Part shown: positions 1 through 62,856 of the stretch, one piece after another
How positions within the stretch are numbered: the first letter of the stretch is position 1
Layout of the letters: the number at the start of each line of letters is the position of its first letter
Source of the DNA: an uncultured Gammaproteobacteria bacterium
GTDB lineage: Bacteria; Patescibacteriota; Patescibacteriia; GCA-002772895
DNA: 62,856 bases
Assembly (NCBI GenBank): GCA_964522845.1
Contig: CAZFZQ010000001.1
Location: 6,559-69,414 of the forward strand
Direction of reading: 5' to 3'
The notes under the pieces: generated by a model
What the model was told of the DNA's origin: nothing
The model's input: only the letters and a program-made list of their open reading frames with translations
Databases searched by the model: none
Program-made: the position numbers and the translations under genes

Positions 1-74
1 CGCATTTTTTTAATCAGGATATCCCCGTTTAGTTTTAATATATCCTGAAATTCGGATTTGATGAAATTCATGTC

Positions 75-755
75 ATGGATGATATGTTTTCCACGAATTT
101 GGATAGGGCGAAAGAAATTTGCCGGCTGATTATTAAAAGAAAAATAAAATTTGTCTGGAACGCGCAAGCCGGGCTTCGTGTTGATAGAATTGACGAAGAA
201 CTTCTACGCCTCATGAAAGAAGCCGGCTGTTATGCCACGAGTTTAGGTATTGAATCCGGTAACCAAGATATTTTAAAAATTATCAACAAAGGAATAACTT
301 TGGATCAAGTGCGGAGCGCTGTGGCTTTGGTAAAAAAAGTCGGGCTTCAAACTACGGGATTTTTTATTTTGGGGCTTGATGGTGAAACGGAAGCGACCAT
401 GCAAGACACAATCAATTTTGCCAAAGAATTGAAATTGGATTTTCCCAAAACAGGCATTTTAGTACCATTGCCCGGCACGCCGGTTTTTCAAAAATGGGAT
501 GCGGAGGGGCGCATTAAATCGCGCGATTGGTCTCATTATGTTTTTCATCCGGAACATAATTTGGTCTATGAGCATCCGAATTTAAAGTTTGAAACTATCC
601 TGGCTTATTATAATAAATTTTATAAAGAACTTTATTTTTCGCCGGGATTCGTATGGCAGCATTTCAAAAATAGCGTGAAGACGGGAAAAGTTTTTAGCGA
701 CGGTTATTATTTTTTGAAAGCGATTTTGGGCGGGTGGATAAAATTTAGCGACTAA
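75..755 (+). CDS. radical SAM enzyme fragment: C-terminal ~2/3 of a B12-binding-type radical SAM protein, Cys cluster absent
   Basis: By eye it aligns to the post-cluster part of in-window paralogs 11243..12661 and 26316..27770 (EIHVMDDMF vs EVTFWDDNF; GIESGNQDIL; FILGLDGET). The frame is open back only to nt 39. TAG (30-32) and TAA (36-38) interrupt it. Confidence 0.55.
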   Translation: MDDMFSTNLDRAKEICRLIIKRKIKFVWNAQAGLRVDRIDEELLRLMKEAGCYATSLGIESGNQDILKIINKGITLDQVRSAVALVKKVGLQTTGFFILGLDGETEATMQDTINFAKELKLDFPKTGILVPLPGTPVFQKWDAEGRIKSRDWSHYVFHPEHNLVYEHPNLKFETILAYYNKFYKELYFSPGFVWQHFKNSVKTGKVFSDGYYFLKAILGGWIKFSD

Positions 756-758
756 AAT

Positions 759-1427
759 ATGTCCTCAGTCAAAGAACATTTTAACGAAGTTGCGAAAAAT
801 TACGATTTTTGGAAAAAGAAAAATTGGTACTATTATAATAATTTAAAAAATCTTTATAGAAGTTTAATAACCGATGGCTCGTCGGTGCTGGAGGTTGGTT
901 GCGGCACGGGGGATGTGCTCTCCGCTCTTTTGCCGAAAAGAGGGGTGGGCATTGACTTGAGTGATGAAATGATAAAAATCGCGCAAGAAAAATATCAGAA
1001 GGAAAGAAACCTTAAATTTTTTTCCGCTACCGCAGAATTGTTGTCTGCGGAAGAAAAATTTGATTTTATCATTATGCCGGACGTGATTGAACATTTAGAA
1101 AATGTGATGTCAACGCTTGCGGCTTTGAAAAAATTTTCTAACGAAAAAACAAAAATTATAATTTCCATGATTAACCCATCGTGGGAGCCAATATTTATGA
1201 TTTTGGAAAAACTGCATTTGAAAATGCCGGAAGGGCCTCACGCAAGAATTTCCATAGATTCATTGAAAAAAAATATGGAAGAAGCCGGGTTTGTCCTTAA
1301 TTCCGAAGGATATCGCCTGATTATTCCCGCTTCCATTCCCGTTTTATCATTATTTAATAAATATTTTTATAAAATGCCGCTGTTCCGTCGTCTCGGCGCG
1401 GTATATTTCGGTGTTTTTTCATTATGA
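759..1427 (+). CDS. class I SAM-dependent methyltransferase
   Basis: Motif I VLEVGCGTGD, then IDLSDEM and PDVIEHL (Methyltransf_11/25-like). There is a 3-nt gap to the upstream ORF and an ATGA overlap with the next ORF. Confidence 0.85.
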   Translation: MSSVKEHFNEVAKNYDFWKKKNWYYYNNLKNLYRSLITDGSSVLEVGCGTGDVLSALLPKRGVGIDLSDEMIKIAQEKYQKERNLKFFSATAELLSAEEKFDFIIMPDVIEHLENVMSTLAALKKFSNEKTKIIISMINPSWEPIFMILEKLHLKMPEGPHARISIDSLKKNMEEAGFVLNSEGYRLIIPASIPVLSLFNKYFYKMPLFRRLGAVYFGVFSL

Positions 1428-3079
1428 TTAATAAAATAAAAATTTTTTTCGCGAGCCGTTTCGGCAAAGCACTCTTGGTTTTAGCGGTTTTCATTTTTTC
1501 TTTTGCGGTCAGGGCACTGCCTTTGTTGCAAAAAAAATATCCCATGGATAACGACGCGGTGCAGATGGTTTTGGCGCGCAATATCTATTTCGGTTTGGGC
1601 TATAAAATGGAGACGAAAGACGGCATAATCCTCGCGCCGTCGCTCGTGGCGGAAAGAGCCATGCCCGCTTCCAATCCTTATGTTGGCGTATCTTTGGCAT
1701 ACGCCTTGCTTTTTAAAATTTTTGGTTTTGCAAAAAATTTATTTTTGCCCATGATGACGACACTTTTGGCTCACGCGGCTGTAACCGCTCTTTTATTTCT
1801 TTTGGTGAAAAAAATGTTTAATTGGGGCATGGCTTTAGTTTTCGCGCTATTTGATATTTTTTTGCCCATCATCATAAAGGGATCGCTTGCTCCGGAACTT
1901 TATGAATTTGCTGCGCCAGCGTTTACCGTCGGCCTATTGTTTTATCTTTATACAAAAAGCGCCAAGCCGGCTCCTTGGCGGCTTATTTTTGCCGGCGTAT
2001 TTTTTACACTGGCGATTTTTGCGCGCAATGCCATGATGTTTTCTTACGGCGCTTTTGTGGTCTACGAATTTTATAAAAATCGGTCGTGGAAAAGAGCGCT
2101 TCTTTTTATTTTGCCCGGGATTTTAATTGCCGGCGGCGCGCTTTTGTATGCCATCCCGCGCAATTACGCTACTGGTTTTGCCGGCGGAATGATCGGAAAA
2201 ACAACTTTTCCGTCGCAATTTTATTCCCATATTTTTCCCGATGCTTATACATATAATTATGATCAGACAAATTATTTTGCTTCAGGCGGCGACAAAAGTT
2301 CTGTTTATAATGAGCCGTTTATGGCTTACGGGCGCAAGTATTCTCTTAAGGAATATTTGGCTATTTATGCCAAGCCGGCGACGGGCACAATTTTGGGATT
2401 TTTTCCGCTGATTGTCTGGGGCGGCCCATTGATTTTACTTTTATTTGTTTTTGGCGTCATATTTTTATATCGCGAAAAGCGGGAACTCTTTGAATTGCTG
2501 ATTATTTGGTTCATCGTTTGGTTTGCGGGATTATTTTTTGCCAGAACTGTTAATTGGACGCATTATTTGGAACTGGAATTTATTTTTGTTCTGACAATCA
2601 GCGTAGGATTTTATTGGCTGATGAAATTATTATTGAAGAGCGAGATGAGTAAAAAAATTAAATATGTGCTATTTGTTACGGCTGTTATTTTTACATTAGT
2701 TCATTTGATTGACGCCAACAAATGGATGTTGCATGAAAATTACCGAGGCGATATGCAAGGAGTAATGATCGATGTGGCCGCGCATTTGAACGGCCGGCAA
2801 TTGACGGACAAAGATGTTATTGCCACCGGTTTCGGCACCAGGTCGCAATATATTTTGAACTATTTGACGGGCTTGAATTATATCTATTTTAATCCTGAAA
2901 CTTTACAAAGACTGATTAAAGAAAATCGTCTAACTGACGCTTTTAAAATATATAACGTTAACAAAATTATCGGTTATACCTCTGAATTAAGCGATGCGGT
3001 TGCTAAGGCGGCAAAGGTTGAAAGTTTGGCCACGGATAATCATGTATGGGAAGAAACGCATATTATTGATTATAAATAA
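1424..3079 (+). CDS. polytopic membrane protein, candidate GT-C fold glycosyltransferase (ArnT/PMT-like)
   Basis: 551 aa with many hydrophobic helices over ~400 aa, then a soluble C-terminal domain. An acidic motif (MDNDA) follows TM1. It neighbours polyprenyl-phosphate-sugar synthase-like GT2 genes. Confidence 0.55.
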   Translation: MINKIKIFFASRFGKALLVLAVFIFSFAVRALPLLQKKYPMDNDAVQMVLARNIYFGLGYKMETKDGIILAPSLVAERAMPASNPYVGVSLAYALLFKIFGFAKNLFLPMMTTLLAHAAVTALLFLLVKKMFNWGMALVFALFDIFLPIIIKGSLAPELYEFAAPAFTVGLLFYLYTKSAKPAPWRLIFAGVFFTLAIFARNAMMFSYGAFVVYEFYKNRSWKRALLFILPGILIAGGALLYAIPRNYATGFAGGMIGKTTFPSQFYSHIFPDAYTYNYDQTNYFASGGDKSSVYNEPFMAYGRKYSLKEYLAIYAKPATGTILGFFPLIVWGGPLILLLFVFGVIFLYREKRELFELLIIWFIVWFAGLFFARTVNWTHYLELEFIFVLTISVGFYWLMKLLLKSEMSKKIKYVLFVTAVIFTLVHLIDANKWMLHENYRGDMQGVMIDVAAHLNGRQLTDKDVIATGFGTRSQYILNYLTGLNYIYFNPETLQRLIKENRLTDAFKIYNVNKIIGYTSELSDAVAKAAKVESLATDNHVWEETHIIDYK

Positions 3080-3111
3080 AATGGCTTAATTTAGATATTT
3101 TTATAGGTATT

Positions 3112-3528
3112 TTGAATGGTTATGTTGGTTACGCAGGAGAAGGGGTGTTCGTTAATTTGTTGCCCATTTCATTTGATATTTGGTATAAAGTTAAGGTGGA
3201 ATGGCGTATTTCTGACCATAGAGAAAGATATACGATAAATGACGGTACGCCGAGTGATTGGTTCGTATCGGGCGGAATACAAAATTGGAATAATATTGAT
3301 ACGTTAAGATTAAGAGCGCCAAATGTCGGCAACGTTTCCATGTTTTGGGATACTCTGTCAAGCCCCGTCACTTCATCATATTTGAGTTCAAGTATAGCTA
3401 ATGTTTTTTCTTTTACCGGCTATGTTCCGGGCACGTACAATCTGCAAGCTACGGCCTGCGATCCTTTCAATCTTTGTTCTTCTCTAACAGCTCCGATTCA
3501 CGTGTTTGGCAGCCCCTGCCAGCCGTGA
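3112..3528 (+). CDS. hypothetical protein (138 aa, TTG start, no signal peptide)
   Basis: Supported only by the open frame. The sequence is rich in W/N/S/T, like a beta-sandwich fragment. It could be a remnant of a larger surface protein. Confidence 0.3.
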   Translation: MNGYVGYAGEGVFVNLLPISFDIWYKVKVEWRISDHRERYTINDGTPSDWFVSGGIQNWNNIDTLRLRAPNVGNVSMFWDTLSSPVTSSYLSSSIANVFSFTGYVPGTYNLQATACDPFNLCSSLTAPIHVFGSPCQP

Positions 3529-3546
3529 TGAGCTAAATTCAACCAA

Positions 3547-3578
3547 AATACCTGCTTACTTTGCAGGTATTTTTATTT
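3547..3578 (+). terminator. rho-independent terminator
   Basis: 9-bp stem AATACCTGC / GCAGGTATT with a 7-nt loop, followed by a T-run. Confidence 0.6.
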
Positions 3579-3605
3579 GACTTTATGCTTAAAATTACCT
3601 ACAAT
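3577..3605 (+). promoter_or_regulatory. sigma70-like promoter for asnB
   Basis: TTGACT (3577-3582), a 17-nt spacer, TACAAT (3600-3605), 26 nt upstream of the ATG. Confidence 0.55.
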
Positions 3606-3631
3606 AAATACTAAATAAATAAGTTTATTTT

Positions 3632-5506
3632 ATGTGCGGGATTGCGGGTTTTGTAGGAAAGGGGGACAAGGATGTTTTAAAAAAAATGTCCCAAACGCTA
3701 TATCACCGCGGGCCGGATGATGAGGGTTTTTATTTTGAAAATGGCGTCGGTTTGGGATTTCGGCGGCTCTCAATTATTGATTTAAATACCGGCAGCCAGC
3801 CGATTTTTAATGAAGACAAAAGTATCGCCGTCATTTTTAATGGCGAGATTTATAATTTTAAAGAATTGCGCGAGGGGCTTTTGGCGCGGCATAATTTTTA
3901 TACTAAAACCGACACGGAAGTTATCGTCCACCTTTACGAGGAACTGGGCGAAAAATGTTTTGAAAAATTGAACGGGATGTTCGCCATTGCCATTTGGGAT
4001 AAAAAAAATAAAAAACTGGTTTTGGCGCGCGATCGGATGGGAAAAAAGCCGCTTTATTATTTTTGGGACGAAAAAAATTTTATTTTTGGTTCCGAATTAA
4101 AAGCCATAAAAGCGCACCCGGCATTTGTGGCGGAGCTGGACTTGGCATCGCTTAACAAATATTTTTTGTATGAATACGTGCCCGCGCCGGGCTCCATTTT
4201 TAAAAACACGAAAAAACTTTTACCGGGAAATTATTTGGTATTAAAAGATGGGCGGATAAACACAGAATCTTTTTGGGATACCACTTTTCACAATCATAAA
4301 ATAAATTCGGAAAAAGAAATTTTGGCGCGAATGGATAATTTGATTAATGATGCAGTGAAGATTCGTTTGGTTTCTGATGTACCGCTGGGAGTTTTTCTTT
4401 CAGGCGGACTGGATTCAAGCACCGTGGCTTATTACGCGCAAAAAAATTCCAATCAAAAGATAAACACTTTTTCCATCGGCTTTGATGATCCGTCGTTTGA
4501 TGAAAGCGCGTACGCAAGAAGGGCGGCGAAATTTTTAGGCACTAATCATCATGAGGATGTTTTGACTTCGCGTCAAACGCAAGAATTGGTGCCGCGGATT
4601 TTTGATTTTTTGGATGAACCGCTGGCTGATGCGTCAATTATCCCAACTTATTTTTTATCAAAATTCGCGCGGCAAAATGTAACCGTGGTATTGGGCGGCG
4701 ATGGCGGCGACGAGCTGTTCATGGGCTATCCGACTTTTTTGGCGCATCAATTCTCCGGTATTTACGAAAAGCTGCCGGAGTTTTTACGGAAAAATGTTTT
4801 GGAAGCGCTGGTCGCGTGTTTGCCTGTCAATTTGAATAATATGAGTTTTGATTTTAAAGCGAAGCGGTTTATTAAAGGATTGGGAGTCCGTCCAGAGTAT
4901 CGCAACCAAATTTGGCTTGGTGCTTTTGGCCGCGAAGAGCGCGCCAAACTTTTTCGGCCGGAAATTTGGAATGAACTAAAAAATAAAAACGAGTTTGAAG
5001 ATATTGACCGCGAAGTTGATGTGTTGGGGGCGGAAGCGGCAATCAACAAAATTATTAAATTGTATCAGAAGCATTATTTGGCGGATGAGGTGCTGGTTAA
5101 GGTTGACCGGGCATCAATGGCCGCTTCGCTTGAAGTGCGCGCCCCATTTTTAGATTATCGCCTGGTTGATTTTATGAATTCCGTTTCTTTTGATCAAAAA
5201 ATGAAAAATTTTCAGACAAAATATCTGCTTAAAAAATTAATGGATGGCAAATTGCCGCGGGATATCATTTATCGTCCGAAAAAGGGTTTTGGCGTGCCTT
5301 TGGCCAAGTGGTTTAAAAAAGAATTAAAGCCGTTATTATTAGATTTGTTAAGCCAAGAAAGGATTGACAAGGAAGGATTATTCAACTATCCTTATGTTGA
5401 GAAGTTATTGAATGATCATTTTGAAGGAAAGAAGGATAACAGAAAATTAATTTGGGCATTAGCGGTTTTTGAAATGTGGAGAGAGAAGTGGTTAAAAAAT
5501 ATATAA
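3632..5506 (+). CDS. asnB: asparagine synthase (glutamine-hydrolysing) family amidotransferase
   Basis: N-terminal MCGIAGF (Ntn Cys2 glutaminase), PP-loop SGGLDSS, 624 aa. Confidence 0.9.
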   Translation: MCGIAGFVGKGDKDVLKKMSQTLYHRGPDDEGFYFENGVGLGFRRLSIIDLNTGSQPIFNEDKSIAVIFNGEIYNFKELREGLLARHNFYTKTDTEVIVHLYEELGEKCFEKLNGMFAIAIWDKKNKKLVLARDRMGKKPLYYFWDEKNFIFGSELKAIKAHPAFVAELDLASLNKYFLYEYVPAPGSIFKNTKKLLPGNYLVLKDGRINTESFWDTTFHNHKINSEKEILARMDNLINDAVKIRLVSDVPLGVFLSGGLDSSTVAYYAQKNSNQKINTFSIGFDDPSFDESAYARRAAKFLGTNHHEDVLTSRQTQELVPRIFDFLDEPLADASIIPTYFLSKFARQNVTVVLGGDGGDELFMGYPTFLAHQFSGIYEKLPEFLRKNVLEALVACLPVNLNNMSFDFKAKRFIKGLGVRPEYRNQIWLGAFGREERAKLFRPEIWNELKNKNEFEDIDREVDVLGAEAAINKIIKLYQKHYLADEVLVKVDRASMAASLEVRAPFLDYRLVDFMNSVSFDQKMKNFQTKYLLKKLMDGKLPRDIIYRPKKGFGVPLAKWFKKELKPLLLDLLSQERIDKEGLFNYPYVEKLLNDHFEGKKDNRKLIWALAVFEMWREKWLKNI

Positions 5507-5523
5507 TATGTGATGGAAATTTT

Positions 5524-7428
5524 ATGCTGGCAAAAATAAAAAAAATTATATTTAACAGATATTTTTTGATGAGCGCCGTAGTTTTGGTTGCCATTATTTC
5601 CGCATGGTATTTTACGCGCACCCATTCTTTGTTTGGGACGATTTCCAACGATGACCAGTTTTACTATGATGATATAGCGATGAATATTTTAGATGGCCGG
5701 GGTATTTTTGCCACTTGGGATTTATGGATTTATGCATGCATGAGGGTGCCATTTTACCCCCTTTTACTGTCTTTGATATATTTATTTTTTGGCCACAGTT
5801 TTTTGGCCGCGGAGATATTTCAGTTTATATTGGGTATTTTTACTTGTTTGTTTGTATATTTAATAGTCGAAAGGATATTCAACAAAATCATCGCTTTTTT
5901 TACGGCTATTATTGTTGGTATTTATCCGATATACCTTGCATTTAATTTGCAGCTGATGAGAGAATCATCCTTTATTTTTTTATTTGTTGTTTTTTCCTAT
6001 TTAATTTTAAAGACATTAGATAATCCCGTCTGGAAAAATTTTATTTTAAGCGGATTATTGTTCGGCTTAATGGTGTTAAATAGGCCGACTATATTTTTTG
6101 CCTTGCCGTTAATTTTGTCATGGCTTCTTATCATTTTTCGTAAAAATCGCAAATTATTTTTTCCTTTATCCATAGGGCTGGGACTTATTCCCGCTTTAAT
6201 GATCGGCGGCTGGTTAATACGCGGACAAATCGTAGCTGGCGCACCTAGTATGGAATATCCTGGAACTTTGAATATGTGGGCATACGCAACGAATCACTCC
6301 AAAGAGTATGAGCGAGACAATATGACTGTTAATCCGGAAATTTTATGGGACAAACCTTACGCCAGTGAGGGAGAAAGAGTAAAGAGGCTTACTAACGAAT
6401 CTCTCCAGGGTATTTTTAGAAATCCCGTTGGTCTAATAAAAAAAGGAACGCATAATTTATTTACGATGCATTGTTTTAGCGGTACGTGCTCTACGCTATG
6501 GGAGCCATTTTTAATGATTCTTGGCTTTATCGGGTTATCTTTTGGTCTGATATTATTGCCAATAACAACGATTTATTTTTTGATTTGTATTTTGGCGGTC
6601 GTTGTTCCAAGCGCCATTTTTGGCGGTAGCGGCACTTCACGATTTCGCAATCCTTTGGACTGGATATATATAATGTATGCCCTTTTCTTTATTTATGTTT
6701 TGGGAAAATCTTTAATTAACAGAAGAAGTTTAATGAATTTAATCAGTAATAAAGAATTTGGACAAATTAAACAAAATGAAAATAATATTCTAAAACATGC
6801 AAGGCGATTAATTATCCTGATTGTCGTTGCAACTATCGTTTTTGGATTGTTAAAAATTGGCTATAATAATGTATTTTGCAAAAATACCTATCTATCAGGC
6901 ATTTCTAATCAGGAGGCGGAAGAAATTTTGGCTAAGAATAAATTTCTAATTAACCGTAGCCTTAAAAATTGGGAATCGTTCGAAAATATTAAAAATTATA
7001 TTTTTGGGCACCAGATGAACTTGGATGATTATCGCGGCACGCTTATTAATTGGACGGGTATTATCCGTAACCCCGCATATATTGGCGCTAATCAAAAAAT
7101 GAACAATATGATAGTATTAAGAGCGGATAATATTCATTCGTTTGAATCAACCTTTTTTAATTTTATCATTACTTCAAACACATGTTCTTTGGGCGGGGGA
7201 AATTTTTATGCTATATTCCCCGGCCGTTTGCCTGAAAATTTTAAAGACAAATATGTGGCGGTTTTGGGACAATTAAAACAAAATAACACGCCAGCGGATC
7301 GTTTTGGCATACATGTCATTGCGATTGTACTGATAGACAAACAGGGACAGCTGGATTTTAATCAGTTGGTATTTGCAGAGAATATAACTCAGCTTCAGAA
7401 ACAATCGGATTTTTATAAAAATAAATAA
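5524..7428 (+). CDS. polytopic membrane protein, candidate GT-C fold glycosyltransferase with a large C-terminal domain
   Basis: I prefer the ATG at 5524 because the ORF-track start at 5476 overlaps asnB. There are ~12 hydrophobic helices, an acidic loop NDDQFYYDD after TM1, and a soluble ~200-aa tail. Confidence 0.55.
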   Translation: MLAKIKKIIFNRYFLMSAVVLVAIISAWYFTRTHSLFGTISNDDQFYYDDIAMNILDGRGIFATWDLWIYACMRVPFYPLLLSLIYLFFGHSFLAAEIFQFILGIFTCLFVYLIVERIFNKIIAFFTAIIVGIYPIYLAFNLQLMRESSFIFLFVVFSYLILKTLDNPVWKNFILSGLLFGLMVLNRPTIFFALPLILSWLLIIFRKNRKLFFPLSIGLGLIPALMIGGWLIRGQIVAGAPSMEYPGTLNMWAYATNHSKEYERDNMTVNPEILWDKPYASEGERVKRLTNESLQGIFRNPVGLIKKGTHNLFTMHCFSGTCSTLWEPFLMILGFIGLSFGLILLPITTIYFLICILAVVVPSAIFGGSGTSRFRNPLDWIYIMYALFFIYVLGKSLINRRSLMNLISNKEFGQIKQNENNILKHARRLIILIVVATIVFGLLKIGYNNVFCKNTYLSGISNQEAEEILAKNKFLINRSLKNWESFENIKNYIFGHQMNLDDYRGTLINWTGIIRNPAYIGANQKMNNMIVLRADNIHSFESTFFNFIITSNTCSLGGGNFYAIFPGRLPENFKDKYVAVLGQLKQNNTPADRFGIHVIAIVLIDKQGQLDFNQLVFAENITQLQKQSDFYKNK

Positions 7429-7442
7429 TTCTCGGCTTTTAT

Positions 7443-8387
7443 ATGATTCAACTAAGCGTAGTCGTCCCGGTTTATAATGAAGATGGCAGCTTAAGGAAAC
7501 TTTATGAAAAAATAAAGGAGGTTTGTGATAATTTAAAAAGGGATTATGAAATTATTTTTATAGATGACGGTTCAGGGGATAAAAGTTTTGAAATTTTAAA
7601 AGAAATTGCCGCAAAAGATATCCTCGTGAAAATTATTAAATTCAGAAGGAATTTTGGCCAAACGGCCGCCTTGAGCGCCGGGTTTGACGCAGCGCAAGGT
7701 GAAATTATTATTCCCATGGATGCCGATTTACAAAACGATCCTGCTGATATTCCCCGGCTTTTGGAAAAATTAGATGAGGGGTATGATGTTGTGTCCGGAT
7801 GGAGAAAAAATCGGCAGGATAAGTTTGTGTCGCGGAAGATTCCTTCTTGGATGGCAAACTCTCTTATCGCGTTTATTACGCGGGTAAAAATTCATGATTA
7901 CGGATGTACGTTAAAAGCATACCGGAATGAAGTATTGAAAGATATTAAAATTTACGGCGAAATGCATCGTTTTATCCCGGCTTACGCGGCCTGGCGCGGC
8001 GCAAAGGTTACAGAGATTATTGTGGCGCACCATCCTCGCCAGTTTGGGAAGACAAAATATGGCATCTCGCGCACCTTGAAAGTCGTGCTGGATTTGTTAG
8101 TGGTAAAATTTGTTATTGATTATTCAACTAAGTCTATTTATTTTTTTGGCGGATTAGGATTGGCCTCCATTCTCGGCGGTTTTTGTAGTGGTTTATTAGC
8201 CACTTATTTAAAGTTTTATCACAGCATTCCGTTTATCTCAACCCCGTTACCGCTTTTAACTGCTTTATTATTTCTTGTTGGCATCCAGTTGATTGTGATG
8301 GGATTGCTTTCCGATATCATTTTGCGTTCTTATTATGAAACGAATGATAAGAAAACATATACCACAAAAGAGCGAATTAATTTTTAA
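7443..8387 (+). CDS. GT2 glycosyltransferase, polyprenyl-phosphate sugar synthase type (ArnC/GtrB/DPM1-like)
   Basis: LSVVVPVYNE, IDDGSGD and DADLQNDP motifs, plus two C-terminal TM helices. Confidence 0.85.
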   Translation: MIQLSVVVPVYNEDGSLRKLYEKIKEVCDNLKRDYEIIFIDDGSGDKSFEILKEIAAKDILVKIIKFRRNFGQTAALSAGFDAAQGEIIIPMDADLQNDPADIPRLLEKLDEGYDVVSGWRKNRQDKFVSRKIPSWMANSLIAFITRVKIHDYGCTLKAYRNEVLKDIKIYGEMHRFIPAYAAWRGAKVTEIIVAHHPRQFGKTKYGISRTLKVVLDLLVVKFVIDYSTKSIYFFGGLGLASILGGFCSGLLATYLKFYHSIPFISTPLPLLTALLFLVGIQLIVMGLLSDIILRSYYETNDKKTYTTKERINF

Positions 8388-8465
8388 AATAAACAGTTTT
8401 AATGATATCAAAAGATATCGGCGCGGTTTTAGCGCTTTGGTAAACGGCTGTTTTTATCATAAATT

Positions 8466-9329
8466 ATGCAACATTTTAGCATTATTTTGCCTTCATATAA
8501 TGAGGACGAGGGTATCAAAAGGGTAATAAATGAAATAAGGTCGTTGGGAGAACGGGAAAATTTTGTGTTTGAAATAATTGTTGTTGACGACGGTTCAACA
8601 GACAATACGGCGGAAACCGCTAAGAATCTCGGTGCAAAGATTATTTCTCATCCTATAAACATCGGTTACGGGCGGTCGCTTAAAGACGGCATCATGGCGG
8701 CGGCCAATGACAATATTATTATCGCCGACGCTGACGGTACCTACCCAATAAAAGAAATTTCCAAATTAATAAAAGAATTTGAGCGGGGCTTTGACATGGT
8801 GGTGGGCGCCAGGCAGGGCAAGGAATACCGCGGCACATTCTTTAAGATGCCGGCGCGGTATTTTTTTAAATTATTGTCAGAATTCGCGGCCGGCCAAAAA
8901 ATACCGGATATCAACAGCGGCTTAAGAGTTTTCAAAAAAAGCGTAGCTTTGCAATACTTTGATATTCTATGTAATGGTTTCAGCTTCACCACAACCATCA
9001 CTCTGTCATATCTTTTAACCGGCCGTTTGATTAAGTATGTCCCGATTGAATATCATAAAAGAGTCGGAAATTCTAAGGTGCGATATTTCCGAGACACTTT
9101 AAGAACTTTACAAATAATAGTTGAGGCGATTCTCTATTTTAATCCGATAAAGATTTTTTTGGCTCTGTCGGCGCTGGTGTTGTTGTTTGGATTTTTTATT
9201 TTGATATTTGGAATTATTTTTCACATCCGCACATTCTTTGATTTGTTCGCTTATTCCGTTATTGGTTCGGTAATTATTTTTGCCATGGGGCTTCAAGCTG
9301 ATCTCTTGCGCCGAATTAAAGAAAAATAA
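8466..9329 (+). CDS. GT2 glycosyltransferase, polyprenyl-phosphate sugar synthase type
   Basis: FSIILPSYNE, VDDGSTD and ADADGTYP motifs, with C-terminal TM helices. Confidence 0.85.
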   Translation: MQHFSIILPSYNEDEGIKRVINEIRSLGERENFVFEIIVVDDGSTDNTAETAKNLGAKIISHPINIGYGRSLKDGIMAAANDNIIIADADGTYPIKEISKLIKEFERGFDMVVGARQGKEYRGTFFKMPARYFFKLLSEFAAGQKIPDINSGLRVFKKSVALQYFDILCNGFSFTTTITLSYLLTGRLIKYVPIEYHKRVGNSKVRYFRDTLRTLQIIVEAILYFNPIKIFLALSALVLLFGFFILIFGIIFHIRTFFDLFAYSVIGSVIIFAMGLQADLLRRIKEK

Positions 9330-9336
9330 TTTTTTT

Positions 9337-10518
9337 ATGGAAAGATTATTATTGATCAATCCGCCGGCAAAAGAAAAGATTATCAGAGATTATTATTGCG
9401 GCCACTTCGTGAAGGGGGACTATTTTTGGTCGCCAGTTGATTTAGTGATGTTGTCGCGCCTTGATGATTATGAAATTAAGGTTATTGATTTTATGGTGGA
9501 ATGCGATATTGATGCGGAATTAGAAAAAGCTAAAATGTTCCGCCCCAACGTAATTATCGGTATGGTTTGGGAAAAGATCTACAAAGAAGATGCTGATTTT
9601 TTAAAAAAATTGCAAGAATCAACCGGGGCTGAAAGACTGCTTTTCATCGGCGATGTAACAAAATTCAATTCGCCCAAATTGCAAGAGTTGGGCATAGAAA
9701 GCGATTTTGTAAAAAGTTTTTATCATCTTGAAAATGCCGGTTTGGGGAAATTTTCCTTGCCCAGACACCATCTTTTTCCTCTCGCGAAATATTCAATGCC
9801 TTATTCATTGAGGGGAAAAGTGGCCACGGTTTTAACAGCGTATGCCTGCCCCTTTAAATGTCGGTTTTGCAATTCAGGTTCGTATCCTTACGAGGAGAGG
9901 CCGCTTAGAGAAGTGATGGAAGAATTAAAGGAAATAAAAAAAATGGGAGTCAAAGAAATATATTTTCGCGATTTTACTTTTACGGCAAACGAAGAGAGAG
10001 TACGCGAATTATGTCGGATGATGATTGAAAAAAGGTTTGAGTTTGACTGGAGTTGTGATGGCCGGGTAAATGTATCTTTGGAAACGCTGGAGTTAATGAA
10101 GCGGGCGGGTTGTTATCTTATATTTTTTGGCGTGGAGACGGCGGACGATTGTCTTTTGCTTGAGATGCGCAAGGGGATTACAGTTGCGATGATCAAAGAC
10201 ACTTTTTTGCGGTGTAAAAAATTGGGCATCAAGGTTTTAGCCAGTTTTATTATTGGCCTTCCAAACTCAAACGACAGTGATCTTGAAAAAACTTTGGAGT
10301 TTGCCAAAAAATATTGTGACTACGCAAGTTTTAACGTTTTTGAAAATAGGGTTGGCGCCGATTTAAAATTTGATAAAGGATCGGTTGATCGGACAAGGGC
10401 GATAGAAAAAGAATTTTATTTCCGGCCGGGTTATATTTTCCGCCAGTTATTGTCAATCAAAACGATTTTTCAATTTAAAAATTTTATGAAAAACGGTTTC
10501 GCCATTTTTAAAAAGTAA
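9337..10518 (+). CDS. radical SAM protein with an N-terminal B12-binding-like domain
   Basis: Starts MERLLLINPP at the ATG at 9337, in frame with ORF 9280. Cluster CPFKCRFC (CxxxCxxC). GVETADD motif. Confidence 0.8.
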   Translation: MERLLLINPPAKEKIIRDYYCGHFVKGDYFWSPVDLVMLSRLDDYEIKVIDFMVECDIDAELEKAKMFRPNVIIGMVWEKIYKEDADFLKKLQESTGAERLLFIGDVTKFNSPKLQELGIESDFVKSFYHLENAGLGKFSLPRHHLFPLAKYSMPYSLRGKVATVLTAYACPFKCRFCNSGSYPYEERPLREVMEELKEIKKMGVKEIYFRDFTFTANEERVRELCRMMIEKRFEFDWSCDGRVNVSLETLELMKRAGCYLIFFGVETADDCLLLEMRKGITVAMIKDTFLRCKKLGIKVLASFIIGLPNSNDSDLEKTLEFAKKYCDYASFNVFENRVGADLKFDKGSVDRTRAIEKEFYFRPGYIFRQLLSIKTIFQFKNFMKNGFAIFKK

Positions 10519-10544
10519 ACATAAGAAAATTTAAAATTATATTT

Positions 10545-11237
10545 GTGGAAGATAAATTTTTTAGCAAAATAAAACACAGCACCATGCAAAAAACCCCGCA
10601 GTTTTATGAATTTTTGCGTTATGTTTTTGGTGCGGTTTTTGTGGGCAAGGATGTTGTGGGCGCAATAAAAGAAATACCTTTGAATAGCAAGATTATCAAT
10701 TTAGGATCCGGTGCCAAAAAAGTCAGAAAAGACGTGATAAACGTTGATATTTTTCCTTCAGCAAGAGTGGATGTGGTGGCGGATGCAAAAAATTTGCCGT
10801 TTGCCAATGATTCCATGGATGCGGCTATTGCTGAACAGCTTTTGGAACACGTTTCCGATCCGCAAAAAGTTGTTGATGAAATATACAGAGTCTTGAAACC
10901 TGGCGGCACGGTTTATATTAGCACGCCTTTTATGATTGGTTACCATTCCATGCCGAATGATTATTATCGCTGGACATTAGACGGGCTTAAAGAATTAATG
11001 AAAAACTTTAAAGAGTCGGAATCGGGGATGAGATGCGGTCCCACATCGGCGCTGGTGGCGATTTTAAGCGAGTGGCTGGCGTCATTTTTGTCTTTTGGCA
11101 TAAAATTTTTATATCAAATATTCTTGCCGGTTTTTATTCTTGTTTTGGCGCCGCTTAAAATTCTGGATTTTTTTATTTACAGATATAAAAGTTTTGATAA
11201 AATCGCGTTAGCTTTTTATTTTGTTGGTAAAAAATAA
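10545..11237 (+). CDS. class I SAM methyltransferase with a hydrophobic C-terminal tail
   Basis: INLGSGAKK, AEQLLEHV and LKPGG (Methyltransf_11-like), with ~50 hydrophobic aa at the C-terminus. GTG start; an alternative ATG lies at 10584. It is a paralog of 21490..22365. Confidence 0.75.
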   Translation: MEDKFFSKIKHSTMQKTPQFYEFLRYVFGAVFVGKDVVGAIKEIPLNSKIINLGSGAKKVRKDVINVDIFPSARVDVVADAKNLPFANDSMDAAIAEQLLEHVSDPQKVVDEIYRVLKPGGTVYISTPFMIGYHSMPNDYYRWTLDGLKELMKNFKESESGMRCGPTSALVAILSEWLASFLSFGIKFLYQIFLPVFILVLAPLKILDFFIYRYKSFDKIALAFYFVGKK

Positions 11238-11242
11238 GCTTT

Positions 11243-12661
11243 ATGAAAATATTATTAGTCACGCCGCCATACGACTTATGGAAACAAGGGTATGGCTCAA
11301 AAAGAATATTGAGGGCGGGATTTTTTCCGCCGCTGGGAATCGGTTATTTGGCCGCGCCCTTGCTTAAAAAAGGACATCAGATAAAAATAGTTGACGCCCC
11401 TCCTTTGGCTTACAAAAATGAAGACATCTTGCGCGAGGCGCTTCTGTTTAACGCCAACATTGTTGGAGTTTCATCGCTTACCGCTTCGGCCGCTGAGGCC
11501 TACGATTTGATAAAATTTTTAAAAGAAAAGATGCCCGGCGTTTCAATTATATTAGGAGGCATGCACGCCACTTGTTTTCCGGAAATGACTTTTGAAAAAG
11601 TTCCTAATCTGGACTGCTTGGTTTATGGAGAAGGGGAAAAAGCATTTGAAGAGATTGTGGAATCGATTGAACAGACTGGAAAAATTAGAGACGATATCTC
11701 AAGCACTTGGATGAAATTGCCTTCCGGCGAATTAAGAAAGAATCCGCCGGCCGAGCCCATCATGAATTTGGACGAGATATTGCCGCCGGCTTGGGAGCTT
11801 TATGACCATAAAATTTATCGTCCTTTGCCTTTGCAATATAAAAAGTGGCCGGTTGCCAATATTATTACTTCGCGGGGCTGCCCTTGGGGGCGGTGTACAT
11901 TTTGTTTTGAATCGGGCCGGGCGTCACAGAAATACAGGAGATGCAGCCCCCAAAGAGCCATAGAAGAAATAAAAACACTGGTTTTAAATTTTGGAATACA
12001 AGAAGTGACTTTTTGGGATGATAATTTTTTAATTAATGAGCAGTGGGTTAATGAATTTTGCGATTTATTGGATAAAGAAAAAATAGATATTCCTTGGTCG
12101 GCTTGCGCCCGCGTTAATACGGTAAGCAAGTCAATGCTGGAGCGTGCCAAAAAAGCTGGTTGTTGGTGTATTTTTTATGGATTTGAAACCGGAAACGCGG
12201 ATTTGCTTTTGAGGATAAAAAAAGGCGCGACTTTGGAGCAGGCGGAGCAAGCAGTCGGCTGGACGCACGGGCTTGAAATTGATACGCGCGGTTCGTTCAT
12301 GCTGGCTTTGCCCGGTGAGACGCCGGAAAAAGCCATGAACACCATTAAATTCGCCATTAAGCTTAATGTAACTTTTGCGCAATTTTTGAATACTTATCCG
12401 GAATGGGGAACGGAGCTTCATGACGACGCAATTAAAAGCGGAAAAATAATGCATTTATATAAAGGCAGAACAGCGGTAACTTACGTTCCCGATGGTTATA
12501 AAAATGCCGAGGAAGTCAGGATGATGCAAAAAAAAGCATACCATTTATTTTATTACAGGTGGTCATTTATTGCCAAACATTTGCAAAGATTGATAAAAAA
12601 TCCGCGGCTTATCAAACAATACTGGGATGGCATTAAATACGTTTTGGGAGTAAGCTCGTAA
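11243..12661 (+). CDS. B12-binding-domain radical SAM protein
   Basis: MKILLVTPPY at the N-terminus, cluster region SRGCPWGRCTFC, FWDDNF and FYGFETG motifs. Confidence 0.85.
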   Translation: MKILLVTPPYDLWKQGYGSKRILRAGFFPPLGIGYLAAPLLKKGHQIKIVDAPPLAYKNEDILREALLFNANIVGVSSLTASAAEAYDLIKFLKEKMPGVSIILGGMHATCFPEMTFEKVPNLDCLVYGEGEKAFEEIVESIEQTGKIRDDISSTWMKLPSGELRKNPPAEPIMNLDEILPPAWELYDHKIYRPLPLQYKKWPVANIITSRGCPWGRCTFCFESGRASQKYRRCSPQRAIEEIKTLVLNFGIQEVTFWDDNFLINEQWVNEFCDLLDKEKIDIPWSACARVNTVSKSMLERAKKAGCWCIFYGFETGNADLLLRIKKGATLEQAEQAVGWTHGLEIDTRGSFMLALPGETPEKAMNTIKFAIKLNVTFAQFLNTYPEWGTELHDDAIKSGKIMHLYKGRTAVTYVPDGYKNAEEVRMMQKKAYHLFYYRWSFIAKHLQRLIKNPRLIKQYWDGIKYVLGVSS

Positions 12662-12670
12662 AATTATCGT

Positions 12671-14368
12671 ATGAGGTTTTTAAAAAATAATTGGATTTTG
12701 ATATTGATTTTGGCCACGGCTTTTGTTTTGCGCTTTGTGGGCATTTTTTATGGCTACCCCCTGATTTTAGCTGGCGACGAAACCCCGACTCTGCTGGCGA
12801 GTTTGAAAATGATCGGAACGCATTCGTTACGAGCGGCCACGCCGGGCTATTATTATCCCGCGTTATTATCTTATATTTATTTGCCTTTTTTGGTTATTTT
12901 TTTGGGATTTGGGCGGTTGTTTGGACTTTTTTCTGATATTAAAGCAATGCAAGAAGCGGTATTTTTTAATTTAGGAATTTTTATTCCTGTTGTCAGATTT
13001 GTAAGCGTCTTTTTAGGGACACTATCCGTTTATCTTTCATATAAAATAACGCGCCTGCTGTTTAATGATAAAAAAACAGGTTTGCTCGCGGCTTTTTTTG
13101 TGACCATAAGTTATTTTAATGTAAGCAATGCTCATTTTGCGCAAACCTGGACGGCGCAAACTTTTTTTATCCTTTTGGCACTGTATTTTGCCATAAAATT
13201 TTATAAAAAGGATAATCCTGGGGCAAAGGATTATATTTTTGGAGGACTGATTGTCGGCGTTGCCTTCGGGATTAATTTTGTCGGTATTCTAAGTTATTTT
13301 TGGTTTGTTCTGGCGCATTTTTTGCGAAATAAAAAAGACGGCTTTGTAAAAATTTTTATCAAAAACAAAAGTTTTTGGCTGATGAATTTATTTTTACTGT
13401 TGACGATGATTTTAGTTTATTATTTAAATCCCTACGGATTGAATAATTATCTTTCGAGGATTATGTATCCGAGTGCGGATGCGGCGGTAGGAATCGGGAA
13501 CTCATCATATAAGCCTTTTAGTTTTAGTTTTTTAAAAGTTTTATGGTTTTATATAAAAAATACAGTGATACAAGAACCCGTTTTTTTTGCGCTGGCATTG
13601 GCGGGCAGTGTTTTTTTGTGGTTGCGAAATAAAATTATTTTTTATTTTTTGGTGTTATGGGCTATCCTCTATTATTTAATGATTTCGCCTTTAACGGGAG
13701 CAATGGGAAGGTACATATTACCCGTAGTTCCGCTAATGGCGATTATTACGGCCGGATTTATACAGGCAAGGTTTAGTGGTTTTTTAAATAAAAAAATTGT
13801 TTGGATATGTTTAATTATTATTTCTATCTATTCAATTTATTTTAGTATTTTATTTGATATAAGAATGCTAAAACAAGACACGCGTGTTTTGGCGAGAAAT
13901 TGGATTTTAGAAAATATTCCCTCCGGATCAATTATCAAAAACGAGTATTTCGGCGAAAGCTTGTATCTAATTGAGGATAAGCGGGGCATTAATTTGATAA
14001 AAGATAATCGGCCGGAATTGTTTTCTACAAAAAGAAAATATTTATTGAGTTTGTCGGACAAGGATTATCCGAAATCGAATTATTTTATCTCCGGCCTTTC
14101 TGACATTTCTCGGTTGGTGCCAAAATTTGATTATGTTATTTTGGCCGGTTTTGATAAAAATGATTTAAGCAAACAGGCGGAAGATTTGCCAAAAAACGCG
14201 GAATTGATTAAGGTTTTTTATCCGGTTAAAATTAAAGACAATTTATTACTTCAGCCTTCATTTAAAAAATTACAGTTTACCCCGGATAATTCTCAATTTA
14301 GGCCGTGGTTTCTTTTTGAGCAAGTGGATTATAATGGGCCTTATATAGAAATTTATAAATTGCGATAA
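12671..14368 (+). CDS. polytopic membrane protein, GT39/ArnT-like GT-C glycosyltransferase candidate
   Basis: 565 aa. The AGDETP acidic motif sits in the first loop. There are ~11 helices and a ~170-aa soluble C-terminus. Confidence 0.6.
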   Translation: MRFLKNNWILILILATAFVLRFVGIFYGYPLILAGDETPTLLASLKMIGTHSLRAATPGYYYPALLSYIYLPFLVIFLGFGRLFGLFSDIKAMQEAVFFNLGIFIPVVRFVSVFLGTLSVYLSYKITRLLFNDKKTGLLAAFFVTISYFNVSNAHFAQTWTAQTFFILLALYFAIKFYKKDNPGAKDYIFGGLIVGVAFGINFVGILSYFWFVLAHFLRNKKDGFVKIFIKNKSFWLMNLFLLLTMILVYYLNPYGLNNYLSRIMYPSADAAVGIGNSSYKPFSFSFLKVLWFYIKNTVIQEPVFFALALAGSVFLWLRNKIIFYFLVLWAILYYLMISPLTGAMGRYILPVVPLMAIITAGFIQARFSGFLNKKIVWICLIIISIYSIYFSILFDIRMLKQDTRVLARNWILENIPSGSIIKNEYFGESLYLIEDKRGINLIKDNRPELFSTKRKYLLSLSDKDYPKSNYFISGLSDISRLVPKFDYVILAGFDKNDLSKQAEDLPKNAELIKVFYPVKIKDNLLLQPSFKKLQFTPDNSQFRPWFLFEQVDYNGPYIEIYKLR

Positions 14369-14404
14369 TATTCATGCTTGCATAAAATCAAAATTTGGAT
14401 TAAT

Positions 14405-15577
14405 ATGAAATTACTTTTGGTAAATTACGAATTTCCACCGGTGGGAGGGGGTGCGGGGAGGGTAATGGAAAGCCTCGCCAGGGAATTTGCAAAAAAAAAT
14501 GAAGTAACGGTTTTTACGTCTTGGTATAAAGGTGAAAGAAGATTTGAAGATAAAGATGGATTTGAGATACGCAGGATTAATGTTTTTAGGAAAAGGAAGG
14601 ATTGTTGCGGTTTTTTTGGGATGTTTTTATTTTTAGCTTTAAGTATTTTTCCATTGATTAAATTAGTTAAAAAAAATAGACCGGATGTTATTGTTTGTCA
14701 TTTTGCCGCCCCCGTTGGGCCGCTGGGTTATGTGTTGTACAAATTATTCAAAATTCCCTATGTGATACACACCCATGGTGGTGACATTCCGGGGTTTATA
14801 CCCGAACAGACGGGAGTCGTGTTTTCTTATATAAAATGGTTGATGAAGCCGATATGGGATAACGCAAAAATAGTTATTAATAATAGTTGGGGCGCCGAAA
14901 ATTTGGCTAGAGAAAGTTTTCCTAACGCCAAATTGACACACATTAGAAATGGGATCGATTTGAAGGATTTTCAAAAAATTAAAAGTATTTATCATAGAAA
15001 TAATAATATTGATGATAAGTTGAGATTAATAACAATAGGCCGGATAGCGGTTCAAAAAGGACTCAAATATTTGATTGACGCCCTAAAAGATCTTAAAAAT
15101 AGGGGTAATTATAACATTGAGTGTATAATTATAGGCGATGGAGAGTTGCGGCAAGAGTTGGATAGACAAATTGAAAACGCCGGTTTGCAAGGGATTGTAG
15201 AAATAACGGGATGGCTCAACCACGATGAGGTTATTAGACGCCTGCTTGATTCGGATATATATGTTTCTCCCTCGATTAATGAGGGCATGTCCCTTGCTTT
15301 ATTAGAGGCGATGGCCTGCGATTTGCCGGTTGTTGTTACGGATGTTATAGGGAATAATGAAGTGGTTGAAGACGGTTTGACCGGTTTCTTGGTGCAAGCG
15401 CGCGACTCTGTTGCGATGGCAACTGCATTGCAAAAGTTAATTGAAAATTATGATTTGCAAAATAAATTTATTGATAATATACGAAAAAGTATAGAAAATT
15501 ATTCCTGGGAAATAATAGCGAAGGAACATCTTGTTTTATATGAAAATATCATCTTACGGAGCAATAACAAAGATTAA
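14405..15577 (+). CDS. GT4 (group 1) glycosyltransferase
   Basis: MKLLLVNYEFPPVGGGAG at the N-terminus. C-terminal region EGMSLALLEAMACDLPVVVTD...EDGLTGFLV. Confidence 0.85.
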   Translation: MKLLLVNYEFPPVGGGAGRVMESLAREFAKKNEVTVFTSWYKGERRFEDKDGFEIRRINVFRKRKDCCGFFGMFLFLALSIFPLIKLVKKNRPDVIVCHFAAPVGPLGYVLYKLFKIPYVIHTHGGDIPGFIPEQTGVVFSYIKWLMKPIWDNAKIVINNSWGAENLARESFPNAKLTHIRNGIDLKDFQKIKSIYHRNNNIDDKLRLITIGRIAVQKGLKYLIDALKDLKNRGNYNIECIIIGDGELRQELDRQIENAGLQGIVEITGWLNHDEVIRRLLDSDIYVSPSINEGMSLALLEAMACDLPVVVTDVIGNNEVVEDGLTGFLVQARDSVAMATALQKLIENYDLQNKFIDNIRKSIENYSWEIIAKEHLVLYENIILRSNNKD

Positions 15578-16706
15578 GAGCATAATTTTTTCTAATCGTT
15601 TGCAGGGTATTGGCGACTATGGATTAAGGGACGCATTGTTGGTTGCTTATAAAATTATTCAACTCAAGGGATTTGGGCCAATATTTTCGTATTTAAAATA
15701 TATTATTGTTCCAAAAGAATCGGTCGTGAAAACTTTGCCTTTTGAAATGGTTTGTTATGTTACGTCAAAGTGTAATCTGCAATGTTCTTATTGTTGTTTT
15801 GGCATATCAGAGCAGAGTTTATTGCGCCGAATGGATGGTTTCCAAGAAATTTTAGAAGGTCGTGATATGACGATTGATAATTTTAAGCGGTTGGCGGCGC
15901 TACCCGTCTTTAAAAATGCGGTAGCGTTGGTTTTGTCCGGCGGAGAGCCGCTTCTAAATGTTGATTTTTTTAAAATTGTTAATTATGCAAAAGATAAATT
16001 TCCGCTCATACATTTAACTACAAACGGAACACTGCTTGATATTTTTTTTGAAGAAATATTAAATTCCCCATTGACGCATATTAATATTAGTATGGATGCT
16101 TCCTCGCCGGAAGATTATGAAAAAATGAGACGATGCGATGGGGGGAGGGAGCTATTTAATAAGATTACCGAATCCGTTAAACGGCTGGTAAAAGAGAAAC
16201 AACGGCGAAAGAAAAATCTAAGAATATTATTATCTTTTGTTGTTGGCAAAATGAATTATAAGAAAATTGAAGAAATGGTTAAATTTAGTGAGAATGTGGG
16301 TGCGGATGCGATTAATTTGCAAAATGTCTGCGGATTTAATTGTAAAGAACTGTCTCGCGAGACACTGATGTCGGGAGATGAAGCTGTAAAAAAAGTAATA
16401 GGACAGATTAGGGCGCGGAACACAAAAATTCATATTATATATCCCAAGATCTGCTCATCTGATAAAAGCATCCGCGGATGTCGGCAATGCTTTGATGCTA
16501 TGACGGTAAATGCCGAAGGAGATGTTGGCCCCTGTTCCGTTATTGTACCACGCCGCAATTCCATATATGGTAATGTATTTGACGATACAAATATTTGGAA
16601 TAGCGAATTTTATCAAAAATTAAGGAAACCGCTTTTAGATAAGGATGCGCCGCTTGCTTCCAGCTATTGCGAGGACTGCACTTTTTTACATAGTGATTTT
16701 TTTTAA
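15540..16706 (+). CDS. radical SAM protein with a Cys-rich (SPASM/twitch-like) C-terminus
   Basis: CNLQCSYC cluster and a SGGEPLL motif. C-terminal CRQC...GDVGPC...YCEDC. Confidence 0.8.
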   Translation: MKISSYGAITKIKSIIFSNRLQGIGDYGLRDALLVAYKIIQLKGFGPIFSYLKYIIVPKESVVKTLPFEMVCYVTSKCNLQCSYCCFGISEQSLLRRMDGFQEILEGRDMTIDNFKRLAALPVFKNAVALVLSGGEPLLNVDFFKIVNYAKDKFPLIHLTTNGTLLDIFFEEILNSPLTHINISMDASSPEDYEKMRRCDGGRELFNKITESVKRLVKEKQRRKKNLRILLSFVVGKMNYKKIEEMVKFSENVGADAINLQNVCGFNCKELSRETLMSGDEAVKKVIGQIRARNTKIHIIYPKICSSDKSIRGCRQCFDAMTVNAEGDVGPCSVIVPRRNSIYGNVFDDTNIWNSEFYQKLRKPLLDKDAPLASSYCEDCTFLHSDFF

Positions 16707-16708
16707 AT

Positions 16709-17416
16709 ATGAGAAAAGTAGATTATGAAAATATTTGGCTGAAGAAGTGGGGCGATATGCAGCAATATGGCCCATTCCATAGACATAGGCGGAGAATAAT
16801 GAAAAAAATGCTGGAAGGATTAAGATTTGAGACTGTTTTGGATGCGGGCTGTGGCGAAGGATCAAATTTAAATTTTATTCGAATATTAAATGGGGGGGCA
16901 GAATTGACCGGATGCGATGTGTCGGAGCGGGCTTTGGTTTTGGCGCGAGAAAAGGCGCCATTTGCTGAATTTTATCTTTTTGATTGTGAAAAAGAAAAAT
17001 TAGAAAAATCATTTGATTTGGTCATCTCCAGTGACGTAATGGAACATTTGGAAAATGATGTCGCCGCAATTCAAAATTTATATGATATGACCGCAAGATA
17101 TTGTCTCATTGGAACAATCAGCGGCAGAATGCGTGATTTTGAGGCGGATATAGGGCATAAGAGAAATTATGCGATCGGTGAATTGGAGGAAAAAATGGGA
17201 AGAGCTGGTTTTAAGGTGTTGAAAAGAATTTATTGGGGCTGGCCGTTTTATTCGCCTCTTTATAGGAATTTTTTAAATCTTGGCGGTATTAATCAGTTAG
17301 CGGAAGGAAAGATGGGATTATTAAAAAAAATAGCGGCCATAGTATTGTTTATAATTTTTTTCTTGAATTCTTCGCAACGAGGGGATTCTGTCTTTGTTTT
17401 AGCAGAGAAAAGATAA
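16709..17416 (+). CDS. class I SAM-dependent methyltransferase
   Basis: VLDAGCGEGSN, SSDVMEHL, and a short hydrophobic C-terminal segment. Confidence 0.8.
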   Translation: MRKVDYENIWLKKWGDMQQYGPFHRHRRRIMKKMLEGLRFETVLDAGCGEGSNLNFIRILNGGAELTGCDVSERALVLAREKAPFAEFYLFDCEKEKLEKSFDLVISSDVMEHLENDVAAIQNLYDMTARYCLIGTISGRMRDFEADIGHKRNYAIGELEEKMGRAGFKVLKRIYWGWPFYSPLYRNFLNLGGINQLAEGKMGLLKKIAAIVLFIIFFLNSSQRGDSVFVLAEKR

Positions 17417-17422
17417 GTATTT

Positions 17423-18496
17423 ATGTCAATAATTAAAAAGGTTAAAACAGCTTGTAATTGCATTGCCAAACCGATAGCATCGGGAGTTTTGCCGATTAAA
17501 ATTCAAATTGAAACGGTTAATAATTGCAATCTACGGTGTATTTCTTGCTCGCGCGCCGATGCGGTTCGGACTCCGAAAATAATGGCTTACGAAAATTTTG
17601 TCCGTATCATTGATGAGATCGAGCCGATTTATATAACGCTTTCCGGTTTGGGAGAAAATTTATTAAATCCCAATCTTTGCCGCATGATACGGCATTGTAC
17701 CGATAAAAAAATTTTTGTAAGCTCTATTTCCAACGGCGTTATTTTGGATAAATATTATGCCGAATTATGCGATGCGGGACTTGATTTATTGAGCATTTCT
17801 TTGGACGCAACAGACAGGCAAACGTATTATAATATAAGAAGATTTGATGTTTTTGATCAAGTAACGCACAATGTGCGCCTTCTGACCGACTATAAAAAAA
17901 AGTATCATCTGGTGAAGCCGAAAATCAGGGCAAGTTTTTGTTTGCAGAAGAATAACATTAATCAGGTAAGTGGTTTTTTGTCCCTCTGCCGGCAACTGGG
18001 GGTTGATGAGGCACATTTTCAGCCCTTACTTTTAGCAAATGTAAATGAACGAAAGAGCGATCTCGCCTCAATGCTGACTAAGGATTTATTGCGGGAAAAA
18101 CTTACCTTAGCCGGAGAATTTGGAAAGACCTTGGGCATGGCGAATAATATTAATGAAATTTTAGATTATTTGGATATGTATTGGCGGCAATATGAATATA
18201 AGCCTGGTGATGTTATTAATAAATCAATATGCCTTAATCCCTGGTACGACGCTTTTATTGATGTTGAAGGAAATATAAAGCCTTGTTGCAATTTTAGCTG
18301 GAGGCCGCAAAGCGGTATAATGGGTAATGTTATAAACGAAGGTGTTGTTGCGTGTTTTAATAATAAGCAATATAAATGGTTCAGGGCTGCTATAAAAAGA
18401 GGGGAAAAACCATTTGAGGAATGTGAGGCCTGCAATCCCATAGACATCCGGCGTATTATAAGATGGGCAAGAAATGCTATTTATAATTTTTTTTAA
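17423..18496 (+). CDS. radical SAM/SPASM-domain protein
   Basis: CNLRCISC cluster and SGLGENLL. C-terminal C...GNIKPCC...GNV...CEAC pattern. Confidence 0.85.
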   Translation: MSIIKKVKTACNCIAKPIASGVLPIKIQIETVNNCNLRCISCSRADAVRTPKIMAYENFVRIIDEIEPIYITLSGLGENLLNPNLCRMIRHCTDKKIFVSSISNGVILDKYYAELCDAGLDLLSISLDATDRQTYYNIRRFDVFDQVTHNVRLLTDYKKKYHLVKPKIRASFCLQKNNINQVSGFLSLCRQLGVDEAHFQPLLLANVNERKSDLASMLTKDLLREKLTLAGEFGKTLGMANNINEILDYLDMYWRQYEYKPGDVINKSICLNPWYDAFIDVEGNIKPCCNFSWRPQSGIMGNVINEGVVACFNNKQYKWFRAAIKRGEKPFEECEACNPIDIRRIIRWARNAIYNFF

Positions 18497-18499
18497 TTT

Positions 18500-19501
18500 A
18501 TGCTGCAAGATATAAAACGCAATTATTATTTTAGTATTTTGGCAATGCGATTGCTTATGTTTCGGCCATTTGTCCGCAGTTTTCCATATAGATTTTTTTT
18601 AAAGCGGAAAATGGCGCGAGATATGGCGTATATGAAAAACAATCCCCCCATTTGCTGCATTGAACTTACCAATGCTTGCAATGCTAATTGTAAAATTTGT
18701 GTTAGAAATTCAATGACGCGCGCCATTGGCTTAATGTCCGATGAATTATACAAAAAGATAATTGACGAGCTATCTTCTTGGCCCACGAGTTATAAAGAGA
18801 TAGTTTTGGTTGGTTTTGGCGAAACCGCCTTGGATCCTAAATTGCCGGAAAAAGTCAAATATGCCAAAGAAAAAGGAATAAATAAGGTTCAAATGTTTTC
18901 CAATGGTTCTATGTTAAATCGCCCGCTGATTGATGCTCTAATATCCGCTGGTTTGGACGAAATTATTTTTTCCATTGATAGTATCAATCCCAAGAAATAC
19001 GAAGAGATTAGAAAATTGCATTTTAGCGCGGTACTGGAAAATCTTGAATATTTTATTGAAAAAAGCCGTGGAACAGGAACTTCCGTTTTAATAAATTCCG
19101 TCGCCTACTCCAAGGATTCGTTTTATGACATTAAGGATATATATAAAAAATATAGCGGACGCGTAAAGGATGTGCTTTTTAGCATGGCCACCAATTGGGG
19201 GGGGCTGAAGGATGGCCTTGATTATTCATTATTTAATAATTCTGTTTATACCGGTATTGGAAATCCACCCTGTCCGCATTTGTGGACTTTTTTGCCGATT
19301 CGCTGGAACGGCGACGTTTCTTTATGCTGCAATGATTTTGATTCAAAGGTATCAATTGGAAATCTTAATACGGAAAAATTAATAGATGTGTGGAATGGGG
19401 AGCGACTCGGGAAGTTGCGAAAAATGCATCTTGAAGGAACGGATAATCTTATATCCGTTTGTAAGGATTGTAATTTTTATCGCAATTGGTGGATGAGATA
19501 A
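18500..19501 (+). CDS. radical SAM/SPASM-domain protein
   Basis: CNANCKIC cluster and GFGETALD. C-terminal CPHLW...NGDVSLCCND...IGNL...CKDC. Confidence 0.85.
   Translation: MLQDIKRNYYFSILAMRLLMFRPFVRSFPYRFFLKRKMARDMAYMKNNPPICCIELTNACNANCKICVRNSMTRAIGLMSDELYKKIIDELSSWPTSYKEIVLVGFGETALDPKLPEKVKYAKEKGINKVQMFSNGSMLNRPLIDALISAGLDEIIFSIDSINPKKYEEIRKLHFSAVLENLEYFIEKSRGTGTSVLINSVAYSKDSFYDIKDIYKKYSGRVKDVLFSMATNWGGLKDGLDYSLFNNSVYTGIGNPPCPHLWTFLPIRWNGDVSLCCNDFDSKVSIGNLNTEKLIDVWNGERLGKLRKMHLEGTDNLISVCKDCNFYRNWWMR
19197..19204 (+). repeat. G8 homopolymer inside a radical SAM CDS
   Basis: aat tgg ggg ggg ctg. This is one of three G8 runs in an AT-rich window. Confidence 0.9.
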
Positions 19502-19525
19502 TGCAAAAAAGTTATTGGTTTTTTT

Positions 19526-21490
19526 ATGGTTACCTTTGTTAGTTTAATATTTTTTTTCGGCATTATTTTCTTTTTTGGCTGGCAGTTGGCCATTTTTTTG
19601 CTTAAAGAAAATAGGATCTATGTTTTATTACCCTTTGCGGAATTGCTGGGTGTTTGCGGTTATGTTTTTTTGTTGAATGCTTTAGCTTATTTTATTGACA
19701 TACGGATTTCTTTTTATTTGGTTTTGGGCTTGCTACTGGTTTTGGGATTATTATTTTTACTTTTAAATCGCGGCTGTCAACACTTAAATTTGGGTTTACC
19801 GAAAAAGCAATTTTTAGCAGTTGGTATAATCGCCGTAATTATAATGCTAAGTTCGGGTTTTGTGGCGTTGAGAGCCTTGGAATATGACGATGTGGCCGTA
19901 GGCCACATCAATTTAGCCCCAACAATCAGCGAGGGAAATTTTCCTGTTCGCAACGTTCTTGATCCATCAAACTTATTTGCATATCATTATGCTCCGGATT
20001 TATTTACCGCGGCAATTTTTAGAATAACTAATTTGTCCGTTGAATTTGGCTATGATGTTCAGATGTTTATTTTTTCCGGCCTTATATTTTTGATGGGCTT
20101 CTTATTGATTTATGAATTTACGAACAGTTCTTTTTTGGGGATAGGAGCTTCTTTTTTAATGTTATTTGGTGGCGGGTTTACTTTTGTAAATTTTTTTAAA
20201 GGTTTTTTCGGCCTGTACCAAAAAATTATTTTACATCAACAAGCTTATGCGCCGTGGAAATTTTTAAGTTCAGCCATTAACGCCAATTTATTCAACCCCT
20301 TGATCGCCAATATTCATAATCACAGCGGAGCCATGGGCGTGCCCATGGTTTTGGGAATAGTTTATTTATATTTTAAAGCAATAAAAAATGATCAATATTG
20401 GTTGAGAATTACTATTTTAAGCGGAGTTTTATTCGGTTTTTTAGCTTTAAGCATTGAAACATATTTTGCTGTTTTATTCGTCGTTTTTTTGATTTATCCA
20501 TTCTTAATTTTTATATTTCGAAGAGATCGAAGCCAATTTAAAAAAAATATTAAGGTTTCCGCGATTACTTTATTGATTGGCGTTCCGATAGCTCTGATCC
20601 AAGGAGGGGTAATCACCGAATATATCCGGGGGGGTTTTATTTTGAAGTTATTTTCTTTAGGCGGAACTTCCTCATCAAACTTATTGAAAGAAATGACGGC
20701 GTTATCTTCCTTTGGTGCGTTTGATTTGTTTATGAATTTTGGATTTTTATTGTTGTTATTTCCTTTTGCCGTGTTTTATTTGAAAAGATACCATTATGAA
20801 CTGTTATTTTTCATCTTGATTATTATAATTTCTTTTTCTGCGCCATTTTTGGTTCAATATTCTTTTGCCGCGGCACTGAAAAGATTATTTTTTTTAACTT
20901 TGGCATTTTTAGGTCTAGTGGACGGGCTGTTTTTGGGTCGGTTGATTTTAAAATTTAAAGAAGAGAGGAGAATAAAAATGATGAAATTAATCGGAGTTGT
21001 TTTATTTTTTAGTGTCTTAAGCGGGTTGATTTGGCAAATTGCTTATATAGCATTTCCAATAGGGGACATCGGCAAAAATAAACCACTTTTAGGGCGCGCA
21101 ACGCAAATGCCGGAAATTGAAAAACAAGCTGATCTATGGATAAAAAAGAATACATCCATAAAGGACATTTTTTTCGTTTATTATAAAAAATCAATTTTTA
21201 ATTATTCTACGACGGAATTTTCCGCTCTTCATGGCCGTTTTGCGCCAATGGAAATTTTTAGAGGCGCGGAGAGCCAAACTCAAATGTATGTAGAGGCGCC
21301 TGAATACCATCAATCCGTAAAAGATTGCGACTCGGAGTTTTTTGGGTATCATAAGATAAAATATATTTATATTACGCCTCAGTGGCCGGAAGGCTTGGAG
21401 GAAACTTGTAAGAAAAAACACATTCTTGAGTTGAGATATGAGTTAAAAAAAGGAAATGACCTTAGAAGAATCTATGAAATTAAATCTTGA
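19526..21490 (+). CDS. large polytopic membrane protein (possible GT-C or polymerase-like)
   Basis: 654 aa with >12 hydrophobic helices, an acidic loop LEYDD after the early helices, and a soluble C-terminal ~130 aa. Confidence 0.5.
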   Translation: MVTFVSLIFFFGIIFFFGWQLAIFLLKENRIYVLLPFAELLGVCGYVFLLNALAYFIDIRISFYLVLGLLLVLGLLFLLLNRGCQHLNLGLPKKQFLAVGIIAVIIMLSSGFVALRALEYDDVAVGHINLAPTISEGNFPVRNVLDPSNLFAYHYAPDLFTAAIFRITNLSVEFGYDVQMFIFSGLIFLMGFLLIYEFTNSSFLGIGASFLMLFGGGFTFVNFFKGFFGLYQKIILHQQAYAPWKFLSSAINANLFNPLIANIHNHSGAMGVPMVLGIVYLYFKAIKNDQYWLRITILSGVLFGFLALSIETYFAVLFVVFLIYPFLIFIFRRDRSQFKKNIKVSAITLLIGVPIALIQGGVITEYIRGGFILKLFSLGGTSSSNLLKEMTALSSFGAFDLFMNFGFLLLLFPFAVFYLKRYHYELLFFILIIIISFSAPFLVQYSFAAALKRLFFLTLAFLGLVDGLFLGRLILKFKEERRIKMMKLIGVVLFFSVLSGLIWQIAYIAFPIGDIGKNKPLLGRATQMPEIEKQADLWIKKNTSIKDIFFVYYKKSIFNYSTTEFSALHGRFAPMEIFRGAESQTQMYVEAPEYHQSVKDCDSEFFGYHKIKYIYITPQWPEGLEETCKKKHILELRYELKKGNDLRRIYEIKS

Positions 21491-22365
21491 TGAATAATTT
21501 TTTTATGAAAGGCGTTTTGAGAAATAAATTGATTTGTTTAAAATGCGGGGCTGTTTTATCGGATGATAATAAAAGAATTGTTTGTCCCCATTGTCAGACA
21601 GCGTATCAACGTCGTGGCGATGCTATAATATTATCTCCATTTAAAGAATCTTTTTTTCTCAATAAAGACAGTTCTAATGGTATTGTTGACAAACTTAAAA
21701 ATTTTTTTAAAAAATTCCCCAGTTTATATAAAATTTTTTATTATTGTTTTGGATCTTTTTTAGTTGGAAAATCGATCAAATCTTTATTGAATAACATTCC
21801 GGAAGGAAATTTAATTTTAAATTTAGGGTCAGGCTTTAAAATAATTAGAAAAGATGTTATTAACGTGGATTCGTTCCCGTTCAAGGGTGTTGATGTGGTG
21901 GCGGACATAAAAAAAATACCATTTTTAGACGATTCCGTTGATTTTATAATTTGCGACGCCGTCTTGGAGCATATTGACGAACCTGACGCGGTAATTAAGG
22001 AGATGTCAAGAGTTTTGAGGCCCGGCGGCTTAGTTTATGTAACAATACCATTTATTTTTGGGTTTCATAGCTGTCCGGAAGATTATTATCGTTGGACCGA
22101 AAGCGGTTTGAGAGCTAGAATGAAAGATTTTTGCAAAGCGGAAGTTGGCGTCTGCGTTGGTCCGAGCTCTGCAATGGTGTTTATACTTTCCGAATGGTTG
22201 GCAATTATTTTATCTTTCGGCATAAAGAGAATCTATGAATCATTGATAATATTATTTTTAATAGTTCTATCCCCGCTAAAATTATTAGATTTTTTTTATT
22301 ATAAGTACCCGCCGTCCAAAAATATTGCCGCTGGATTTTATTTCATAGGTTATAAGCAAGATTAA
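21490..22365 (+). CDS. class I SAM methyltransferase with an N-terminal zinc-ribbon and a hydrophobic C-terminal tail
   Basis: CLKCG...CPHCQ ribbon, then LNLGSG, CDAVLEHI and LRPGG. The C-terminal 90 aa align with 10545..11237. The ATG overlaps the upstream TGA by 1 nt. Confidence 0.75.
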   Translation: MNNFFMKGVLRNKLICLKCGAVLSDDNKRIVCPHCQTAYQRRGDAIILSPFKESFFLNKDSSNGIVDKLKNFFKKFPSLYKIFYYCFGSFLVGKSIKSLLNNIPEGNLILNLGSGFKIIRKDVINVDSFPFKGVDVVADIKKIPFLDDSVDFIICDAVLEHIDEPDAVIKEMSRVLRPGGLVYVTIPFIFGFHSCPEDYYRWTESGLRARMKDFCKAEVGVCVGPSSAMVFILSEWLAIILSFGIKRIYESLIILFLIVLSPLKLLDFFYYKYPPSKNIAAGFYFIGYKQD

Positions 22366-22375
22366 AATATATTTT

Positions 22376-23062
22376 ATGCAACAACGTCCAGCTGATTTTG
22401 AAAAATGGAACGAAGAGATGGCTATTAAATATAATCCTGACAATTATCATAATAGTAATAATTTTTTAATTCGATGGATTGAAAGAGCGAGGGCAAGGGC
22501 GATTATAAAATCGTTAGATGTTAAAGATGGTGATAAAGTTTTGGATTTGGGTTGCGGCGCGGGTAATATGTTGGCGCAGATTAACGGGGGCGAACTTTAT
22601 GGAGTGGATATTTCGGATTTTCTTTTAAATATTGCGCAAAACAGAAATTATCAACGTCCAGTCGCTTTTATAAGGGGCGATGTTGAAAATTTACCATTGG
22701 AAATTTCGTGCAGAAAATATGATAAGATTTTTTGCAGCGAGGTTTTGGAGCATGTTTTGCATCCGGAAAAAGTAGTTGATGAAATTTTGAAAGTGAGCCA
22801 TCAAGATACGGTGATAGTTTTTTCTGTGCCTAATGAGAAACTGATAAATAATATAAAATCCGTATTTTTAAAATTACGCGTATTTAATTTCTTTTTTCCA
22901 AAAATTTCTAAACACATGACGGACGAATGGCATTTGAGGGAAGCTGATAAGAAATTTTTAAATGGAATATCTGAAAATAAATTAGTTTGTCACAAAATTG
23001 AGGGCATTCCTTTTAGTTTTTTACCATTGCATTTTGTGGCTAAATATTTGGTCAAGAGATGA
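22376..23062 (+). CDS. class I SAM-dependent methyltransferase
   Basis: VLDLGCGAGN, VDISDFL, CSEVLEHV. Confidence 0.8.
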   Translation: MQQRPADFEKWNEEMAIKYNPDNYHNSNNFLIRWIERARARAIIKSLDVKDGDKVLDLGCGAGNMLAQINGGELYGVDISDFLLNIAQNRNYQRPVAFIRGDVENLPLEISCRKYDKIFCSEVLEHVLHPEKVVDEILKVSHQDTVIVFSVPNEKLINNIKSVFLKLRVFNFFFPKISKHMTDEWHLREADKKFLNGISENKLVCHKIEGIPFSFLPLHFVAKYLVKR

Positions 23063-23092
23063 ACGCACTACGGTTGTTTTATGGCGCAATAA

Positions 23093-24478
23093 GTGGTACA
23101 ATTAAACCCGCTATATATTATGTCATTAGCCGGAAAAATCGGAAAAAATACGGGTATAAAATACGCCCAATCGATCGCTAATATTATTTTTGGCGCGCTG
23201 GCAGGTTATGTTACCTTACGCTATCTGACTGTGCCGCAATTTGGCGCGTTCGCTCTGGCCTTATCGTTCGCCTGGGTGGTTTTACCGTGGATCGATTTGG
23301 GTATCAGCCAGGTTGTTGTCGCGGATGCGGCCGGATATTTCGGGCGGAAAGAAATGGATAAAGTGAAAAGGCTGTTCCGCGGCTTTACATTTTTAAAATT
23401 ATTTTTTGGCGCCATTGTTGCCATAGCCGGTTTGATTTTTTCTTTTTTCTTGAAATATGACGCGCAATTTATTTTGCTTCTGCGGTTGTCCGCCATTTTT
23501 GTTTTTATTCAATGTGTGAGAAGCATCGTTATAACTGTTTTTGAAAGTTTCTCGCGATTTTTTTATTCGGCAGTTTTGAACATCTTGGAATCGTTTTTCA
23601 AACTTGCCGCCATTTTTGTTTTTATTTTTTTGTTGAAAATGCAAGCCGAGGGCGTAATTTTGTCTTATATTTTTTCCACGTTTTTGGCGATCGTATTTTC
23701 TCTGCCGTTTTTTATAAAAGTTATTTTACCGTTTAGAAAAATTATCACATCGCCCGAACCGATATTCAAAAAACTTATTTTTGAACATGGAAAATTTCAA
23801 GCCTTTTCCCAGCCGATAAAGGCTTTGTCGGACAATTTCCAACTGTGGTATATCGGCTGGTCTTTAAATACTTCGGCGGTGGGGTTATATCGTTTAGCTT
23901 CTCAGCTTTTTAATTATATTTCGCTTTTGCCCGCCGTTTCGGAATCAGTTTTAATGCCGATTTTTTCCGAAGAAATGGGATCACGGCCGGGAAAAACGGG
24001 TTTTATAGTTCAGCGAGTCAGTAAATATTTGTTCTGGCTGTCTGTACCGCTCACTCTCGGAGGTTTTTTTGCCGTGCCGCCGGTTTTGTATTTTCTTTTT
24101 GGAACAAAATATAATGCGGCCATGCCCGTTTTTTATATGATGCTCATTTCTTTGCCGGCTATCGCCCTGGGGACCAGTTTGCGTCCGGCATTTTTTGCGT
24201 TTAAAGATCAAAAAACAATTTTAAAGATTCATCTCTGGACGATTTTTGTTTCCTATCCAATTGCCATACTCTGTTCTCTGCGATGGGGACTTCTTGGTTT
24301 TAGTGTTGTCGCGCCTGTTTCAGCCGCCAGTTCGCTTTTTTTCAGAATTTATTATTTGCGGAAAAGGATCAGCGGCCCGATTTTTACAGTAAAAAGTTTT
24401 TTTTCTTTTGACAGGTATGATAGCTTGCTGGCAAGAAGAATTTTTTTTGCCATAAAAAATAAGAAACTAATATCCTAA
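23093..24478 (+). CDS. Wzx-like (MOP superfamily) polysaccharide flippase candidate
   Basis: ~450 aa with 12-14 hydrophobic helices, in a glycan-locus context. GTG start; an alternative ATG lies at 23120. Confidence 0.6.
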   Translation: MVQLNPLYIMSLAGKIGKNTGIKYAQSIANIIFGALAGYVTLRYLTVPQFGAFALALSFAWVVLPWIDLGISQVVVADAAGYFGRKEMDKVKRLFRGFTFLKLFFGAIVAIAGLIFSFFLKYDAQFILLLRLSAIFVFIQCVRSIVITVFESFSRFFYSAVLNILESFFKLAAIFVFIFLLKMQAEGVILSYIFSTFLAIVFSLPFFIKVILPFRKIITSPEPIFKKLIFEHGKFQAFSQPIKALSDNFQLWYIGWSLNTSAVGLYRLASQLFNYISLLPAVSESVLMPIFSEEMGSRPGKTGFIVQRVSKYLFWLSVPLTLGGFFAVPPVLYFLFGTKYNAAMPVFYMMLISLPAIALGTSLRPAFFAFKDQKTILKIHLWTIFVSYPIAILCSLRWGLLGFSVVAPVSAASSLFFRIYYLRKRISGPIFTVKSFFSFDRYDSLLARRIFFAIKNKKLIS

Positions 24479-24479
24479 T

Positions 24480-25085
24480 ATGCAGACAACGTCTGAAGTA
24501 ACACAATATTTATCAAAATATATAAGCGGGAGAACGCTTGATTTTGGCGCAGGCGGTGCCAAATATCGCGATATAATCAAGAGAAATGCAAACGAGTATA
24601 TCGCTTTTGATATGATGCCGGGAAAAAATATTGATGTCGTGGGCGACGTAATGAGCGCGCCATTTGCTGCGGCTGAATTTGACACCGTTATTTCCACGCA
24701 AGTGCTGGAGCATGTGGAAAAGCCGTGGATAATGATCGGCGAAATAAGCCGTATCTTGAAATCCGGCGGGAAGTGCATTTTGACCGCGCCATTTTTACAG
24801 CCGTATCACAATGACCCTGGAGATTATTTTCGTTATACGAAAGATGGCATGGCGTCTCTTTTTAAAAATAGCGGATTTAAAATCGTGGAATGCGGCAGTT
24901 ATGGGAAAATTTTTACCGTTTTGTCCGAATTTATTAAGTTTATTTATTTTGATCCTTATAAAAAACAGAAAAAAGGCGCGCCGCGCATTTTGGTTTTTTT
25001 GCTAAAAATGGCGAGATTTCTTGACAAGTATGCGAAAAATGATAAGATTTATTCCAATGTATATATTGTGGCCGAGAAATTGTAA
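24480..25085 (+). CDS. class I SAM methyltransferase (Methyltransf_11-like)
   Basis: TLDFGAGG, STQVLEHV, LKSGG. Confidence 0.75.
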   Translation: MQTTSEVTQYLSKYISGRTLDFGAGGAKYRDIIKRNANEYIAFDMMPGKNIDVVGDVMSAPFAAAEFDTVISTQVLEHVEKPWIMIGEISRILKSGGKCILTAPFLQPYHNDPGDYFRYTKDGMASLFKNSGFKIVECGSYGKIFTVLSEFIKFIYFDPYKKQKKGAPRILVFLLKMARFLDKYAKNDKIYSNVYIVAEKL

Positions 25086-25088
25086 ATT

Positions 25089-26312
25089 ATGAAAATCGCC
25101 ATTCTACAAGATGAAATGCCGTGGGATTCCGTTGGCGGGGCCGGCGTGGTTGCGCTTGATTTAGCTAAAGCATTGTGCCATCGCGGGCACGATGTTTTTG
25201 TTATTTGCGCCACGCACAGAGATGTGCCTGAATATGAAGAAAGAGGCGGCTTGAGAATATACAATATTAAAAACAGGCCATTTGGTTTTTTAAGATATTA
25301 TTTTTGCCTATATAATCCGCAGATCGTGCCAAAAATCCGTAAGATTTTTGAAAAAGAAAAACCGGATGTTGTTCATTGCCATAATTTGCATTCCGCCTTG
25401 TCGTACCATTCTTTGAAAATCGCCAAAAAAATCGCCAAAAAAATTTTTATTACCACGCATGACGCAATGATGTTTAATTACGGAAAATTGGCCAGTGCAA
25501 GATATTTAAAAAATTTTGATTGTCGGGCGTCTTGGATTGATAACTTTAAAACAGCGGGGAAGCAATATAATCCGCTGCGCAATATTTTAATCAAACATTA
25601 TTTAAAATATGCGGACAAAATTTTTGCAGTCAGCCACGCGCTCGCGGACGCTTTGAATCAAAACGGAATTAAAAATATAGCCGTTGTTTATAATGGCGTG
25701 GACATAGGCTCCTTTCGTGCCGAAGAAGATGATGTTAAAAATTTTAAAAAACATCATAACCTGGAGGGGAAAAAAATTATTTTTTTTGCGGCCAGAATCA
25801 GCCGGGAAAAAGGGCCGGAAACATTATTGCGGGCATTGCCTCATATCTTAAGACGGATTCCTAATGCTGTTTTGCTTATCGCCGGCGACGGCAACGAATC
25901 GTATGTAAAAATTTTGAAAAATATTGCCGCCTCCGCCGGCTTGGAAAATGCCGTTTTGTTTTTAGGCAGAGTTCCTTATGAAGAAATAGACAAATTTTAT
26001 TTTATTGCCGATGTCGCGGTGACGCCGTCAATTTATTTGGATCCGTTTAATTTGACGAATATTGCGGCTATGGCCGCAAAAAAACCGGTCGTGGGCACCT
26101 GCTACGGCGGCACTCCGGAAATTGTTTTAGATGGAAAAACCGGTTTCATAATCAATCCTTTTAATATAGAAATCATGGCTGAAAAAATTTCCAATTTGTT
26201 GGAAGATGAACAATTGTCCGAAGCGTTCGGTGCGGAAGGAAATAAAAGAGTAAAAGAAAAATTTTCTTTGGAAAAGCAGGTTGATGAAACCTTGCGATAT
26301 TATAATGAATAG
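25089..26312 (+). CDS. GT4 (group 1) glycosyltransferase
   Basis: MKIAILQDE...GGAGVVALDLAKAL at the N-terminus. C-terminal region NIAAMAAKKPVVGT..GGTPEIVLDGKTGFII. Confidence 0.85.
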   Translation: MKIAILQDEMPWDSVGGAGVVALDLAKALCHRGHDVFVICATHRDVPEYEERGGLRIYNIKNRPFGFLRYYFCLYNPQIVPKIRKIFEKEKPDVVHCHNLHSALSYHSLKIAKKIAKKIFITTHDAMMFNYGKLASARYLKNFDCRASWIDNFKTAGKQYNPLRNILIKHYLKYADKIFAVSHALADALNQNGIKNIAVVYNGVDIGSFRAEEDDVKNFKKHHNLEGKKIIFFAARISREKGPETLLRALPHILRRIPNAVLLIAGDGNESYVKILKNIAASAGLENAVLFLGRVPYEEIDKFYFIADVAVTPSIYLDPFNLTNIAAMAAKKPVVGTCYGGTPEIVLDGKTGFIINPFNIEIMAEKISNLLEDEQLSEAFGAEGNKRVKEKFSLEKQVDETLRYYNE

Positions 26313-26315
26313 TTT

Positions 26316-27770
26316 ATGTCTGATGTAATTTTATTTTTTCCGAAAGTCAAAGAAGATGGTTCATCGGCTTTTTTGCCGGCCAATCTTTTAATGGTGGCCG
26401 CGCCGCTCGTGGCAAAAGGGGTGTCTGTTAAAATTATCGATCAGCGCACGGATGAAAACTGGCGCGAGATATTATTGGAAGAATTGAAACGAGAGCCGCT
26501 TGTTGCCGGCTTCACGTCTCTTACGGGCAAGCAGTTGCTCTACGCGCTTGAGGCGAGCAAAATCGTCAGAGAAAACAGCCGGGCGAAAATTGTCTGGGGC
26601 GGCATTCACGCTTCTCTTTTACCGGAGCAGACGCTCGAGAACGGCTGCATTGATATAGTGGTCGTGGGAGAGGGCGAGGAAACATTCAGCGAGCTTTACG
26701 GCCGGCTGAAAGACGGGCGTCCGTACGAAGATGTTTTGGGGTTGGCATATAGGAAAGACGGAAAAATTTTTGTAAATCCCCCAAGGAGTTTTATCAATTT
26801 GGATTCATTGCCGGAATTGCCGTATCATTTGATTAAAATGGAAAAGTATATCAGTTCAAAATCTTTCGCTTCCGGCCGGCCGGCAAAAAATATTTTTTTC
26901 TTTACCAGCCGCGGTTGTCCGCATCATTGCGGATTTTGTTACAACGAGGGCTTCAACAAGAGGCGGTGGCGGGGGATGAGCGCGGAACGGACTTTCAAAG
27001 AAATTAAGCGGCTGTATGATGAGTATGGCGTTACGGCTTTCGATATAGAAGATGATGAATTTTTTACTGATTTGGCGCGCGTAAAAAAGTTTTGCGGATT
27101 GGTTATCCAAAACAATTTGAAGATTGAAATTTTTACTTCCTGCCGCCTGAATTATTTAGACAGAATGGATGATGATTATTTGGAATTGATAAAAAAAGCC
27201 GGTTTCTTGATACTATCTTTTGGCGTGGAAACCGGATCGGAGAGAATGCTAAAATTTGTGGATAAGGATATCACAATAGAACAGGTTCTGCGCGGTGTTG
27301 CCCGCCTGCAAAAAGCCGGCATCGGTTCAAAATATTATTTTATGGTCGGTTTTCCCACGGAGACGATAGAAGATATGTATGCGACAACGGATTTAATGCA
27401 AAAAATGAAACAAATTTCACCGGGCATCCGCATTCCGCAATGGCGCGTTTATGCGCCGTATGCCGGTACATTGCTTTACATCTTAAGCCAGGAACACGGT
27501 TTTGTGCCGCCGGTTTCCATTGCGGAGTGGTCAAAGTTTGAATACTCCGTTATCAATACGCCGTGGATTACTCCAAAAATGCGGCGGATTGTGGAAAATG
27601 TTATTTTTCTGTTAAAATATTTGGAGGTAGACAAGAGTGATGGACCAGCATGGCTGACCAAGCTTTACAGTAAAACAATCAATTGGCGATGGAAGCGGCA
27701 TTGGCTCGGTTTTGTGCCGGAGAAAAAAATAATTGAAAAAATTTTATCATTAAAATACGGAGGAAGATAA
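26316..27770 (+). CDS. B12-binding-domain radical SAM protein
   Basis: The N-terminus looks like a flavodoxin/B12-type domain. Cluster CPHHCGFC. IEDDEF and FGVETGS motifs. Confidence 0.85.
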   Translation: MSDVILFFPKVKEDGSSAFLPANLLMVAAPLVAKGVSVKIIDQRTDENWREILLEELKREPLVAGFTSLTGKQLLYALEASKIVRENSRAKIVWGGIHASLLPEQTLENGCIDIVVVGEGEETFSELYGRLKDGRPYEDVLGLAYRKDGKIFVNPPRSFINLDSLPELPYHLIKMEKYISSKSFASGRPAKNIFFFTSRGCPHHCGFCYNEGFNKRRWRGMSAERTFKEIKRLYDEYGVTAFDIEDDEFFTDLARVKKFCGLVIQNNLKIEIFTSCRLNYLDRMDDDYLELIKKAGFLILSFGVETGSERMLKFVDKDITIEQVLRGVARLQKAGIGSKYYFMVGFPTETIEDMYATTDLMQKMKQISPGIRIPQWRVYAPYAGTLLYILSQEHGFVPPVSIAEWSKFEYSVINTPWITPKMRRIVENVIFLLKYLEVDKSDGPAWLTKLYSKTINWRWKRHWLGFVPEKKIIEKILSLKYGGR

Positions 27771-27771
27771 T

Positions 27772-28575
27772 ATGAAAGATTACAAAGTCGGCATAATGGG
27801 GATAGGTATGGTGGGGGGAGCTACGGCGCGTTATTTTGAATCAAAAGGCATAAAACCGTTTCTTTATGATCCGCCGCGGGGCTTGGATTCCAAAGAAGAA
27901 ATCAACAAGGCGGAAATGGTTTTTATTTGCGTGCCTACGCCTTATGACGATGAGAAGGGCGGTTTTGACTTATCTTTTGTCAGGCAGGCAATTTCTATTT
28001 TAAACGGAGAAAAAATTGTTGTTTTGAAATCAACGATTTTGCCCGGCTCAACCGATGATTTGCAGGCCGAATTTCCTCAGCATAAGATTTTATTTAATCC
28101 GGAATTTTTGACCGAAGTCACGGCGGATCAAGATATGAAATTTCCCGACCGCCAGATTGTGGGCTATACGGAAAAAAGTTTTAATGTAGCCAAGGATTTG
28201 ATGTTGCTTTTGCCGCTCGCGCCTTTTGAAAGAATCGTTCCGGCTAAGGTTGCGGAAATTGTAAAATATTTTAATAATACATGGTTCGCGACCAAAGTTA
28301 TTTTTGCCAATCAGGTTTATGATGTTTGTGGAAAATTAAACGCGGATTACGATTTAATCGCCGAATGCGCGTCAGCGGACAAACGCGTTGGGCCATCGCA
28401 TTTGCAAGTTTTACATAAAGGGTATCGGGGTTACGGCGGCAAGTGTTTGCCCAAGGATACGCGCGCTTTCATTCAGCTGGGCGAACGTTTGGGAGTGGAT
28501 TTGAAATTATTAAAAATGGTTGAGGAAATTAATAATGATTTGATTGGCAAACAAGGAATGAACGGAAAAATTTAA
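27772..28575 (+). CDS. UDP-glucose/GDP-mannose dehydrogenase-family protein, short form (no C-terminal UDP-binding domain)
   Basis: Rossmann motif GIMGIGMVGG, NPEFLTE, and catalytic-Cys motif GGKCLPKD. It is only 267 aa. Confidence 0.7.
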   Translation: MKDYKVGIMGIGMVGGATARYFESKGIKPFLYDPPRGLDSKEEINKAEMVFICVPTPYDDEKGGFDLSFVRQAISILNGEKIVVLKSTILPGSTDDLQAEFPQHKILFNPEFLTEVTADQDMKFPDRQIVGYTEKSFNVAKDLMLLLPLAPFERIVPAKVAEIVKYFNNTWFATKVIFANQVYDVCGKLNADYDLIAECASADKRVGPSHLQVLHKGYRGYGGKCLPKDTRAFIQLGERLGVDLKLLKMVEEINNDLIGKQGMNGKI

Positions 28576-28578
28576 ATT

Positions 28579-29484
28579 ATGAAATATCTCGTAACCGGCG
28601 GGGCGGGGTTTATTGGGACGAATTTAGTAAAAGAATTGCTGGCGCAAGGCCACGAGGTTGTTGTGATTGATAATTATGCCGGCGGAAGAAAACCGGAGCG
28701 GATGCAAAACGGCGCCACATATTTTGAGGGCGATATCCGCAAGCCCGAGGATTTGAATAATGTTTGTCGAAACGGTTTTGATGGAATATTTCATTTTGCC
28801 GCTTTGCCCAGAGTGACTTTTTCCGTGGAGCATCCGGCGGAAACGCACGCGGCCAATGCTACTGGTACATTAAATGTTTTAATCGCCGCGCGGGATCATA
28901 AAATAAAACGCGTGATTTTTTCTTCATCGTCGTCGGTTTATGGCAATCAAGAAATTTATCCTTTGAAAGAAGATTTTATTCCGTTGCCCATCAGTCCCTA
29001 TGCTTTGCATAAATTTATCGGCGAACATTATTGCCGGCTGTTTAATAGTCTCTATGGGCTGGAAACCGTCTGCCTCCGGTATTTTAATGTCTATGGCCCG
29101 TATTTTGATCCCGAAGGGGCGTACGCCTTGGTTATTGGCAAGTTTTTAAAACAAAAAAAAGAAGGCACGCCCATGACTGTTTGCGGCGATGGAGAATATT
29201 ATCGCGACTACACGCACGTTTCCGATATCGTGCGCGCCAACATCGCGGCCATGCAGTCGGATAAAGTTGGACGAGGCGATGTATTTAATATCGGAAATAA
29301 TAATCCGCATTCGGTAAACGAATTGGTTAAAATGATCGGCGGAGAATTTGTTTTTGTGCCGCCCCGCCCGGGCGATGTCCGCTTTACTCAAGCTGACAAT
29401 TCTAAAGCCAAAGAAATTTTGGTCTGGGAACCGAAAGTTCGGTTGGAAGAGGGGATAGAAGAATTGAAAAAAATGTATTTATAA
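28579..29484 (+). CDS. NAD-dependent nucleotide-sugar epimerase/dehydratase (extended SDR)
   Basis: VTGGAGFIGTNL, SSSSVYG, YALHK (YxxxK). Confidence 0.85.
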   Translation: MKYLVTGGAGFIGTNLVKELLAQGHEVVVIDNYAGGRKPERMQNGATYFEGDIRKPEDLNNVCRNGFDGIFHFAALPRVTFSVEHPAETHAANATGTLNVLIAARDHKIKRVIFSSSSSVYGNQEIYPLKEDFIPLPISPYALHKFIGEHYCRLFNSLYGLETVCLRYFNVYGPYFDPEGAYALVIGKFLKQKKEGTPMTVCGDGEYYRDYTHVSDIVRANIAAMQSDKVGRGDVFNIGNNNPHSVNELVKMIGGEFVFVPPRPGDVRFTQADNSKAKEILVWEPKVRLEEGIEELKKMYL

Positions 29485-29515
29485 AAAATCAGCCCTGTTA
29501 TCGTGCTGATTTTTA
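29484..29515. terminator. bidirectional hairpin terminator between convergent genes
   Basis: AAAAATCAGC - 11-nt loop - GCTGATTTTT. It overlaps the stop codon of the minus-strand gene. Confidence 0.55.
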
Positions 29516-30895
29516 TCTCCCCCTAAATCTCAAAATAGTATTTATGGTTTTAAGTATGATGGTAGCGTCCAAAAGAAATGACCGATTTTTGATATAAAAA
29601 ATATCGTACTGCAATTTTTTCAGATTCTGTTCCGCGTTTCCGGCGTAAGGATAATTTATTTGCGCCCAGCCGGTCAGCCCGGGCTGCACTAAGTTCCGTA
29701 AAGGATAAAATGGTGCCTTTTCCGTAAATTCCGCCACAAACTCCGGCCGCTCCGGCCGGGGGCCGATAAAGCTCATCTCGCCCAAAAGAACATTTAAAAT
29801 TTGAGGCAGTTCGTCAATTCGCGTCCGCCGCAAAAATTTTCCGAAGCGGGTGATGCGGCTGTCGTTTTCTCCGGCAAATTGCGGCGCGCCCGCTTCCGCG
29901 TTTTTCACCATGGTGCGGAATTTGTAAATTTTGAAAATCCTCCCGTTTTTGCCAACTCTTTTTTGCGTGTAAAAAATCGGCCAGCCGTCGCTCGCCAATT
30001 CCCCAATCGCGACAATCGGAAAAATTGCCACAAACACGACGCCCAAAATTCCGGCCAGAATATAGTCGGTCGCGATTTTACCGCGGTCGTATATCTTTTT
30101 CTCCGCTTCTTGCAAATTATCCAAAAACCATCCTTGGGTTAAATTTTCAATCGGCAATTTGCCCGTCACCTGTTCATATAATTTTAACAAATTGATAAAA
30201 GTGATGTTGGAAAAAATCAGCTGATAGAGCTTGGCGTTCGCGGTTTCATCAATATTTTTTCCATGATGGACGGCGATGGTGTTCACGCCCAATGCTTTTG
30301 CGTTTTGGATCATTTCTTCCATGGCCGGCTGTTTTATGTCCAAGTCCGGAATTTTTTCATCGGCCACCACGCAGACGACTTCATATCCCAGCTGCGGCTC
30401 GTTTTTGAAAGCGGTAATCAGCTCGCGCACTTCTTTGGAATATCCCAAAAAAGCAATGCGGGTTTTAAAAATATATTTCGCGGTTATCAGATTGTAGGCG
30501 GCGCGCCAGATGATGATAAGGAAAGCGGCGATGGCGGCGTCCATGAAAAGAGTTGTTTTTGGCGCAATTCCAAAAATTGGCGTAAGATAGAAGAAGAAAG
30601 AGGCGATAAAAACATTGATGGCAAAACTTTCAAGCAGCGTCCGGAAAAGAACCAAATTATTTTTCAAAAAATTCAGGTTATACAAATTTTGAGAATAAAA
30701 AACCGCCACCCAGATAAGATAAATGATGACAAAGGGATAAAAATGCAATTGCCAGTTTGCGTTTATATAAGCTTGACTGAAACGGAGGTACAGGGTAATA
30801 TAAAGAGAGGCGAAAAGAAGGAATAGATCGCCTAAAAGCAGGATTATTTGTTTAAGCTTAGCGAGAATTAACATAGGTATTGTTAAAAACATCAT
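29513..30895 (-). CDS. polyprenyl-phosphate glycosyl-1-phosphate transferase (bacterial sugar transferase, WbaP/PglB-type initiating enzyme)
   Basis: N-terminal TM helices. C-terminal motifs PIFYTQKRVGKNGRIFKIYKFRTM and DELPQILNVLLGEMSFIGPRPERP. Confidence 0.9.
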   Translation of the reverse strand: MMFLTIPMLILAKLKQIILLLGDLFLLFASLYITLYLRFSQAYINANWQLHFYPFVIIYLIWVAVFYSQNLYNLNFLKNNLVLFRTLLESFAINVFIASFFFYLTPIFGIAPKTTLFMDAAIAAFLIIIWRAAYNLITAKYIFKTRIAFLGYSKEVRELITAFKNEPQLGYEVVCVVADEKIPDLDIKQPAMEEMIQNAKALGVNTIAVHHGKNIDETANAKLYQLIFSNITFINLLKLYEQVTGKLPIENLTQGWFLDNLQEAEKKIYDRGKIATDYILAGILGVVFVAIFPIVAIGELASDGWPIFYTQKRVGKNGRIFKIYKFRTMVKNAEAGAPQFAGENDSRITRFGKFLRRTRIDELPQILNVLLGEMSFIGPRPERPEFVAEFTEKAPFYPLRNLVQPGLTGWAQINYPYAGNAEQNLKKLQYDIFYIKNRSFLLDATIILKTINTILRFRGR

Positions 30896-30925
30896 AGCTT
30901 ATTTTGCGTAAAAAATCAAGGGTCT

Positions 30926-31597
30926 ATGAAAAAAGCAATTATAATTTTAATAATTTTAATTTTATTGGCCGGCGGAGGCATTGTCGGCTATTTTTCTTGG
31001 CAAAAAGCCAAGGAAGCTAAGTTTTTATCAGCCAATCCGCAAACCGCGGAGGCTTACGCGCTAATTCAAAAAAGAGAAACCCAGCTCAAAAAAGATAAAA
31101 ATAACTATGATTACATGATGAGCATTGCTTTTAATTGGAAGGGCATTGGCGAGGTGACGAAAAACAATGAATATTTAAAGCGATCTATAGCGATGTATGA
31201 CCAAGTGATTAAACGCTGGGGCAACAAGGCATACTTGCCGTTTTTGAATCGCGCCAATGTTTATATTGAATTGAAGGATTACATACGCGCCGAGCAAGAT
31301 CTGAAAATTGCCTTGGAAATTGACCGCGGCGAGCAAAATCTTTATATCGCTTTGGCGAATTTGTACAAAGACTACATGAAGAAAAGTAATGATGAGGTTA
31401 AAGCAGTATACACAAACGCCATGCAAATAATAGTGGGAGGCGGCAATTTGGTTAACAATTACGCCAGTTTCTTGAATGAAATTGGAGACTATAAAGAAGC
31501 TTTGAAGTATTATAAAATGTTAAAACAGGCTTATCCTAACAATCTCGGTTTTGATGAAGCGATTAAAGAGCTTGAAGAAAAACTTCCAAAAATATAA
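30926..31597 (+). CDS. membrane-anchored TPR-repeat protein
   Basis: N-terminal TM segment (IIILIILILLAGGGIVGYF) followed by repeats typical of TPR (A..Y..A). Confidence 0.6.
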   Translation: MKKAIIILIILILLAGGGIVGYFSWQKAKEAKFLSANPQTAEAYALIQKRETQLKKDKNNYDYMMSIAFNWKGIGEVTKNNEYLKRSIAMYDQVIKRWGNKAYLPFLNRANVYIELKDYIRAEQDLKIALEIDRGEQNLYIALANLYKDYMKKSNDEVKAVYTNAMQIIVGGGNLVNNYASFLNEIGDYKEALKYYKMLKQAYPNNLGFDEAIKELEEKLPKI

Positions 31598-31616
31598 TAA
31601 CAAGATAAATAAAGAA

Positions 31617-31680
31617 GTGAGTAGTAAATAGTGAGTAGTGTTTTTCCTAACTACTAACTACTAACTACCAACTACTCGCT
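31617..31680 (+). repeat. imperfect hairpin whose 3' arm is a heptamer tandem repeat (TAACTAC x4, 31648-31675)
   Basis: GTGAGTAGT (31617-25) pairs with ACTACTCGC (31671-79), including one G:U. The 3' arm has 7-nt periodicity. Confidence 0.7.
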
Positions 31681-31690
31681 ATTAACTATT

Positions 31691-32686
31691 ATGGCCAAGG
31701 AAAATGTTCTCGTGACCGGCGGCGCCGGTTTTATCGGTTCGCACTTATGCGAACGGCTTTTAAAAGATTATAACGTTGTTTGTTTGGATGATTTTTTGAC
31801 CAGCAGCGAGAAAAATATCAACCACTTGGTCCAGCTCCCAAATTTTGAATTTATAAAACAAAACTTGTCGGACGATTTTGACTTGGAGGCGGTGCCGGAA
31901 TTGGCCAAATTTCAAATAAATGTTAAGGGATTTAAGGCGATTTTTAATTTATCTTGCCCCACCTCGGCCAAAAATTTTGACGCATTAAGGATTACCACAT
32001 TGGATTCTAACAGTGTGGCTATGAAAAATGTTTTGGAGCTTGTGAGAAAATATAAATCAAAATTTGTCCATATTTCTTCATCTGTGGTTTATGGCGGCAG
32101 GGATAAAATGAAAGGAAAGGTAACGGAAGACGAAGAGGGGATCGTAAACCATTTATCCCCGCGCGGCTGTTATGATGAGGGAAAGCGTTTTGCGGAAACC
32201 GCGGTCGCGACTTATCACCAGGTTTATAAAACCGATTATAAAATCGCCCGCGTTTTCCGGACATACGGCCCGCGCGAACGCCTTTTTGACGGCGAGATGG
32301 TGCCGGATTTCGTGGTTGACGCGGCCAATAACAAAGATTTGATAATTTATGGCGACAAAAATTTTCAAACCTCTCTGGTTTATGTGTCTGACGTGGTGGA
32401 TGCGCTTGTAAAATTGATGAGCGCGCGCGCGGATATCGGTCCGGTGAATATCGGTTCGGACGTGGATTTAAAAATCGTTGATGTGGCTAAAAAAATTATT
32501 GAAATGACCGGATCAAAATCCAAAATTGTTTTTGACAAACCTCTGCCGTTTATTACCGAGCTGGTTTTGCCCGATATTACCAAAGCTAAAGAAGAACTGA
32601 GCTGGCTGCCCCTCGTTCGCCTGGAAGACGGATTGAAGAAGACTATTGATTATACTTTGGCGCATAAAGAACTGCTGGGAATTTAA
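31691..32686 (+). CDS. UDP-glucuronate decarboxylase (UDP-xylose synthase)-like SDR
   Basis: VTGGAGFIGSHLCERL and catalytic YDEGKRFAE, typical of UXS-type enzymes. Confidence 0.75.
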   Translation: MAKENVLVTGGAGFIGSHLCERLLKDYNVVCLDDFLTSSEKNINHLVQLPNFEFIKQNLSDDFDLEAVPELAKFQINVKGFKAIFNLSCPTSAKNFDALRITTLDSNSVAMKNVLELVRKYKSKFVHISSSVVYGGRDKMKGKVTEDEEGIVNHLSPRGCYDEGKRFAETAVATYHQVYKTDYKIARVFRTYGPRERLFDGEMVPDFVVDAANNKDLIIYGDKNFQTSLVYVSDVVDALVKLMSARADIGPVNIGSDVDLKIVDVAKKIIEMTGSKSKIVFDKPLPFITELVLPDITKAKEELSWLPLVRLEDGLKKTIDYTLAHKELLGI

Positions 32687-32714
32687 TTACTAATTACTAA
32701 TTACTAATTACTAA
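32687..32714 (+). repeat. heptamer tandem repeat TTACTAA x4, immediately after the stop codon
   Basis: Exact 7-nt periodicity. It is related to the upstream TAACTAC repeat. Confidence 0.85.
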
Positions 32715-32735
32715 TTTTCAAGAGTTTTTGGATGA

Positions 32736-33422
32736 ATGAATATATTTGTTGTTATTCCCGCTTATAACGAAGAAAAAGCTATTGGCCAGACCGTTTCTGA
32801 TGTACGCAAAATTCTTGCCCCGCGGAGTCTTGGCGAAGTGGGGTGTTCAAATATTATCGTTGTTGATGACGGCTCCGGCGACAAAACCGCTGAGGCGGCC
32901 GAGGTTGCCGGCGCAACTATTTTGCGGCATATTGTGAACCGCGGACAGGGAGCGGCGCTTCGCACGGGGATAAATTACGCGCTGGCGCAGGGCGCAGACG
33001 CAGTTGTTACTTTTGACGCTGACGGCCAATTTGAAGCCGAAGAAATTGGAAAAATTTGCGCGCCGCTCGCGGATGGGTTTTGCGACGTTGTCTTGGGTTC
33101 AAGATTTTTAACTCAAAATAAAATTCCGTTTATAAAAAGATTAATTCTTGCTCCGGCGATTTTTTTTACACGGTTGCTTACGGGTTTAAATTTGTCCGAT
33201 ACGCATAACGGTTTTCGCGCTATGAGCCGCGGGGCGGCGGAAAAAATAAATATCCGCCAAGACAGAATGGCGCATTCGTCGGAAATAATCCATGAAATAG
33301 CCCGGCTGAAACTCAAATTCAAAGAAATTCCCGTTACGGTTAAATATACAGAGTATTCTAAGCGTAAAGGACAAAAAATTTCGGGAGCACTCAAAATTTT
33401 ATTTGATTTGATAATGAAGTAG
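32736..33422 (+). CDS. GT2 glycosyltransferase (polyprenyl-phosphate sugar synthase-like, soluble form)
   Basis: IFVVIPAYNEE, VDDGSGDKT and FDADGQ. It contains an in-frame copy of a repeat at 32814-32843. Confidence 0.85.
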   Translation: MNIFVVIPAYNEEKAIGQTVSDVRKILAPRSLGEVGCSNIIVVDDGSGDKTAEAAEVAGATILRHIVNRGQGAALRTGINYALAQGADAVVTFDADGQFEAEEIGKICAPLADGFCDVVLGSRFLTQNKIPFIKRLILAPAIFFTRLLTGLNLSDTHNGFRAMSRGAAEKINIRQDRMAHSSEIIHEIARLKLKFKEIPVTVKYTEYSKRKGQKISGALKILFDLIMK

Positions 33423-33423
33423 T

Positions 33424-33756
33424 ATGGTATTAATTCAATATATCCTGATTCTCGTCATTATTTGCGTCTTGTTGCAAACGCTGGCCAAATTTCGGGCGAA
33501 AAATATTAGCTCGCGGGAGTTTCTGTTTTGGGTGGTTTTTTGGCTCGCGGTAGGCACGGCGATTTTGATGCCGAAGTTTACGGTTTTTTTGGCAAACTAT
33601 TTGGGCGTTGGCCGCGGCGCCGATCTTGTGGTCTATGCCTCACTTATCTTTGTTTTTTATATGATTTTTCGCGTTTTTTCCCGGCAGAATAAAATAGAAA
33701 AAGATATATCAAAAATAGTTGAAAAATTGGCGATTAAAAATAAGGATCAAAAATAA
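33424..33756 (+). CDS. small 3-4 TM membrane protein (DUF2304-like GT2 partner, recalled from memory)
   Basis: 110 aa, hydrophobic, with a 1-nt gap after the GT2 gene. Confidence 0.55.
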   Translation: MVLIQYILILVIICVLLQTLAKFRAKNISSREFLFWVVFWLAVGTAILMPKFTVFLANYLGVGRGADLVVYASLIFVFYMIFRVFSRQNKIEKDISKIVEKLAIKNKDQK

Positions 33757-33758
33757 TT

Positions 33759-33896
33759 ATGGATAAAAAGAAAAAAATAAAAAAAATCAGAACGCTGGTT
33801 AAGAATATTATAAAGTTGGAGAAGGAGATTGGCGATTTGGATGCTTATAAAGAAAAATTAGATAAAGTTAGGTCTAAATATGATAGAAAAGTTTAA
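33759..33896 (+). CDS. possible 45-aa lysine-rich micro-ORF
   Basis: ATG at 33759; MDKKKKIKKIRTLVKNIIKLEKEIGDLDAYKEKLDKVRSKYDRKV. It overlaps the next ORF start by 17 nt and is not in the ORF track (<60 aa). Confidence 0.25.
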   Translation: MDKKKKIKKIRTLVKNIIKLEKEIGDLDAYKEKLDKVRSKYDRKV

Positions 33897-35397
33897 ATTG
33901 TCCACCGCCGAAGCCGTTCCAAAATCGCAAGAAGAAGGCGAGAAATTAAAAGCAGAGGTTTTAGATATGTCACCCAGAGAATTGGTTGATTATTTTAAAT
34001 TTTTAGAAAAAGAAGGCAAGTTATTAAAATTTTTGGAAGACAACTTAGAGGATGACGCCGTAATGGCGCATTTCAGTTATTGGGAAAAATGGTTGAAGAA
34101 AGACCATCGCCGACTCGTGGACGAAGCGGTGGAGAAAAAGAAACAATTATATCCTGGAAATTCCGAGTCCCTGCCTTTGAATTTGGATAAAAAATTTTCC
34201 CAACAAGAATTGGATTTGATTTTTAAAAATCTTGGCGCCATACAATTAACTTTTGGATGTTCCAAGGGCTGTCCGTTTTGTGGTTTTGACGCTATCAAGG
34301 GAGTAAGGGAGGCAATCCCTTATTCGCAATTGGCTAATTTATTCAAAAATCATGGAGATAAGTTAAAAAGAAATGAACCTTTACTTTATTGGGCGTCCGA
34401 GCCATCCGACTATGCATCAAAAGAAGGGTTAGAAGATAAAACTTATGCAGATGTTCATCAATTGGCGGTAGAATATGCCGGATATAATCCCCATATAACA
34501 AGCAAGGAAACCACTGATGAAAAATGGGTAGATTTTTTACAGACCGGGCCGATAAATAACCCGAGAGTCAGTGTTTATGGATTGGACGCAAAGGCATTGG
34601 TCGTAGTAGAGAAAAATTTTTCTATTTCCGGTAAATCTGTCCGAAACGCAATGACAGCAGTTGGAGAGGGAGAAAAACATAAGAAAGGGATGGGCATTTC
34701 TGCCGAAAAAAATGATATGCCGAATGAATTTGGCATCGGTTGTTTTAATGGCACTCTTTTGACGCCAAGGGGATTGTATAATGTAATCCAGGTGCCGATT
34801 TCTAAAAAATATCCGCAGGGACAGATGATGGTTCCGATTGAAAAAATTGAGACCGGGGAAATAAAAATAGGAGATTATTTGCCGGATATTTTAAAGGCAG
34901 GCGCCATAGTTAAGCATAAAAGAGACCGTTCAATAATGGATAATTTAGAATATTTTACTTTGAAATCCGGCGGCAGTACCTATGATGTTGCCATTGATGA
35001 AAATTTTATTATTACAGATATGCTTTGTTGGGATGAGAAAGAAGAGAATGCTGATAAAATGGGGCTCGCAGTGGGAGCTAGGGGTGTAAGCGGTAGTGAA
35101 GAACACATAAAAAGACGAAGGGATCTCCAGAATGCCAATGGAATATCAAATGGTTATTTCCCGCGGTTATCTAATTTTTTGTCGGTTTTTAAAAGCTTGT
35201 CTCCGATAGGAGGACAAGCTGAGGTTACTTTTGGAGACTTTCATCTTCAGCCCGTTGATATGGAAAAAGCAGAGGAACTCTTGATGGCTCCAATGGACAT
35301 TTATCGCGCGATAATAACACACAAACAACTTCCAGTAAATCCGAAATTAACTTTGAAATTTGAAGGAAATGTGGTCACGGTATTTTATGAAGTATAA
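33880..35397 (+). CDS. orphan protein with a radical SAM-type CxxxCxxC motif
   Basis: C127-x3-C131-x2-C134 (FGCSKGCPFCGF, nt 34258-34281) and YWASEPSD downstream. A ~120-aa helical N-terminus and ~350 aa of unrecognisable C-terminus. Confidence 0.55.
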   Translation: MIEKFKLSTAEAVPKSQEEGEKLKAEVLDMSPRELVDYFKFLEKEGKLLKFLEDNLEDDAVMAHFSYWEKWLKKDHRRLVDEAVEKKKQLYPGNSESLPLNLDKKFSQQELDLIFKNLGAIQLTFGCSKGCPFCGFDAIKGVREAIPYSQLANLFKNHGDKLKRNEPLLYWASEPSDYASKEGLEDKTYADVHQLAVEYAGYNPHITSKETTDEKWVDFLQTGPINNPRVSVYGLDAKALVVVEKNFSISGKSVRNAMTAVGEGEKHKKGMGISAEKNDMPNEFGIGCFNGTLLTPRGLYNVIQVPISKKYPQGQMMVPIEKIETGEIKIGDYLPDILKAGAIVKHKRDRSIMDNLEYFTLKSGGSTYDVAIDENFIITDMLCWDEKEENADKMGLAVGARGVSGSEEHIKRRRDLQNANGISNGYFPRLSNFLSVFKSLSPIGGQAEVTFGDFHLQPVDMEKAEELLMAPMDIYRAIITHKQLPVNPKLTLKFEGNVVTVFYEV

Positions 35398-35408
35398 TTG
35401 TTGATTTT

Positions 35409-36503
35409 ATGCCTCCAAAAGTCGGCGTGGTGATGGTCAATTATAATAATTACGCAAAATATTTTGAAGATTTATTTTTTTCTTTAAAAAAATCCCAATA
35501 TCCTAATTGGGAAATTGTTTTTATAGACAATGCCTCAACCGACGGAAGCGTGGATTATCTGAAAGAAAAGTTTGCTCCGCAATTTCCCAACCTGACAATA
35601 ATAAAAGTTGATAAAAATTCCGGTTTTGCCACGGGAAATAATATCGGATTAAAATATTTGCAAGATAAAGATTTTGATTATGCCTACTTATTGAATTTGG
35701 ACACGACGGTCGCGCCTGATTTTTTAGAACGCGCGCTCGCGAAAGCGGGGGATGATGTCGGCTCCGTGCAGTCGCTTATTCTTTTGCATCCTTCGGTTGC
35801 AAAAGCGGGAGCGGCAATGTTATCAAATACTTTAGGCAACGCCATTCATTACCTTGGTTTTGGATATTGTTACGGATACGGCTGGGAAAAAGAAAAATGG
35901 GAAAAATACCTGGTTGATTGGCGCGTACGCGATCCGGAATTGAATATCGCCTATGGTTCAGGCGCGGGAATCCTCCTGAATATGCGCGCCCTGCGTGAAA
36001 CGGGTTTTTTTGACGACATATATTTTATGTATCACGAAGATTTGGACTTGGGCTGGCGCTTGCGGCTCGCGGGCTACAAAAATATTTTGGCGCCGGAGTC
36101 GGTGATTTATCACAAATATGAATTTTCCAAGTCCATTAAAAAATATTATTGGATGGAGCGCAACCGTTTTATCACCATGATGAAAAATTATTCAGGGCTG
36201 ACGCTGATTTTAATTTTTCCGGCGCTGGTAATAATGGAATTCGGGCTTTTGCTGTTCTCATTCCGTTCGGGATGGTGGCGGGAAAAGCTTCGCGTGTATG
36301 AATATTTTTTACATCCGAAGCGTTGGCGCGTGATTGCTTCCGGCCGGCACCGGGCGCAAAAATTGCGCAAGGCCTCGGATCGTCAAATCGCAAAACATTT
36401 TGTCGGGGAAATTTTATTTCAGGATATGGACAGTCCGCTTCTCACGAAAATTGCCAACCCGATTTTTAATTTGTATTGGAAAATTATTCAAAGATTGATA
36501 TAG
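35409..36503 (+). CDS. GT2 glycosyltransferase (rhamnosyl/galactofuranosyl-transferase-like subgroup)
   Basis: VGVVMVNYNN, IDNASTDGS, LNLDT, and YHEDLDLGWRLRLAGY with a C-terminal TM segment. Confidence 0.8.
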   Translation: MPPKVGVVMVNYNNYAKYFEDLFFSLKKSQYPNWEIVFIDNASTDGSVDYLKEKFAPQFPNLTIIKVDKNSGFATGNNIGLKYLQDKDFDYAYLLNLDTTVAPDFLERALAKAGDDVGSVQSLILLHPSVAKAGAAMLSNTLGNAIHYLGFGYCYGYGWEKEKWEKYLVDWRVRDPELNIAYGSGAGILLNMRALRETGFFDDIYFMYHEDLDLGWRLRLAGYKNILAPESVIYHKYEFSKSIKKYYWMERNRFITMMKNYSGLTLILIFPALVIMEFGLLLFSFRSGWWREKLRVYEYFLHPKRWRVIASGRHRAQKLRKASDRQIAKHFVGEILFQDMDSPLLTKIANPIFNLYWKIIQRLI

Positions 36504-36510
36504 GGGGGGG
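36503..36510 (+). repeat. G8 homopolymer between a stop codon and the repeat element
   Basis: taGGGGGGGG. The first G is the last base of the TAG stop. Confidence 0.9.
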
Positions 36511-36515
36511 CTTGA

Positions 36516-36649
36516 CCCAGTAAGACCAACTTTGGCTGTTTTTTCTCTAAATTTAGCTAAAATAAAGATTTGAGTTTGTAGAAATCAACTAACTTTTATC
36601 CAAAATCAAACTTTAAAAAAGACTTAATTTCCAAAGTTGTCTTACTGGG
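36516..36649. mobile_element. 134-bp ORF-less element with terminal inverted repeats (MITE-like), same TIR as the GIY-YIG element
   Basis: CCCAGTAAGACCAACTTTGG (36516-35) and CCAAAGTTGTCTTACTGGG (36631-49). Flanking direct repeat CTTGA (36511-15 and 36650-54). Confidence 0.5.
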
Positions 36650-36650
36650 C

Positions 36651-36679
36651 TTGACAAAAGAGCGAAAATGTGCTATACT
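36651..36679 (+). promoter_or_regulatory. sigma70 consensus-like promoter
   Basis: TTGACA (36651-56), a 17-nt spacer, TATACT (36674-79), 27 nt upstream of the ATG at 36707. Confidence 0.6.
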
Positions 36680-36706
36680 TCTCGCATATTTCAATAATGC
36701 TCAAAT

Positions 36707-37675
36707 ATGCTTAAATTAGGCAAAATAGCACTCTTTTTAGCCATATTCGCGGTTTTCGCCGCCGGTATTTTTGCATACAAAACAAAAGCCGAGGCCGCAA
36801 GCTGTGATTCCCCCTTTCAATATATAGATAAGACGGATGAGGTGTATAATCGCTTCATTTGCGATAAAAACGTCCAGGTTTATTATTTTCCCGTAGTTTC
36901 CGACGGCCGCAAATATACGATTACTTTGAAGGACTTGTCCGGCGACCAGAAGCTTTATGCCAGCCGCTATAAGGGCGAAGTTGATAAAATTGACAATCTG
37001 TTAAATTGGCGCTGCAAGGGATATCATTGCGACAGCGCGACGAGCTATGGAGATACGAAGTTTGTAACTTTTGCCGCGCCGGAAGGAGAGCGGGATTATT
37101 ACAGCTGGTTTGCGGTTTATGGCGCAACCGCCGGCCGATACCAAGTTGGCGTTTCCAATGGCGGCGTGATTCAGTTTGCCTCCGCCGACAACCCCGTCAT
37201 TTCAAATACTTCAAACATAGCTTATAATTCATACTTAACCGGCGACTTGCCTTCCATTGTTTGGAAAACCATGCCGCTCGCGAGCAATTATTCTTTTTTC
37301 AATAATTATTGGACCAGTATTTATTTTAACGACAATGATTGGTCCTACATATCGTTGCCGGATAACGGCTGGGGATGCGAACATTGTTATCGCGCGTATC
37401 GCGGAACTTTTTATTTGGACGCGGTGCCAAGCAATTTACAAATGCATTTTGCAAGCGATGACGGAGCGCAAATTTTTGTAAATGGCCAATCCATCGGCAA
37501 CTGGGGGGGGCAAAACAAGGATGGCGCCGGCGGCTGTGTGAACAATAGCAATTGCGCGGCTAATATAAATATCGGCGATATTCCACTTACCAATTTAGTG
37601 AAGGGGAAAAATGTAATTTCCGCGTTTGTTGTGAACGGCCCGCATGGTTCATATTTTAATTTTAATTTGAAATAA
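36707..37675 (+). CDS. secreted protein with beta-sandwich domains (C-terminal PA14/GLEYA-like, tentative)
   Basis: Signal peptide MLKLGKIALFLAIFAVFAAGIFAYKTKAEA. FASDDGAQIFVNGQ segment. Contains a G8 run. Confidence 0.65.
   Translation: MLKLGKIALFLAIFAVFAAGIFAYKTKAEAASCDSPFQYIDKTDEVYNRFICDKNVQVYYFPVVSDGRKYTITLKDLSGDQKLYASRYKGEVDKIDNLLNWRCKGYHCDSATSYGDTKFVTFAAPEGERDYYSWFAVYGATAGRYQVGVSNGGVIQFASADNPVISNTSNIAYNSYLTGDLPSIVWKTMPLASNYSFFNNYWTSIYFNDNDWSYISLPDNGWGCEHCYRAYRGTFYLDAVPSNLQMHFASDDGAQIFVNGQSIGNWGGQNKDGAGGCVNNSNCAANINIGDIPLTNLVKGKNVISAFVVNGPHGSYFNFNLK
37503..37510 (+). repeat. G8 homopolymer inside the secreted-protein CDS
   Basis: aac tgg ggg ggg caa (NWGGQ). Confidence 0.9.
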
Positions 37676-37707
37676 AAGGCAGTTTGGGGTAGAATCGTAT
37701 TTATATG

Positions 37708-38016
37708 CCCGGTAAGACCAACTTTGACCTCTTGCTATGTTCTACGCTTACGTGCTTTTAAGCTTGAAAGATAAAGAAAAATATATCGGCTATACTGCCG
37801 ACTTAATAAAACGCATGGAAGAACATAGCAAGGGATTGAATTTTTCCACAAAATACAGAAGACCATTGAAACTTATTTATTACGAAGCATGTCTTGATGA
37901 AAGAGATGCTAAGCAAAGAGAAAAATATCTAAAAACGACAGCTGGACGAAGATTTTTAGCCAAAAGATTAAAATATTATCTTTTTTACTGATTATTTTCA
38001 AAGTTGTCTTACCGGG
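37708..38016. mobile_element. 309-bp TIR-bounded element carrying only a GIY-YIG nuclease gene
   Basis: CCCGGTAAGACCAACTTTGA (37708-27) and TCAAAGTTGTCTTACCGGG (37998-38016). Flanking direct repeat TATG (37704-07 and 38017-20). Confidence 0.55.
37737..37991 (+). CDS. stand-alone GIY-YIG nuclease domain protein (YhbQ/COG2827-like)
   Basis: 84 aa with YAYVL...KYIGYT (GIY...YIG), R/E/N core residues, and KRLKYY at the end. Confidence 0.85.
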   Translation: MFYAYVLLSLKDKEKYIGYTADLIKRMEEHSKGLNFSTKYRRPLKLIYYEACLDERDAKQREKYLKTTAGRRFLAKRLKYYLFY

Positions 38017-38017
38017 T

Positions 38018-39163
38018 ATGAAGATTGCCCAAGTTGTTTGCACCTTTCCGCCATATCGGGGCGGGATTGGCAATTCCGCGTACAATTTAGCTAAAAATTT
38101 CGCCTTGCAGGGCGAGGAGGTCTGTGTTTTTACGCCGGACTATAATACCGCAGGCTTCCCGACCCCCTACAGCGAGGGATTTAAAATTGAGAGGATAAGA
38201 CCTCTTTTTTCGTCTGGAAACGCAGCCGTCTTGCCTCAGCTTATGTGGCGGCCAAGAGGTTTTGATGTCATCCATCTTCATCTGCCGTTTTTGGGCGCCA
38301 CGCTTCCCATCTTCTGGTTTTCTATTTTCCATCCAAAAATCAAGCTGATCGTTACTTATCATATGGATTTGGCCGGAACGGGATTGAAGAAATCTATTTT
38401 TGATTTGTATAAAAAAATTGCCCTTCCCTTAATTTTTCACCGCGCCAATAAAATTATTGTCAGTTCGTATGATTACGCGGAGAACTCCGATATTAAAAAT
38501 TTTTTAGCCAAACATAAAAATAAATTTGTGGAAATTCCTTTCGGCGTTGATGAACACAAATTTTGTCCAACGGAAAAAAACGCCGCGCTCGCGGAAAAAT
38601 ATTTTATTGACGCGGAAACTAAGACGCTTCTTTTTGTCGGGGGCTTGGACGCGGCGCATTATTTTAAGGGCCTGGATATTTTATTGCGCGCTTTAAAAAA
38701 AGTGGCGGAGTCGGGTTTGGAAAATATAAAACTTATCGTCGTGGGCGACGGGGAACTGAAATCCGAATATCAAAATCAGGCCGAGTTTTTGCATTTGCGG
38801 GATAAAATTATTTTTGCGGGAAATATTTCCGATGCCGAACTCCCGGATTATTACAATTTGGCGGACGCGTTTGTCCTGCCGTCAATTGATAAGTCCGAGG
38901 CCTTCGGCTTGGTTTTGCTTGAGGCGGCCGCTTGCGCAAAGCCCGCGATCGCGTCGGATTTGCCCGGCGTGCGCATGGTGGTAAAAAATAATCAGACCGG
39001 ATTTTTATCCAAGCCGGCTGATGTTGACGATTTAGCGGAAAAAATCAAACAATTATTTTCCGATAGCGAGATGATAAAAAAAATGGGCAAGTCCGCCCGT
39101 GAAATGGTTTTGGAAAAATATAGCTGGGAAAAAGTTGCAGAGGTTTATTTAAAAAATTTTTAA
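38018..39163 (+). CDS. GT4 (group 1) glycosyltransferase
   Basis: MKIAQVVCTFPPYRGGIGN at the N-terminus. C-terminal SEAFGLVLLEAAACAKPAIASDLPG...NNQTGFL. Confidence 0.85.
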   Translation: MKIAQVVCTFPPYRGGIGNSAYNLAKNFALQGEEVCVFTPDYNTAGFPTPYSEGFKIERIRPLFSSGNAAVLPQLMWRPRGFDVIHLHLPFLGATLPIFWFSIFHPKIKLIVTYHMDLAGTGLKKSIFDLYKKIALPLIFHRANKIIVSSYDYAENSDIKNFLAKHKNKFVEIPFGVDEHKFCPTEKNAALAEKYFIDAETKTLLFVGGLDAAHYFKGLDILLRALKKVAESGLENIKLIVVGDGELKSEYQNQAEFLHLRDKIIFAGNISDAELPDYYNLADAFVLPSIDKSEAFGLVLLEAAACAKPAIASDLPGVRMVVKNNQTGFLSKPADVDDLAEKIKQLFSDSEMIKKMGKSAREMVLEKYSWEKVAEVYLKNF

Positions 39164-39613
39164 CAATTCTTTCAAGTGCCCCAGCCGTTTATAAAATCCC
39201 GCGGAATGAATTGATCGCGCGAGCCCCAGTTTTTTGTAATCATAATGGTGCAGCCATTCGTGAAGCAGGGTGTCCAAAAAAGTTTTCGGCGCCAGGATTT
39301 GCCCGCGCGCGGCCGTGCGGTTGTAAATATAAATATAGTTCGTGCCCGGTTTGTAGTATCCATACTGCTTGGATACTATTTTGTTTTGAACTCTTTTATG
39401 ATATTGCCTGGCGGGGGATATTTTTAATTTTACAATGTCAATTTGGGCGGCGTCGGAGAGTTCGTCCAAAAGCGCTTCGCCGAATTTTTGCCGCTCATAT
39501 TCTTCGCCGCTATCCAAAAGCGTGCGCGTGAAAAGCAGAATATTGTCCGACGGCCGGACATCAACCGTCAAAATCCGGTTGCTTTTTTCGTAATTTTTAT
39601 CTTGAAATGGCAT
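39149..39613 (-). CDS. small HExxH-motif protein (putative Zn-metallopeptidase-like)
   Basis: LLHEWLHHYD motif. I prefer the ATG at 39613; the ORF is open to 39643. Its 3' end overlaps the convergent GT4 gene by 15 nt. Confidence 0.5.
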   Translation of the reverse strand: MPFQDKNYEKSNRILTVDVRPSDNILLFTRTLLDSGEEYERQKFGEALLDELSDAAQIDIVKLKISPARQYHKRVQNKIVSKQYGYYKPGTNYIYIYNRTAARGQILAPKTFLDTLLHEWLHHYDYKKLGLARSIHSAGFYKRLGHLKELLKIF

Positions 39614-39742
39614 ATTTTTCCTTATATTTATATTACCACACATTACCGGGAAATAGTTGATTTTTTTATATAATTATGCTTAGATGGATATAGGGGGAAG
39701 CAAGAACTTTGACAACCAAACCCCATAAAAAGGGAGAGGAAG

Positions 39743-42166
39743 ATGTCTGAAAATAAGACCGCAAGAGTAAGGGTAAGTTTGCTGCCGGCTATTATTTTGC
39801 CGGAGAAGGCGTTTTTACCATTGTCTTTTTGGTTGAAGTTGAAGGCGGAGACAGTCACAGATTATTTGGCTCTTCGCTATATTGCCAAAGGCGAGATCAC
39901 GGGCATCCATCAAGCGGATTATTTTGGCGGCCCGGTGGTTTTGATTCCCGGAAAACTTCGGCCGGCCGTGGACAAAACGGTTTCGTCTTCACGCAAGACC
40001 TTTGACGGAATTGCGGTTTTGGCAAAAATTAGAGAATGTATCAAGCTTGCCGATGGAGTTGAATACCGCGCGGCAATCTATCAAAAAATCCATGTTAAGC
40101 GATTGGTTTTTACCAACAATATGCATTTCGCGGAAATCAAAAATGCGTTTTTCCACGACGATGTTGATTCGGATGAAGCCAAAGAAATAAAGAGAATGAT
40201 CATCCGAATGCTTAACGAGCTTCAGCCATTTCAGTGTTTTATTAATGAGAAGCGGGTGCAAAAAATATGCGAAGCGGATAGCCCGCTGATTTTTTCTGAA
40301 CGGATGATTTATCATTTTAATAAACATTTGTTCAAAGAAGCGGGTGAGATTTTTAGCGATGAGGAGCTGGTCCGGTATTTTAACGAACCGAATACGGTAA
40401 AAAAATTAAAGGCGATTCTGAAAAAGCTGTCCATCGTTCTTACTAGCCAAAAGACAAAACTGGAAATTAATAAAAAAGTCGCGGCGGTAGCGGGATCTGA
40501 ACAAAGGAAATACCTACTGCGCCAAAGCGCGCAAACACTGCAAAATGAGCTGGATGAGCTTCAGCAGAAAGACCGGCCCGTAGACGATATTATGGAAAAG
40601 CTCAAAGCGCGTATCGAAGCGGCCGAAATGCCGGAAGAAGCTGAGAAAATGGCTAAGAAACAGCTTGAACGCCTAAAAATGATTCCGCGGGAATCTCCGG
40701 AATACGCTATGACCTTGACTTATCTGGATTGGCTCTGCGACTTGCCGTGGAATGGCAAAACCGAAGAAACCGTTGACATTATTTGGGCAAGGCAGATTTT
40801 GAACGGCGATCATTATGGGCTTGAAAAAGTAAAACGGCGGATTATTGAGCATTTGGCGATTTTGAAATTGAAACCCAATAAAAAGCCGCCGATTCTCTGT
40901 TTCGTCGGCCCTCCGGGTGTCGGAAAAACGTCTCTCGGAAAATCCATCGCTCATGCCATGGGCAGAAAATTTGTCCGCATTTCTTTGGGCGGTGTCCGCG
41001 ACGAAGCGGAAATCCGCGGGCATCGCCGGACCTATGTCGGCGCTCTTCCCGGACGGATTTTGCAGAACATAAAAAGAGCCGGAACAAAGAATGCGGTTTT
41101 CATGCTGGATGAAATTGACAAGCTTGCTTCGGATTTCAGCGGCGATCCAGCGTCCGCCTTGCTGGAAGTGCTGGATCCGGAGCAAAATTTCGCCTTCTCC
41201 GACCACTACTTGGAAGTTTCGTATGATTTGTCGCCAATATTTTTCATTTGCACGGCCAATCTTGAGGATCCCATTCCTCCGGCGTTGCACGACAGAATGG
41301 AATTTATCCGTTTGGCGGGATATACGCCCCAGGAAAAATACGAAATCGCCAAAAGGTTTTTGATCCCCAAGCAGATGGAAGAAAATGGCGTGGAAAAAAA
41401 GGGATTGAAAATTACCGATGGCGCGCTATATTCTTTGGTTGATAATTACACGCGGGAAGCCGGCGTACGCAATCTGGAACGGGAAATCGCTTCAGCCATC
41501 AGAAACCGCGCTGTTCTGATCGCGCAGAACAAAGAGTTCAAGACCGAAATTTGGGCAAGCGACCTTTTGGAAATTTTTGGTCCGGCGCGCTTTGAAATTA
41601 CCGGTGGCGTTGACATTCATATTCCGGGCGTGGTCACGGGTTTGGCCTGGACTGAAGTTGGCGGCTGCACTTTGATCATTGAATCGAGTAAAATGCCAAG
41701 AGCCGGCAATGAAGAAAATCTGAAATACACCGGCCGTCTGGGCGATGTGATGAAGGAATCAATTGAAGTGGCGTGGGATGTCGCTCGCGACAAGAGTAAT
41801 GTTAATGCATCGCTTTGGCAAAATTCCAGAATTCATCTGCATGTGCCTGAAGGCGCAACGCCCAAAGATGGCCCGTCTGCCGGAGTAGCTATGACCATAT
41901 CATTGATTTCGACACTTTCCAGCCGTTTAGTGCGTCCTGATTTGGCTATGACCGGCGAAATTACATTGCGTGGCGGCGGTACGATTCTGCCTGTGGGCGG
42001 AATCAAGGAAAAGCTTTTGGCTGCGCATCGCGCCGGCTATAAGTACGCGTTCATTCCTTCGCAAAACGAAAAAGATTTGTCCGAGGTCCCTGATGATGTC
42101 AAGCGGGAAATGGAAATCATGTTGGCGAAAAATATTGACGAAGTGATTAATTTTGCTCTTCAGTAA
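39743..42166 (+). CDS. lon: ATP-dependent Lon protease
   Basis: Walker A GPPGVGKTS, MLDEIDK, and protease-domain PKDGPSAGVAM with a downstream Lys. GGGAGAGG-type RBS. Confidence 0.95.
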   Translation: MSENKTARVRVSLLPAIILPEKAFLPLSFWLKLKAETVTDYLALRYIAKGEITGIHQADYFGGPVVLIPGKLRPAVDKTVSSSRKTFDGIAVLAKIRECIKLADGVEYRAAIYQKIHVKRLVFTNNMHFAEIKNAFFHDDVDSDEAKEIKRMIIRMLNELQPFQCFINEKRVQKICEADSPLIFSERMIYHFNKHLFKEAGEIFSDEELVRYFNEPNTVKKLKAILKKLSIVLTSQKTKLEINKKVAAVAGSEQRKYLLRQSAQTLQNELDELQQKDRPVDDIMEKLKARIEAAEMPEEAEKMAKKQLERLKMIPRESPEYAMTLTYLDWLCDLPWNGKTEETVDIIWARQILNGDHYGLEKVKRRIIEHLAILKLKPNKKPPILCFVGPPGVGKTSLGKSIAHAMGRKFVRISLGGVRDEAEIRGHRRTYVGALPGRILQNIKRAGTKNAVFMLDEIDKLASDFSGDPASALLEVLDPEQNFAFSDHYLEVSYDLSPIFFICTANLEDPIPPALHDRMEFIRLAGYTPQEKYEIAKRFLIPKQMEENGVEKKGLKITDGALYSLVDNYTREAGVRNLEREIASAIRNRAVLIAQNKEFKTEIWASDLLEIFGPARFEITGGVDIHIPGVVTGLAWTEVGGCTLIIESSKMPRAGNEENLKYTGRLGDVMKESIEVAWDVARDKSNVNASLWQNSRIHLHVPEGATPKDGPSAGVAMTISLISTLSSRLVRPDLAMTGEITLRGGGTILPVGGIKEKLLAAHRAGYKYAFIPSQNEKDLSEVPDDVKREMEIMLAKNIDEVINFALQ

Positions 42167-42174
42167 GAGTTGCA

Positions 42175-42203
42175 AGAGGCCCCCAAATCGGCCTCTTTTT
42201 TTA
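42175..42203 (+). terminator. rho-independent terminator of lon
   Basis: AGAGGCC - loop - GGCCTCT followed by T7. Confidence 0.7.
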
Positions 42204-42217
42204 TTTATTGAATTATT

Positions 42218-42303
42218 CCTCCCCTTAAGATAAGGGGAGGTTAGGTGGGGTTATGAATCTTTAACATAACTCCCCCCTAACCCCCTCTTACCTTAAGAGG
42301 GGG
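42218..42303. repeat. two inverted copies of a ~40-nt C5/G5 palindromic repeat family
   Basis: CCTCCCCTTAAGATAAGGGGAGGTTAGGTGGGGTTATGAAT (42218-58) and its inverted relative at 42265-42303. The same family occurs at 45196, inside thrS, and inside pheT. Confidence 0.7.
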
Positions 42304-42344
42304 TGCAGTAGCAATATTTTTTTGCTTATGATAATATTAATATT

Positions 42345-43526
42345 ATGCTAACTACTATATTATTATTCGTAATAATCTTAGGGCTTTTGGTTTTTGTCCA
42401 TGAATTCGGGCATTTTATTGTTGCCAAGAAAATGGGCGTGGGAGTGGAGGAATTTGGGTTCGGATTTCCTCCGCGTATGATTGGCGTCTACAAAGTCGGG
42501 AAAAAACTCCACTGGGTTTTTAAAAAGACGCCGTCTTTTGACGAAAGTATCGCCGGCGCCATGAAAAGAACGATTTATTCTTTGAATTGGATTCCGCTCG
42601 GCGGTTTTGTGAAAATCAAAGGCGAGGAAGGCGGCAGCCGTACGGAAGCCGACAGTTTTGCCTCCAAAGCCATTTGGAAAAGAATTGTCATTGTGGCTGC
42701 GGGCGTGACCATGAATTTGATTTTGGCGGCCGTGATTTTGTCCGTGGGTTTTGGCATCGGCATGCCTCAGGCCCTGGACAGGGACATGTCCGGCGCCAAA
42801 GTGAAAAATCAAAGCATGCAAATTATTTCCGTGGCAAAAAAATCCGCGGCGGACGCGGCCGGACTGCAAGCCGGCGACGAGATTTTATCCGTTGACGGCA
42901 AGAAATTAAATTTTAAAGAATTGCAGGCCTACGCCACGAGCCGGGTGGGCGAGCAAATTAATTATTCCATAAAAAGAGGCGGCGCAATATTGGATAAAAA
43001 AATTATTCCCGCGATTTTGCCGGAAACGGGTTATGGCGGCGTGGGCGTTGGTTTGATTGAAACCGGCATCGTTTCTTATCCGTGGTATTTGGCAATTTGG
43101 AAAGGAATTTTGGAAACAGGGTATTTGCTCAAAGAAATCGTGCTGGCGTTTTATACGCTCTTGCGCGATCTTATTTTGGGGCATGGCGCGGCTGTGGATT
43201 TGTCCGGTCCCGTGGGCATCGCGGTTTTGACCGGGCGCGTGGCGCGGCTTGGTTTTTCTTACATTTTGCAGTTTGCGGCCGTGCTCTCGGTTAATTTGGC
43301 CGTGGTAAATATTTTGCCTTTGCCCGCGCTGGATGGCGGACGGATTGTTTTTTTCATCGTGGAAAAAATCCGCCGCCGGCCAATAAATCAAAAAATAGAA
43401 TCCGCGGTGCACAACATCGGCTTCGCGCTTTTAATGCTCTTGGTCGCGGTTATCACTTATCGCGATTTTGTAAAATTCGGCGACAAGTTTCAGCATTTGT
43501 GGCAAAATATAATTAATAAGATATAA
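42345..43526 (+). CDS. rseP: RIP metalloprotease RseP (site-2 protease, M50)
   Basis: HEFGHFIVAK at the N-terminus, a central PDZ-like segment, and NILPLPALDGG. Confidence 0.9.
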   Translation: MLTTILLFVIILGLLVFVHEFGHFIVAKKMGVGVEEFGFGFPPRMIGVYKVGKKLHWVFKKTPSFDESIAGAMKRTIYSLNWIPLGGFVKIKGEEGGSRTEADSFASKAIWKRIVIVAAGVTMNLILAAVILSVGFGIGMPQALDRDMSGAKVKNQSMQIISVAKKSAADAAGLQAGDEILSVDGKKLNFKELQAYATSRVGEQINYSIKRGGAILDKKIIPAILPETGYGGVGVGLIETGIVSYPWYLAIWKGILETGYLLKEIVLAFYTLLRDLILGHGAAVDLSGPVGIAVLTGRVARLGFSYILQFAAVLSVNLAVVNILPLPALDGGRIVFFIVEKIRRRPINQKIESAVHNIGFALLMLLVAVITYRDFVKFGDKFQHLWQNIINKI

Positions 43527-43530
43527 AATT

Positions 43531-43640
43531 CCAATCTACGGATGAATCCAAATCTACGGATACCTACGGATAAATCATCCGAATAATTCGGATAAAATTC
43601 GTAATTTTATTTGTAGATTAGGATGAATTTGTAGATTAGG
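43531..43640 (+). other. ~110-nt imperfect long hairpin (candidate structured RNA, attenuator or repeat)
   Basis: AATCTACGGAT x2 on the left pairs with TTTGTAGATT x2 on the right. The apex is ATCCGAATAATTCGGAT. Several G:T positions pair only as G:U in + strand RNA. Confidence 0.5.
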
Positions 43641-43654
43641 ATTTTGATGTAATT

Positions 43655-44032
43655 ATGCCAGATAATTTGACGCCGGAAGAAACAAAAGACAACGAGCATT
43701 CTAAGGGCAGTTTGGATGAGGACACTGAAGGCACGGGTGTTGACGAGCCAAATCTTGACGAGGCGAGCTGGGATGATGAAGTTGAGCCCGAAGACCGCGA
43801 AGATTTTACCGCGGCAAAAATTAAATTTGAAGAATTGACGGACGAGGACCGCGAAATTTATTTGGAAATGGTTTCTTTGCGTGAAGAATTCGGCGAAGGC
43901 AGCGCGGAAAAAGAGGGGATGGAGGATATAAAAAAGTTAATCAGGAGATGTGAAGATATAAAATCAGAACTGATGGAAGGCACGCGGCCCAAATTTTTAG
44001 ATTTGATGATTAAAAAGTTAAAGGAATTATAA
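43655..44032 (+). CDS. highly acidic hypothetical protein (125 aa)
   Basis: Open frame with D/E-rich composition. No recognisable motif. Confidence 0.5.
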   Translation: MPDNLTPEETKDNEHSKGSLDEDTEGTGVDEPNLDEASWDDEVEPEDREDFTAAKIKFEELTDEDREIYLEMVSLREEFGEGSAEKEGMEDIKKLIRRCEDIKSELMEGTRPKFLDLMIKKLKEL

Positions 44033-44099
44033 TCCTCACTCTTGGTACTCCAAGGGGGAGGCGGCCTCTTGGCCGGTGGGGGATTTTTACCCTTTAGTA

Positions 44100-45184
44100 T
44101 GAAAACAAAACTGGAACAATTAAAAAATGACGCGAGCGCAGAACTCCAAAAAATCGCAACCGCGGAAGAATTGCGGGATTTTGAAATTAAAATTTTCGGG
44201 CGAAAAGGCAAGTTTAATGATTTGACTAAAGAATTGGGAACGCTTGCCATTGCGGAAAGAAAAGAAATGGGGCGCTTGGCAAACGAGGTGCGAGCTGTGT
44301 TGGAAAAAGCAATCGGCGAACGCCGGCAGGAGTTTGAATCGGCGCGTTTGAATGATTTGGCGAAAACCGAGTGGATTGACAAAACTTTACCCGGAGTAAA
44401 ACCCGAGCTGGGGCATTTGCATTTGATGACGCAGGCGATTGATGAAATTTCGGACATATTTATCCGATTGGGGTTTGTCCGCCGCCGATATCCGGAAATT
44501 GAATGGGATTGGTATGCTTTTGAATCATTGAATATGCCAAAGGACCATCCGGCGCGCGACGAATGGGAGACATTTTTTATTGATTTGCCCGAAGGGAATC
44601 CTTCTTCGCACAAGGCTACGAAGGACAGGGGGAAAATAGTTTTGACGCCGCACACGTCAAGCGGCCAGGTACGTGAAATGGAGCGCGGCGAACTTCCTAT
44701 TAGGATGATGAATATTTCCAAATGCTACCGCCGGCAAGCGGATGTGACGCACGTACCAATGTTTCATCAGTTTGAAGGGTTATTGATTGATAAAGGAGTT
44801 TCCATCGCGCACCTAAAAGGCACACTGGATTATTTCGCGCGTGAATTTTTTGGCGCGTCACGGAAAACGCGTTTGCGCCCGTTTCATTTTCGTTTTACCG
44901 AACCGTCATTTGAAATTGATATTTCCTGCGATGTTTGCAATGGTACGGGAAAATTATCAAATGGCGACAAATGCCGTGTTTGCAAACAGGGCTGGTTGGA
45001 ATTGGGCGGCGCGGGCATGGTTCATCCGAATGTTTTGCGCGCCGGGGGCATTGATCCGAAAAAATACAACGGCTTTGCTTTTGGCTGGGGCGTGGAGCGC
45101 ACCTTTATGATGAAAGAAGGAATGAAAATTGACGACCTCCGCATACTTTATAAAAATGATTTGAGGTTTATCAGGCAGTTTTGA
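44100..45184 (+). CDS. pheS: phenylalanine--tRNA ligase alpha subunit
   Basis: ATG at 44100 (MKTKLEQLK). Class II motifs, including HPARDEWETFF and FRFTEPSFEIDI. Confidence 0.95.
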
Positions 45185-45195
45185 TTCCGACTTTT

Positions 45196-45236
45196 CTCCC
45201 CCTTAAGGTAAGGGGGAGTTAGAGGGGGTTATGAAT
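45196..45236 (+). repeat. copy of the C5/G5 palindromic repeat
   Basis: CTCCCCCTTAAGGTAAGGGGGAGTTAGAGGGGGTTATGAAT with a 10-bp perfect stem. Its ATG supplies the first in-frame start of the next ORF. Confidence 0.75.
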
Positions 45237-46847
45237 ATGGAAAAATTACCTAAAAAAGAACAGCCCGAACAAACCGTTAATTATACTGTGGAAGGAATTT
45301 TTGAAACCGAAGACGGCGGAAAATTTGAACGGCGGAAGTATGAATATCGCGATGCCGCGGGCGAAGTTCAGGCCGAAGGCGTAGTGGAATTATTTGAAGG
45401 CGAGGCGGCGATAAGCGAGGAATTAGCGGATGAGAAAAAAAACGGAATAGGCAGAGCGTTAAAGAGTTTTATTTTGAGAAGTAAGCAAGCGGAAGAGGGG
45501 AGCGAAGAATTTGATTTGATGAAAGTTGCCAATTCTCCGGGTGTTAATGTGATAGTTGCCGACCGGCCGCTGAAAAATTATCGTTATGGGGATACGAGCC
45601 GGTGCGTAACATCGCCTCCGCTTGATTCCCCGTTTAATATCGCCATATTGCTTCACGAGCTTGGACATGCCGGGCAATTCGAAGATGGGCGCGAGGCGAA
45701 AAAAACAGGCAGGGAAGAAAGCAAAGTGGAAAAATTTTTGCCTGCCGCTTCGTGGGCAAGGGATTTGAAAGCCGGAAAGCTAACGGCTGACGCAAAAACC
45801 GTTGCGGCAAATATTAAAAAAATTTTTGAAATAGATCCTGACGCGCGGTTGCTCATTCCTCCGGAAACGTTCCAAGCCGCCATAAAAAAATTGCGCGACA
45901 TAGAAGGAAAAATAATGAAAGTTGAAAATGATAAAGCGGGAATAAAAAATGAGCAGGATGAAAAAAAAGAATATCAGAGCTATGCTTTGATTGATGTTAT
46001 CGGCAAAGGAATGAAAGAAAGATTTTTTCCGCTGGATGAAATGATAGAGCGGGTAAAGCGCGAACTTAACGAGGGAGGTTTTGATGATGAGACAGTTATG
46101 CAGGACTGGAAAGCAAGACTGGAAGCCGCAGGAATTTTTTTAAGCCATCAAAAAAAAGAAGCCAAAGAAGAAGAAAAAGAAAAGCATTGGCGTTTTGGAG
46201 AAGAAAGACCCGAGCCGCCGGAACTCGGCGCGGAAGATATAAAAAATTTGCACGACATAAAAACGGTTCTTAAGACAATAAGAAGTTTGCGCTACGATGA
46301 GTCAAAGATAAATTATGAAGGAGGAAAACGGCAAATGACGGTTCGGTTTCCATTGGGACTGGATATCGGCGATAAATTTTCCGCTAACCTGCTATTAGAT
46401 GTTGAACCCGAGGATTTTGCGGATTTTGAAGTAAGAATCAGCGAATTAGAGCAGGAAACGGGTGAATTGGAAAGAAAAAAATCTCCCATTGATGAAAAAA
46501 TAAAAAATTTGGAATCCGAATATCAAAAGGTTTTAGACGAGCTGGAAGGCGTTATCAAATTGCCCGTTAAAGTTGAGGAGCGCGACGCCACTTATCGCGC
46601 TATGCGGTGGCTCACGCAATTAAGAGATAAAAGCGGCATTGACTTTTTGCATAAAGAATTTATTCCGCCAGTCGGAGGTACGCCGAAGAGCGATTGCGGC
46701 GACTCGGTCCGGGGCGGCGTCCACGAATTGTTGGAAAAAGAAAGACCGCATAAGCCGCGGGTGATATTGAAAAAAGCGCTCGGCACATACAAAGCCGAAC
46801 ACCCGCCGCATACGCAGAGTTTTTGGGGGAAGAAGGTAAAAAAATAA
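45231..46847 (+). CDS. hypothetical 538-aa protein with an HExxH motif and coiled-coil, charged regions
   Basis: NIAILLHELGHAGQ motif with E/K-rich stretches. An alternative start lies at 45237. Confidence 0.55.
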   Translation: MNMEKLPKKEQPEQTVNYTVEGIFETEDGGKFERRKYEYRDAAGEVQAEGVVELFEGEAAISEELADEKKNGIGRALKSFILRSKQAEEGSEEFDLMKVANSPGVNVIVADRPLKNYRYGDTSRCVTSPPLDSPFNIAILLHELGHAGQFEDGREAKKTGREESKVEKFLPAASWARDLKAGKLTADAKTVAANIKKIFEIDPDARLLIPPETFQAAIKKLRDIEGKIMKVENDKAGIKNEQDEKKEYQSYALIDVIGKGMKERFFPLDEMIERVKRELNEGGFDDETVMQDWKARLEAAGIFLSHQKKEAKEEEKEKHWRFGEERPEPPELGAEDIKNLHDIKTVLKTIRSLRYDESKINYEGGKRQMTVRFPLGLDIGDKFSANLLLDVEPEDFADFEVRISELEQETGELERKKSPIDEKIKNLESEYQKVLDELEGVIKLPVKVEERDATYRAMRWLTQLRDKSGIDFLHKEFIPPVGGTPKSDCGDSVRGGVHELLEKERPHKPRVILKKALGTYKAEHPPHTQSFWGKKVKK

Positions 46848-46875
46848 TTTGAGGTTTATTAAACAATTTTAAAAT
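46839..46875 (+). repeat. decayed duplicate of the pheS 3' end
   Basis: AAAAATAATTTGAGGTTTATTAAACAATTTTAA here versus AAAAATGATTTGAGGTTTATCAGGCAGTTTTGA at 45152-45184. All differences are G/C to A/T transitions. Confidence 0.6.
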
Positions 46876-46888
46876 TAATTTTTTGAAT

Positions 46889-47368
46889 ATGTCCAAACAA
46901 GAACAAGTGCCAACAATGTCCGACGAAGAAATGGCGCAGAGAGAAAAAGAAGCTGCGCAATTATTATCGCCAGAGGATGAATTAGACCCTGAAAAACAAG
47001 AAATGCGCGGAAGATTCTTAGAATCTTTAAAGCGCGGCAGCATTCAAGAGTTGAAAAAGTTTTTATATCATCGCGGAACAGACCGGTATGATTTTATAGA
47101 TTTTGAAAATCCCGAAGTTATGGAGGCGGCACAGATCGGCCTTGAATACGTGAAAGAAAACGAACATAAATTGGGATTGAGCCGCACGCTTGATTTTATA
47201 AAAATGATGAAAGAAGAGGGGATTGAAGAAGAGAACGAAGAAGAAAAGACGGAAAGAATCGGCGATATAAGAGCGGAAATAAAAGGCAGTGGTGAAGAGA
47301 ATAGTTTAGATTCTGAAAAAACTAAAAAAGCGGCTAGAAAATGGAAAGCCAGAAGAGGATTGCGTTAA
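46889..47368 (+). CDS. acidic hypothetical protein (159 aa)
   Basis: ATG at 46889 (MSKQEQV). E/K-rich with no recognisable motif. Confidence 0.5.
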   Translation: MSKQEQVPTMSDEEMAQREKEAAQLLSPEDELDPEKQEMRGRFLESLKRGSIQELKKFLYHRGTDRYDFIDFENPEVMEAAQIGLEYVKENEHKLGLSRTLDFIKMMKEEGIEEENEEEKTERIGDIRAEIKGSGEENSLDSEKTKKAARKWKARRGLR

Positions 47369-47385
47369 AAAAATTATAAATTTAT

Positions 47386-47706
47386 ATGCGCTGGATTTTA
47401 CCTTTATCGCTTTTGATTGTTTTTGAAATTATTGCGGATATTTTCGCCAAAGAGTATTCAATCCACGGAACATGGTTGAGGTGGCTTGCGGCAATTAGCG
47501 CATATGTGATTGCCAATATTTTTTGGCTTATAGCCATTCGGCATGGCTCCGGTTTAGCGCGAGGCGCGATAATTTTTTCTGTCTCGTCCGCAGTTATTGC
47601 CGTTGTCCTGGGGCTGCTTTTGTATAAAGAGCAAGTGGGCAAAGCACAAATTGCAGGCGCAGTTTTAGGTATTATTTCCTTAATTTTGATATTTTGGAAC
47701 GATTAA
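47386..47706 (+). CDS. 4-TM SMR/DMT-like small membrane transporter (EmrE/ArnE-like)
   Basis: 106 aa with four hydrophobic helices and a conserved Glu in TM1 (FEIIADIFAK). Confidence 0.6.
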   Translation: MRWILPLSLLIVFEIIADIFAKEYSIHGTWLRWLAAISAYVIANIFWLIAIRHGSGLARGAIIFSVSSAVIAVVLGLLLYKEQVGKAQIAGAVLGIISLILIFWND

Positions 47707-47710
47707 TTTT

Positions 47711-47752
47711 ATGAACATTCTTGTTTCCTACAATTGGCTGAAAATAAAATGA
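47711..47752 (+). repeat. displaced duplicate of the pheT 5' end (13 codons then a stop)
   Basis: ATGAACATTCTTGTTTCCTACAATTGGCTGAA matches 49360-49391 with 1 mismatch. Confidence 0.8.
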
Positions 47753-47756
47753 TATT

Positions 47757-48098
47757 ATGCCGATAAAAATTATAAAAGATAAAATTACTTTGGATGAGTT
47801 AAAAATTTTAGCCAAAGAACGCTACGGCGATATGGTTAAAGTGGTTTTAGATATTGAAAAAGAAATTATGGCCGCCGGTGCAGAAATGCATGTTGATGAA
47901 GAACAGCTTTTGCTGGAGAACGGATCAGAGCAGAAAAATTTATGGGGTATAAATTTGTATCCGGATGGAAAAGAGTTTGTAGAGTTTGATTCAATGATAA
48001 ACATCAGGCCTTGGCAGCATAATCGTTCGCGGGGAGTGGAAGATAAAGATACGCAAAATAAAATCAAAAAAATTATTGATAAATTAGTTGATAAATAA
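47757..48098 (+). CDS. small conserved-looking hypothetical protein (113 aa)
   Basis: Open frame, with a 1-nt gap to the next small ORF. No catalytic motif recognised. Confidence 0.55.
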   Translation: MPIKIIKDKITLDELKILAKERYGDMVKVVLDIEKEIMAAGAEMHVDEEQLLLENGSEQKNLWGINLYPDGKEFVEFDSMINIRPWQHNRSRGVEDKDTQNKIKKIIDKLVDK

Positions 48099-48099
48099 C

Positions 48100-48429
48100 A
48101 TGGAATATAACTTTCAACATAAGGAGCTCGCCGCCGGCCGATGGAAAAAATTTACTTTTGCTGAACAGATGGGGAATATCGGCAGTGAAGTAAGCCGAGC
48201 AATAAAGTGGCGCGGGCGAGAAGAAAAATATTTTAATAATGCAGTTGATCGCGCGCTGGAGTTGATTGATTTAACGATTGCCGACCGGCGCTGGAGAAGC
48301 CGACTAAAAGAAATTTTACTTTTGCGAGAGGTTTTGTGCGACATTGTCTTTGGCGAGAAACAATATAAAACCGATTTGGTGGATTTAGATAAATATTTAT
48401 TTAATTTCGCGGTTCTGGCGCGCAGATAA
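48100..48429 (+). CDS. small all-helical hypothetical protein (109 aa)
   Basis: ATG at 48100 (MEYNF). The AEQMGNIGSEVSRAI segment vaguely resembles MazG-like helical NTP-PPases (weak). Confidence 0.5.
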   Translation: MEYNFQHKELAAGRWKKFTFAEQMGNIGSEVSRAIKWRGREEKYFNNAVDRALELIDLTIADRRWRSRLKEILLLREVLCDIVFGEKQYKTDLVDLDKYLFNFAVLARR

Positions 48430-48436
48430 GTTTAAT

Positions 48437-49363
48437 ATGTTGAAAAGTTTATTCAACAAATTGATAGAATCTTACATTTTCGTTTTGTTGACGGCTCTTT
48501 TGGTCGGCATAATTTTTTCAAAGTACGCGGTTAAGGTTGCGCCGTATAATACGATTTTTTTGGGAATAATTTTTTTCTTCAGCGCGCTCAAGATTGACTT
48601 GAAAGAGGTTGCGGGATATCTTAAGGATAAAAAGATGATTGTCGTAGTTAATTTGTTCATGTTGTTCTTTTTACCTATTATCGTTTATTATCTGACACTC
48701 GGGGTCTATCCGGATTTGGCAATTGCATTTTTGATTTTAGCCGCCATGCCCTGCGGTATGACAACTCCGCTTTTATCGGAAATATGCGGAGGCCGGCAAG
48801 GTCTTGCCCTGGTCTTAGTTGTTACAACATCGCTTTTAGCTCCGTTTACCGCGCCTTTGGTAATTAAATTGGTTGCGGGAACGGCCGTTACGGTTAGTTT
48901 TTACACAATGTTCCTTTCTTTGGCAAAAGTTATTTTTATCCCTTTTGTTCTGGCCAACATCATAAAATTTTTCTGGCATCATAGGATAAAGGCGACTTAT
49001 TTTACTTTTAAGCCGATTTCCATAATTTTTCTCGCGCTTTTGATTATGGGCACGGTGGCGCAAAAAGCCGCCGTAATAATGAACGGATTGCAGGGAAAAT
49101 TTTTGATTTATGTTGTTTTGCTTTTTGCGCTGTTTGTGGTTTTGCACTTTTTTGGATATTTCACCATTTTTTGGCGCGAGAAAAAAGACAGGGTGACGGT
49201 TACGATTTGTCTCACATATATGAATTTTACTCTGGCAATATATCTTGCGGGTAATTTCTTTAATGAACCGAATGTTATCGTGCCGGTTGTACTTTCCATT
49301 TTACCCTGGTCGCTAATGATACTCCCGTTCAAATATTTAATGAAAAAATATAAATTTATATGA
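48437..49363 (+). CDS. 9-10 TM transporter, bile acid:Na+ symporter (BASS)/ACR3-like
   Basis: 308 aa, polytopic. The family assignment is from overall topology and length only. Its stop overlaps the pheT ATG. Confidence 0.5.
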   Translation: MLKSLFNKLIESYIFVLLTALLVGIIFSKYAVKVAPYNTIFLGIIFFFSALKIDLKEVAGYLKDKKMIVVVNLFMLFFLPIIVYYLTLGVYPDLAIAFLILAAMPCGMTTPLLSEICGGRQGLALVLVVTTSLLAPFTAPLVIKLVAGTAVTVSFYTMFLSLAKVIFIPFVLANIIKFFWHHRIKATYFTFKPISIIFLALLIMGTVAQKAAVIMNGLQGKFLIYVVLLFALFVVLHFFGYFTIFWREKKDRVTVTICLTYMNFTLAIYLAGNFFNEPNVIVPVVLSILPWSLMILPFKYLMKKYKFI

Positions 49364-51927
49364 ACATTCTTGTTTCCTACAATTGGTTGAAGGAATATCT
49401 GAAAACCGACTTGCCGCCGGAAGAATTTGCGGCCAAAGTTTCGCTTTGCGGGCCGTCGGTGGAGCGTATCCATCATCAGGGAACTGATTTGGATAAAATT
49501 GTTGTGGGAAAAATTTTGGGAGTGGAAAAACATCCTAATGCTGATAAATTGCGTTTGGTAGAAGTTGATATCGGCCCCACTTCGCCAAGGCTTCGCGGGA
49601 CAAGCCATAAACTCAAAGTGGTTTGTGGCGGGTCAAATTTGCAGGGCGGGATGAAAGTGGCGGTGGCGCTTTCCGGCGCAAAAATAAAATGGCACGGAGA
49701 AGGGGAGCTTGTGGAATTGAAACCAACAGAAATCCGCGGCGTGAAAAGCGAGGGAATGATCTGCGCGGCCGAAGAAATCGGGCTTGGCGCCGAGTTTCCA
49801 AAAAAAGATGAAAAAGAAATTTTAGATTTGTCGGATTTGTACGCGAAGCCGGGCACGCCCGGTAGTGAAACTTTGGTTCGCCGCTCTGGCGGCGCAAGAT
49901 TGGAATCTACCAAAGTTCTACTACCGGGCACGCCGCTTGCGGAAGCATTAAATTTGAAAGATGTTGTTTTTGATATTGAAGTGACAACCAACCGGCCGGA
50001 CATGATGTCAATTTTGGGAATTGCGCGCGAGGCGGGAACGATTTTGAAATCGCCGTTTACGATGCCGAAAATTGCGTCGCTAAAAGGTAGGGATGGCGGC
50101 GTTTCTTTGAAGGTAAAAAATGAAGAGCCGGAATTGTGCTATCGCTATCAGGCAATTGTGATAGAAGGCGTAAAAATAAAAAATTCTCCATGGTGGCTGA
50201 AACAAAAATTGGCCGCCGCGGGTACGCGCTCAATAAATAATGTCGTGGATATTACTAATTTTGTTTTGTGGGAAATGGGTCAGCCGCTGCACGCTTTTGA
50301 TTATGAAAAATTGGAAGGGAAAAATATTATTATCCGCAAGGCAAAAAAGGGCGAAAAAATAAAAGCGCTGGATGGATTGGATTATAAATTAAAAGAAGAA
50401 ATGCTCGTGATTGCCGACGGCAAAAAACCCGTGGCCATTGCCGGTGTTATGGGCGGAGAGGCGACGGGCGTGACGGATGGCACGCACACGATTGTGCTGG
50501 AAGCCGCGACTTTTGACCCCGTGTCCGTTCGCAGGACTTCGCGAGCTCTAAATTTGCGTAGCGATTCATCTAATCTATTTGAAAAAGGATTATCCACCGA
50601 GGCAACTAGCGTTGCTTTGGCGCGGGCGGCGGAACTGGTGATTCAACTTGCTGGCGGAGGAATTGCGAGCAAAGTTTTTGATTTGCGTGAAAAAGATTTT
50701 AAACCAAATGCCGTGGTCATGTCCGTGGAAAAAGCCAATAAAATAATGGGCATAGAGTTGGAGGCCGAGGCAATGGCGGATATTTTGAAACGGCTGGGAT
50801 TTGCCGTGAGCGTTAAAGGTAATGAGATAAAAGCCAAAGCGCCCTATTGGCGCGAAAATGATATGGAGATAGAAGAGGACTTGATTGAAGAAATAGCGCG
50901 GGTTTACGGCTACCATCGGTTGCCGTCCGTGCTTCCGGCCGGATCTCCTCCTTTTGGAAAAGGGAGGGACGGAGGGATGTTCCAATGGGAAAAAACCGCC
51001 AAACAGCTCGCTGCATCCGCGGGCTATGACGAAATTATTTCTTATGGAATGATTAGCAAAGGCATGATGGACGCGGCGGGCGAAAAAGACGCCATAAAGA
51101 TCGCCAATCCATTATCGGTGGATTTGGAATATATGCGCACCTGTCTTATGCCCGGACTTTTGCAAGCTGTGGCGCAAAATGAAAATAATTTTCCATCTGC
51201 AAAAATTTTTGAACTTTCCCGCGTTTACACGCCCGCCAAAAAAGGCGTCCGCCAGCTGGCGGATTTGCCGAAAGAAGAATTGCATTTTGCGGGGATAAAT
51301 TATGGCAAGTCGTCCAAGGGTGAATTATTTTATGAAGCCAAGGGTTTTGCGGAAATGATTTTGGAAAAATTTGGCATTTTTTCGTCTGTCATTCCCGCGG
51401 AGGCGGGAATCCAGTTCCATGAATCCGACGATAAAAATTTTCATCCCGCGCGCTCCGTTGATATATATTTCAAAAAAGATTGGATTGGCGCTTATGGCGA
51501 AGTGCACCCCATAACGGCTAAAAATTTTGGCCTATCCTGCGAAGCCGGACTTTTCTATTTTGATTTTGACGCCCTGCTCGCTCATGCCAAATCGCACAAA
51601 GCATACGCGCCCATTCCGGAATTTCCGGGCGTGAAGCGCGACATTTCTTTTATTGTTGATAAAAAAATGGAATACGAAAAAATAAAACAAACCGTGGCGT
51701 CGGCCCACGCGCTCGTCGCCGAAGTGGAGCCGTTTGATGTGTATGAACCATCCTTCGCTAAAGCTTCGGATGGCAGGGGGCAAATTCCTATGGGTAAGAA
51801 AAGTATTGCGCTTCATATTCTTTTCCAATCTGCCAATCGCACATTGGAAGCCAAAGAAGCGGACGAGGCATTTGAAAAAATAGTTTCCGCATTGAAAAAG
51901 GATTTTGGCGCGGAAATCAGAATGTGA
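49360..51927 (+). CDS. pheT: phenylalanine--tRNA ligase beta subunit
   Basis: MNILVSYNWLKEYL start, tRNA-binding domain, B3/4 and B5 regions, TTNRPD. 855 aa including several repeat-derived insertions. Confidence 0.95.
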   Translation: MNILVSYNWLKEYLKTDLPPEEFAAKVSLCGPSVERIHHQGTDLDKIVVGKILGVEKHPNADKLRLVEVDIGPTSPRLRGTSHKLKVVCGGSNLQGGMKVAVALSGAKIKWHGEGELVELKPTEIRGVKSEGMICAAEEIGLGAEFPKKDEKEILDLSDLYAKPGTPGSETLVRRSGGARLESTKVLLPGTPLAEALNLKDVVFDIEVTTNRPDMMSILGIAREAGTILKSPFTMPKIASLKGRDGGVSLKVKNEEPELCYRYQAIVIEGVKIKNSPWWLKQKLAAAGTRSINNVVDITNFVLWEMGQPLHAFDYEKLEGKNIIIRKAKKGEKIKALDGLDYKLKEEMLVIADGKKPVAIAGVMGGEATGVTDGTHTIVLEAATFDPVSVRRTSRALNLRSDSSNLFEKGLSTEATSVALARAAELVIQLAGGGIASKVFDLREKDFKPNAVVMSVEKANKIMGIELEAEAMADILKRLGFAVSVKGNEIKAKAPYWRENDMEIEEDLIEEIARVYGYHRLPSVLPAGSPPFGKGRDGGMFQWEKTAKQLAASAGYDEIISYGMISKGMMDAAGEKDAIKIANPLSVDLEYMRTCLMPGLLQAVAQNENNFPSAKIFELSRVYTPAKKGVRQLADLPKEELHFAGINYGKSSKGELFYEAKGFAEMILEKFGIFSSVIPAEAGIQFHESDDKNFHPARSVDIYFKKDWIGAYGEVHPITAKNFGLSCEAGLFYFDFDALLAHAKSHKAYAPIPEFPGVKRDISFIVDKKMEYEKIKQTVASAHALVAEVEPFDVYEPSFAKASDGRGQIPMGKKSIALHILFQSANRTLEAKEADEAFEKIVSALKKDFGAEIRM
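49858..49928. mobile_element. 71-bp TIR element inserted in frame in pheT (75 nt with the duplicated CACG)
   Basis: CCCGGTAGTGAAACTTTGG (49858-76) and CCAAAGTTCTACTACCGGG (49910-28). CACG flanks it at 49854-57 and 49929-32. It encodes PGSETLVRRSGGARLESTKVLLPGT. Confidence 0.55.
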
Positions 51928-51939
51928 TATAATTAATTT

Positions 51940-52224
51940 ATGTATCCGGAGGACATACTAAATTACATATTAGCCGGTTCCATCGCCATACTGACGATAA
52001 TGTTGGCGGTTTTATTGTTTTATCTTATTTCCATCGCCCGCAATGTCCGCTGGTTTGTAAAAGGCGCCAAAGACAAAGTGGAAAAAATTACTGACGGCAT
52101 TGATTTTATTAAAGATAAGATAGGGCACAGCGCCTCTCAGCTTGGTTTTATCGCCCAAGCCGTGGAACGCCTGATTGGCTCTTTTGTCACTTCCAGCCCG
52201 GGAAAGAAGAAAAAAAAGAAATGA
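51940..52224 (+). CDS. small membrane-anchored protein with a poly-Lys tail
   Basis: 94 aa with one N-terminal TM helix, then a helical region and GKKKKKK at the C-terminus. Confidence 0.5.
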   Translation: MYPEDILNYILAGSIAILTIMLAVLLFYLISIARNVRWFVKGAKDKVEKITDGIDFIKDKIGHSASQLGFIAQAVERLIGSFVTSSPGKKKKKK

Positions 52225-52230
52225 CATTTC

Positions 52231-52264
52231 TGTGTCATCCCGGACTACGATCCGGGATCCAGTT
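52231..52264 (+). repeat. palindromic repeat TGTCATCCCGGA..TCCGGGATCCAGTT
   Basis: 8-bp stem ATCCCGGA/TCCGGGAT. The same family is copied inside pheT at 51385-51416. Confidence 0.65.
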
Positions 52265-52265
52265 T

Positions 52266-52284
52266 CCGCCATGGGCGGTTTTTT
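52266..52284 (+). terminator. rho-independent terminator
   Basis: CCGCC-ATG-GGCGG followed by T6. Confidence 0.65.
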
Positions 52285-52288
52285 GATG

Positions 52289-52316
52289 CAAAAAAAATCA
52301 GCGGGGCGGCGCTGAT
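52289..52316 (-). terminator. rho-independent terminator for the minus-strand gene pair
   Basis: ATCAGCG-GGGCGG-CGCTGAT, with an A8 run on the + strand that reads as a T-run on the - strand. Confidence 0.6.
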
Positions 52317-52376
52317 TTGAATTAGTATTTGTGGTGATCCTAAGAAAGAAAATTTTCCATGTTATCGGCTATTGGG

Positions 52377-52691
52377 TCATCGCAATCCAGAATATAAGTT
52401 CAGCCCTTCCAGAATAAATATGTGGCCGATCAATAGCAACGCGGAGATATAATAGATGGGATTTACGAACCCTTCCATCACATTTTCCGGCGTAATTATT
52501 TGGCTCTCGGCAAGTTCTTGGATGCCCCGCGCAATTTCCGCCAGATCGCCAAAAATGAATTGTATTTTTTCGGCAGCGAGCAACATCGTTTTATCTAAAA
52601 GATGAGCCACTCCTGATAGCGCCAGCAACGTTAGCGCTATGCCCAGAACGGATATGGCTAAGCCGAAAATGATTTGCAGCGCGCGGCGCAT
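52377..52691 (-). CDS. small membrane protein (104 aa)
   Basis: Two or three hydrophobic segments. Supported only by the open frame. Confidence 0.45.
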   Translation of the reverse strand: MRRALQIIFGLAISVLGIALTLLALSGVAHLLDKTMLLAAEKIQFIFGDLAEIARGIQELAESQIITPENVMEGFVNPIYYISALLLIGHIFILEGLNLYSGLR

Positions 52692-52776
52692 GTTTTCCTC
52701 TCCTTTTGCTACTTAATGTAGCAGAAAAAATGATGATTGTCAAATATAAAAAAAACAGAGCAATTGGGCCCTGTGT

Positions 52777-53160
52777 TTAGTATTTTTCGCATTGTAGAAT
52801 GAGCCTGGAGAGTTTTTCCGATAATTCCGGAGAAAGATTTTTCGGATCCACCCGTTTAAGGCATACTTGGGCGGCGAGAACATCGGCGGCGGTAAGATAA
52901 TGGTCTACGGAAGAAATGCCGGATAGGAGGCCTTTGGCAGCCCGCAGATTAACGTCCTGGAATTCCGTCCGCAGTTCGGCATCCTCCAAAGTCTGCGGTT
53001 TATGAAAAAGAGCATCAACTTCTTTTATCCATCCGCTCCAACCGTCTTGTGATTCTATAAGACATCGCCAGATCGCTTCTTTGTAATCCCTCTGCGCGAT
53101 TAAGCCACGCGCCTCTCTTATCAAAAATCCTATGTAATTATAGAGCCCTTCTTTTGTCAT
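52777..53160 (-). CDS. hypothetical helical protein (127 aa)
   Basis: Open frame upstream of the small membrane protein on the same strand. Confidence 0.45.
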   Translation of the reverse strand: MTKEGLYNYIGFLIREARGLIAQRDYKEAIWRCLIESQDGWSGWIKEVDALFHKPQTLEDAELRTEFQDVNLRAAKGLLSGISSVDHYLTAADVLAAQVCLKRVDPKNLSPELSEKLSRLILQCEKY

Positions 53161-53279
53161 TTTTTTTCTCCGCCTGCGATAAATATAGTGTCGCAGTATT
53201 TTTTGCGCTTGTCAAACAACATTTGATTATATTTTAAAAATATGATAAGAATAAGTCAGCCCTTTGACAGGAGAAAAAC

Positions 53280-54320
53280 ATGAAATACCAACAGCGTATC
53301 TTGTCTTGTATTCTTTTTCCGGCATTATTTTTTGGATGTGCTGATGATCCTGCGGTTGTTCCGGACAGCGGAATGGCGGATAGCCGCGCGGCAGATAATC
53401 TCGCGCACAATGTCGTCAAATGGCAAGCCGGATACCAAAAACCGAGCGTGTCCTTGAAAGAAAAGAAAGTTTTTTGGAAAGAGCTTTATAACGACGCTAC
53501 GATGAAAGTGAACGCTGTTTGGGGAGTTACCGCGAACGATATGTATGCCGTGGGCTCCGGCGGGCTCATTATGCACTATGACGGCAAGACTTGGCAGTAT
53601 ATGCAGGGCGTCAATCACGCCTTTCTTATGTCTACAAAATTTCATGGCGTTTGCGGCACCAATACTAATAACGTTTATGTTATCAGCGATTACGACGTGA
53701 TTTACTTTGACGGAATCATGTGGCGCAAGAGCAAATGGATTTGGGGGCAGTTTTTTGCCATCTGGGGATCGTCCATGACTGATATGTGGGTTACTTCTTC
53801 CGATGGGATGCTTTGGAGCCATGGAGCGAGAAACGATTGGGATTTGGTTATGCTTCCTAAAGACATGCAGGCAAATTATTACGCCATTTACGGATTTTCT
53901 TCCGGCGAGATATTTGTCGCCGGTGAAAACGGAAAAATGCTCAAAGGCCATGATTACAAATTTACGCGTGTTGAAACCGGAACGACTGAAAACATCCGCG
54001 CTCTTTGGGGGACTTCTCCCAAAGATTTGTATGCCGCCGGAGATAATGGCCTTCTCATGCACTATGACGGCCAAGCTTGGCAGCGCCTGTATTTGAGCAA
54101 TAGTTATTTCAAAAGCATTTCCGGAAGTTCGTCCGGCGAACTGTTCGTAGTCGGCCATCCGTGGTTCAAATCAGATGAGTCGGTCTTGCACTTTTCCGGC
54201 GGCAAATGGAAAAGAGAACCGCCACCGGTGGATTCTTTCTTGAATGCCGTGATCTATATTTCTCCAAGCGACATTTACGCTTTTGGCGATTACAACGGCC
54301 TAAAGTACATCAACCCTTGA
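53280..54320 (+). CDS. lipoprotein with repeated W/G-rich blades (beta-propeller-like)
   Basis: AGGAG RBS. Signal plus Cys (ALFFGC). The unit WG.s..D.YAvG..G...HYDG..W recurs about 6 times. Confidence 0.65.
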   Translation: MKYQQRILSCILFPALFFGCADDPAVVPDSGMADSRAADNLAHNVVKWQAGYQKPSVSLKEKKVFWKELYNDATMKVNAVWGVTANDMYAVGSGGLIMHYDGKTWQYMQGVNHAFLMSTKFHGVCGTNTNNVYVISDYDVIYFDGIMWRKSKWIWGQFFAIWGSSMTDMWVTSSDGMLWSHGARNDWDLVMLPKDMQANYYAIYGFSSGEIFVAGENGKMLKGHDYKFTRVETGTTENIRALWGTSPKDLYAAGDNGLLMHYDGQAWQRLYLSNSYFKSISGSSSGELFVVGHPWFKSDESVLHFSGGKWKREPPPVDSFLNAVIYISPSDIYAFGDYNGLKYINP

Positions 54321-54335
54321 AATCAAGGGTTTTTT
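54313..54335 (+). terminator. hairpin terminator overlapping the stop codon
   Basis: ACCCTTGA-AA-TCAAGGGT followed by T5. Confidence 0.5.
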
Positions 54336-54352
54336 AATAAAAAAAAGCGCCA

Positions 54353-54379
54353 AACAATGGACGAACTCCATTGTTTTTT
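54353..54379 (+). terminator. second hairpin terminator just upstream of the dnaE -10 region
   Basis: AACAATGGA-CGAAC-TCCATTGTT followed by T-run; an extended -10 TGtTAGAAT sits at 54379-54387. Confidence 0.55.
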
Positions 54380-54398
54380 GTTAGAATAGGGTTAGCTT

Positions 54399-57300
54399 AT
54401 GTTTATTCATCTTCATTGCCACTCTCATTACTCACTCTTAGACGGTCTCCCAAAGATACCGGATCTTGTTAATCGTGCCAAGGAATTGGGTATGACGAGT
54501 TTGGCGTTGACCGATCATGGTGTGATGTATGGCATTATTGATTTTTATAAAGCGTGTAAGAAAGCGGGGATTAAGCCCATCTTGGGCGTTGAGGCATACG
54601 TGGCGCCGCGCAAACATACGGACAAAGAATCCGGCGTGGACACCAAGCCATATCACTTGGTTTTGCTCGCGAAAAATGAAACCGGCTATAAAAATCTTTT
54701 GAAACTCACTTCCATCGCGCATTTGGATGGCTACTATTATAAACCGCGCGTGGATAAAGAATTGCTAAAACAATACAGCGAGGGGATTATTGCCACCTCC
54801 GCTTGTTTGAATGGCGAAGTGGCGCGCCAGCTTTTATCCGGCAATTACGAAAACGCGGAAAATTCTCTCCGCGAATACAAAGAAATTTTTGGCGAAGGAA
54901 ATTTTTATTTGGAAGTCCAACCGCAAACTTCAACAGAAAATAACGAACAGCAAATTGTGAACGATCGTTTGATTGAATTGGCAAGAAAAACCAATACGCC
55001 GCTCGTGGCCACCAAAGACGTGCATTATGTTTTGAAAGAAGATGCCGAGGCGCAAGACGCGCTTCTCTGTATTCAAACCGGTACGCAACTCGCCAATACT
55101 GACCGGCTTACCATGCGCGCGATTGATTGTTCGTTTTCTTCGGAAGAAGAAATGCGCGCTTTTTTTCCAAATTTGCCCGAGGCCATAGACAACACTGTAA
55201 AAATTGCCGAGGCCTGCAATGTGGAGCTCGTCCTCGGCACAAACATTTTGCCAAAATTTGTCGTGCCGTCCGGCACGACGGACGTGGAATATTTGAGCGA
55301 GCTGTGCGAAATTGGCCTTGCTAAACGCTATAAAGAAATTACAAAAGAAATTCGTGATCGTTTGGAGTGGGAGCTTTCCATTATTAACCGCATGGGGTTT
55401 GCGTCTTATTTTTTAATCGTTGACGATTTAATTAAATTTGCCAAAAATCAAGGCATTGTCGTTGGCCCGGGCAGGGGATCGGCCGCCGGTTCCATTATTT
55501 CTTATGTTTTAGGCATCACGGATTTGGACCCGATTCATTACAAATTACTTTTTGAAAGATTTTTGAATCCCGATCGCATTTCCATGCCTGATATTGATCT
55601 GGATTTTTCCGACACGCGCCGGCATGAAGTTATTGAATACGTGCAGGAAAAATATGGCAAGGATCGGGTCGCCGGCATCATTACTTTTGGAACCATGATG
55701 GCGCGCGCCGTACTGCGCGACGTAGGCAGGGTGATGGGAATGCCTTACACGGATGTTGACCGCATCGCCAAAATGATTCCGCCTCCGGTGCAGGGCAAGC
55801 ACACTCCGCTTTCAAAACATATCCAAGAAATTACGGAGCTTAGAGAATTGTACGAAAAAAATGGCGAGATCCGGCAGCTTTTTGATTTATCCGTAAAGTT
55901 GGAAGGCACGGTGCGCCATGCTTCCCAGCACGCTTGCGGAGTTATTATCGGTGACCGGCCGCTTACCGAACACGCGCCTTTGCAAAAAGCTCAAGGCGGA
56001 GATGTTGAAATTGTGTCGCAATATTCTCTGCATCCGATTGAAGACGTTGGTCCGTTAAAAATTGATTTTTTGGGTTTGGCAAATCTTTCTATTATTCAAG
56101 ACACGATAGAAATCGCGCAAGCTGTGGAAAAAAATTTGGGCCGCGAAATAAAAATAAATATTGAAGAAATTCCCCTAAACGACAAAAAAACATTTCAACT
56201 TTTAGCGCGCGCGGAAACGACTGGTGTGTTTCAATTGGAATCCGCGGGAATGAAACGATACATCAAAGAATTGAAACCAAATAATATTGAAGATATTATT
56301 GCCATGGTCGCGCTTTACCGTCCGGGGCCGATGCAGTTTATTGACAGTTTTATTAAACGCAAACACGGCAAGGAAAGAATTACTTACGCGCATCCGTCAA
56401 TGGAAAACGCCACTAAGAACACTTATGGCATGACCATCTATCAGGAGCAAGTCATGCAAATTTCCAAAGATATGGCGGGATTTACCGGCGGCGAGGCGGA
56501 CACTTTGCGCAAAGCCATCGGTAAAAAAATTCCGGAATTAATGGCAAAAATGAGAGCTAAGTTTGTTGAAGGGTCGGTAAAGAACGGCGTGGAAAAAAAA
56601 CTGGCTGAAGAAATTTTTACGCAATTTGAAGATTTTGCCGCCTACTCGTTCAATCGTTCGCACGCCGCCTGTTACGCCATGATTGCTTACCGCACGGCCT
56701 ACCTCAAAGCGCGCTGGCCGGATTGTTTTATGGCCGCGCTCATGAATGCCGACTCCGGCGATTTGGATAGAATTACAATTGAAGTTGAAGAATGCAAATC
56801 GTTGGGACTGGAAGTTTTGCCGCCGGACATCAACGAATCGTTTCCTCGTTTTGCCGTGGTGCCCGGAACTAATAAAATCCGTTTCGGGCTGGAAGCGGTG
56901 AAAAATATCGGATCGGAGATCGCGAAAAATATTATTGCCGAGCGCAAAGAGAATGGAAAATTTGATTCGCTGGAAAATTTGCTGGAACGCGTGCAGGATA
57001 AAAATTTGAATAAAAAATCTTTGGAGTCGTTTATAAAATGCGGAGCGCTGGATTCTTTCGGCGAGCGGGGAATGATGCTTGCCAATGTGCAAAAAATGCT
57101 TGATTTCCATCGCGATGTAAAGACCGCGGCGAAACCGCAAAATTCGCTTTTTGGCGGATCGGGTATTGCGCTTAGCCGCGCGATTTTGCGATTGGAGCCC
57201 GCGCCTGAGGCGGAATTCAAACAAAAATTGGCTTGGGAAAAAGAACTTTTGGGGCTTTATATTTCCGCCCATCCTTTTTCCCATCTCGCGCCGTATGCTA

Positions 57301-57935
57301 AAGATTTGGCCACCCCGTCTTCGGATCTTAAAAATTTGCGCGAAGGGGCGTGGACTGTGGTCTGCGGCGTGGTTACCATCACAAAACAAATCCGTACCAA
57401 AAAAAATAATGAGCTGATGTGTTTTGCCACGCTGGAAGATGCCAAAGGCGCGTTTGAAGTTTTGGTTTTCCCCGGAGTTTTTGAAAAAACAAAAGATTTG
57501 TGGCAGGCGGACAGGGCGGTTGTGGTCAAAGGCAGAGTTTCTTTCAAAGAAGGGGAGACTAAGATTTTAGCAAGCAAGGCTGCGGAATTTTTTCCTGAAA
57601 AGATTGAAGAATTGAAGAAAGAATTCGCTTCTAAAGACACTATCGGATTTCCGACTTCCGATAGTGGTAAATTTAGCCAATTCGGAAGTCGGAAATCCGA
57701 TAGTGAGAAGGCCGATAATGGCGAAACCATGAAGCAGTTTTTTAATGGCAATCTGATAATGAAGGATAATGCAATTTATATTACGGTTCCGGCAAAGATG
57801 ACCAAAATGCACGCCGATACCATAAAAGAATATTTACAAAAACACCCGGGGGGCACCCAAGTGTTTTTGCGCGTGGCGGAGTCCGAGAAACTCATTCCCA
57901 CGACTTATAAGGTTGATGAAAAAAAGTTTATTTAA
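54399..57935 (+). CDS. dnaE: DNA polymerase III alpha subunit
   Basis: PHP domain FIHLHCHSHYSLLDG and polymerase core motifs (PDIDLDF, GLLKIDFLGL-like). 1178 aa. Confidence 0.95.
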   Translation: MFIHLHCHSHYSLLDGLPKIPDLVNRAKELGMTSLALTDHGVMYGIIDFYKACKKAGIKPILGVEAYVAPRKHTDKESGVDTKPYHLVLLAKNETGYKNLLKLTSIAHLDGYYYKPRVDKELLKQYSEGIIATSACLNGEVARQLLSGNYENAENSLREYKEIFGEGNFYLEVQPQTSTENNEQQIVNDRLIELARKTNTPLVATKDVHYVLKEDAEAQDALLCIQTGTQLANTDRLTMRAIDCSFSSEEEMRAFFPNLPEAIDNTVKIAEACNVELVLGTNILPKFVVPSGTTDVEYLSELCEIGLAKRYKEITKEIRDRLEWELSIINRMGFASYFLIVDDLIKFAKNQGIVVGPGRGSAAGSIISYVLGITDLDPIHYKLLFERFLNPDRISMPDIDLDFSDTRRHEVIEYVQEKYGKDRVAGIITFGTMMARAVLRDVGRVMGMPYTDVDRIAKMIPPPVQGKHTPLSKHIQEITELRELYEKNGEIRQLFDLSVKLEGTVRHASQHACGVIIGDRPLTEHAPLQKAQGGDVEIVSQYSLHPIEDVGPLKIDFLGLANLSIIQDTIEIAQAVEKNLGREIKINIEEIPLNDKKTFQLLARAETTGVFQLESAGMKRYIKELKPNNIEDIIAMVALYRPGPMQFIDSFIKRKHGKERITYAHPSMENATKNTYGMTIYQEQVMQISKDMAGFTGGEADTLRKAIGKKIPELMAKMRAKFVEGSVKNGVEKKLAEEIFTQFEDFAAYSFNRSHAACYAMIAYRTAYLKARWPDCFMAALMNADSGDLDRITIEVEECKSLGLEVLPPDINESFPRFAVVPGTNKIRFGLEAVKNIGSEIAKNIIAERKENGKFDSLENLLERVQDKNLNKKSLESFIKCGALDSFGERGMMLANVQKMLDFHRDVKTAAKPQNSLFGGSGIALSRAILRLEPAPEAEFKQKLAWEKELLGLYISAHPFSHLAPYAKDLATPSSDLKNLREGAWTVVCGVVTITKQIRTKKNNELMCFATLEDAKGAFEVLVFPGVFEKTKDLWQADRAVVVKGRVSFKEGETKILASKAAEFFPEKIEELKKEFASKDTIGFPTSDSGKFSQFGSRKSDSEKADNGETMKQFFNGNLIMKDNAIYITVPAKMTKMHADTIKEYLQKHPGGTQVFLRVAESEKLIPTTYKVDEKKFI
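57638..57705. repeat. perfect 23-nt inverted repeat (68-nt palindromic unit) inside the dnaE CDS
   Basis: CACTATCGGATTTCCGACTTCCG (57638-60) and CGGAAGTCGGAAATCCGATAGTG (57683-705). Confidence 0.85.
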
Positions 57936-58795
57936 ATTTCTTCCAGCTCTTGTATAATTCTATTTTTTTCAGATAGTTTTTTCAATTTTTTGTATTCCTC
58001 GTCCGTTAAATCTTCAATTTCTTCCCCAAGTTCCCTAACCTTATTTATTTCCATTTGTTTATCTGACAGTGTTTGGAGTTCGCCCACCTCTTCTTTGGTA
58101 AGCCGCAAATTTAGTCCAAGATATTCATTTTTAAAATCAATCATTTTGGTTTTATAATTTTGTTCAAGAGGATTTAATATTTGCGCGCCCAGGCGGTTTT
58201 TTTCTTCTTGGCTTGCGTCCGTGTTGGCAAGCTCGTTTAATATTTGCCGCTTGTCTTTTTTATATTTTGCATCTAAAAAATTATGTATTTCTTCAAAAAT
58301 ATCCCTTCTTGTTTGGAGATTTTTAAAATTTTTAGCGCGTGAAATAACGAGCAAGGTTTTAATCTTGTCGTAAATATCTTTATCGCCTTCTATAATTTCA
58401 CCAACTTCATCCCTGTCAATATTCACGCCCACAATTGCTTGCAAGCGGATGACTAAATCTTCCAAAAATTTTTCTTGTTTTTTCTCGTCAGGAACTTCTT
58501 TTTCAAGAAAATGCGCAGGTGCTTCCGGCTCCGCGTTTATTTGCGCCCGGATTTCTTTTTGTTCTTCCAGCTCTTCCGGTTCGTCATACATCCCAAACCG
58601 TTCTAAAAATTCTTCTTTCTCAGTCTTTGGATGCACAACAACACCAGGACCCTTTTCGGTTACGGGCGCGGGTTCTTCAGGATGGCGCATAATTGTATCA
58701 GCTGCCTCTATTGGTTGGGCGACTTGTGTATCCTCGGTTCCTTCTTTCTGCGGCCGCGTGATTTTTTTAGTTGTATCCATTGACTCAATGCGCAT
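57932..58795 (-). CDS. acidic coiled-coil hypothetical protein (287 aa)
   Basis: Open frame preceded by a perfect consensus promoter. E/K/D-rich. Confidence 0.55.
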   Translation of the reverse strand: MRIESMDTTKKITRPQKEGTEDTQVAQPIEAADTIMRHPEEPAPVTEKGPGVVVHPKTEKEEFLERFGMYDEPEELEEQKEIRAQINAEPEAPAHFLEKEVPDEKKQEKFLEDLVIRLQAIVGVNIDRDEVGEIIEGDKDIYDKIKTLLVISRAKNFKNLQTRRDIFEEIHNFLDAKYKKDKRQILNELANTDASQEEKNRLGAQILNPLEQNYKTKMIDFKNEYLGLNLRLTKEEVGELQTLSDKQMEINKVRELGEEIEDLTDEEYKKLKKLSEKNRIIQELEEI

Positions 58796-58819
58796 ATTTT
58801 AAGCTTAATTTATAAAGGT

Positions 58820-58848
58820 ATTATAGCACATTTCGGCCGATTTGTCAA
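58820..58848 (-). promoter_or_regulatory. consensus sigma70 promoter (minus strand)
   Basis: On the reverse complement: TTGACA, a 17-nt spacer, TATAAT. Confidence 0.65.
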
Positions 58849-58870
58849 GTCCGGATAATCTTGATAAAAT
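58842..58870 (+). promoter_or_regulatory. sigma70-like promoter (plus strand)
   Basis: TTGTCA, a 17-nt spacer, TAAAAT. Its -35 box overlaps the -35 box of the divergent promoter. Confidence 0.5.
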
Positions 58871-58895
58871 GAATACAGCTAAGTAAACTCACTAT

Positions 58896-60023
58896 ATGTT
58901 CAATACGGAAAAACCGCCGTCGCGCGTTTATCGCCGAATCGGCTTTGCTTTTATATCTTCTACCGTCATCATGCTCTGCGTGGTGATGTATATGGCGCTC
59001 TCCAAAGCGACGATTATTGTCGCGCCTAAAGAAGAGACGGTTTCCGCCGATCTTTTGGTCGCGGCTAAAGAAAAAGATTTGCGGGGTGGTGATATTTTGG
59101 GAAAAGTGGGGATGGTAACGGTTTCGCGTGAGGCATCATTTCCGTCTTCCGGCGCGGGGGAAGAATCGCCGGCTAAAGCCGTTGGTACGGTTACAATATA
59201 TAATAGCGCCGGAAAAAGCCAAACGCTTGTTGCCACCACGCGGTTTTTATCAAAGAGTGGTATTTTGTTTCGATTGAAAAAGACCGTAACCGTTCCGGCT
59301 GGCGGACAAATTAAAGGCGAAATTATCGCGGATAAAGAAGGCAAATCAGGGGAAGTCGGCCCCACAACTTTTACCATTCCCGGGCTGGCCGCGAGTTTGC
59401 AAACGCAAATTTATGGCAAAAGCACAGAAGTCACAACCGGCGGCATAACGCGCATGGGAATTGTCACGGAAAAAGATATAAATGGCGCGGTGGAAAATAT
59501 GCGCTCATCGCTTTTATCCGAAGCCTCCGCCCAATTGAAAACAACATTAAATAGCGATGGAAAATTTGCCGGCGTTGTTTTTACGGATTCAATTAAAACT
59601 AAAACCGTGGGCGTCCAGCCCGGCGAGAAAGTAAGCGAATTCAAAGTCAAAATAGAATTGGATGTTATAGGCGCGGCATATTCTTCCGCCCTGCAAGACC
59701 AGGCCGCGCAAACGCTGGCCGGCATGATATCTTCGGATAGAAAATTGGTTTCTTCCAATATTTTAGATGCCGTGCCGGTGATAGAAAAATATGATTTGAC
59801 GGACGGTTCGGCAAATTTGAAGGTCGGGCTGGAAGGTAAAACGATTATCAGCGCGGATTCCCCGGTTTTTGACCGGGAAAAAATGGCGGGATTTTCCGGA
59901 GATGAGGTAAAAAGCTATTTGGAAAAATATGCCGGCATTAAAAATGTGGAAGTAAAATTTTTCCCATTTTGGCTGGATAGGGTGCCGAAGCTGAGAGATC
60001 ATATAAAAGTTATTGTTCAATAA
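58896..60023 (+). CDS. membrane-anchored hypothetical protein (375 aa)
   Basis: One N-terminal TM helix (IGFAFISSTVIMLCVVMYMAL) followed by a beta-rich ectodomain. Confidence 0.55.
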   Translation: MFNTEKPPSRVYRRIGFAFISSTVIMLCVVMYMALSKATIIVAPKEETVSADLLVAAKEKDLRGGDILGKVGMVTVSREASFPSSGAGEESPAKAVGTVTIYNSAGKSQTLVATTRFLSKSGILFRLKKTVTVPAGGQIKGEIIADKEGKSGEVGPTTFTIPGLAASLQTQIYGKSTEVTTGGITRMGIVTEKDINGAVENMRSSLLSEASAQLKTTLNSDGKFAGVVFTDSIKTKTVGVQPGEKVSEFKVKIELDVIGAAYSSALQDQAAQTLAGMISSDRKLVSSNILDAVPVIEKYDLTDGSANLKVGLEGKTIISADSPVFDREKMAGFSGDEVKSYLEKYAGIKNVEVKFFPFWLDRVPKLRDHIKVIVQ

Positions 60024-60024
60024 T

Positions 60025-61866
60025 ATGCCTAAAAAAATAGAGAATAATGAAAGCAGTTTAGAGATGATGCGACATTCAGCCGCCCACTTGATGGCGGCGG
60101 CGGTGCAAGAAATTTATCCCAAAACAAAATTTGGCGTGGGTCCGGCCGTGGAAAACGGCTTCTATTATGATATGGAAGTGTTGGACGCATCGGGAAAAGA
60201 AGTAAAGCTTGGTGATGAAGATTTGAAAAAAATTGAAAAAAAGATGAAGGAATTGAAAGGGCGCGGAGAAAAATTTACGCGCAAAGAAATAACCATCGCG
60301 GCGGCCATAAAACTATTTAAAGAAATGGGGCAGGATTATAAAGTGGAATTATTGCAAGATTTGAAAAAGAAGGGGACGACGGTGATGAAAGAGATAGAAG
60401 GCGAGTCATCCCCCTTTGAAAAAGGGGGAAAGAGGGGGATTTTAAACGTTTCTATTTATGAAACCGGCAAATTTGTTGATTTGTGCCGCGGACCGCACGT
60501 GGAATCCACCGGAAAAATAAAGGTTTTTAAATTGCAAAAACTCGCGGGCGCGTATTGGCGCGGAAATGAAAAAAATAAAATGCTCACCCGCGTTTACGGC
60601 GTAGCTTTTGAAACAGAAAAAGAGATGGCCGATTATCTTAGCATGTTGAAAGAAGCTGAAAGGCGCGACCACAGGAAAATCGGGGAAGAAATGGAACTTT
60701 TTGCTTTTTCGCCCGTTATCGGCCCGGGCCTTGTGCTTTGGATGCCGAACGGCAACATCATAAAAGAAGAATTGGAAAATTGGGCCAAAGAAACTGAGGA
60801 AAAATGGGGTTACGTGCGCGTGACTACGCCAATTATTACCAAAGAAGATTTGTTTTACGTTTCCGAGCATCTTCCGCACTACAAAGACAGTATGTACAGC
60901 CCCATGGATATTGATGGTGAAAAATATTACATCAAGCCCATGAATTGCCCGTTTCATCATACGATTTTTAAAAATAGAAAAAGAAGCTACCGCGAATTGC
61001 CGCTGCGCCTCGCGGAATACGGCTGGTGCCATCGGTATGAAGATTCCGGATCGCTTTTTGGTTTGATGCGCGTGCGCGGAATGATGATGAATGACGCGCA
61101 TATTTATTGTACCAAAGAGCAAGCGGTAAAAGAATTTATTGATGTTATCAGGTTGCACGAGTATTATTATAAAATTTTAGGCATTAAGGATTATTACATG
61201 GAGCTCTGTTTGCGCAATCCGGAAAATAAAAAATATCACGGCGACGACAAAATGTGGAACGAGGCGGAAAAATTAATGCGCGAGGCAATGGAAAAATCAG
61301 GCGTTCCATACAAAGTGCAAAATGACGGCGCGGCTTTTTACGGTCCTAAGGTGGATTTTCAAATTAAGTCGGTGACGGGCAGAATTTTTACGGCTTCCAC
61401 AAACCAAATTGATTTGTTTATGCCGAAAAAGTTTGATCTGAAATATATTGATAATGAGGGCAAGGAACAATACGTGGTTTGTATTCATCGCGCGCCCTTG
61501 GGTACGCACGAACGGTTTATCGGTTTTTTGATTGAGCATTTCGCGGGCGCGTTTCCCACCTGGCTTCATCCTGTTCAAGTTCAAGTTATTCCTGTTGGAC
61601 AAGACCATATAAAGCCCGCGGAAAAATTGGCGGAAAGTTTCAAAGCTCAAGGCGTGCGCGTTTCGGTTGACAGCGCGGATGAAACCGTTGGTTACAAAAT
61701 CCGCAAAGCGGAAAAATTTAAGGTTCCATACATGCTCGTGATTGGCGACAAAGAAAAAGATTTAGAAGAATTGTCCGTGCGCGAGCGGGGGGTAAAAGAA
61801 CAATATAAAATGCCCGCAAAGAAATTTTTGGAAAAAATAACGGAAGAGATAAAGAATAAGGATTAA
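60025..61866 (+). CDS. thrS: threonine--tRNA ligase (no N-terminal TGS domain)
   Basis: Editing-domain HSAAHLMA at residue ~20. DLCRGPH, class II core, and an anticodon-binding C-terminus. Confidence 0.95.
   Translation: MPKKIENNESSLEMMRHSAAHLMAAAVQEIYPKTKFGVGPAVENGFYYDMEVLDASGKEVKLGDEDLKKIEKKMKELKGRGEKFTRKEITIAAAIKLFKEMGQDYKVELLQDLKKKGTTVMKEIEGESSPFEKGGKRGILNVSIYETGKFVDLCRGPHVESTGKIKVFKLQKLAGAYWRGNEKNKMLTRVYGVAFETEKEMADYLSMLKEAERRDHRKIGEEMELFAFSPVIGPGLVLWMPNGNIIKEELENWAKETEEKWGYVRVTTPIITKEDLFYVSEHLPHYKDSMYSPMDIDGEKYYIKPMNCPFHHTIFKNRKRSYRELPLRLAEYGWCHRYEDSGSLFGLMRVRGMMMNDAHIYCTKEQAVKEFIDVIRLHEYYYKILGIKDYYMELCLRNPENKKYHGDDKMWNEAEKLMREAMEKSGVPYKVQNDGAAFYGPKVDFQIKSVTGRIFTASTNQIDLFMPKKFDLKYIDNEGKEQYVVCIHRAPLGTHERFIGFLIEHFAGAFPTWLHPVQVQVIPVGQDHIKPAEKLAESFKAQGVRVSVDSADETVGYKIRKAEKFKVPYMLVIGDKEKDLEELSVRERGVKEQYKMPAKKFLEKITEEIKNKD
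60406..60445 (+). repeat. in-frame copy of the C5/G5 palindromic repeat inside thrS
   Basis: TCCCCCTTT-GAA-AAAGGGGGA (9-bp stem, 60409-29), then AGAGGGGG. Encodes SSPFEKGGKRGI. Confidence 0.7.
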
Positions 61867-61901
61867 TGCGAATGCGCTCGCGCGCCACGAATAACACTAA
61901 T

Positions 61902-61935
61902 AAAAAGACCTCGGAAATTTTTCCGGGGCTTTTTA
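61902..61935. terminator. bidirectional hairpin terminator between convergent genes
   Basis: A-run, then CCTCGG-loop-CCGGGG, then a T-run. It is embedded between imperfect ~35-nt inverted repeats (61861-61902 and 61951-61982). Confidence 0.5.
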
Positions 61936-61988
61936 TATTTATTCGCGTCATTAGTGGGCGTAGTCGCCATTCGTGTAATCCTTTGATT

Positions 61989-62843
61989 TTATCTTCCGCG
62001 TACTCTGGGCAACTTTTCGGAGCTTAATCCTCTCGGCTCTAAGCGAAATGTTGTGCCGGATTCACGCACTTCTTCCAATTTGCTGAATCTCTTTGTGTGG
62101 GAGGCGAGCATGTTGTTATAAAACTTTAATTTATCTTGATAGTCGCTCCGCATAACTTCAAATTCGTCCCATTTGTCGCCAAGCTGTTTTTTTAGTTTGC
62201 GATCGGAAAAGAAATTTTTTATTCCGCCGAAGAGCCCGTTTTTTTCCAATCCGGCCTTATCTCCGGCCATATCAAGCAATTGCCGTTCCAGCCCGCCAGC
62301 TGCTTTTTTCTTGCCCGGCACCTGTTCGCCCCAAAGCTCCTGCGATGTTTCTATTAATGATTCTTGGGATGTGTAATATTGTTTTACCAAGTCATTAACA
62401 TAGCCGTCCACGGCCGCTTGCGCCCGTTCAATTATTTCCTCGGATTTTTTTATTTTATCCTGTGCCGATTTTTTCGCGTTGCCTTTATTTTGTTCAATTA
62501 TATTTTCATTCTTTGCGATGGTCTGTAAGTTCTTTTTTATTTCCGGCTGTAATAATTCCGGATAATCAAGAAGATTCGCGCGCAAATGTCTTTTTATGTC
62601 CGAACCGCCCCGCGCCTCATGTTTATCTTCCGGTTTTGTTTCAACCAATTCTTTGCGTATTTTCTTTTTTTCTTTCTTTTCTTCCACATCTACATCGCTA
62701 AAATCAAATTTATCGTCAATGTCCGCCGTCGCTTCTTTAATATTCTCCGGTTCTTCTTCTAGCCGTTTTTTTGCTTCTTTAATCGCTTCATCCCAGCCGG
62801 CTTCCTCTTCTTTTGCCTTTTTTCGTTTTTTGAAGCCCTCCAC
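61989..62843 (-). CDS. K/E-rich coiled-coil hypothetical protein (the 5' end may lie beyond the window)
   Basis: Open frame to within 13 nt of the window end, with a GTG as first candidate start. No motif recognised. Confidence 0.45.
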   Translation of the reverse strand: MEGFKKRKKAKEEEAGWDEAIKEAKKRLEEEPENIKEATADIDDKFDFSDVDVEEKKEKKKIRKELVETKPEDKHEARGGSDIKRHLRANLLDYPELLQPEIKKNLQTIAKNENIIEQNKGNAKKSAQDKIKKSEEIIERAQAAVDGYVNDLVKQYYTSQESLIETSQELWGEQVPGKKKAAGGLERQLLDMAGDKAGLEKNGLFGGIKNFFSDRKLKKQLGDKWDEFEVMRSDYQDKLKFYNNMLASHTKRFSKLEEVRESGTTFRLEPRGLSSEKLPRVRGR

Positions 62844-62856
62844 CCACTCAGCGTGG

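Follow-up and report, generated by a model that had tools for sequence, protein, structure and literature searches.

In an ordinary lipid-linked route to surface glycans, a polyprenyl-phosphate hexose-1-phosphate transferase starts the chain, cytoplasmic glycosyltransferases extend it and a Wzx flippase exports the product. In Arn/Gtr-like decoration routes, GT2 enzymes load single sugars onto polyprenyl phosphate and GT-C enzymes transfer them to an acceptor on the outer face of the membrane. Radical SAM (rSAM) enzymes that tailor sugars are also described, including AprD4, BlsE, which acts on a glucuronate, BtrN and the sugar C-methylase MoeK5; HpnJ co-clusters with MoeK5 and with Fom3 (PMC9204698). 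We analyzed a 62,856-nt stretch of DNA (the window), most probably from an ultra-small member of the CPR/Patescibacteria, although this assignment rests on nearest homologues only. Its first ~39 kb form a surface-sugar gene cluster in which both routes are probably combined with an unusually large set of rSAM and methyltransferase (MT) genes. No paper that we found describes the conserved gene cassette within it, and no protein of the locus reaches the curated cut-off of an NCBIfam equivalog model of a characterized pathway. Only two generic models are passed, those for asparagine synthase and for the EPS polyprenyl glycosylphosphotransferase subfamily.

Gene content of the locus

The original prediction described a single-strand glycan locus of about 26 genes dense in rSAM, MT and polytopic GT-C-like genes, and this observation is confirmed. 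We found 26 ORFs on the + strand between 75 and 29484, covering 99% of that span, with 7 rSAM genes (one of them a 5'-truncated remnant), 6 class-I MTs, a Wzx flippase, glycosyltransferases and an AsnB amidotransferase (table below). Spacers in nt are 3, -4, 32, 103, -31, 14, 78, -50, 26, 5, 9, 9, -47, 2, 6, 3, 24, -4, 10, 30, 1, 3, 3, 1 and 3. The three long overlaps disappear with later in-frame starts, at 9337 and 15540, which the original prediction had used, and at 5524. The terminator and promoter that it proposed as the only clear break lie in the 103-nt gap but are consensus matches only, and a second gap of 78 nt at 8388-8465 had not been mentioned.

Three points of the original description needed correction. 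The first rSAM gene encodes only the C-terminal half of a B12-class enzyme, the cluster-binding and B12 halves being missing. The "repeated modules" are not recent duplications, since paralogues are 23-33% identical and only the MTs at 10545 and 21487 reach 52%; the locus is better described as a mosaic of anciently diverged cassettes than as tandem repeats. Finally, the locus does not end at 29484 but continues to about 39163 (~39.2 kb), adding an initiating phosphotransferase on the minus strand. GC content is lower than in the housekeeping flank (0.33-0.40 against 0.43-0.47), as is usual for variable glycan loci.

We further investigated whether the four polytopic proteins have a GT-C fold. 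All four are assigned to GT-C, two (5476 and 12671) because they pass the Pfam PMT_2 threshold and two (1424 and 19526), which have no Pfam hit, by predicted fold, as the top Foldseek hits of their AlphaFold models are exclusively GT-C enzymes. The model of mem551 has only moderate confidence, but weak PMT_2 and DUF2298 hits in orthologues of these two proteins agree with the assignment.

Features of the locus, in window coordinates (TM, transmembrane segments; L001, L005, L006 and L041 are related loci retrieved for comparison)
Coordinates	Strand	Feature	Supporting data
39..755	+	5'-truncated B12-class rSAM gene (ORF 75-755); C-terminal half only, no CxxxCxxC motif	Pfam Radical_SAM matches profile positions 61-166 only; homology starts at nt 39, 82% identical to residues 236-470 of the intact 472-aa orthologue in L005; stop codons upstream; an independent ENA contig starts at window nt 29
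759..1427	+	MT1, soluble class-I SAM methyltransferase	Methyltransf_23/25/11; 64% orthologue in the same rSAM-MT-GT-C string in L005 and L006
1424..3079	+	mem551, predicted GT-C-fold glycosyltransferase of a rare family	9 predicted TM; AF2 pLDDT 66, pTM 0.64; top 23 Foldseek PDB hits all GT-C (PglB, STT3, AglB, AftA, ArnT); 3 of 6 orthologues weakly hit PMT_2; only 5 homologues found
3112..3528	+	orf138, no assigned function	No Pfam or NCBIfam hit, no TM, no homologue in the retrieved loci
3545..3605	+	Terminator-like hairpin (3545-3573), then promoter-like site (3577-3605)	11-bp stem followed by a T-run; TTGACT-17-TACAAT matches 10 of 12
3632..5506	+	AsnB-type glutamine-dependent amidotransferase	Asn_synthase plus GATase_7; TIGR01536 504 bits, above cut-off; XrtA/PEP-CTERM amidotransferase TIGR03108 608 bits, below cut-off of 817; orthologues at 47-57% in the conserved cassette
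5476..7428	+	GT-C glycosyltransferase, PMT_2 family, 650 aa	PMT_2 58 bits against a cut-off of 26; 10 TM
7443..8387	+	GT2a, ArnC/GtrB-type polyprenyl-phosphate sugar synthase	Full-length match to ArnC 9hwj (E 1.7e-56) and GtrB sll0501 (E 7e-44); two C-terminal TM; orthologues at 58-61% across CPR loci
8466..9329	+	GT2b, second polyprenyl-phosphate sugar synthase (AglJ/ArnC-like)	ArnC E 8e-21; AglJ model 121 bits, below cut-off; two C-terminal TM
9280..10518	+	rSAM412, class-B-like rSAM enzyme; start probably 9337	Radical_SAM 87 bits; CPFKCRFC at residue 190; top NCBIfam hits HpnJ and PhpK, far below cut-offs; no PF02310 hit
10545..11237	+	MT2, membrane-anchored class-I MT with C-terminal TM hairpin	Methyltransf_11; two C-terminal TM; 52% identical to MT4
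11243..12661	+	B12rSAM472, cobalamin-domain rSAM enzyme, most conserved gene of the cassette	B12-binding plus Radical_SAM; invariant CX4CX2C at C213/C218/C221; more than 100 clusters at 56% identity or above, all named ones Patescibacteria or DPANN; nearest solved structure AprD4
12671..14368	+	GT-C glycosyltransferase, PMT/PMT_2 family, 565 aa	PMT_2 39 bits and PMT 30 bits, both above cut-offs; D36-E37 after TM1 invariant in 13 orthologues
14378..15577	+	GT4a, cytoplasmic retaining glycosyltransferase	Glycos_transf_1 plus Glyco_transf_4
15531..16706	+	SPASM391, rSAM/SPASM enzyme; start probably 15540	Radical_SAM plus SPASM; CNLQCSYC motif
16709..17416	+	MT3, class-I MT with one C-terminal hydrophobic segment	Domain and TM searches
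17423..18496	+	SPASM357, rSAM/SPASM enzyme	Domain search; nearest solved structure BlsE, cytosylglucuronate decarboxylase (E 1.3e-6)
18500..19501	+	SPASM333, rSAM/SPASM enzyme	Domain search; nearest solved structures BtrN (E 1.2e-10, auxiliary-cluster domain) and GDGT/macrocyclic archaeol synthase
19526..21490	+	mem654, predicted GT-C-fold glycosyltransferase of a largely CPR-restricted family distantly related to DUF2298	13 TM; AF2 pLDDT 83.5, pTM 0.86; top 15 Foldseek hits all GT-C; 172 representatives at E<=1e-30; 33 loci in species genomes: 24 labelled as or consistent with CPR (two contigs come from a bin labelled Gammaproteobacteria), 1 Woesearchaeota, 8 distant Chloroflexota; 4 of 24 members hit DUF2298
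21487..22365	+	MT4, membrane-anchored MT with N-terminal Cys-rich extension	Methyltransf_11, weak Prok-RING_1 hit; two C-terminal TM; orthologues at 41-51% immediately upstream of the B12-rSAM in other loci
22376..23062	+	MT5, soluble class-I MT	Domain search; orthologues at 46-75% in the cassette
23093..24478	+	Wzx-type (MOP) flippase	Polysacc_synt, Polysacc_synt_3 and MurJ
24480..25085	+	MT6, class-I MT of the MT2/MT4 family lacking the TM hairpin	Domain and TM searches, paralogue comparison
25089..26312	+	GT4b glycosyltransferase	Domain search
26316..27770	+	B12rSAM484, cobalamin-domain rSAM enzyme	B12-binding plus Radical_SAM; CPHHCGFC motif; top NCBIfam hits BchE and ApyD, below cut-offs
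27772..28575	+	Short nucleotide-sugar dehydrogenase-like protein (267 aa), no C-terminal domain	UDPG_MGDP_dh N-terminal and central domains; GxGxxG motif; 56% identical to the second UGDH-like gene of the Magasanikbacteria locus L001, whose full length is not seen
28579..29484	+	NAD-dependent sugar epimerase (GalE/TviC-like)	Epimerase 215 bits; GalE 185 bits and TviC 173 bits, both below cut-offs
29513..30895	-	Initiating polyprenyl-phosphate hexose-1-phosphate transferase, convergent with the main operon	Bac_transf 207 bits; TIGR03025 EPS_sugtrans 344 bits against a cut-off of 296
30926..32686	+	Membrane-anchored TPR protein (30926-31597) and second epimerase/dehydratase (31691-32686)	Domain and TM searches
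32736..33756	+	GT2c, PpgS-like polyprenyl-phosphate sugar synthase, plus small DUF2304 membrane protein	PpgS model 194 bits, below cut-off of 370; DUF2304 84 bits; same pair in Woesearchaeota L041 at 47% and 37% identity
33880..35397	+	orf505, possible eighth, divergent rSAM protein	GCSKGCPFCG motif; weak PoyD-type rSAM hit (26 bits, E 3e-6); no Pfam hit
35409..39163	+	GT2d (35409-36503), secreted orf322 (36707-37675) and GT4c (38018-39163); downstream end of the glycan region, Lon follows at 39743	Domain and TM searches

Conservation of the cassette

We then asked whether the gene order is conserved in relatives. The rSAM/MT/GT-C theme is conserved, its uncharacterized core of a B12-rSAM, MTs and outward-facing membrane sugar transferases recurring in hundreds of CPR and DPANN metagenome contigs. 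In particular, the string ArnC-like GT2 - AsnB - MT - membrane-anchored MT - B12-rSAM - GT-C - GT4 recurs in many CPR/Patescibacteria lineages and in DPANN archaea, and strings with 41-69% identical orthologues occur in Magasanikbacteria and other CPR loci. In 27 metagenome loci anchored only on the B12-rSAM, a GT-C or polytopic gene is immediately downstream in 16 and within 4 genes in 22, while the membrane MT lies within 3 genes in 19. The cassette is also present in a Woesearchaeota chromosome-scale contig and in Omnitrophica, and a minimal four-gene version, GT2-MT-PMT_2-B12rSAM, stands alone on an Elusimicrobia-related contig. However, gene order is mosaic between genomes, so co-location may reflect a shared pathway type rather than one fixed pathway, and the window lacks the ArnA/ArnD-like formyltransferase and deacetylase seen in related loci.

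A proposed lipid-carrier glycan pathway

The original prediction read the locus as encoding a heavily methylated or radical-modified surface glycan or glycolipid, completed outside the membrane by GT-C-like enzymes and matching no characterized pathway. Our analysis supports this interpretation: the GT-C fold, conservation in relatives and the absence of a match to a known cluster had been set beforehand as points on which it could fail, and none refuted it. Assembly outside the membrane gains further support from the three polyprenyl-phosphate-sugar synthases GT2a, GT2b and GT2c, and the TM hairpins of MT2 and MT4 fit action at the membrane face.

The substrates of the rSAM enzymes are more likely to be sugars than peptides, as their nearest solved relatives (AprD4, BlsE and BtrN) are sugar-tailoring enzymes, and HpnJ is the top NCBIfam hit of three of the four B12-class rSAMs. 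These similarities to AprD4, BlsE and BtrN are weak (E 1e-6 to 3e-13) and partly confined to generic core or auxiliary-cluster regions, and all NCBIfam equivalog scores for the rSAMs are far below their cut-offs.

We therefore favor, with reasonable rather than firm confidence, a cell-envelope glycan super-locus with two arms. In the first, an ordinary lipid-linked route, the phosphotransferase would start a chain that GT4 and GT2 enzymes extend, the nucleotide-sugar dehydrogenase and epimerases would supply, probably, uronic acids, and the Wzx flippase would export the product; no Wzy polymerase, Wzz, WaaL or LCP ligase was detected by domain searches of the locus, so that a polymer and its anchoring are not implied. 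In the second, an Arn/Gtr-like decoration route, three GT2 enzymes would load single sugars onto polyprenyl phosphate and four GT-C enzymes would transfer them to the acceptor on the outer face. Overlaid on both would be the tailoring set: AsnB (carboxylate to amide), six class-I MTs, three intact B12-class rSAMs, probably C-methylases of unactivated sugar carbons, and three SPASM rSAMs, probably acting in sugar oxidation, epimerization or decarboxylation. Since SAM, ATP, glutamine and reducing power exist only in the cytoplasm, all tailoring would in this view have to precede flipping, on nucleotide- or polyprenyl-phosphate-linked sugars. While gene content, folds (for two GT-C proteins from predicted models), synteny and phyletic spread come directly from the analysis, the substrates, the order of steps, the chemistry, the product and the acceptor (polysaccharide, S-layer or pilin protein, or wall polymer) are inferred.

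Within this framework, we read the conserved cassette as one unit that would make a polyprenyl-phosphate-linked, amidated and O-/C-methylated sugar and hand it to its dedicated GT-C transferase. Altogether, its recurrence in CPR and DPANN points to a heavily methylated, still unknown surface glycan.

Gene content and extent of the locus

We first examined the organization of the locus. A listing of open reading frames (ORFs) shows 26 ORFs on the plus strand from 75 to 29484, covering 99% of the interval, with spacers that are mostly 1-32 nt or short overlaps. Only two intergenic gaps are longer, and the first holds a terminator-like hairpin and a promoter-like site matching the consensus at 10 of 12 positions. 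Three apparent overlaps of 31-50 nt vanish when later in-frame starts are taken, two of which had been used in the original prediction. Pfam confirms the genes called in that prediction, with seven radical SAM (rSAM) genes, six class-I methyltransferases (MTs), a Wzx-type flippase, two GT4 and two GT2 genes, an AsnB-type amidotransferase, two PMT_2 membrane proteins, a nucleotide-sugar dehydrogenase-like gene and an epimerase. The predicted observation thus held, with three corrections.

Features of the glycan locus and its flank, with coordinates (start only where a single position is listed)
Position	Strand	Feature	Details
75-755	+	5'-truncated rSAM	Homology to the intact orthologue stops at nt 39; N-terminal half and CxxxCxxC motif absent
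759	+	MT1, class-I methyltransferase	
1424	+	mem551, polytopic membrane protein	9 predicted TM segments; predicted GT-C fold
3529-3631		103-nt gap	
3545-3573		Terminator-like hairpin	
3577-3605		Promoter-like site	10/12
3632	+	AsnB-type amidotransferase	
5476	+	PMT2_650, PMT_2 membrane protein	Later in-frame start 5524; PMT_2 58 bits; 10 predicted TM segments
8388-8465		78-nt gap	
9280	+	rSAM412	Later in-frame start 9337; PF04055 core only, class-B best hits; canonical CxxxCxxC
10545	+	MT2, class-I methyltransferase	C-terminal TM hairpin
11243-12661	+	B12rSAM472	PF02310 plus PF04055; CX4CX2C
12671	+	PMT2_565, PMT_2 membrane protein	PMT_2 39 bits; 9 predicted TM segments
15531	+	SPASM391, rSAM	Later in-frame start 15540; PF04055 plus PF13186; CxxxCxxC
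16709	+	MT3, class-I methyltransferase	
17423	+	SPASM357, rSAM	PF04055 plus PF13186; CxxxCxxC
18500	+	SPASM333, rSAM	PF04055 plus PF13186; CxxxCxxC
19526	+	mem654, polytopic membrane protein	13 predicted TM segments; predicted GT-C fold
21487-22365	+	MT4, class-I methyltransferase	N-terminal Cys-rich (CxxC...CxxC) extension with a weak Prok-RING_1 hit; C-terminal TM hairpin
22376	+	MT5, class-I methyltransferase	
23093	+	Wzx-type flippase	Polysacc_synt
24480	+	MT6, class-I methyltransferase	
26316	+	B12rSAM484	PF02310 plus PF04055; canonical CxxxCxxC
27772-28575	+	UDP-glucose/GDP-mannose dehydrogenase-like protein	267 aa; GxGxxG kept; no C-terminal nucleotide-sugar domain
29513-30895	-	Initiating phosphotransferase, convergent	Bac_transf and TIGR03025 above their cut-offs
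32736-33756		GT2c, PpgS-like, with its DUF2304 partner	PpgS model 194 bits, cut-off 370
33880-35397		orf505, possibly a very divergent eighth rSAM	505 aa; no Pfam hit; GCSKGCPFCG motif; weak PoyD-type rSAM epimerase hit, 26 bits
36707-37675		orf322, secreted protein	322 aa; Cys- and aromatic-rich; signal-anchor; no family hit
45231-46847		538-aa ORF	Highly charged; no family hit
47757-48098		DUF5674 protein	127 bits; among small unannotated ORFs between PheS and PheT

First, the initial rSAM gene is incomplete: it is 82% identical to residues 236-470 of an intact 472-aa orthologue (locus L005), and the sequence upstream of the homology is unrelated and contains stop codons. An independent ENA contig (L007) begins at window nt 29. 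This is either a strain-variable junction that breaks assemblies or a genuine gene remnant. Second, the "repeating modules" of the original prediction are not recent tandem duplications, since an all-vs-all BLASTP gives 23-33% identity between paralogues and only MT2 against MT4 reaches 52%. Third, the glycan region does not end at 29484 but extends to 39163, adding the initiating phosphotransferase, a TPR protein and a second epimerase/dehydratase, GT2c and its DUF2304 partner, orf505, a GT2, the secreted orf322, which lies between glycosyltransferase genes and could be a surface or carbohydrate-binding protein, and a GT4. Genes for Lon, an M50 (RseP-type) protease, PheS/PheT, DnaE and ThrRS follow. 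GC content is 0.33-0.40 in the locus against 0.43-0.47 in this housekeeping flank. Clusters of the Lon, PheS, ThrRS and DUF5674 proteins contained no named members.

The short dehydrogenase-like gene was considered as a pseudogene, but it is 56% identical to the second UGDH-like gene of a Magasanikbacteria locus (L001), which lies beside a full-length UGDH and runs off the end of the fetched locus, and it rather looks like a conserved variant. orf138, a small ORF at 3112-3528, was considered as a remnant of the methyltransferase that occupies this position in L005, but BLASTP and TBLASTN showed no similarity. orf505, orf322, orf138 and the TPR protein have no homologues in the 120 fetched loci. 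No Rfam match, including cobalamin or SAM riboswitches, was found anywhere in the window, and a promoter/terminator scan of 20-39.8 kb performed no better than shuffled sequences and was uninformative.

Four predicted GT-C proteins and their putative donor synthases

We further investigated the four polytopic proteins, which have 9-13 TM segments each as predicted by hydropathy, within the 8-13 expected of GT-C enzymes. Sequence searches against the PDB gave no meaningful hits, and fold prediction was needed. PMT2_650 and PMT2_565 score above the PMT_2 gathering threshold. For mem654, an AlphaFold2 model built on 24 homologues reached pLDDT 83.5 and pTM 0.86, and its 15 best Foldseek PDB matches are all GT-C enzymes (STT3, DPY19, AglB, AftA, PglB and ArnT), after which scores fall abruptly to noise; 4 of 24 mem654 relatives hit DUF2298. 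For mem551, only 5 homologues were found and the model is weaker (pLDDT 66), yet its top 23 matches are again exclusively GT-C, followed by a sharp drop, and three of its six orthologues weakly hit PMT_2. TM-scores are modest for both (0.35-0.52). Acidic residues follow the first TM segment, as expected of the first extracytoplasmic loop of GT-C enzymes: D36-E37 is invariant in 13 PMT2_565 orthologues, E28 is conserved in at least 90% of 24 mem654 relatives, and D44 is invariant in 6 mem551 orthologues, a shallow alignment, while PMT2_650 had a single orthologue and is uninformative. The locus therefore encodes four GT-C enzymes, two assigned by sequence and two by predicted fold.

Their likely donor-makers are also present, although use of a polyprenyl-phosphate-linked donor by these GT-C proteins is inferred only indirectly from this co-location. 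GT2a is a full-length homologue of ArnC (E 2e-56) and GtrB (E 7e-44), GT2b is a weaker one, and both have two C-terminal TM segments. GT2c and its DUF2304 partner resemble the mycobacterial PpgS (Rv3631)/Rv3632 pair, in which a GT2 polyprenyl-phosphate-aminosugar synthase is paired with a small DUF2304 membrane protein and feeds a GT-C transferase, Rv3779. The window pair has this layout but scores below the PpgS cut-off, and the mycobacterial acceptor, arabinogalactan, is not expected here.

These proteins raise the possibility of a protein glycosylation system like the archaeal Agl or bacterial Pgl/PMT pathways, in which the lipid-linked, methylated oligosaccharide and single sugars would be transferred by the GT-C enzymes onto S-layer, pilin or other surface proteins rather than polymerized into a polysaccharide. 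The locus has an initiating transferase and a Wzx flippase, but no Wzy_C/O-antigen ligase, Wzz or LCP hit was found among the ORFs scanned in 1-39 kb (a GT-C protein could substitute), and this absence gives the protein-glycosylation reading real weight. Two of the GT-C proteins belong to the PMT_2/PMT family of protein O-mannosyltransferases and keep the DE motif, the best structural matches of mem654 and mem551 are the oligosaccharyltransferases STT3, PglB and AglB, the best NCBIfam hit of GT2b is AglJ, the dehydrogenase hits AglM, and the cassette is shared with DPANN archaea. AglP methylates a dolichol-linked hexuronic acid in Haloferax N-glycosylation. Pilin O-glycosylation has been predicted in Saccharibacteria (PMC12206443). 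On the other hand, none of the four proteins has a WWDxG motif (searched as W[WYF]DxG) or an STT3 hit in Pfam, TM-scores to oligosaccharyltransferases are no better than those to ArnT or AftA, which act on lipid and glycan acceptors, the AglJ and AglM scores are far below the equivalog cut-offs, and no candidate acceptor protein is encoded in the locus. This reading, which differs from our main explanation only in the acceptor, is possible but less likely.

Recurrence of the tailoring cassette in other genomes

We then asked whether this gene content is conserved. Homologues of mem654 are almost all from CPR MAGs; the named ones include Magasanikbacteria (56% identity), Nealsonbacteria and Levybacteria, plus one Woesearchaeota. 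A scan of species-representative genomes found 33 loci, of which 24 are labeled as, or are consistent with, CPR (two of those contigs come from a bin labeled Gammaproteobacteria), one is Woesearchaeota and 8 are distant Chloroflexota, and an exhaustive profile search finds 172 representatives at E<=1e-30. The neighborhoods of the CPR-type loci are full of methyltransferases, B12-rSAMs, SPASM rSAMs, AsnB, GT2 and GT4, while the Chloroflexota loci have none. Orthologues of mem551 sit in a fixed string, B12-rSAM-MT-mem555-MT-AsnB.

Orthology mapping shows a recurrent core of GT2a (58-61% identity), AsnB (47-57%), MT5 (46-50%), an MT2/MT4-type membrane MT (41-51%) and B12rSAM472 (59-69%), then PMT2_565 (43-56%) or mem654, often followed by GT4. 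B12rSAM472 has more than 100 clusters at 56% identity or above, and every named one is Patescibacteria or Nanoarchaeota, with Woesearchaeota, Omnitrophica and Elusimicrobia following at 46-48%. Instead of the canonical CX3CX2C rSAM motif, B12rSAM472 and all 18 aligned orthologues use CX4CX2C (C213, C218, C221; 'RGCPxGxCTFC'), invariant across these 19 sequences.

Contexts outside CPR keep the association. A 731-kb Woesearchaeota contig (L041, JAUSCS010000006.1, 2523-12369), with A-type ATP synthase genes adjacent, carries GT2-MT-AsnB-?-B12rSAM-PMT-GT4 and the GT2c/DUF2304 pair at 35-51% identity to the window; Nanoarchaeota-labeled B12-rSAM orthologues reach 58%. This suggests transfer between CPR bacteria and DPANN archaea. 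An Omnitrophica contig has a large similar locus with Wzx, and a groundwater metagenome contig whose B12-rSAM cluster is named Elusimicrobia (L043, 5122-9413) has a minimal stand-alone cassette, GT2-MT-PMT_2-B12rSAM, flanked by unrelated peptidase and thioesterase genes, which makes a convenient unit for heterologous expression.

To avoid selecting on a GT-C gene, we anchored a metagenome scan on the rSAM alone, which found more than 502 relatives (a lower bound). Among 27 close-orthologue loci with downstream sequence, a GT-C or polytopic gene is the immediate downstream neighbor in 16 and lies within four genes in 22, and the membrane MT lies within three genes in 19. These statistics largely refute the view that the clustering carries no functional meaning, with unrelated SAM enzymes accumulated in a hypervariable region, or that the contig is an assembly chimera. 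Gene order is indeed mosaic between genomes, GC content is low, and the first gene is truncated exactly where an independent assembly breaks; however, the same string recurs with 41-69% identical orthologues in many lineages and in two domains, genes are translationally coupled or 1-30 nt apart, and the independent ENA contig reproduces window positions 29-3868. We consider this view very unlikely.

Inferred pathway, candidate substrates and related systems

We next compared the tailoring enzymes with characterized families. No rSAM reaches any NCBIfam equivalog cut-off, the best scores being HpnJ 184 against 578, BchE 172 against 481, and the tungsten-cofactor maturase model 121 against 380. 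The nearest solved structures are sugar-tailoring enzymes: AprD4, OxsB and TokK for B12rSAM472, the glucuronate decarboxylase BlsE for SPASM357, and BtrN for SPASM333. The rSAM sugar-tailoring enzymes of aminoglycoside and nucleoside antibiotics (GenK/GenD1, AprD4, BtrN and BlsE) perform the kinds of chemistry proposed here (C-methylation, dehydration, dehydrogenation and decarboxylation of sugars), but similarity is low (E 1e-6 to 3e-13), they act on soluble secondary metabolites rather than envelope glycan precursors, and none is known to be linked to GT-C enzymes. Methyl transfer to an unactivated carbon by the class-B rSAMs is only inferred.

A lipid substrate is an alternative, in which the rSAMs and MTs would modify the polyprenyl carrier or scavenged membrane lipids to make a tailored glycolipid, by analogy with hopanoid (HpnJ/HpnR/HpnP) or archaeal tetraether (Gmm, Tes/GDGT-MAS) tailoring. 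HpnJ is the top NCBIfam hit for three B12-class rSAMs, SPASM333 also matches GDGT/macrocyclic archaeol synthase (E 1.8e-8) and the Tes model (44 bits), and some of the MTs are membrane-anchored. A review places HpnJ with the sugar C-methylase MoeK5 and with Fom3 in one sub-cluster of cobalamin rSAMs (PMC9204698), and a MoeK5-like B12-rSAM has been shown to be a GMGT lipid methylase, acting on archaeal lipids (PMC11214058), which keeps this alternative alive. The cassette is also shared between CPR and DPANN, two groups that depend on host lipids. However, all scores are far below the family cut-offs (Tes 44 against 450), the conserved partners are sugar enzymes (polyprenyl-phosphate-sugar GT2, AsnB, GT-C and GT4) with no lipid-synthesis genes among them, the other rSAMs match AprD4, BlsE and BtrN best, and AsnB needs a carboxylate, which uronic acids provide and polyprenols do not. 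A lipid substrate is therefore unlikely.

We also rejected the reading of the SPASM enzymes as peptide (RiPP) maturases making a modified, possibly glycosylated, peptide. SPASM domains are typical of peptide maturases, the NCBIfam lists include PapB, PqqE, SCIFF and sactipeptide maturases at weak scores, and orf505 weakly hits PoyD. Yet the dense packing leaves no room for precursor-peptide genes beside the SPASM genes, no peptidase, ABC exporter or RiPP recognition element was found, the best PDB matches are sugar enzymes, and the SPASM genes recur next to GT-C and GT2 genes in other CPR loci, making this very unlikely.

Our analysis establishes the gene content, the GT-C folds (two from models), the homology of the donor synthases, the synteny and the phyletic spread, while the pathway itself is inferred. 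From established biochemistry, SAM, ATP/glutamine and low-potential electrons are cytoplasmic, so that all methylation, amidation and radical chemistry must precede flipping, and GT-C enzymes use polyprenyl-phosphate-linked donors on the outer face. In this view, the cassette would work like an elaborated Arn/Gtr system: the GT2 loads a sugar onto polyprenyl phosphate, probably a uronic acid given the dehydrogenase, the epimerase and AsnB; AsnB amidates it; the soluble and membrane MTs and the B12-rSAM O- and C-methylate it; and after flipping the adjacent GT-C attaches it to the acceptor. The acceptor may be the Wzx-exported oligosaccharide started by the phosphotransferase and built by the GT4 and GT2 enzymes, or a surface protein. 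The original interpretation, a heavily methylated or otherwise radical-modified surface glycan or glycolipid assembled outside the membrane, is supported. We hold our main explanation with moderate confidence, its firmest part being the glycan-locus reading, whereas the specific model of tailoring on the lipid carrier remains tentative.

Among the closest known systems are the Arn (ArnC/ArnT; L-Ara4N transfer to lipid A) and Gtr-type O-antigen glucosylation (GtrB/GtrC) systems, in which a GT2 with a C-terminal TM hairpin makes a polyprenyl-phosphate monosaccharide and a PMT_2-family GT-C enzyme transfers the sugar on the outer face; in the Arn pathway, deformylation by ArnD takes place on the lipid-linked sugar. 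GT2a is a full-length ArnC homologue but scores 224 bits against the ArnC equivalog cut-off of 529, the PMT_2 proteins are related to ArnT at family level only, and ArnA (decarboxylase/formyltransferase), ArnB aminotransferase and ArnD deformylase equivalents are absent from the window, with Formyl_trans_N and Polysacc_deac_1 genes occurring only in related CPR loci. The cassette adds AsnB, two or three MTs and a B12-rSAM, none of which occurs in Arn or Gtr, and CPR bacteria are generally regarded as lacking an outer membrane and lipid A.

The archaeal Agl pathway (AglJ/AglD, AglM, AglP, AglR, AglS, AglB) similarly has dolichol-phosphate sugar GT2 enzymes, a UDP-glucose dehydrogenase, a SAM methyltransferase acting on a lipid-linked hexuronic acid, a Wzx-like flippase and GT-C enzymes working outside the membrane, but no STT3/AglB family member was found here, all Agl equivalog scores are below their cut-offs, and the Agl pathways contain no rSAM enzymes.

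The closest chemical precedent is moenomycin unit-F tailoring, in which the UDP-uronic-acid epimerase MoeE5, the AsnB-like amidotransferase MoeF5 and the B12-rSAM C-methylase MoeK5 are reported to act on a lipid-phosphate-linked uronic acid to give a C-methyl uronamide (Ostash et al., 2009). The window has the same enzyme classes side by side. It contains no MoeO5-type prenyl-phosphoglycerate synthase, and it is a primary envelope locus with Wzx and GT-C enzymes, not an antibiotic cluster.

The system is thus not a member of the Arn, Agl, Pgl or moenomycin pathways, whose defining components are missing or score below their cut-offs. It would work like a combination of a Wzx pathway and Arn/Gtr-type extracytoplasmic decoration, with rSAM tailoring otherwise known only from antibiotic sugar pathways. 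Literature searches for such loci in CPR/Patescibacteria/DPANN or in O-antigen contexts found no description of this cassette or locus type. It is a real, widespread, uncharacterized glycan-tailoring cassette of CPR and DPANN organisms, of which the window holds an unusually rich example.

More tentatively, CPR bacteria and DPANN archaea may share a horizontally exchanged, previously undescribed pathway acting at the cytoplasmic membrane face, after which dedicated GT-C transferases, including two families without Pfam models, would attach the sugar to the cell surface. This would be the first case of B12-rSAM chemistry in primary envelope-glycan assembly on a lipid carrier, and a shared surface signature of ultra-small episymbionts, which must scavenge cobalamin to make it.

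The work defines a concrete, testable unit, GT2-AsnB-MT-membrane MT-B12-rSAM-GT-C, together with two predicted GT-C families without Pfam models and a well-conserved B12-rSAM family with hundreds of metagenomic relatives and a non-canonical motif, all good targets for enzymology and for glycan analysis in the few cultivated Patescibacteria. CPR bacteria and DPANN archaea are ultra-small organisms with genomes of roughly 1 Mb, mostly living attached to host cells, and their surface chemistry, essentially unknown, is what touches the host. If this genome is of that size, a locus of about 39 kb is a few percent of it, spent on one glycan system with 7-8 rSAM enzymes, three of which are predicted to need cobalamin. 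The core cassette is conserved across many CPR classes and crosses into archaea, which argues that its product is important for this lifestyle.

Follow-up and report, generated by a model that had tools for sequence, protein, structure and literature searches.

A divergent radical SAM enzyme and a basic micro-protein as a conserved two-gene cassette of CPR bacteria

What does a 505-aa protein with a CxxxCxxC motif do between two glycosyltransferase genes, and is the 45-aa ORF that overlaps its start a gene at all? Both questions arise from one stretch of 62,856 nucleotides (contig CAZFZQ010000001.1 of an uncultured patescibacterium; hereafter the window), in which the initial annotation had described an orphan protein wedged between GT2 genes, either a new radical SAM subfamily acting on the glycan or an enzyme plus small-partner pair. 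Both ORFs and their 17-nt overlap lie exactly where that annotation had placed them, and the flanking GT2 genes were found as well, with a DUF2304 gene also in between on the upstream side (Table 1). From our analysis, it is very probable that four things hold jointly, namely that the larger ORF encodes a radical SAM enzyme, that the small gene is real, that the pairing is conserved, and that no other neighbour is conserved. The pair is best read as an autonomous, horizontally scattered two-gene mobile cassette of CPR bacteria.

Table 1. Positions of the cassette, its parts and its neighbours in the window
Feature	Position	Strand	Description
Island around the cassette	75..39163		Rich in glycosyltransferases
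Upstream neighbour	32736..33422		GT2
DUF2304 gene	33424..33756		Ends 2 nt ahead of the micro-ORF
Micro-ORF	33759..33896	+	ATG start; 45 aa (P0002); first cistron of the cassette
Micro-ORF/enzyme overlap	33880..33896	+	17 nt, different frames
Enzyme ORF	33880..35397	+	ATG start; 505 aa (P0001)
N-terminal domain	33880..34227	+	aa 1-116; acidic, predicted all-helical; SYWEKW (66-71) and LPL (98-100) conserved
Radical SAM core	34228..34914	+	aa 117-345; predicted partial beta/alpha barrel, then beta sheet
CxxxCxxC	34258..34281	+	C127, C131 and C134 in FGCSKGCPFCGF; predicted [4Fe-4S] ligands
ASEP	34393..34404	+	aa 172-175, within YWASEPSDY (169-177); putative counterpart of the GGE SAM-binding motif
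C288 (GIGC)	34741..34743	+	Sole other recurrent cysteine; just ahead of invariant TPRG (P296, R297, G298)
C-terminal region	34915..35397	+	aa 346-505 and stop codon; hypervariable
Downstream neighbour	35409..36503		GT2; starts 11 nt past the enzyme ORF

The 505-aa protein genuinely belongs to the radical SAM enzymes, though as a very divergent one, and has a single [4Fe-4S] cluster. The radical SAM model PF04055 scores only 21.5 bits on it (aa 122-245), below the gathering score of 29.5 bits. The family does better, with matches at E<=1e-3 in 46 of 87 members (best E 6e-10) and 34.8 bits for a distant member, P0174. The cluster motif that had been read from the sequence is kept in 85 of the 87 aligned members, the other two having gaps there. 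A model of aa 100-350 (pLDDT 91.6, pTM 0.89) consists of alternating strands and helices, and the structure prediction that had been proposed as a check gives a partial radical SAM barrel around the cysteine triad. An all-against-all fold search (VIA) with this core model returned radical SAM enzymes in all of its top 39 rows (4jy8 and 2qgq being, we presume, radical SAM enzymes). The best scores were those of BtrN (Z 8.4) and, with 200 of 251 residues aligned at rmsd 5.0, the peptide epimerase EpeE (Z 8.3); lower ones went to SkfB (7.8), SuiB (7.5), SpeY (7.2), BlsE (6.9), 5wgg (6.6), PqqE (6.4) and DesII (6.2). In Foldseek searches against the PDB, the best row for the core model was again BtrN (E 0.017, probability 0.97), and no row reached E<=1e-3 with either the full or the core model; a profile of the 87 members found no match among PDB sequences at E<=10. 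The family is without a Pfam or NCBIfam model of its own, and the triad, ASEP and the predicted partial barrel support the earlier suggestion of a new, hitherto uncharacterised radical SAM subfamily.

Conservation within the enzyme is concentrated in a few blocks (ASEP, ITS, RxS, TPRG and PQGQ) and ends at about aa 345-380 in both alignments (A1 and A2). The GGEP-like ASEPSD noted earlier is present, and its ASEP is conserved across the family, with A172 and S173 invariant in 87 sequences and E174 invariant in 30. In radical SAM enzymes, the GGE-type motif usually follows the second strand; the position of ASEP agrees with this order and, by position alone, ASEP fits as the GGE equivalent. The order CxxxCxxC, GGE-like motif, then xTS and an RxS strand resembles that of the SPASM/twitch branch. 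C288 is Cys in 72 of the 87 members and Ser in seven, the fourth cysteine thus missing in 15, and four listed members carry just three cysteines in total. No cysteine is conserved past C288 in the 87 aligned members, and PF13186 (SPASM) matched none of them. Since the triad and C288 are the only recurrent cysteines, the enzyme appears to have no auxiliary twitch/SPASM cluster. Ahead of the core, the full-enzyme model is helical throughout aa 20-120 (pLDDT >94), and the N-terminal domain carries a net negative charge in 95% of the 87 members (median -7). Behind the core, the segment 442-484 is modelled with low confidence, and no recurrent Pfam domain was found in the C-terminal region of the 87 members.

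Among curated families, TIGR04517 (rSAM_PoyD, a RiPP epimerase family) is the sole one that recurs, and it does so at just 18-55 bits, the cutoff being 325. The scores are 26.3 and 27.3 bits for the enzyme in the window and 55.5 bits at the family maximum, and TIGR04517 is the best or only NCBIfam match for this enzyme, for 12 of 13 members and for nine of 15 distant members. Profile positions 56-189 align to aa 57-182, such that aa 57-116 of the N-terminal domain are also covered by the weak match. When the genome itself and 14 control genomes were searched with TIGR04517, this gene alone matched. A homologue search from the most PoyD-like member (P0155) returned four unnamed proteins, and the nearest ESM Atlas clusters to the enzyme were labelled 'RiPP maturation amino acid epimerase' both by features (0.93) and by structure (TM 0.40-0.46). 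Judged by sequence, the nearest curated relatives are peptide epimerases of the proteusin (PoyD/OspD) type, yet the enzyme lies outside TIGR04517.

The label of orphan did not survive database searches. An initial search gave 87 protein clusters, and 353 relatives were found among 50%-identity representatives (E<=1e-3), ranging from 308 to 745 aa in length. The family occurs in CPR/Patescibacteria and, in a core-only form lacking the N-terminal domain, in DPANN archaea; it is present in five of 401 sampled genomes of the phylum. Among the papers listed on radical SAM RiPPs in Patescibacteria, on proteusins in CPR bacteria and on mining for radical SAM epimerases of uncultivated organisms, none treats the family as far as titles and abstract openings tell.

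In 13 kb of the surrounding DNA, 90 ORFs reach 40 aa or more, so the 45-aa ORF is by its length alone not above chance; we take it as a real gene because it is conserved in other loci. Of 47 unique evaluable loci, 35 carry, immediately ahead of the enzyme gene, a homologous ORF of 37-71 aa for a basic amphipathic helix; this bears out the idea of an enzyme with a small partner. By HMM, the micro-ORF was detected in 14 of 20 CPR genome loci (E 7e-9 to 1e-21), and a further one (L006) was added by reading. The conservation and Ka/Ks check suggested with the annotation came out in favour of the gene: the small frame stays open in orthologous regions, and in the only three pairs whose dS was not saturated, dN/dS is 0.31, 0.23 and 0.33. 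We thus regard the micro-ORF as a real gene and a conserved companion of the enzyme. It was not found in the protein collection of its own genome, and the cassette thus shows that a 45-aa gene missing from such a collection can be real. Of 34 micro-ORFs, 22 have a -10-like hexamer that ends 5-10 nt ahead of the start codon; among control ATGs preceded by AT-rich sequence, the share is 33% (p 1.7e-4). An SD-like motif precedes just three of 35. These signals, the unrelated neighbours, the rarity of the family and a GC content below that of the flanks speak for an autonomous cassette.

The product has 14 Lys and 3 Arg among its 45 residues (net charge +9; +3 to +17 in homologues), with no family in Pfam or NCBIfam and no usable match in the ESM Atlas. 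Its helix, conserved to about residue 41, bears a continuous heptad-like hydrophobic stripe, with the aliphatic I10 and L20 nearly invariant, no other residue being so, and with R17 and E23 conserved. A hypervariable tail of 2-30 aa follows, overlapping the unconstrained start of the enzyme gene, and some orthologues (L034, L040, L065) carry long Arg/Lys-rich tails. Position 30 (Y30) is Tyr or Phe in just 27 of 35 sequences, and a crosslink on this central Tyr is hence unlikely as a universal chemistry.

Stop/start overlaps of 4-50 nt are usual among homologous loci, L005 having a gap instead, and translation of the two genes may be coupled across the 17-nt overlap in the window. A programmed frameshift joining both ORFs is unlikely, given the varying overlaps, the gap in L005 and the lack of a fused form. 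The conserved stop/start overlap and the Lys-rich sequence would also suit a purely regulatory uORF: acting through coupling or as an arrest peptide, it would govern how the enzyme is translated, and its product would otherwise be functionless. We hold this reading to be extremely improbable, because the amino-acid sequence is conserved over about 41 residues at the low dN/dS given above, and the least conserved part of the micro-protein is its C-terminus, which in arrest peptides is usually under the strongest constraint.

The pairing has exceptions. The micro-ORF is absent from all four archaeal and all ten metagenomic core-only relatives, every one of which lacks the N-terminal domain, and no recognisable micro-ORF was found in 12 of the 47 unique evaluable loci. 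Because a search of five genomes with such a locus also found none elsewhere (best E 0.12), the enzyme apparently can exist alone. Tandem copies of the micro-ORF were not found at the loci, nor were fusions of the micro-protein among 190 proteins.

We then considered whether the neighbourhood points to a function. Among 126 adjacent ORFs of 24 loci, no conserved neighbour besides the micro-ORF was found, the neighbours being unrelated between loci and mostly housekeeping genes. No recurrent protease, transporter or immunity gene appeared in the same set. Membrane proteases adjoin three of the four core-only relatives from archaea, and another is found near L009. On the claim that the enzyme acts on the glycan, the substrate would be a sugar or glycan intermediate belonging to the island around it, and the micro-ORF would be incidental. 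This claim draws on the local picture: the tight operon spacing between a PpgS-like GT2 and DUF2304 pair and a second GT2, an island in which many glycosyltransferases accompany six methyltransferases and seven further radical SAM genes, and the sugar enzymes BtrN, SpeY, BlsE and DesII, which rank alongside peptide maturases in the fold search. Beyond the window this picture dissolves, as no glycosyltransferase was found within three genes on either side of the enzyme in 20 CPR genome loci. Since the family is rare (five of 401 genomes) and its neighbours share no relation from locus to locus, the GT2 context is local; the micro-ORF is the only conserved neighbour, and the nearest curated family acts on peptides. 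The claim is therefore not upheld for the family and is very improbable to us, although the seven other radical SAM genes of the island make a glycan role conceivable in this one genome. The cassette probably sits among sugar genes by accident only.

The same patchy spread, together with a GC content of 0.34-0.40 in the cassette against 0.41-0.46 in the flanks, raises the thought of a conflict module, either toxin-antitoxin- or defence-like, in which a small upstream neutraliser restrains a radical SAM effector, the variability of the effector's C-terminal tail stemming from an arms race. The architecture, with the small gene first and a stop/start overlap, is like that of type II toxin-antitoxin systems, and the C-terminal region of the enzyme is hypervariable. 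Mobile or conflict genes lie near some loci, such as Fic or RhuM-Fic (L005, L007, L010), a transposase (L004), a recombinase (L007), HNH and methylase genes (L016), and a Phd/YefM-like gene (L020). We nevertheless consider a conflict module quite improbable. PADLOC gave no match for four family members (P0001, P0005, P0076, P0084) and, for the micro-protein P0002, only chance-level matches of coiled-coil type (E 0.01-0.07). No known toxin or antitoxin domain was found, the predominance of housekeeping neighbours speaks against it, and a search of viral contigs found no relative. In PHROGs there was nothing for P0001, and distant members had only a weak match to phrog_35107.

What, then, does the small protein do? 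We lean, tentatively, towards the micro-protein being the substrate of the enzyme in a peptide-modification cassette. Both genes would be translated from one message, the stop of the micro-ORF overlapping the start of the enzyme. The basic helix of the micro-protein may then dock, leader-like, on the acidic N-terminal domain; the enzyme would reductively cleave SAM to a 5'-deoxyadenosyl radical, and one residue of the micro-protein would lose a hydrogen to this radical. Our first guess for the outcome is epimerisation, failing that another radical modification, and C288, a candidate H-atom donor, would give the hydrogen back where present. This substrate model is suggested by the opposite charges of the two partners, by what may be a RiPP-like pattern, a conserved helix followed by a hypervariable tail, and by the RiPP-style placement of a short peptide gene beside a modifying enzyme in most loci.

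Several observations pull the other way. The near-invariant residues of the micro-protein are limited to two aliphatic ones, and the stripe fits a structural binding helix equally well. About a quarter of the evaluable loci (12/47) have no recognisable micro-ORF, conserved protease, transporter and immunity genes and tandem precursor copies are lacking, and 15 of the 87 members do without the fourth cysteine that an epimerase should have. The fold-search scores are modest, with sugar enzymes tying with peptide maturases, the TIGR04517 scores are far under the cutoff, and the cassette in the window sits inside a glycan island with other radical SAM genes.

The main rival casts the micro-protein as a stoichiometric partner or an adaptor, its basic helix binding the acidic N-terminal domain and thereby stabilising the enzyme or delivering it to a polyanion (RNA, DNA or a membrane surface), with the real substrate elsewhere. 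The continuous stripe and the conserved R17 and E23 resemble a packing helix, there is no invariant candidate target residue, the charges are complementary here too, and the loci are devoid of RiPP accessory genes. Arg/Lys-rich tails like those of the three orthologues named above occur in nucleic-acid-binding proteins, and two of 13 members have weak MiaB/RimO matches. We nonetheless regard a partner role as rather doubtful, since the micro-protein is absent in 12 of 47 loci and hence a dispensable subunit at most, the nearest curated kin modify peptides, and a Pfam search of the 87 members detected no nucleic-acid-binding domain in the enzyme. A complex prediction (enzyme aa 1-400, micro-protein, 4Fe-4S and SAM) gave ipSAE values of 0.01 and 0.00, which count neither way.

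Comparison with known peptide-modifying systems helps to place the cassette on the substrate model. Proteusin epimerases have no auxiliary twitch/SPASM Fe-S domain according to one report (PMC13012085), and in PoyD a single strictly conserved extra cysteine, Cys372, is the H-atom donor according to another (PMC8326336). The enzyme family is like PoyD/OspD (TIGR04517) in having a radical SAM core with one [4Fe-4S] motif and no SPASM/twitch cysteines; in addition, the region ahead of the Cys motif aligns, and a small peptide gene adjoins the enzyme. Unlike PoyD/OspD, its members score far below the family cutoff (18-55 against 325 bits), and its fourth cysteine is not strict (72/87). The companion here is a 45-aa basic helix, whereas theirs is a long nitrile-hydratase-like or Nif11-like leader precursor, and the cassette comes without other tailoring, protease or export genes and ranges over CPR bacteria and DPANN archaea.

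The EpeX/EpeE pair of Bacillota (YydF/YydG) offers a second likeness, as a short precursor (about 50 aa there) lies beside a radical SAM enzyme, and EpeE is one of the two best structural matches to the core. The mature epipeptide permeabilises membranes, as stated in PMC13012085, and such an activity would suit a cationic amphipathic peptide. EpeE differs in carrying an auxiliary cluster in an extended twitch domain, which this family lacks, and the epe locus in including a protease and an ABC exporter, neither of which is conserved here; no sequence relation to EpeX/EpeE is detectable beyond the superfamily. The same core fold (Z 6.4-8.4) is shared with SPASM/twitch enzymes, both the maturases SkfB, SuiB, CteB and PqqE and the sugar-modifying BtrN. 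In contrast to these, the family has no auxiliary-cluster cysteines, and the N-terminal domain is predicted to be all-helical, with no PqqD-like recognition element.

CPR bacteria and DPANN archaea have tiny genomes with few recognised specialised-metabolite genes. Many CPR lineages have kept the pair, which carries a promoter-like signal of its own and changes place between unrelated genomic sites; this suggests a self-contained function, one that would merit retention in genomes of about 1 Mb. Conceivably, the pair represents a minimal new RiPP-like class that only ultra-small episymbionts have. The two-gene cassette would then be leaderless, with a previously unrecognised radical SAM branch radically modifying a cationic amphipathic peptide (e.g., by introducing D-residues); we consider this extended proposal unlikely. 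If it were true, the peptide would be a membrane-active agent of CPR bacteria against hosts or competitors, and the variable tails of enzyme and peptide would reflect diversifying selection. In essence, if the micro-protein is the substrate, the cassette would form a new branch beside the proteusin epimerases, and an unusually small system for modifying peptides.

From our ORF reading of the window, the 505-aa enzyme (P0001) and the micro-ORF upstream of it (together, the cassette) are present with the 17-nt overlap in different frames that the initial annotation had described. The enzyme carries FGCSKGCPFCGF at C127, C131 and C134 (the triad) and YWASEPSDY at 169-177, and the 45-aa product contains 14 Lys and 3 Arg. 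Since 90 ORFs of at least 40 aa occur in the surrounding 13 kb, the mere existence of a 45-aa ORF is little evidence. The pair had been called wedged between GT2 genes; a GT2 gene does lie on either side, but a DUF2304 gene intervenes upstream. As the upstream GT2 is PpgS-like (PpgS being polyprenyl-phospho-N-acetylgalactosaminyl synthase), 32736..33756 looks, from its sequence, like a complete two-gene unit of its own. The cassette enzyme is single-copy in the window's genome (906,894 bp, 94.4% complete).

Coordinates of features in the window and at homologous loci (L-numbers) of other genomes
Feature	Location	Strand	Remarks
Radical SAM	75..755		Pfam model positions 61-166 only; HpnJ-like B12 radical SAM models positions 253-449
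Radical SAM	9280..10518
Radical SAM, B12-binding	11243..12661
Radical SAM, three tandem SPASM type	15531..16706; 17423..18496; 18500..19501
Radical SAM, B12-binding	26316..27770
UDP-glucose/GDP-mannose dehydrogenase ORF, 267 aa	27772..28575		N-terminal domain match from profile position 69
GT2 upstream of cassette	32736..33422		PpgS-like by NCBIfam, 193.7 bits vs cutoff 370
DUF2304 gene, small membrane protein	33424..33756		1-nt gap after GT2; ends 2 nt before micro-ORF
Micro-ORF, 45 aa	33759..33896	+	ORF reading
Enzyme ORF, 505 aa	33880..35397	+	ORF reading
Second GT2			starts 11 nt past end of 505-aa ORF
GIY-YIG nuclease domain ORF, 84 aa	37737..37991		E 1e-13; between glycan genes
CPBP/Rce1-like protease	L022 6935..7537		beside archaeal core-only relative
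M48 proteases	L023 6881..7771; L024 94..975		beside archaeal core-only relatives
M48 peptidase	L009 2421..2900		~600 nt downstream of CPR enzyme gene

The enzyme is not the orphan it had been taken for. A word-indexed search returned 87 protein clusters of 34-57% identity, those named being nearly all 'hypothetical protein' from Patescibacteria/CPR metagenome-assembled genomes, and an exhaustive HMMER search over 1.84 billion representatives found 353 relatives at E<=1e-3, of which 203 reach E<=1e-10 and 93 reach E<=1e-30. Genome scans gave 20 CPR and 4 DPANN archaeal loci, and metagenome scans 47. The family is sparse within the phylum: 5 of 401 sampled genomes had a match at E<=1e-10, only three of these matches being strong (the window's own genome included), and no same-class genome among those listed had one. 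In alignments of 30 (A1) and 87 (A2) sequences, conservation extends from about aa 25 to 345 and gives way to an unalignable C-terminal region; the proteins are 308 to 745 aa long. Conserved are SYWEKW (66-71) and LPL (98-100) in the N-terminal part, and the triad, D137, A138, ASEPxD (172-177), P204, R229xS231, TPRG (295-298) and PQG (312-314) after it. The four archaeal and ten metagenomic relatives (~290-400 aa) align over aa 100-320 only and thus lack the N-terminal domain (core-only relatives).

Pfam Radical_SAM scored P0001 at 21.5 bits, under the threshold of 29.5, and matched 46 of the 87 family members at E<=1e-3 (best E 6e-10). The full-length AlphaFold model (pLDDT 82.5, pTM 0.83) has a confident all-helical N-terminal domain (aa 17-116), then a core of alternating strands and helices with a beta sheet, and a poorly predicted tail; the core modelled separately (aa 100-350, 143 aligned sequences) reached pLDDT 91.6 and pTM 0.89. 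In an all-against-all structural search with the core model, the first 39 rows were radical SAM enzymes, two of which we take to be such from general knowledge. At the top came BtrN (Z 8.4 over 168 aligned residues at rmsd 4.9) and EpeE (Z 8.3 over 200 residues at rmsd 5.0), followed by SkfB (Z 7.8), SuiB (7.5), ChlB (7.4) and viperin (7.4), which are modest scores, as a Z below 8 may, by the search tool's own caveat, reflect a common arrangement. The full model gave 23 leading radical SAM rows with a maximum Z of 6.8, and Foldseek returned no row at E<=1e-3 for either model, the best being BtrN (E 0.017, probability 0.97). We assign the protein to the radical SAM enzymes because the uniform row list, the invariant triad and the motif order agree in combination; the core proposed around the cysteines is thus predicted by both the model and the fold search.

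The sole recurring NCBIfam model was TIGR04517, 'radical SAM family RiPP maturation amino acid epimerase' (PoyD type), which P0001 matched at 26.3 bits (aa 57-182 on profile positions 56-189), 12 of 13 other members, including all four archaeal ones, at 18-48 bits, and 9 of 15 distant members at up to 55.5 bits, every score being far under the cutoff of 325. In the ESM Atlas, clusters named RiPP maturation amino acid epimerase were among the nearest by features (0.93, 181/256 shared), and by structure such clusters gave TM 0.40-0.46. Proteusin epimerases are described as being without the auxiliary cluster found in EpeE (PMC13012085); like them, our family has as its only conserved cysteines the triad and C288. 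Of 87 members, 72 have Cys at position 288 (in GIGC, immediately ahead of the invariant TPRG) and 7 have Ser, and at least four of the members listed have only three cysteines in total. PoyD homologues, as described in PMC8326336, have one strictly conserved cysteine, Cys372, proposed as H-atom donor; C288, a candidate counterpart, is incompletely conserved. The family is most like the PoyD family in its working, yet outside it.

The micro-ORF is, judging from its conservation, a genuine gene. A small ORF lies directly upstream of the enzyme gene in 14 of 20 CPR genome loci (E 7e-9 to 1e-21 against an HMM built from those same sequences), with a fifteenth case (L006) recognised by reading, and the HMM detected it in 26 further metagenome loci, independent of the training set except for duplicates. 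After collapsing at 97% nucleotide identity, 48 unique full-length loci remained, with the micro-ORF found by HMM in 34, by eye in one (L059) and absent in 12; one (L064) lacks upstream sequence, which leaves 47 evaluable loci. The enzyme plus small-partner pair suggested earlier is therefore borne out in 35 of 47. Stop/start overlaps of 4-50 nt are usual, and NG86 dN/dS was 0.31, 0.23 and 0.33 for the three pairs with unsaturated dS, the remaining pairs being saturated. Beside this conservation of the protein directly upstream across loci, a purely regulatory uORF is highly improbable. Thirteen small proteins of this kind are in the protein database, each either unnamed or labelled 'hypothetical'; the window's own copy is not one of them. 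In a quick tree, most of the bacterial clade has the micro-ORF and the branches without it are long ones (L017, the group of L011, L014 and L020, L016 and L027); 4 changes are required, versus 8.1 with shuffled labels. In five genomes whose locus lacks it, a search elsewhere yielded no copy (best E 0.12), none of the 14 core-only loci has it, and neither tandem copies at the examined loci nor fusions to any family enzyme were found. A distant 552-aa relative (L028 1276..2931; core match only, E 1.5e-16) is preceded by a small ORF overlapping its start (1121..1282) with a similar Lys-rich aliphatic pattern, not significant against the HMM (E 0.1).

The micro-proteins are 37-71 aa, nearly Cys-free and of net charge +3 to +17, with a heptad-like hydrophobic stripe (positions 7, 10, 13/14, 20, 24, 27, 30, 34, 37 and 41). 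Among 35 sequences, position 10 is Ile in 33 and Leu in 2, position 20 Leu in 32 and Ile in 3; Glu is retained at position 23 in 30, position 30 carries Tyr or Phe in 27, and position 41 a Tyr in 22. Past position 41 follows a hypervariable tail of 2-30 aa, Arg/Lys-rich in some. Such tails reach 20-30 residues at L034 2317..2517, L040 2269..2481 and L065 361..546, where the net charge is +16 or +17 and the tail-coding sequence runs several tens of nucleotides past the enzyme start. The enzyme's N-terminal domain is negatively charged in 95% of the 87 members (median -7), and these opposite charges suggest that the basic helix docks on it. The reading that the evidence supports best, held at slightly less than even confidence, is a two-gene peptide-modification cassette in which the helix would bind the N-terminal domain and the enzyme would take a hydrogen atom off the micro-protein; given the enzyme's kinship with PoyD/OspD and EpeE, epimerisation is our first guess at the chemistry. 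Against a substrate role stand the 12 loci without a micro-ORF, the lack of an invariant target residue among the 35 micro-proteins, the absence of protease or export genes as conserved neighbours (24 loci) and the incomplete conservation of C288; a non-substrate partner or adaptor is the main alternative, though an unlikely one.

When the 126 ORFs surrounding 24 loci were annotated with Pfam, no neighbour recurred. Most are housekeeping genes of diverse function, with some mobile or conflict genes among them. A conflict or TA-like module is improbable. Fic or RhuM-Fic genes occur within a few genes at three of 20 CPR loci (L005 10286..11272, L007 7388..8260, L010 1220..2188), a DUF772 transposase at L004, a serine recombinase at L007, and an HNH nuclease and DNA methylase at L016. 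Membrane proteases lie directly beside three of the four archaeal core-only relatives; this adjacency, and the nearby gene at L009, could be due to chance, LemA and HtpX-type pairs being common, or could hint at peptide processing. At a single locus (L073 723..1255, minus strand) a pair of small ORFs, of 93 and 83 aa and adjacent to each other, lies beside a core-only relative in divergent orientation; each matches NrdD (anaerobic ribonucleotide reductase) at its C-terminal glycyl-radical end only. All micro-ORFs start with ATG, and an SD-like motif precedes 3 of 35 (versus 14% of random positions). For 34 micro-ORFs we inspected the 45 nt upstream (33714..33758 in the window and the corresponding stretch at homologous loci): in 22, a -10-like hexamer ends 5-10 nt before the ATG, as it does in 33% of control ATGs matched for upstream AT-richness (binomial p 1.7e-4, optimistic because the loci are related). 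Together these features suggest that the cassette has its own promoter and a message that is leaderless or nearly so. The GC content of the cassette is 0.34-0.40 versus 0.41-0.46 in the flanks.

In the window, the cassette sits inside a ~39-kb glycan island (75..39163) that is unusually rich in radical SAM genes, with seven besides the cassette enzyme; two to four of these are B12-type, and none reaches an NCBIfam cutoff. The first, close to the edge of the window, appears to be the C-terminal portion of a longer gene. The island also encodes six class I methyltransferases, five GT2, three GT4, two PMT_2, a Bac_transf initiating transferase, asparagine synthase, a flippase, sugar epimerases and sugar-nucleotide enzymes. 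Its dehydrogenase gene, for which Pfam annotation gave no C-terminal domain match, may be truncated or split, and the GIY-YIG ORF may be a trace of a mobile element. This setting keeps a glycan-modifying enzyme conceivable locally, but none of the 20 CPR loci has a glycosyltransferase within three genes of the enzyme, which makes such a role very improbable; of the new radical SAM subfamily acting on the glycan proposed initially, the new enzyme branch stands and the action on the glycan is not supported.

Neither the family nor the micro-protein is covered by a Pfam or NCBIfam model, and a literature search by titles and abstract openings yielded no publication on the family. A radical SAM enzyme with a small peptide gene is known in kind; this one is set apart by its new enzyme branch, its distinct acidic N-terminal domain, its basic helical companion, its minimal, mobile and possibly leaderless architecture, and its restriction to CPR bacteria, DPANN archaea having core-only relatives.

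Follow-up and report, generated by a model that had tools for sequence, protein, structure and literature searches.

A family of very small transposon-like elements in Patescibacteria, bounded by inverted ends and carrying a single GIY-YIG nuclease gene

Three short elements (A, B and C), found in 62,856 nucleotides of Patescibacteria (CPR) DNA (the whole stretch that was analysed, hereafter the window), are part of a large, apparently undescribed family of very small transposon-like elements. We think it probable that they represent one superfamily of very small CPR DNA transposons in which a nuclease is the element's own mobilising enzyme. The self-contained form, to which B belongs (about 290-350 bp), would consist of two 18-25-nt inverted ends starting CCCNGTA and a single gene between them, coding for a single-domain Ssn-type GIY-YIG nuclease of 84-100 aa. 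A and C would be gene-less derivatives (MITEs) that kept the ends around a variable core folding into hairpins. The elements move and make 4-nt target duplications, and their in-frame insertion in essential genes is tolerated. Full-text literature searches, which covered few of the subscription journals, returned no account of CPR MITEs or of any GIY-YIG element that combines inverted ends with target duplications.

Element B (309 nt, 37708-38016, forward strand) is bounded by a left inverted end (CCCGGTAAGACCAACTTTGA, 37708-37727, with an extra C at 37719) and a right one (TCAAAGTTGTCTTACCGGG, 37998-38016). Its sole ORF encodes the 84-aa nuclease (37737-37991, forward strand), with the stop codon 25 nt before the end of the element. 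Copies of a TATG duplication flank B on the forward strand at 37704-37707 and 38017-38020. The right copy provides the start ATG (38018) of a GT4 glycosyltransferase ORF lying directly 3' of B (38018-39163), and the ATG of the left copy (37705-37707) is presumed to be the original start codon of that gene. A promoter-like site (TTGAAA-17-TAGAAT, 37667-37695) ends 9 nt before this left ATG, and an internal 13-nt repeat of B can sequester the start codon of B. The relative L039, which is 88% identical, shares these ends and likewise carries a TATG duplication. No filled/empty polymorphism was found at A or B among the only other contigs encoding the neighboring 322-aa protein (L119 and L120), which are both 100% identical to the window and both carry B.

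Element A (134 nt, 36516-36649) shows the exact end type of B, extra C included, but without an ORF between its arms (CCCAGTAAGACCAACTTTGG and CCAAAGTTGTCTTACTGGG). It is flanked on the forward strand by CTTGA at 36511-36515 and 36650-36654. The gene at 36707 has an 11/12 promoter match (TTGACA-17-TATACT, 36651-36679) whose -35 hexamer shares nucleotides with the right copy. MITEs of the same end type, again with the extra C, occur in the MAG JAHINX01 (L026 and L035). Element C (71 nt, 49858-49928) lies in frame inside pheT between two CACG copies (49854-49857 and 49929-49932, forward strand) and adds 25 aa to PheT, in a stretch skipped by the solved PheT structures. Its arms (CCCGGTAGTGAAACTTTGG and CCCGGTAGTAGAACTTTGG) differ from each other by a GA/AG swap, with no 1-nt bulge. 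In the related genome with the closest homolog (P0121/L121), exactly 75 nt are missing from pheT, corresponding to the 71 nt of C plus one 4-nt copy, and thus the empty site in a sister genome called for by an earlier note on this DNA does exist. As single-stranded DNA all these elements fold strongly (z-scores of -4.7 to -8.5), with -25.6 kcal/mol for A (z = -5.1) and -28.7 kcal/mol for C (z = -8.5). The window, which contains 56 ORFs, gave no Rfam match at gathering thresholds, and a permissive scan of 36400-38100 returned only chance-level hairpin matches.

The earlier note had reported these three loci with their coordinates, arm sequences (for A and B) and 4-5-nt duplications (CTTGA, TATG and CACG), and with the 84-aa GIY-YIG ORF as the only one in B and none in A; all of this was confirmed. 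With up to three mismatches allowed, the window has three occurrences of the arm motif, where shuffled sequence predicts 0.04; none of 100 shuffles reached three. Two of its statements need narrowing. A single terminal repeat is shared by A and B, but the end of C matches the left arm of B at 11 of 20 aligned positions and is, as judged from this alignment, of a related but distinct subtype, which also brackets GIY-YIG genes elsewhere (L107 and L088). The extra C (GACCAAC against GACAAC) is present in the left arms of both A and B but is restricted to their lineage (A, B, L039, L026, L035 and L013); the recurrent feature of the family as a whole is an irregularity of some kind at 7-12 nt from the tip, which several lineages lack.

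A search for the ends in related genomes recovered paired elements of 74-202 nt with 4-nt duplications in many Patescibacteria MAGs. We identified 47 non-redundant metagenome GIY-YIG genes tightly bracketed by inverted ends starting CCCNGTA, at 41 independent sites and with 59-88% protein identity, and the ends co-diverge with the protein. Bounding by these ends is the rule among the relatives, a point that the earlier note had wanted checked; about 15 exceptions are mostly flanked by other types of inverted repeat or hairpin. Some of the relatives lacking these ends sit in tRNA arrays or rRNA-operon spacers. None of 20 scanned loci was inserted inside an rRNA gene. A further 39 elements (70-205 nt) have the same ends and no gene. 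Only three size classes were observed (70-105, 135-205 and 282-348 nt), and no element of 400-4000 nt with these ends, such as one carrying a transposase, was present in ~0.57 Mb of CPR DNA. No gene other than GIY-YIG was found between the ends in the elements examined. When MITEs and gene-bearing elements occur on one contig, their end subtypes are often different.

Of the 86 non-redundant elements, 65 lie between exact duplications of 4 nt or more, compared with 2 of 258 in the shifted control (P = 8e-49), and in 59 of the 86 the duplication is exactly 4 nt long. The duplicated nucleotides vary from site to site, and the insertion sites share no homology beyond them. Contig Ga0209542_10000341 carries three copies which, together with L060, are ~97-99% identical exactly from CCC to GGG and have unrelated flanks, revealing recent movement. 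Of what operationally defines a transposon with terminal inverted repeats, these elements thus show the inverted repeats, the duplication of fixed length and the multiple copies with empty sites; their sole ORF is GIY-YIG, and a transposase of a recognised class (DDE, DEDD, HUH, serine, tyrosine or Cas1) is not among their genes. This is a real mobile element. The four checks on sequence data that the earlier note had asked for (the ends in related genomes, the bounding of GIY-YIG relatives, an empty site and the folding of the single strands) all favored its reading. The proposal of a nuclease-driven mobile element with MITEs accordingly stands as far as mobility goes (duplications, copies and empty site), while its nuclease-driven part is something we infer. 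"Cargo," the word used in the earlier note for the nuclease gene, is probably wrong: since this is the sole gene ever found between these ends, the nuclease is more likely the driver of the element.

The short MITEs have a common fold, in which an internal loop lies between a terminal stem of 7 bp and a second stem of 9 bp; compensatory changes occur in 8 of 16 pairs. Such covariation between arms is expected of any transposon ends and is therefore no proof of a hairpin substrate. Fourteen unpaired matches to the ends, mostly in non-CPR sequences (Planctomycetaceae, Pseudoalteromonas and others), were discarded as being at chance level, given that, by our estimate, an 18-base pattern yields tens of matches in 596 Gb. 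As for a phage or plasmid vehicle, no close relative was present among 50,697 phage records or 72,556 plasmids; the 2.9 million viral contigs contained one relative.

The 84-aa protein matches the Pfam GIY-YIG family (PF01541, E = 9.9e-14) and no other Pfam passes the cutoff. Residues Y5, Y16, G18, R26, H30, E50 and E62 are invariant or nearly so in 45 homologs, and the AF2 model (pLDDT 94.8) is predicted as one compact domain. The nearest folds are UPF0213 (1ZG2) and Slx1 (Slx1 entries at TM-scores of 0.6-0.69, probability 1.0), and the best PDB sequence matches are the UPF0213 proteins BH0048 (E = 4e-4) and EF2693 (E = 1e-3). No NCBIfam model scored above cutoff, a group I intron endonuclease model remaining below it (E = 0.006). 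Over 66 aa, the nuclease shares 42% identity (E = 4e-13) with a Rhizobium protein whose gene is flanked by hairpins of the published SRM pattern, and hhalign against this SRM-flanked, Ssn-type protein gave 97.6% probability, the C-terminal third being different. In pairwise comparison it is closer to this Ssn-type homolog than to UPF0213/YhbQ (COG2827), the type to which the earlier note had assigned it. By sequence comparison, then, the nuclease is homologous to the Ssn nucleases. The view that small stand-alone GIY-YIG proteins have no known repeat-linked role, put in the earlier note as the lack of an established mobility role, is out of date: the Ssn family and its IS-like gene architecture were described by Chenal et al. 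2025, with no duplications, MITEs or transposition shown (PMC11893778).

Hairpins of the Ssn-associated type occur in the window and beside one relative. In a 59%-identical relative (L118), canonical CGTCAT hairpins follow the gene. The published SRM search pattern (HGTCWY..YYVSBRH..WNVSBRG..RNCYNB), which matches the positive control L122, does not match the ends of B, and the single arms are not self-complementary. The window has two SRM-like hairpins, compared with 0.065 expected. One of them (SRM/NTS-like, TCATTCCCGCGGAGGCGGGAATC, 51389-51411, forward strand), found, like those beside L118, by a looser GTCAT-plus-hairpin match, is in frame in pheT, where it reads VIPAEAGIQ; it is of a related repeat class, outside A, B and C, and by eye it agrees at nearly every position with the Neisseria NTS consensus quoted in PMC11893778. 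The L121 genome lacks a hairpin at the equivalent site and has a similar one elsewhere in its pheT. The other (TGTCATCCCGGACTACGATCCGGGATCCAG, 52233-52262, forward strand) is intergenic, adjoins a terminator-like hairpin and strictly matches the SRM pattern. Ssn homologs have been proven to recognise their flanking repeats; they bind the hairpin as ssDNA only, without RNA binding, cut within the variable flank a few nucleotides upstream, and still accept a hairpin that is split or whose loop is extended (PMC11893778). The one characterised Ssn, from Neisseria, is a host-level modulator of transformation and not a transposase (PMC11893778). A 4-nt duplication would be compatible with an Ssn-like cut offset from the hairpin.

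The gene-bearing elements are strongly biased toward host start codons, since the position of 35 of 47 coincides precisely with the ATG of a host ORF in the same orientation. TATG is the duplicated sequence 21 times, and CATA never (P = 1e-6). Of 37 flanking ATGs, 28 continue in frame across the inverted end and into the nuclease, against one-third expected (P = 2e-7), from which we conclude that the element borrows the host start site. The start and stop of the nuclease ORF overlap the element ends. Host genes at the target ATGs often lack a Shine-Dalgarno sequence and have a -10 box shortly before the ATG. At 19 of 34 sites a -10-like hexamer precedes the ATG by 4-9 nt, compared with 51 of 206 background ORFs (P = 4e-4). 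The left ATG copy, with the promoter and start signals of the host, would thus serve expression of the nuclease, usually in frame via the inverted end (MPSNxTS...), and the right copy would restore the start of the host gene. In the window copy B, the left ATG is out of frame with the nuclease ORF (32-nt offset), so that the in-frame start capture does not hold there; the promoter and co-orientation parts do hold. The bias toward start codons could reflect survivorship in gene-dense genomes rather than targeting.

We propose that the nuclease mobilises its own element. It would recognise both ends, paired as a stem in single-stranded DNA, as its Ssn relatives recognise their hairpins, and would cut in the flank, a short distance of a few nucleotides beyond the stem; a cut so placed fits the 4-nt duplication. 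GIY-YIG enzymes hydrolyse DNA, and we know of none that joins strands; joining would be completed by host ligase and repair functions. MITEs would be mobilised in trans, each by a nuclease whose own element has matching ends: the nuclease of B would act on A, and an unseen paralog on C.

Inverted ends with duplications of fixed length are also the classic signature of DDE enzymes, so these could be conventional transposon ends (e.g., of a DDE IS with 4-nt duplications), with the transposase elsewhere in the genome moving MITEs and GIY-YIG unit in trans and the nuclease being a passenger or a selfish stabiliser. We consider this unlikely. Most MITE families elsewhere are moved in trans, strand transfer by GIY-YIG enzymes is not known, the end subtypes of MITEs and GIY-YIG elements on one contig are often unlike, and the genomes are seen only as fragments, all of which would agree with it. 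However, no pair of ends encloses 400-4000 nt in the ~0.57 Mb of element-rich CPR DNA, the same single gene recurs between the ends at 41 independent sites and down to 59% identity, and an ORF whose start and stop overlap the ends is unlikely to be so tightly fitted if it were a casual passenger. Moreover, homologs of the nuclease are proven to recognise their own flanking repeats (PMC11893778).

A multi-copy nuclease gene with near-identical copies in unrelated flanks, precise 4-nt duplications, a clean empty site, and the parasitic behavior of inserting in frame into pheT and at the start codons of genes unrelated to one another are difficult to reconcile with the kind of domesticated Ssn/SRM host system put forward for Neisseria, in which the nuclease polices incoming or replicating ssDNA at the repeats, and these spread by recombination or slippage rather than as a transposing unit. 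Such a system, favored by Chenal et al. (PMC11893778), agrees with the homology to Ssn and with the SRM-like hairpins of the window; we judge it improbable, and host function and mobility can coexist. Very improbable in our opinion is a free-standing homing endonuclease that cuts empty alleles and is copied in by homologous repair, its inverted ends being incidental regulatory or terminator hairpins: GIY-YIG is the classic homing-endonuclease fold, with the weak, below-cutoff similarity to the NCBIfam group I intron endonuclease model (E = 0.006), but the protein has only 84 aa and no DNA-binding domain, its fold resembles Slx1/UPF0213 more than I-TevI, the ends and duplications are shared by gene-less copies, and the duplicated target sites share no homology beyond 4 nt. 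Hardly credible, finally, is the notion of primarily RNA-level elements (structured RNAs or RNase III processing stems) whose apparent duplications belong to a conserved motif, since there is no Rfam family match, the duplicated 4 nt vary by site, presence and absence are seen at the DNA level, and characterised Ssn relatives do not bind RNA. Cotranscription with host genes, the long RNA stem that paired ends would give, and the 13-nt repeat of B, able to sequester the start codon, would fit this notion, and RNA processing may explain why insertions are tolerated.

Among known systems, the family most resembles Ssn with its SRM/NTS repeats (Chenal et al. 2025, Nat Commun, PMC11893778; CDD cd10448), where the gene for a single-domain GIY-YIG protein of ~90 aa lies between inverted repeats that also have many orphan copies. 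In contrast to Ssn, each end is here a plain half-site that does not fold on itself, so that a stem can arise only when one end pairs with the other, which leaves the gene or MITE core as the "loop," and the elements have 4-nt duplications, multiple copies, MITEs, empty sites and host start-codon capture, unlike Ssn as published. The catalytic fold also occurs in other mobile elements, namely GIY-YIG homing endonucleases (I-TevI and Seg proteins) and Penelope-like retroelements, whose insertions likewise have short duplications, from staggered nicks. Those proteins have DNA-binding or reverse-transcriptase domains and no inverted ends, they move by homing or reverse transcription, and I-TevI is only a weak fold match to the nuclease. 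Of the nearest solved folds, Slx1, which cuts branched and flap DNA, has a RING domain and the partner Slx4, and UPF0213/YhbQ (COG2827) shows weak sequence similarity (E = 4e-4, 29% identity); neither is known with flanking repeats.

REPIN-RAYT and IS200/IS605 systems similarly place a small nuclease or transposase gene between inverted hairpin-forming repeats, recognise the single-stranded hairpin and have abundant nonautonomous doublets, but their enzymes are of the HUH Y1 type, with covalent intermediates and no target duplication, and RAYTs are single copy and vertically inherited. The present unit instead combines a GIY-YIG enzyme and a 4-nt duplication with a size of ~300 bp; IS200, a very small IS, has ~700 bp. 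Rickettsia palindromic elements (RPEs) and Neisseria Correia elements are also short, with inverted ends and in-frame or gene-boundary insertion, and RPEs are known for in-frame insertion into protein-coding genes, like that of C in pheT. Where the enzyme that mobilises such elements is known, it is a DDE transposase, and they have no sequence relationship to the present elements and no linked GIY-YIG gene described. GIY-YIG ORFs have also been reported in non-intron insertion sequences of CPR rRNA genes by Tsurumaki et al. 2024 (PMC11270868), who report no ends, duplications or MITEs for them.

Start-codon capture is a compact case of a parasite using host expression signals, and many of the database proteins that begin with MPSNxTS are products of a host ATG fused to an inverted end. 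The family explains in-frame extra segments in essential CPR proteins such as PheT and many small CPR genes annotated as putative endonucleases (5252 clusters at 50% identity). It may also explain the GIY-YIG insertions of non-intron type that interrupt CPR rRNA genes. Each pair of ends and nuclease is a candidate sequence-specific cutter of single-stranded DNA. If the nuclease moves the element, a hydrolytic GIY-YIG enzyme would be added to the short list of DNA transposition enzymes, and a new lower size limit would be set for a self-contained transposon. More tentatively, the Ssn-type nuclease may be a true transposase equivalent of what are probably the smallest autonomous transposons (~300 bp, one protein of 84-100 aa), inserting on the start codons of leaderless genes, possibly in the ssDNA of the open promoter complex, taking the host promoter and ATG, and being the mobile ancestors of the orphan dRS3/NTS/SRM repeats in Neisseria, Wolbachia, Rickettsia and others. 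The Ssn-associated hairpin repeats (dRS3) of Neisseria and intracellular symbionts would thereby have an origin that is concrete and can be tested.

Three loci in the window carry terminal inverted repeats (TIRs), and their positions and flanking duplications were all confirmed in the sequence. Element A (36516-36649, 134 nt; arms CCCAGTAAGACCAACTTTGG and CCAAAGTTGTCTTACTGGG) lies between two copies of CTTGA, element B (37708-38016, 309 nt; arms CCCGGTAAGACCAACTTTGA and TCAAAGTTGTCTTACCGGG) is flanked by TATG, and element C (49858-49928, 71 nt), inside pheT, by CACG. As the earlier note had proposed, B contains a single ORF (37737-37991), whose product matches the Pfam GIY-YIG domain (E value of 9.9e-14), and the extra C in the left arms of A and B is genuine. 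The idea that one TIR is common to the three loci stood in part: the arm motif occurs three times in the window with at most 3 mismatches (0.04 expected; none of 100 shuffles reached three), but the ends of C (CCCGGTAGTGAAACTTTGG/CCCGGTAGTAGAACTTTGG) are a separate subtype from those of A and B. The G+C content of the window is 40.8%, and its PheT is nearest to homologs from Patescibacteria MAGs (e.g., Uhrbacteria and Magasanikbacteria). Within B, the start codon of the nuclease lies in a 13-nt stretch (37731-37743, CTTGCTATGTTCT) perfectly complementary to a segment of the ORF (37820-37832, AGAACATAGCAAG), and such pairing in the transcript could mask the start codon and restrain nuclease expression.

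The exact-pattern scan for the TIR in one genome per species (596 Gb) returned 38 loci. In 24 of them a second arm lay 74-202 nt from the match and the 4-nt flanks agreed, amounting to 25 elements; all 24 loci came from Patescibacteria MAGs or were compatible with such an origin (Saccharibacteria, Parcubacteria, Doudnabacteria, and Yanofskybacteria), so that the TIR does recur in other genomes. The other 14 matches, unpaired and mostly from unrelated phyla, are in line with our estimate of how often an 18-base pattern matches 596 Gb by chance. A stricter search of all fetched DNA revealed 86 non-redundant elements, which occupy 79 independent sites; 47 contain the GIY-YIG gene and 39 do not (miniature elements, MITEs), and they fall into only three size classes (70-105, 135-205, and 282-348 nt). 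Locus L020 (5299-5338) contains, beside a run of N, a head-to-tail pair of identical 148-nt MITEs with only CATA between them (..GCTCTACCGGG CATA CCCGGTAAGAC..). This is either a true tandem with one common duplication or an assembly artefact, and the junction folds as a local hairpin.

The duplication was exactly 4 nt long in 59 of the 86 elements and at least 4 nt in 65, compared with 2 of 258 control flanks shifted by 20-40 nt (P = 8e-49). Three copies on one 114.7-kb contig and a fourth locus are ~97-99% identical precisely from CCCAGTAAC to GTTACTGGG but have unrelated flanks and different duplications (TATG, ATG, TGAGA, and TATG). At C, ~25 query residues are skipped in solved PheT structures, and exactly this segment is absent from the nearest PheT homolog (P0121; the two align at 85% identity). 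In the DNA, its contig (L121) has AAGCCGGGCGCGTTG in place of the AAGCCGGGCACG[71 nt]CACGCCG of the window, a difference of 75 nt corresponding to the element plus one 4-nt copy of the duplication, i.e., an empty site. No empty allele of A or B was found; the neighbouring 322-aa protein is encoded in two further contigs only (L119 and L120), both identical to the window. These results show that the elements form a mobile family characterised by inverted ends, duplications of 4 nt, MITE derivatives, and the nuclease as the only gene; we hardly doubt that this family is real, and the TIR-plus-duplication unit suspected in the earlier note is upheld. Another small type of insertion is seen in pheT at 49576-49606, a GC-rich in-frame insert of ~27 nt (CCCACTTCGCCAAGGCTTCGCGGGACAAGCC, reading ..TSPRLRGTS..) that neither P0121 nor the solved PheT structures contain. 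At 57638-57705, a 20-nt spacer separates the arms of a perfect 24-nt inverted repeat (CACTATCGGATTTCCGACTTCCGA ... TCGGAAGTCGGAAATCCGATAGTG) in frame in a 1,178-aa ORF (54399-57935); it possibly belongs to a further family of palindromes inserted in frame.

Scanning metagenomes for relatives of the 84-aa protein gave 80 loci (59-88% identity), and we aligned the 150 nt upstream of each gene to the reverse complement of the 200 nt downstream. Inverted ends of 15-25 nt surrounded ~60 of the 79 testable GIY-YIG genes, beginning a few bases ahead of the ORF and ending at or just past the stop. Every such end starts with CCC[ACG]GTA, the remainder changing with the protein lineage, and the C subtype brackets the genes of two loci (L107 and L088). 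Bounding of GIY-YIG relatives by TIRs is thus the rule but not universal, since ~15 genes lack this end type; most of these have other inverted repeats or local hairpins in their flanks or lie inside tRNA arrays. Several relatives without CCCNGTA ends (L104, L113, L116, L092, and L068) directly abut tRNA or tmRNA genes or occupy an rRNA-operon spacer, and some have one-sided GC-rich local hairpins (CCCGCCCGCC...GGCGGGCGGG). One homolog (P0301, 655 aa), unannotated but in our reading resembling a type I restriction specificity (HsdS) subunit, carries two in-frame GIY-YIG domains, and in two others (P0245 and P0253) the GIY-YIG units are tandemly duplicated; these proteins suggest that entire gene-bearing elements have inserted in frame and that copies occur in tandem.

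Our analysis adds a property absent from the earlier note, the capture of start codons. In 35 of 47 gene-bearing elements, the insertion point coincides exactly with the ATG of a co-oriented ORF downstream, and this ATG is provided by the duplication; the duplication is TATG 21 times and never CATA (P = 1e-6). Of 37 left-flank ATGs, 28 share the reading frame of the nuclease across the inverted end (one-third expected by chance; P = 2e-7), giving read-through N termini such as MPSNKTSQ (ATG + CCC AGT AAC ...). Some members have no internal Met and therefore rely on the borrowed start, and the MP.. extension is present in about one-third of the database homologs. The ORF of B begins at an ATG of its own and is out of frame with the left one (32-nt offset, in part because of the extra C). 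A Shine-Dalgarno-like motif is seen at only 5 of 34 insertion sites; a −10-like hexamer lies 4-9 nt upstream of the ATG in 19 of 34, versus 51 of 206 background ORFs with crude start calls (P = 4e-4). The left ATG of B is preceded by TTGAAA-17-TAGAAT, ending 9 nt upstream, so that the original start of the glycosyltransferase gene was probably leaderless or near-leaderless. The duplication of A overlaps the −35 box of an 11/12 promoter match (36651-36679, TTGACA-17-TATACT, with TG before the −10), kept intact by the right-hand CTTGA despite the insertion. MITEs occupy start codons in 10 of 39 cases; by our reading, the AAGAC end of the two-ended AAGAC/AGAGC MITEs at start codons adjoins the gene in 5 of 5, a small sample hinting that orientation is fixed by the mechanism and not by selection on the ORF. 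Together, the elements show a strong association with host start sites. Among 206 long ORFs of loci L039 to L118 and the window, only ~11% show a Shine-Dalgarno-like motif, and a T stands before the ATG in 57% (crude start calls), which fits widespread leaderless or non-Shine-Dalgarno initiation in these Patescibacteria (CPR) loci.

As single-stranded DNA, whole short elements fold strongly (z of −4.7 to −8.5). The common structure of 11 short MITEs from three subtypes comprises a 7-bp terminal stem, a 4×4 internal loop, and a 9-bp stem, with compensatory changes in 8 of 16 pairs; the arms of any transposon are expected to covary, and covariation alone is therefore no proof of a hairpin substrate. 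The conserved bulge read earlier as a sign of a hairpin is part of a common irregularity 7-12 nt from the tip (GA/AG swap or 1-nt bulge), but several lineages lack it (L059, L089, and L081). The AlphaFold model of the protein is confident (pLDDT of 94.8), and in the PDB it is closest to UPF0213 BH0048 and the Slx1 nuclease domain (TM-score of 0.6-0.69, probability of 1.0), I-TevI being far weaker. Residues Y5, Y16, G18, R26, H30, E50, R61, E62, and K66 are kept across 45 homologs, in a family of 5,252 clusters at 50% identity (E values up to 1e-3; 838 up to 1e-10).

The nuclease may itself be the mobilising enzyme: it would recognise the paired ends as a stem in single-stranded DNA and cut ~4 nt outside it on each strand, and host functions would complete the joining. 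The main weakness of this reading is that we know of no joining activity for a hydrolytic nuclease; the DNA examined consists of genome fragments, and a transposase encoded elsewhere could move the elements in trans, but no pair of ends enclosing 400-4000 nt occurs in all the fetched DNA. Mobilisation by the nuclease, taken together with the mobile family, seems to us moderately probable.

In the literature searched, we found neither MITEs of CPR bacteria nor any GIY-YIG element combining inverted ends with duplications. Two papers come close: Tsurumaki et al. 2024 (PMC11270868) reported GIY-YIG ORFs in non-intron insertions of CPR rRNA genes, and Chenal et al. 2025 (PMC11893778) defined the Ssn family of single-domain GIY-YIG enzymes (~94 aa), whose genes lie between hairpin repeats (NTS/SRM). 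Ssn tolerates a split hairpin or added loop DNA, and the authors likened NTS-ssnA-NTS to an IS and proposed domestication (PMC11893778). A Rhizobium plasmid homolog, with flanking hairpins that fit the published SRM pattern, shares 42% identity over 66 aa with the window protein (E value of 4e-13) and matches the family profile at 97.6% probability. The ends of B do not match this pattern, and a 59%-identical relative (L118) has canonical CGTCAT hairpins downstream. Two SRM-like hairpins occur in the window (0.065 expected): one at 51389-51411 (TCATTCCCGCGGAGGCGGGAATC), in frame in pheT (reading VIPAEAGIQ) and by eye near-identical to the Neisseria NTS consensus, and an intergenic one at 52233-52262 (TGTCATCCCGGACTACGATCCGGGATCCAG) that fits the SRM pattern. 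At that site the former is missing from the related contig L121, in which a similar hairpin lies in another part of pheT (L121 ~3303-3333); SRM-like hairpins are thus also gained and lost.

In a clade ~50% identical to the window protein (L124 to L142), local hairpins flank the GIY-YIG gene (e.g., CGCGTAAAAGAC-TTC-GTCTCACGCG) and resemble two CPR ends (CCCAGTAAGAC ... GTCTTACTGGG) joined via a tiny loop. Their neighbours on one or both sides are gene fragments of tyrosine recombinases and of Y2 transposases of the IS91 type, as though the insertion had gone into other mobile elements. We infer that the three architectures may form a series, from canonical hairpins on either side of the gene, through local hairpins of the abutted-ends type, to the CPR type, in which the stem would be split and the gene or MITE core would form the loop.
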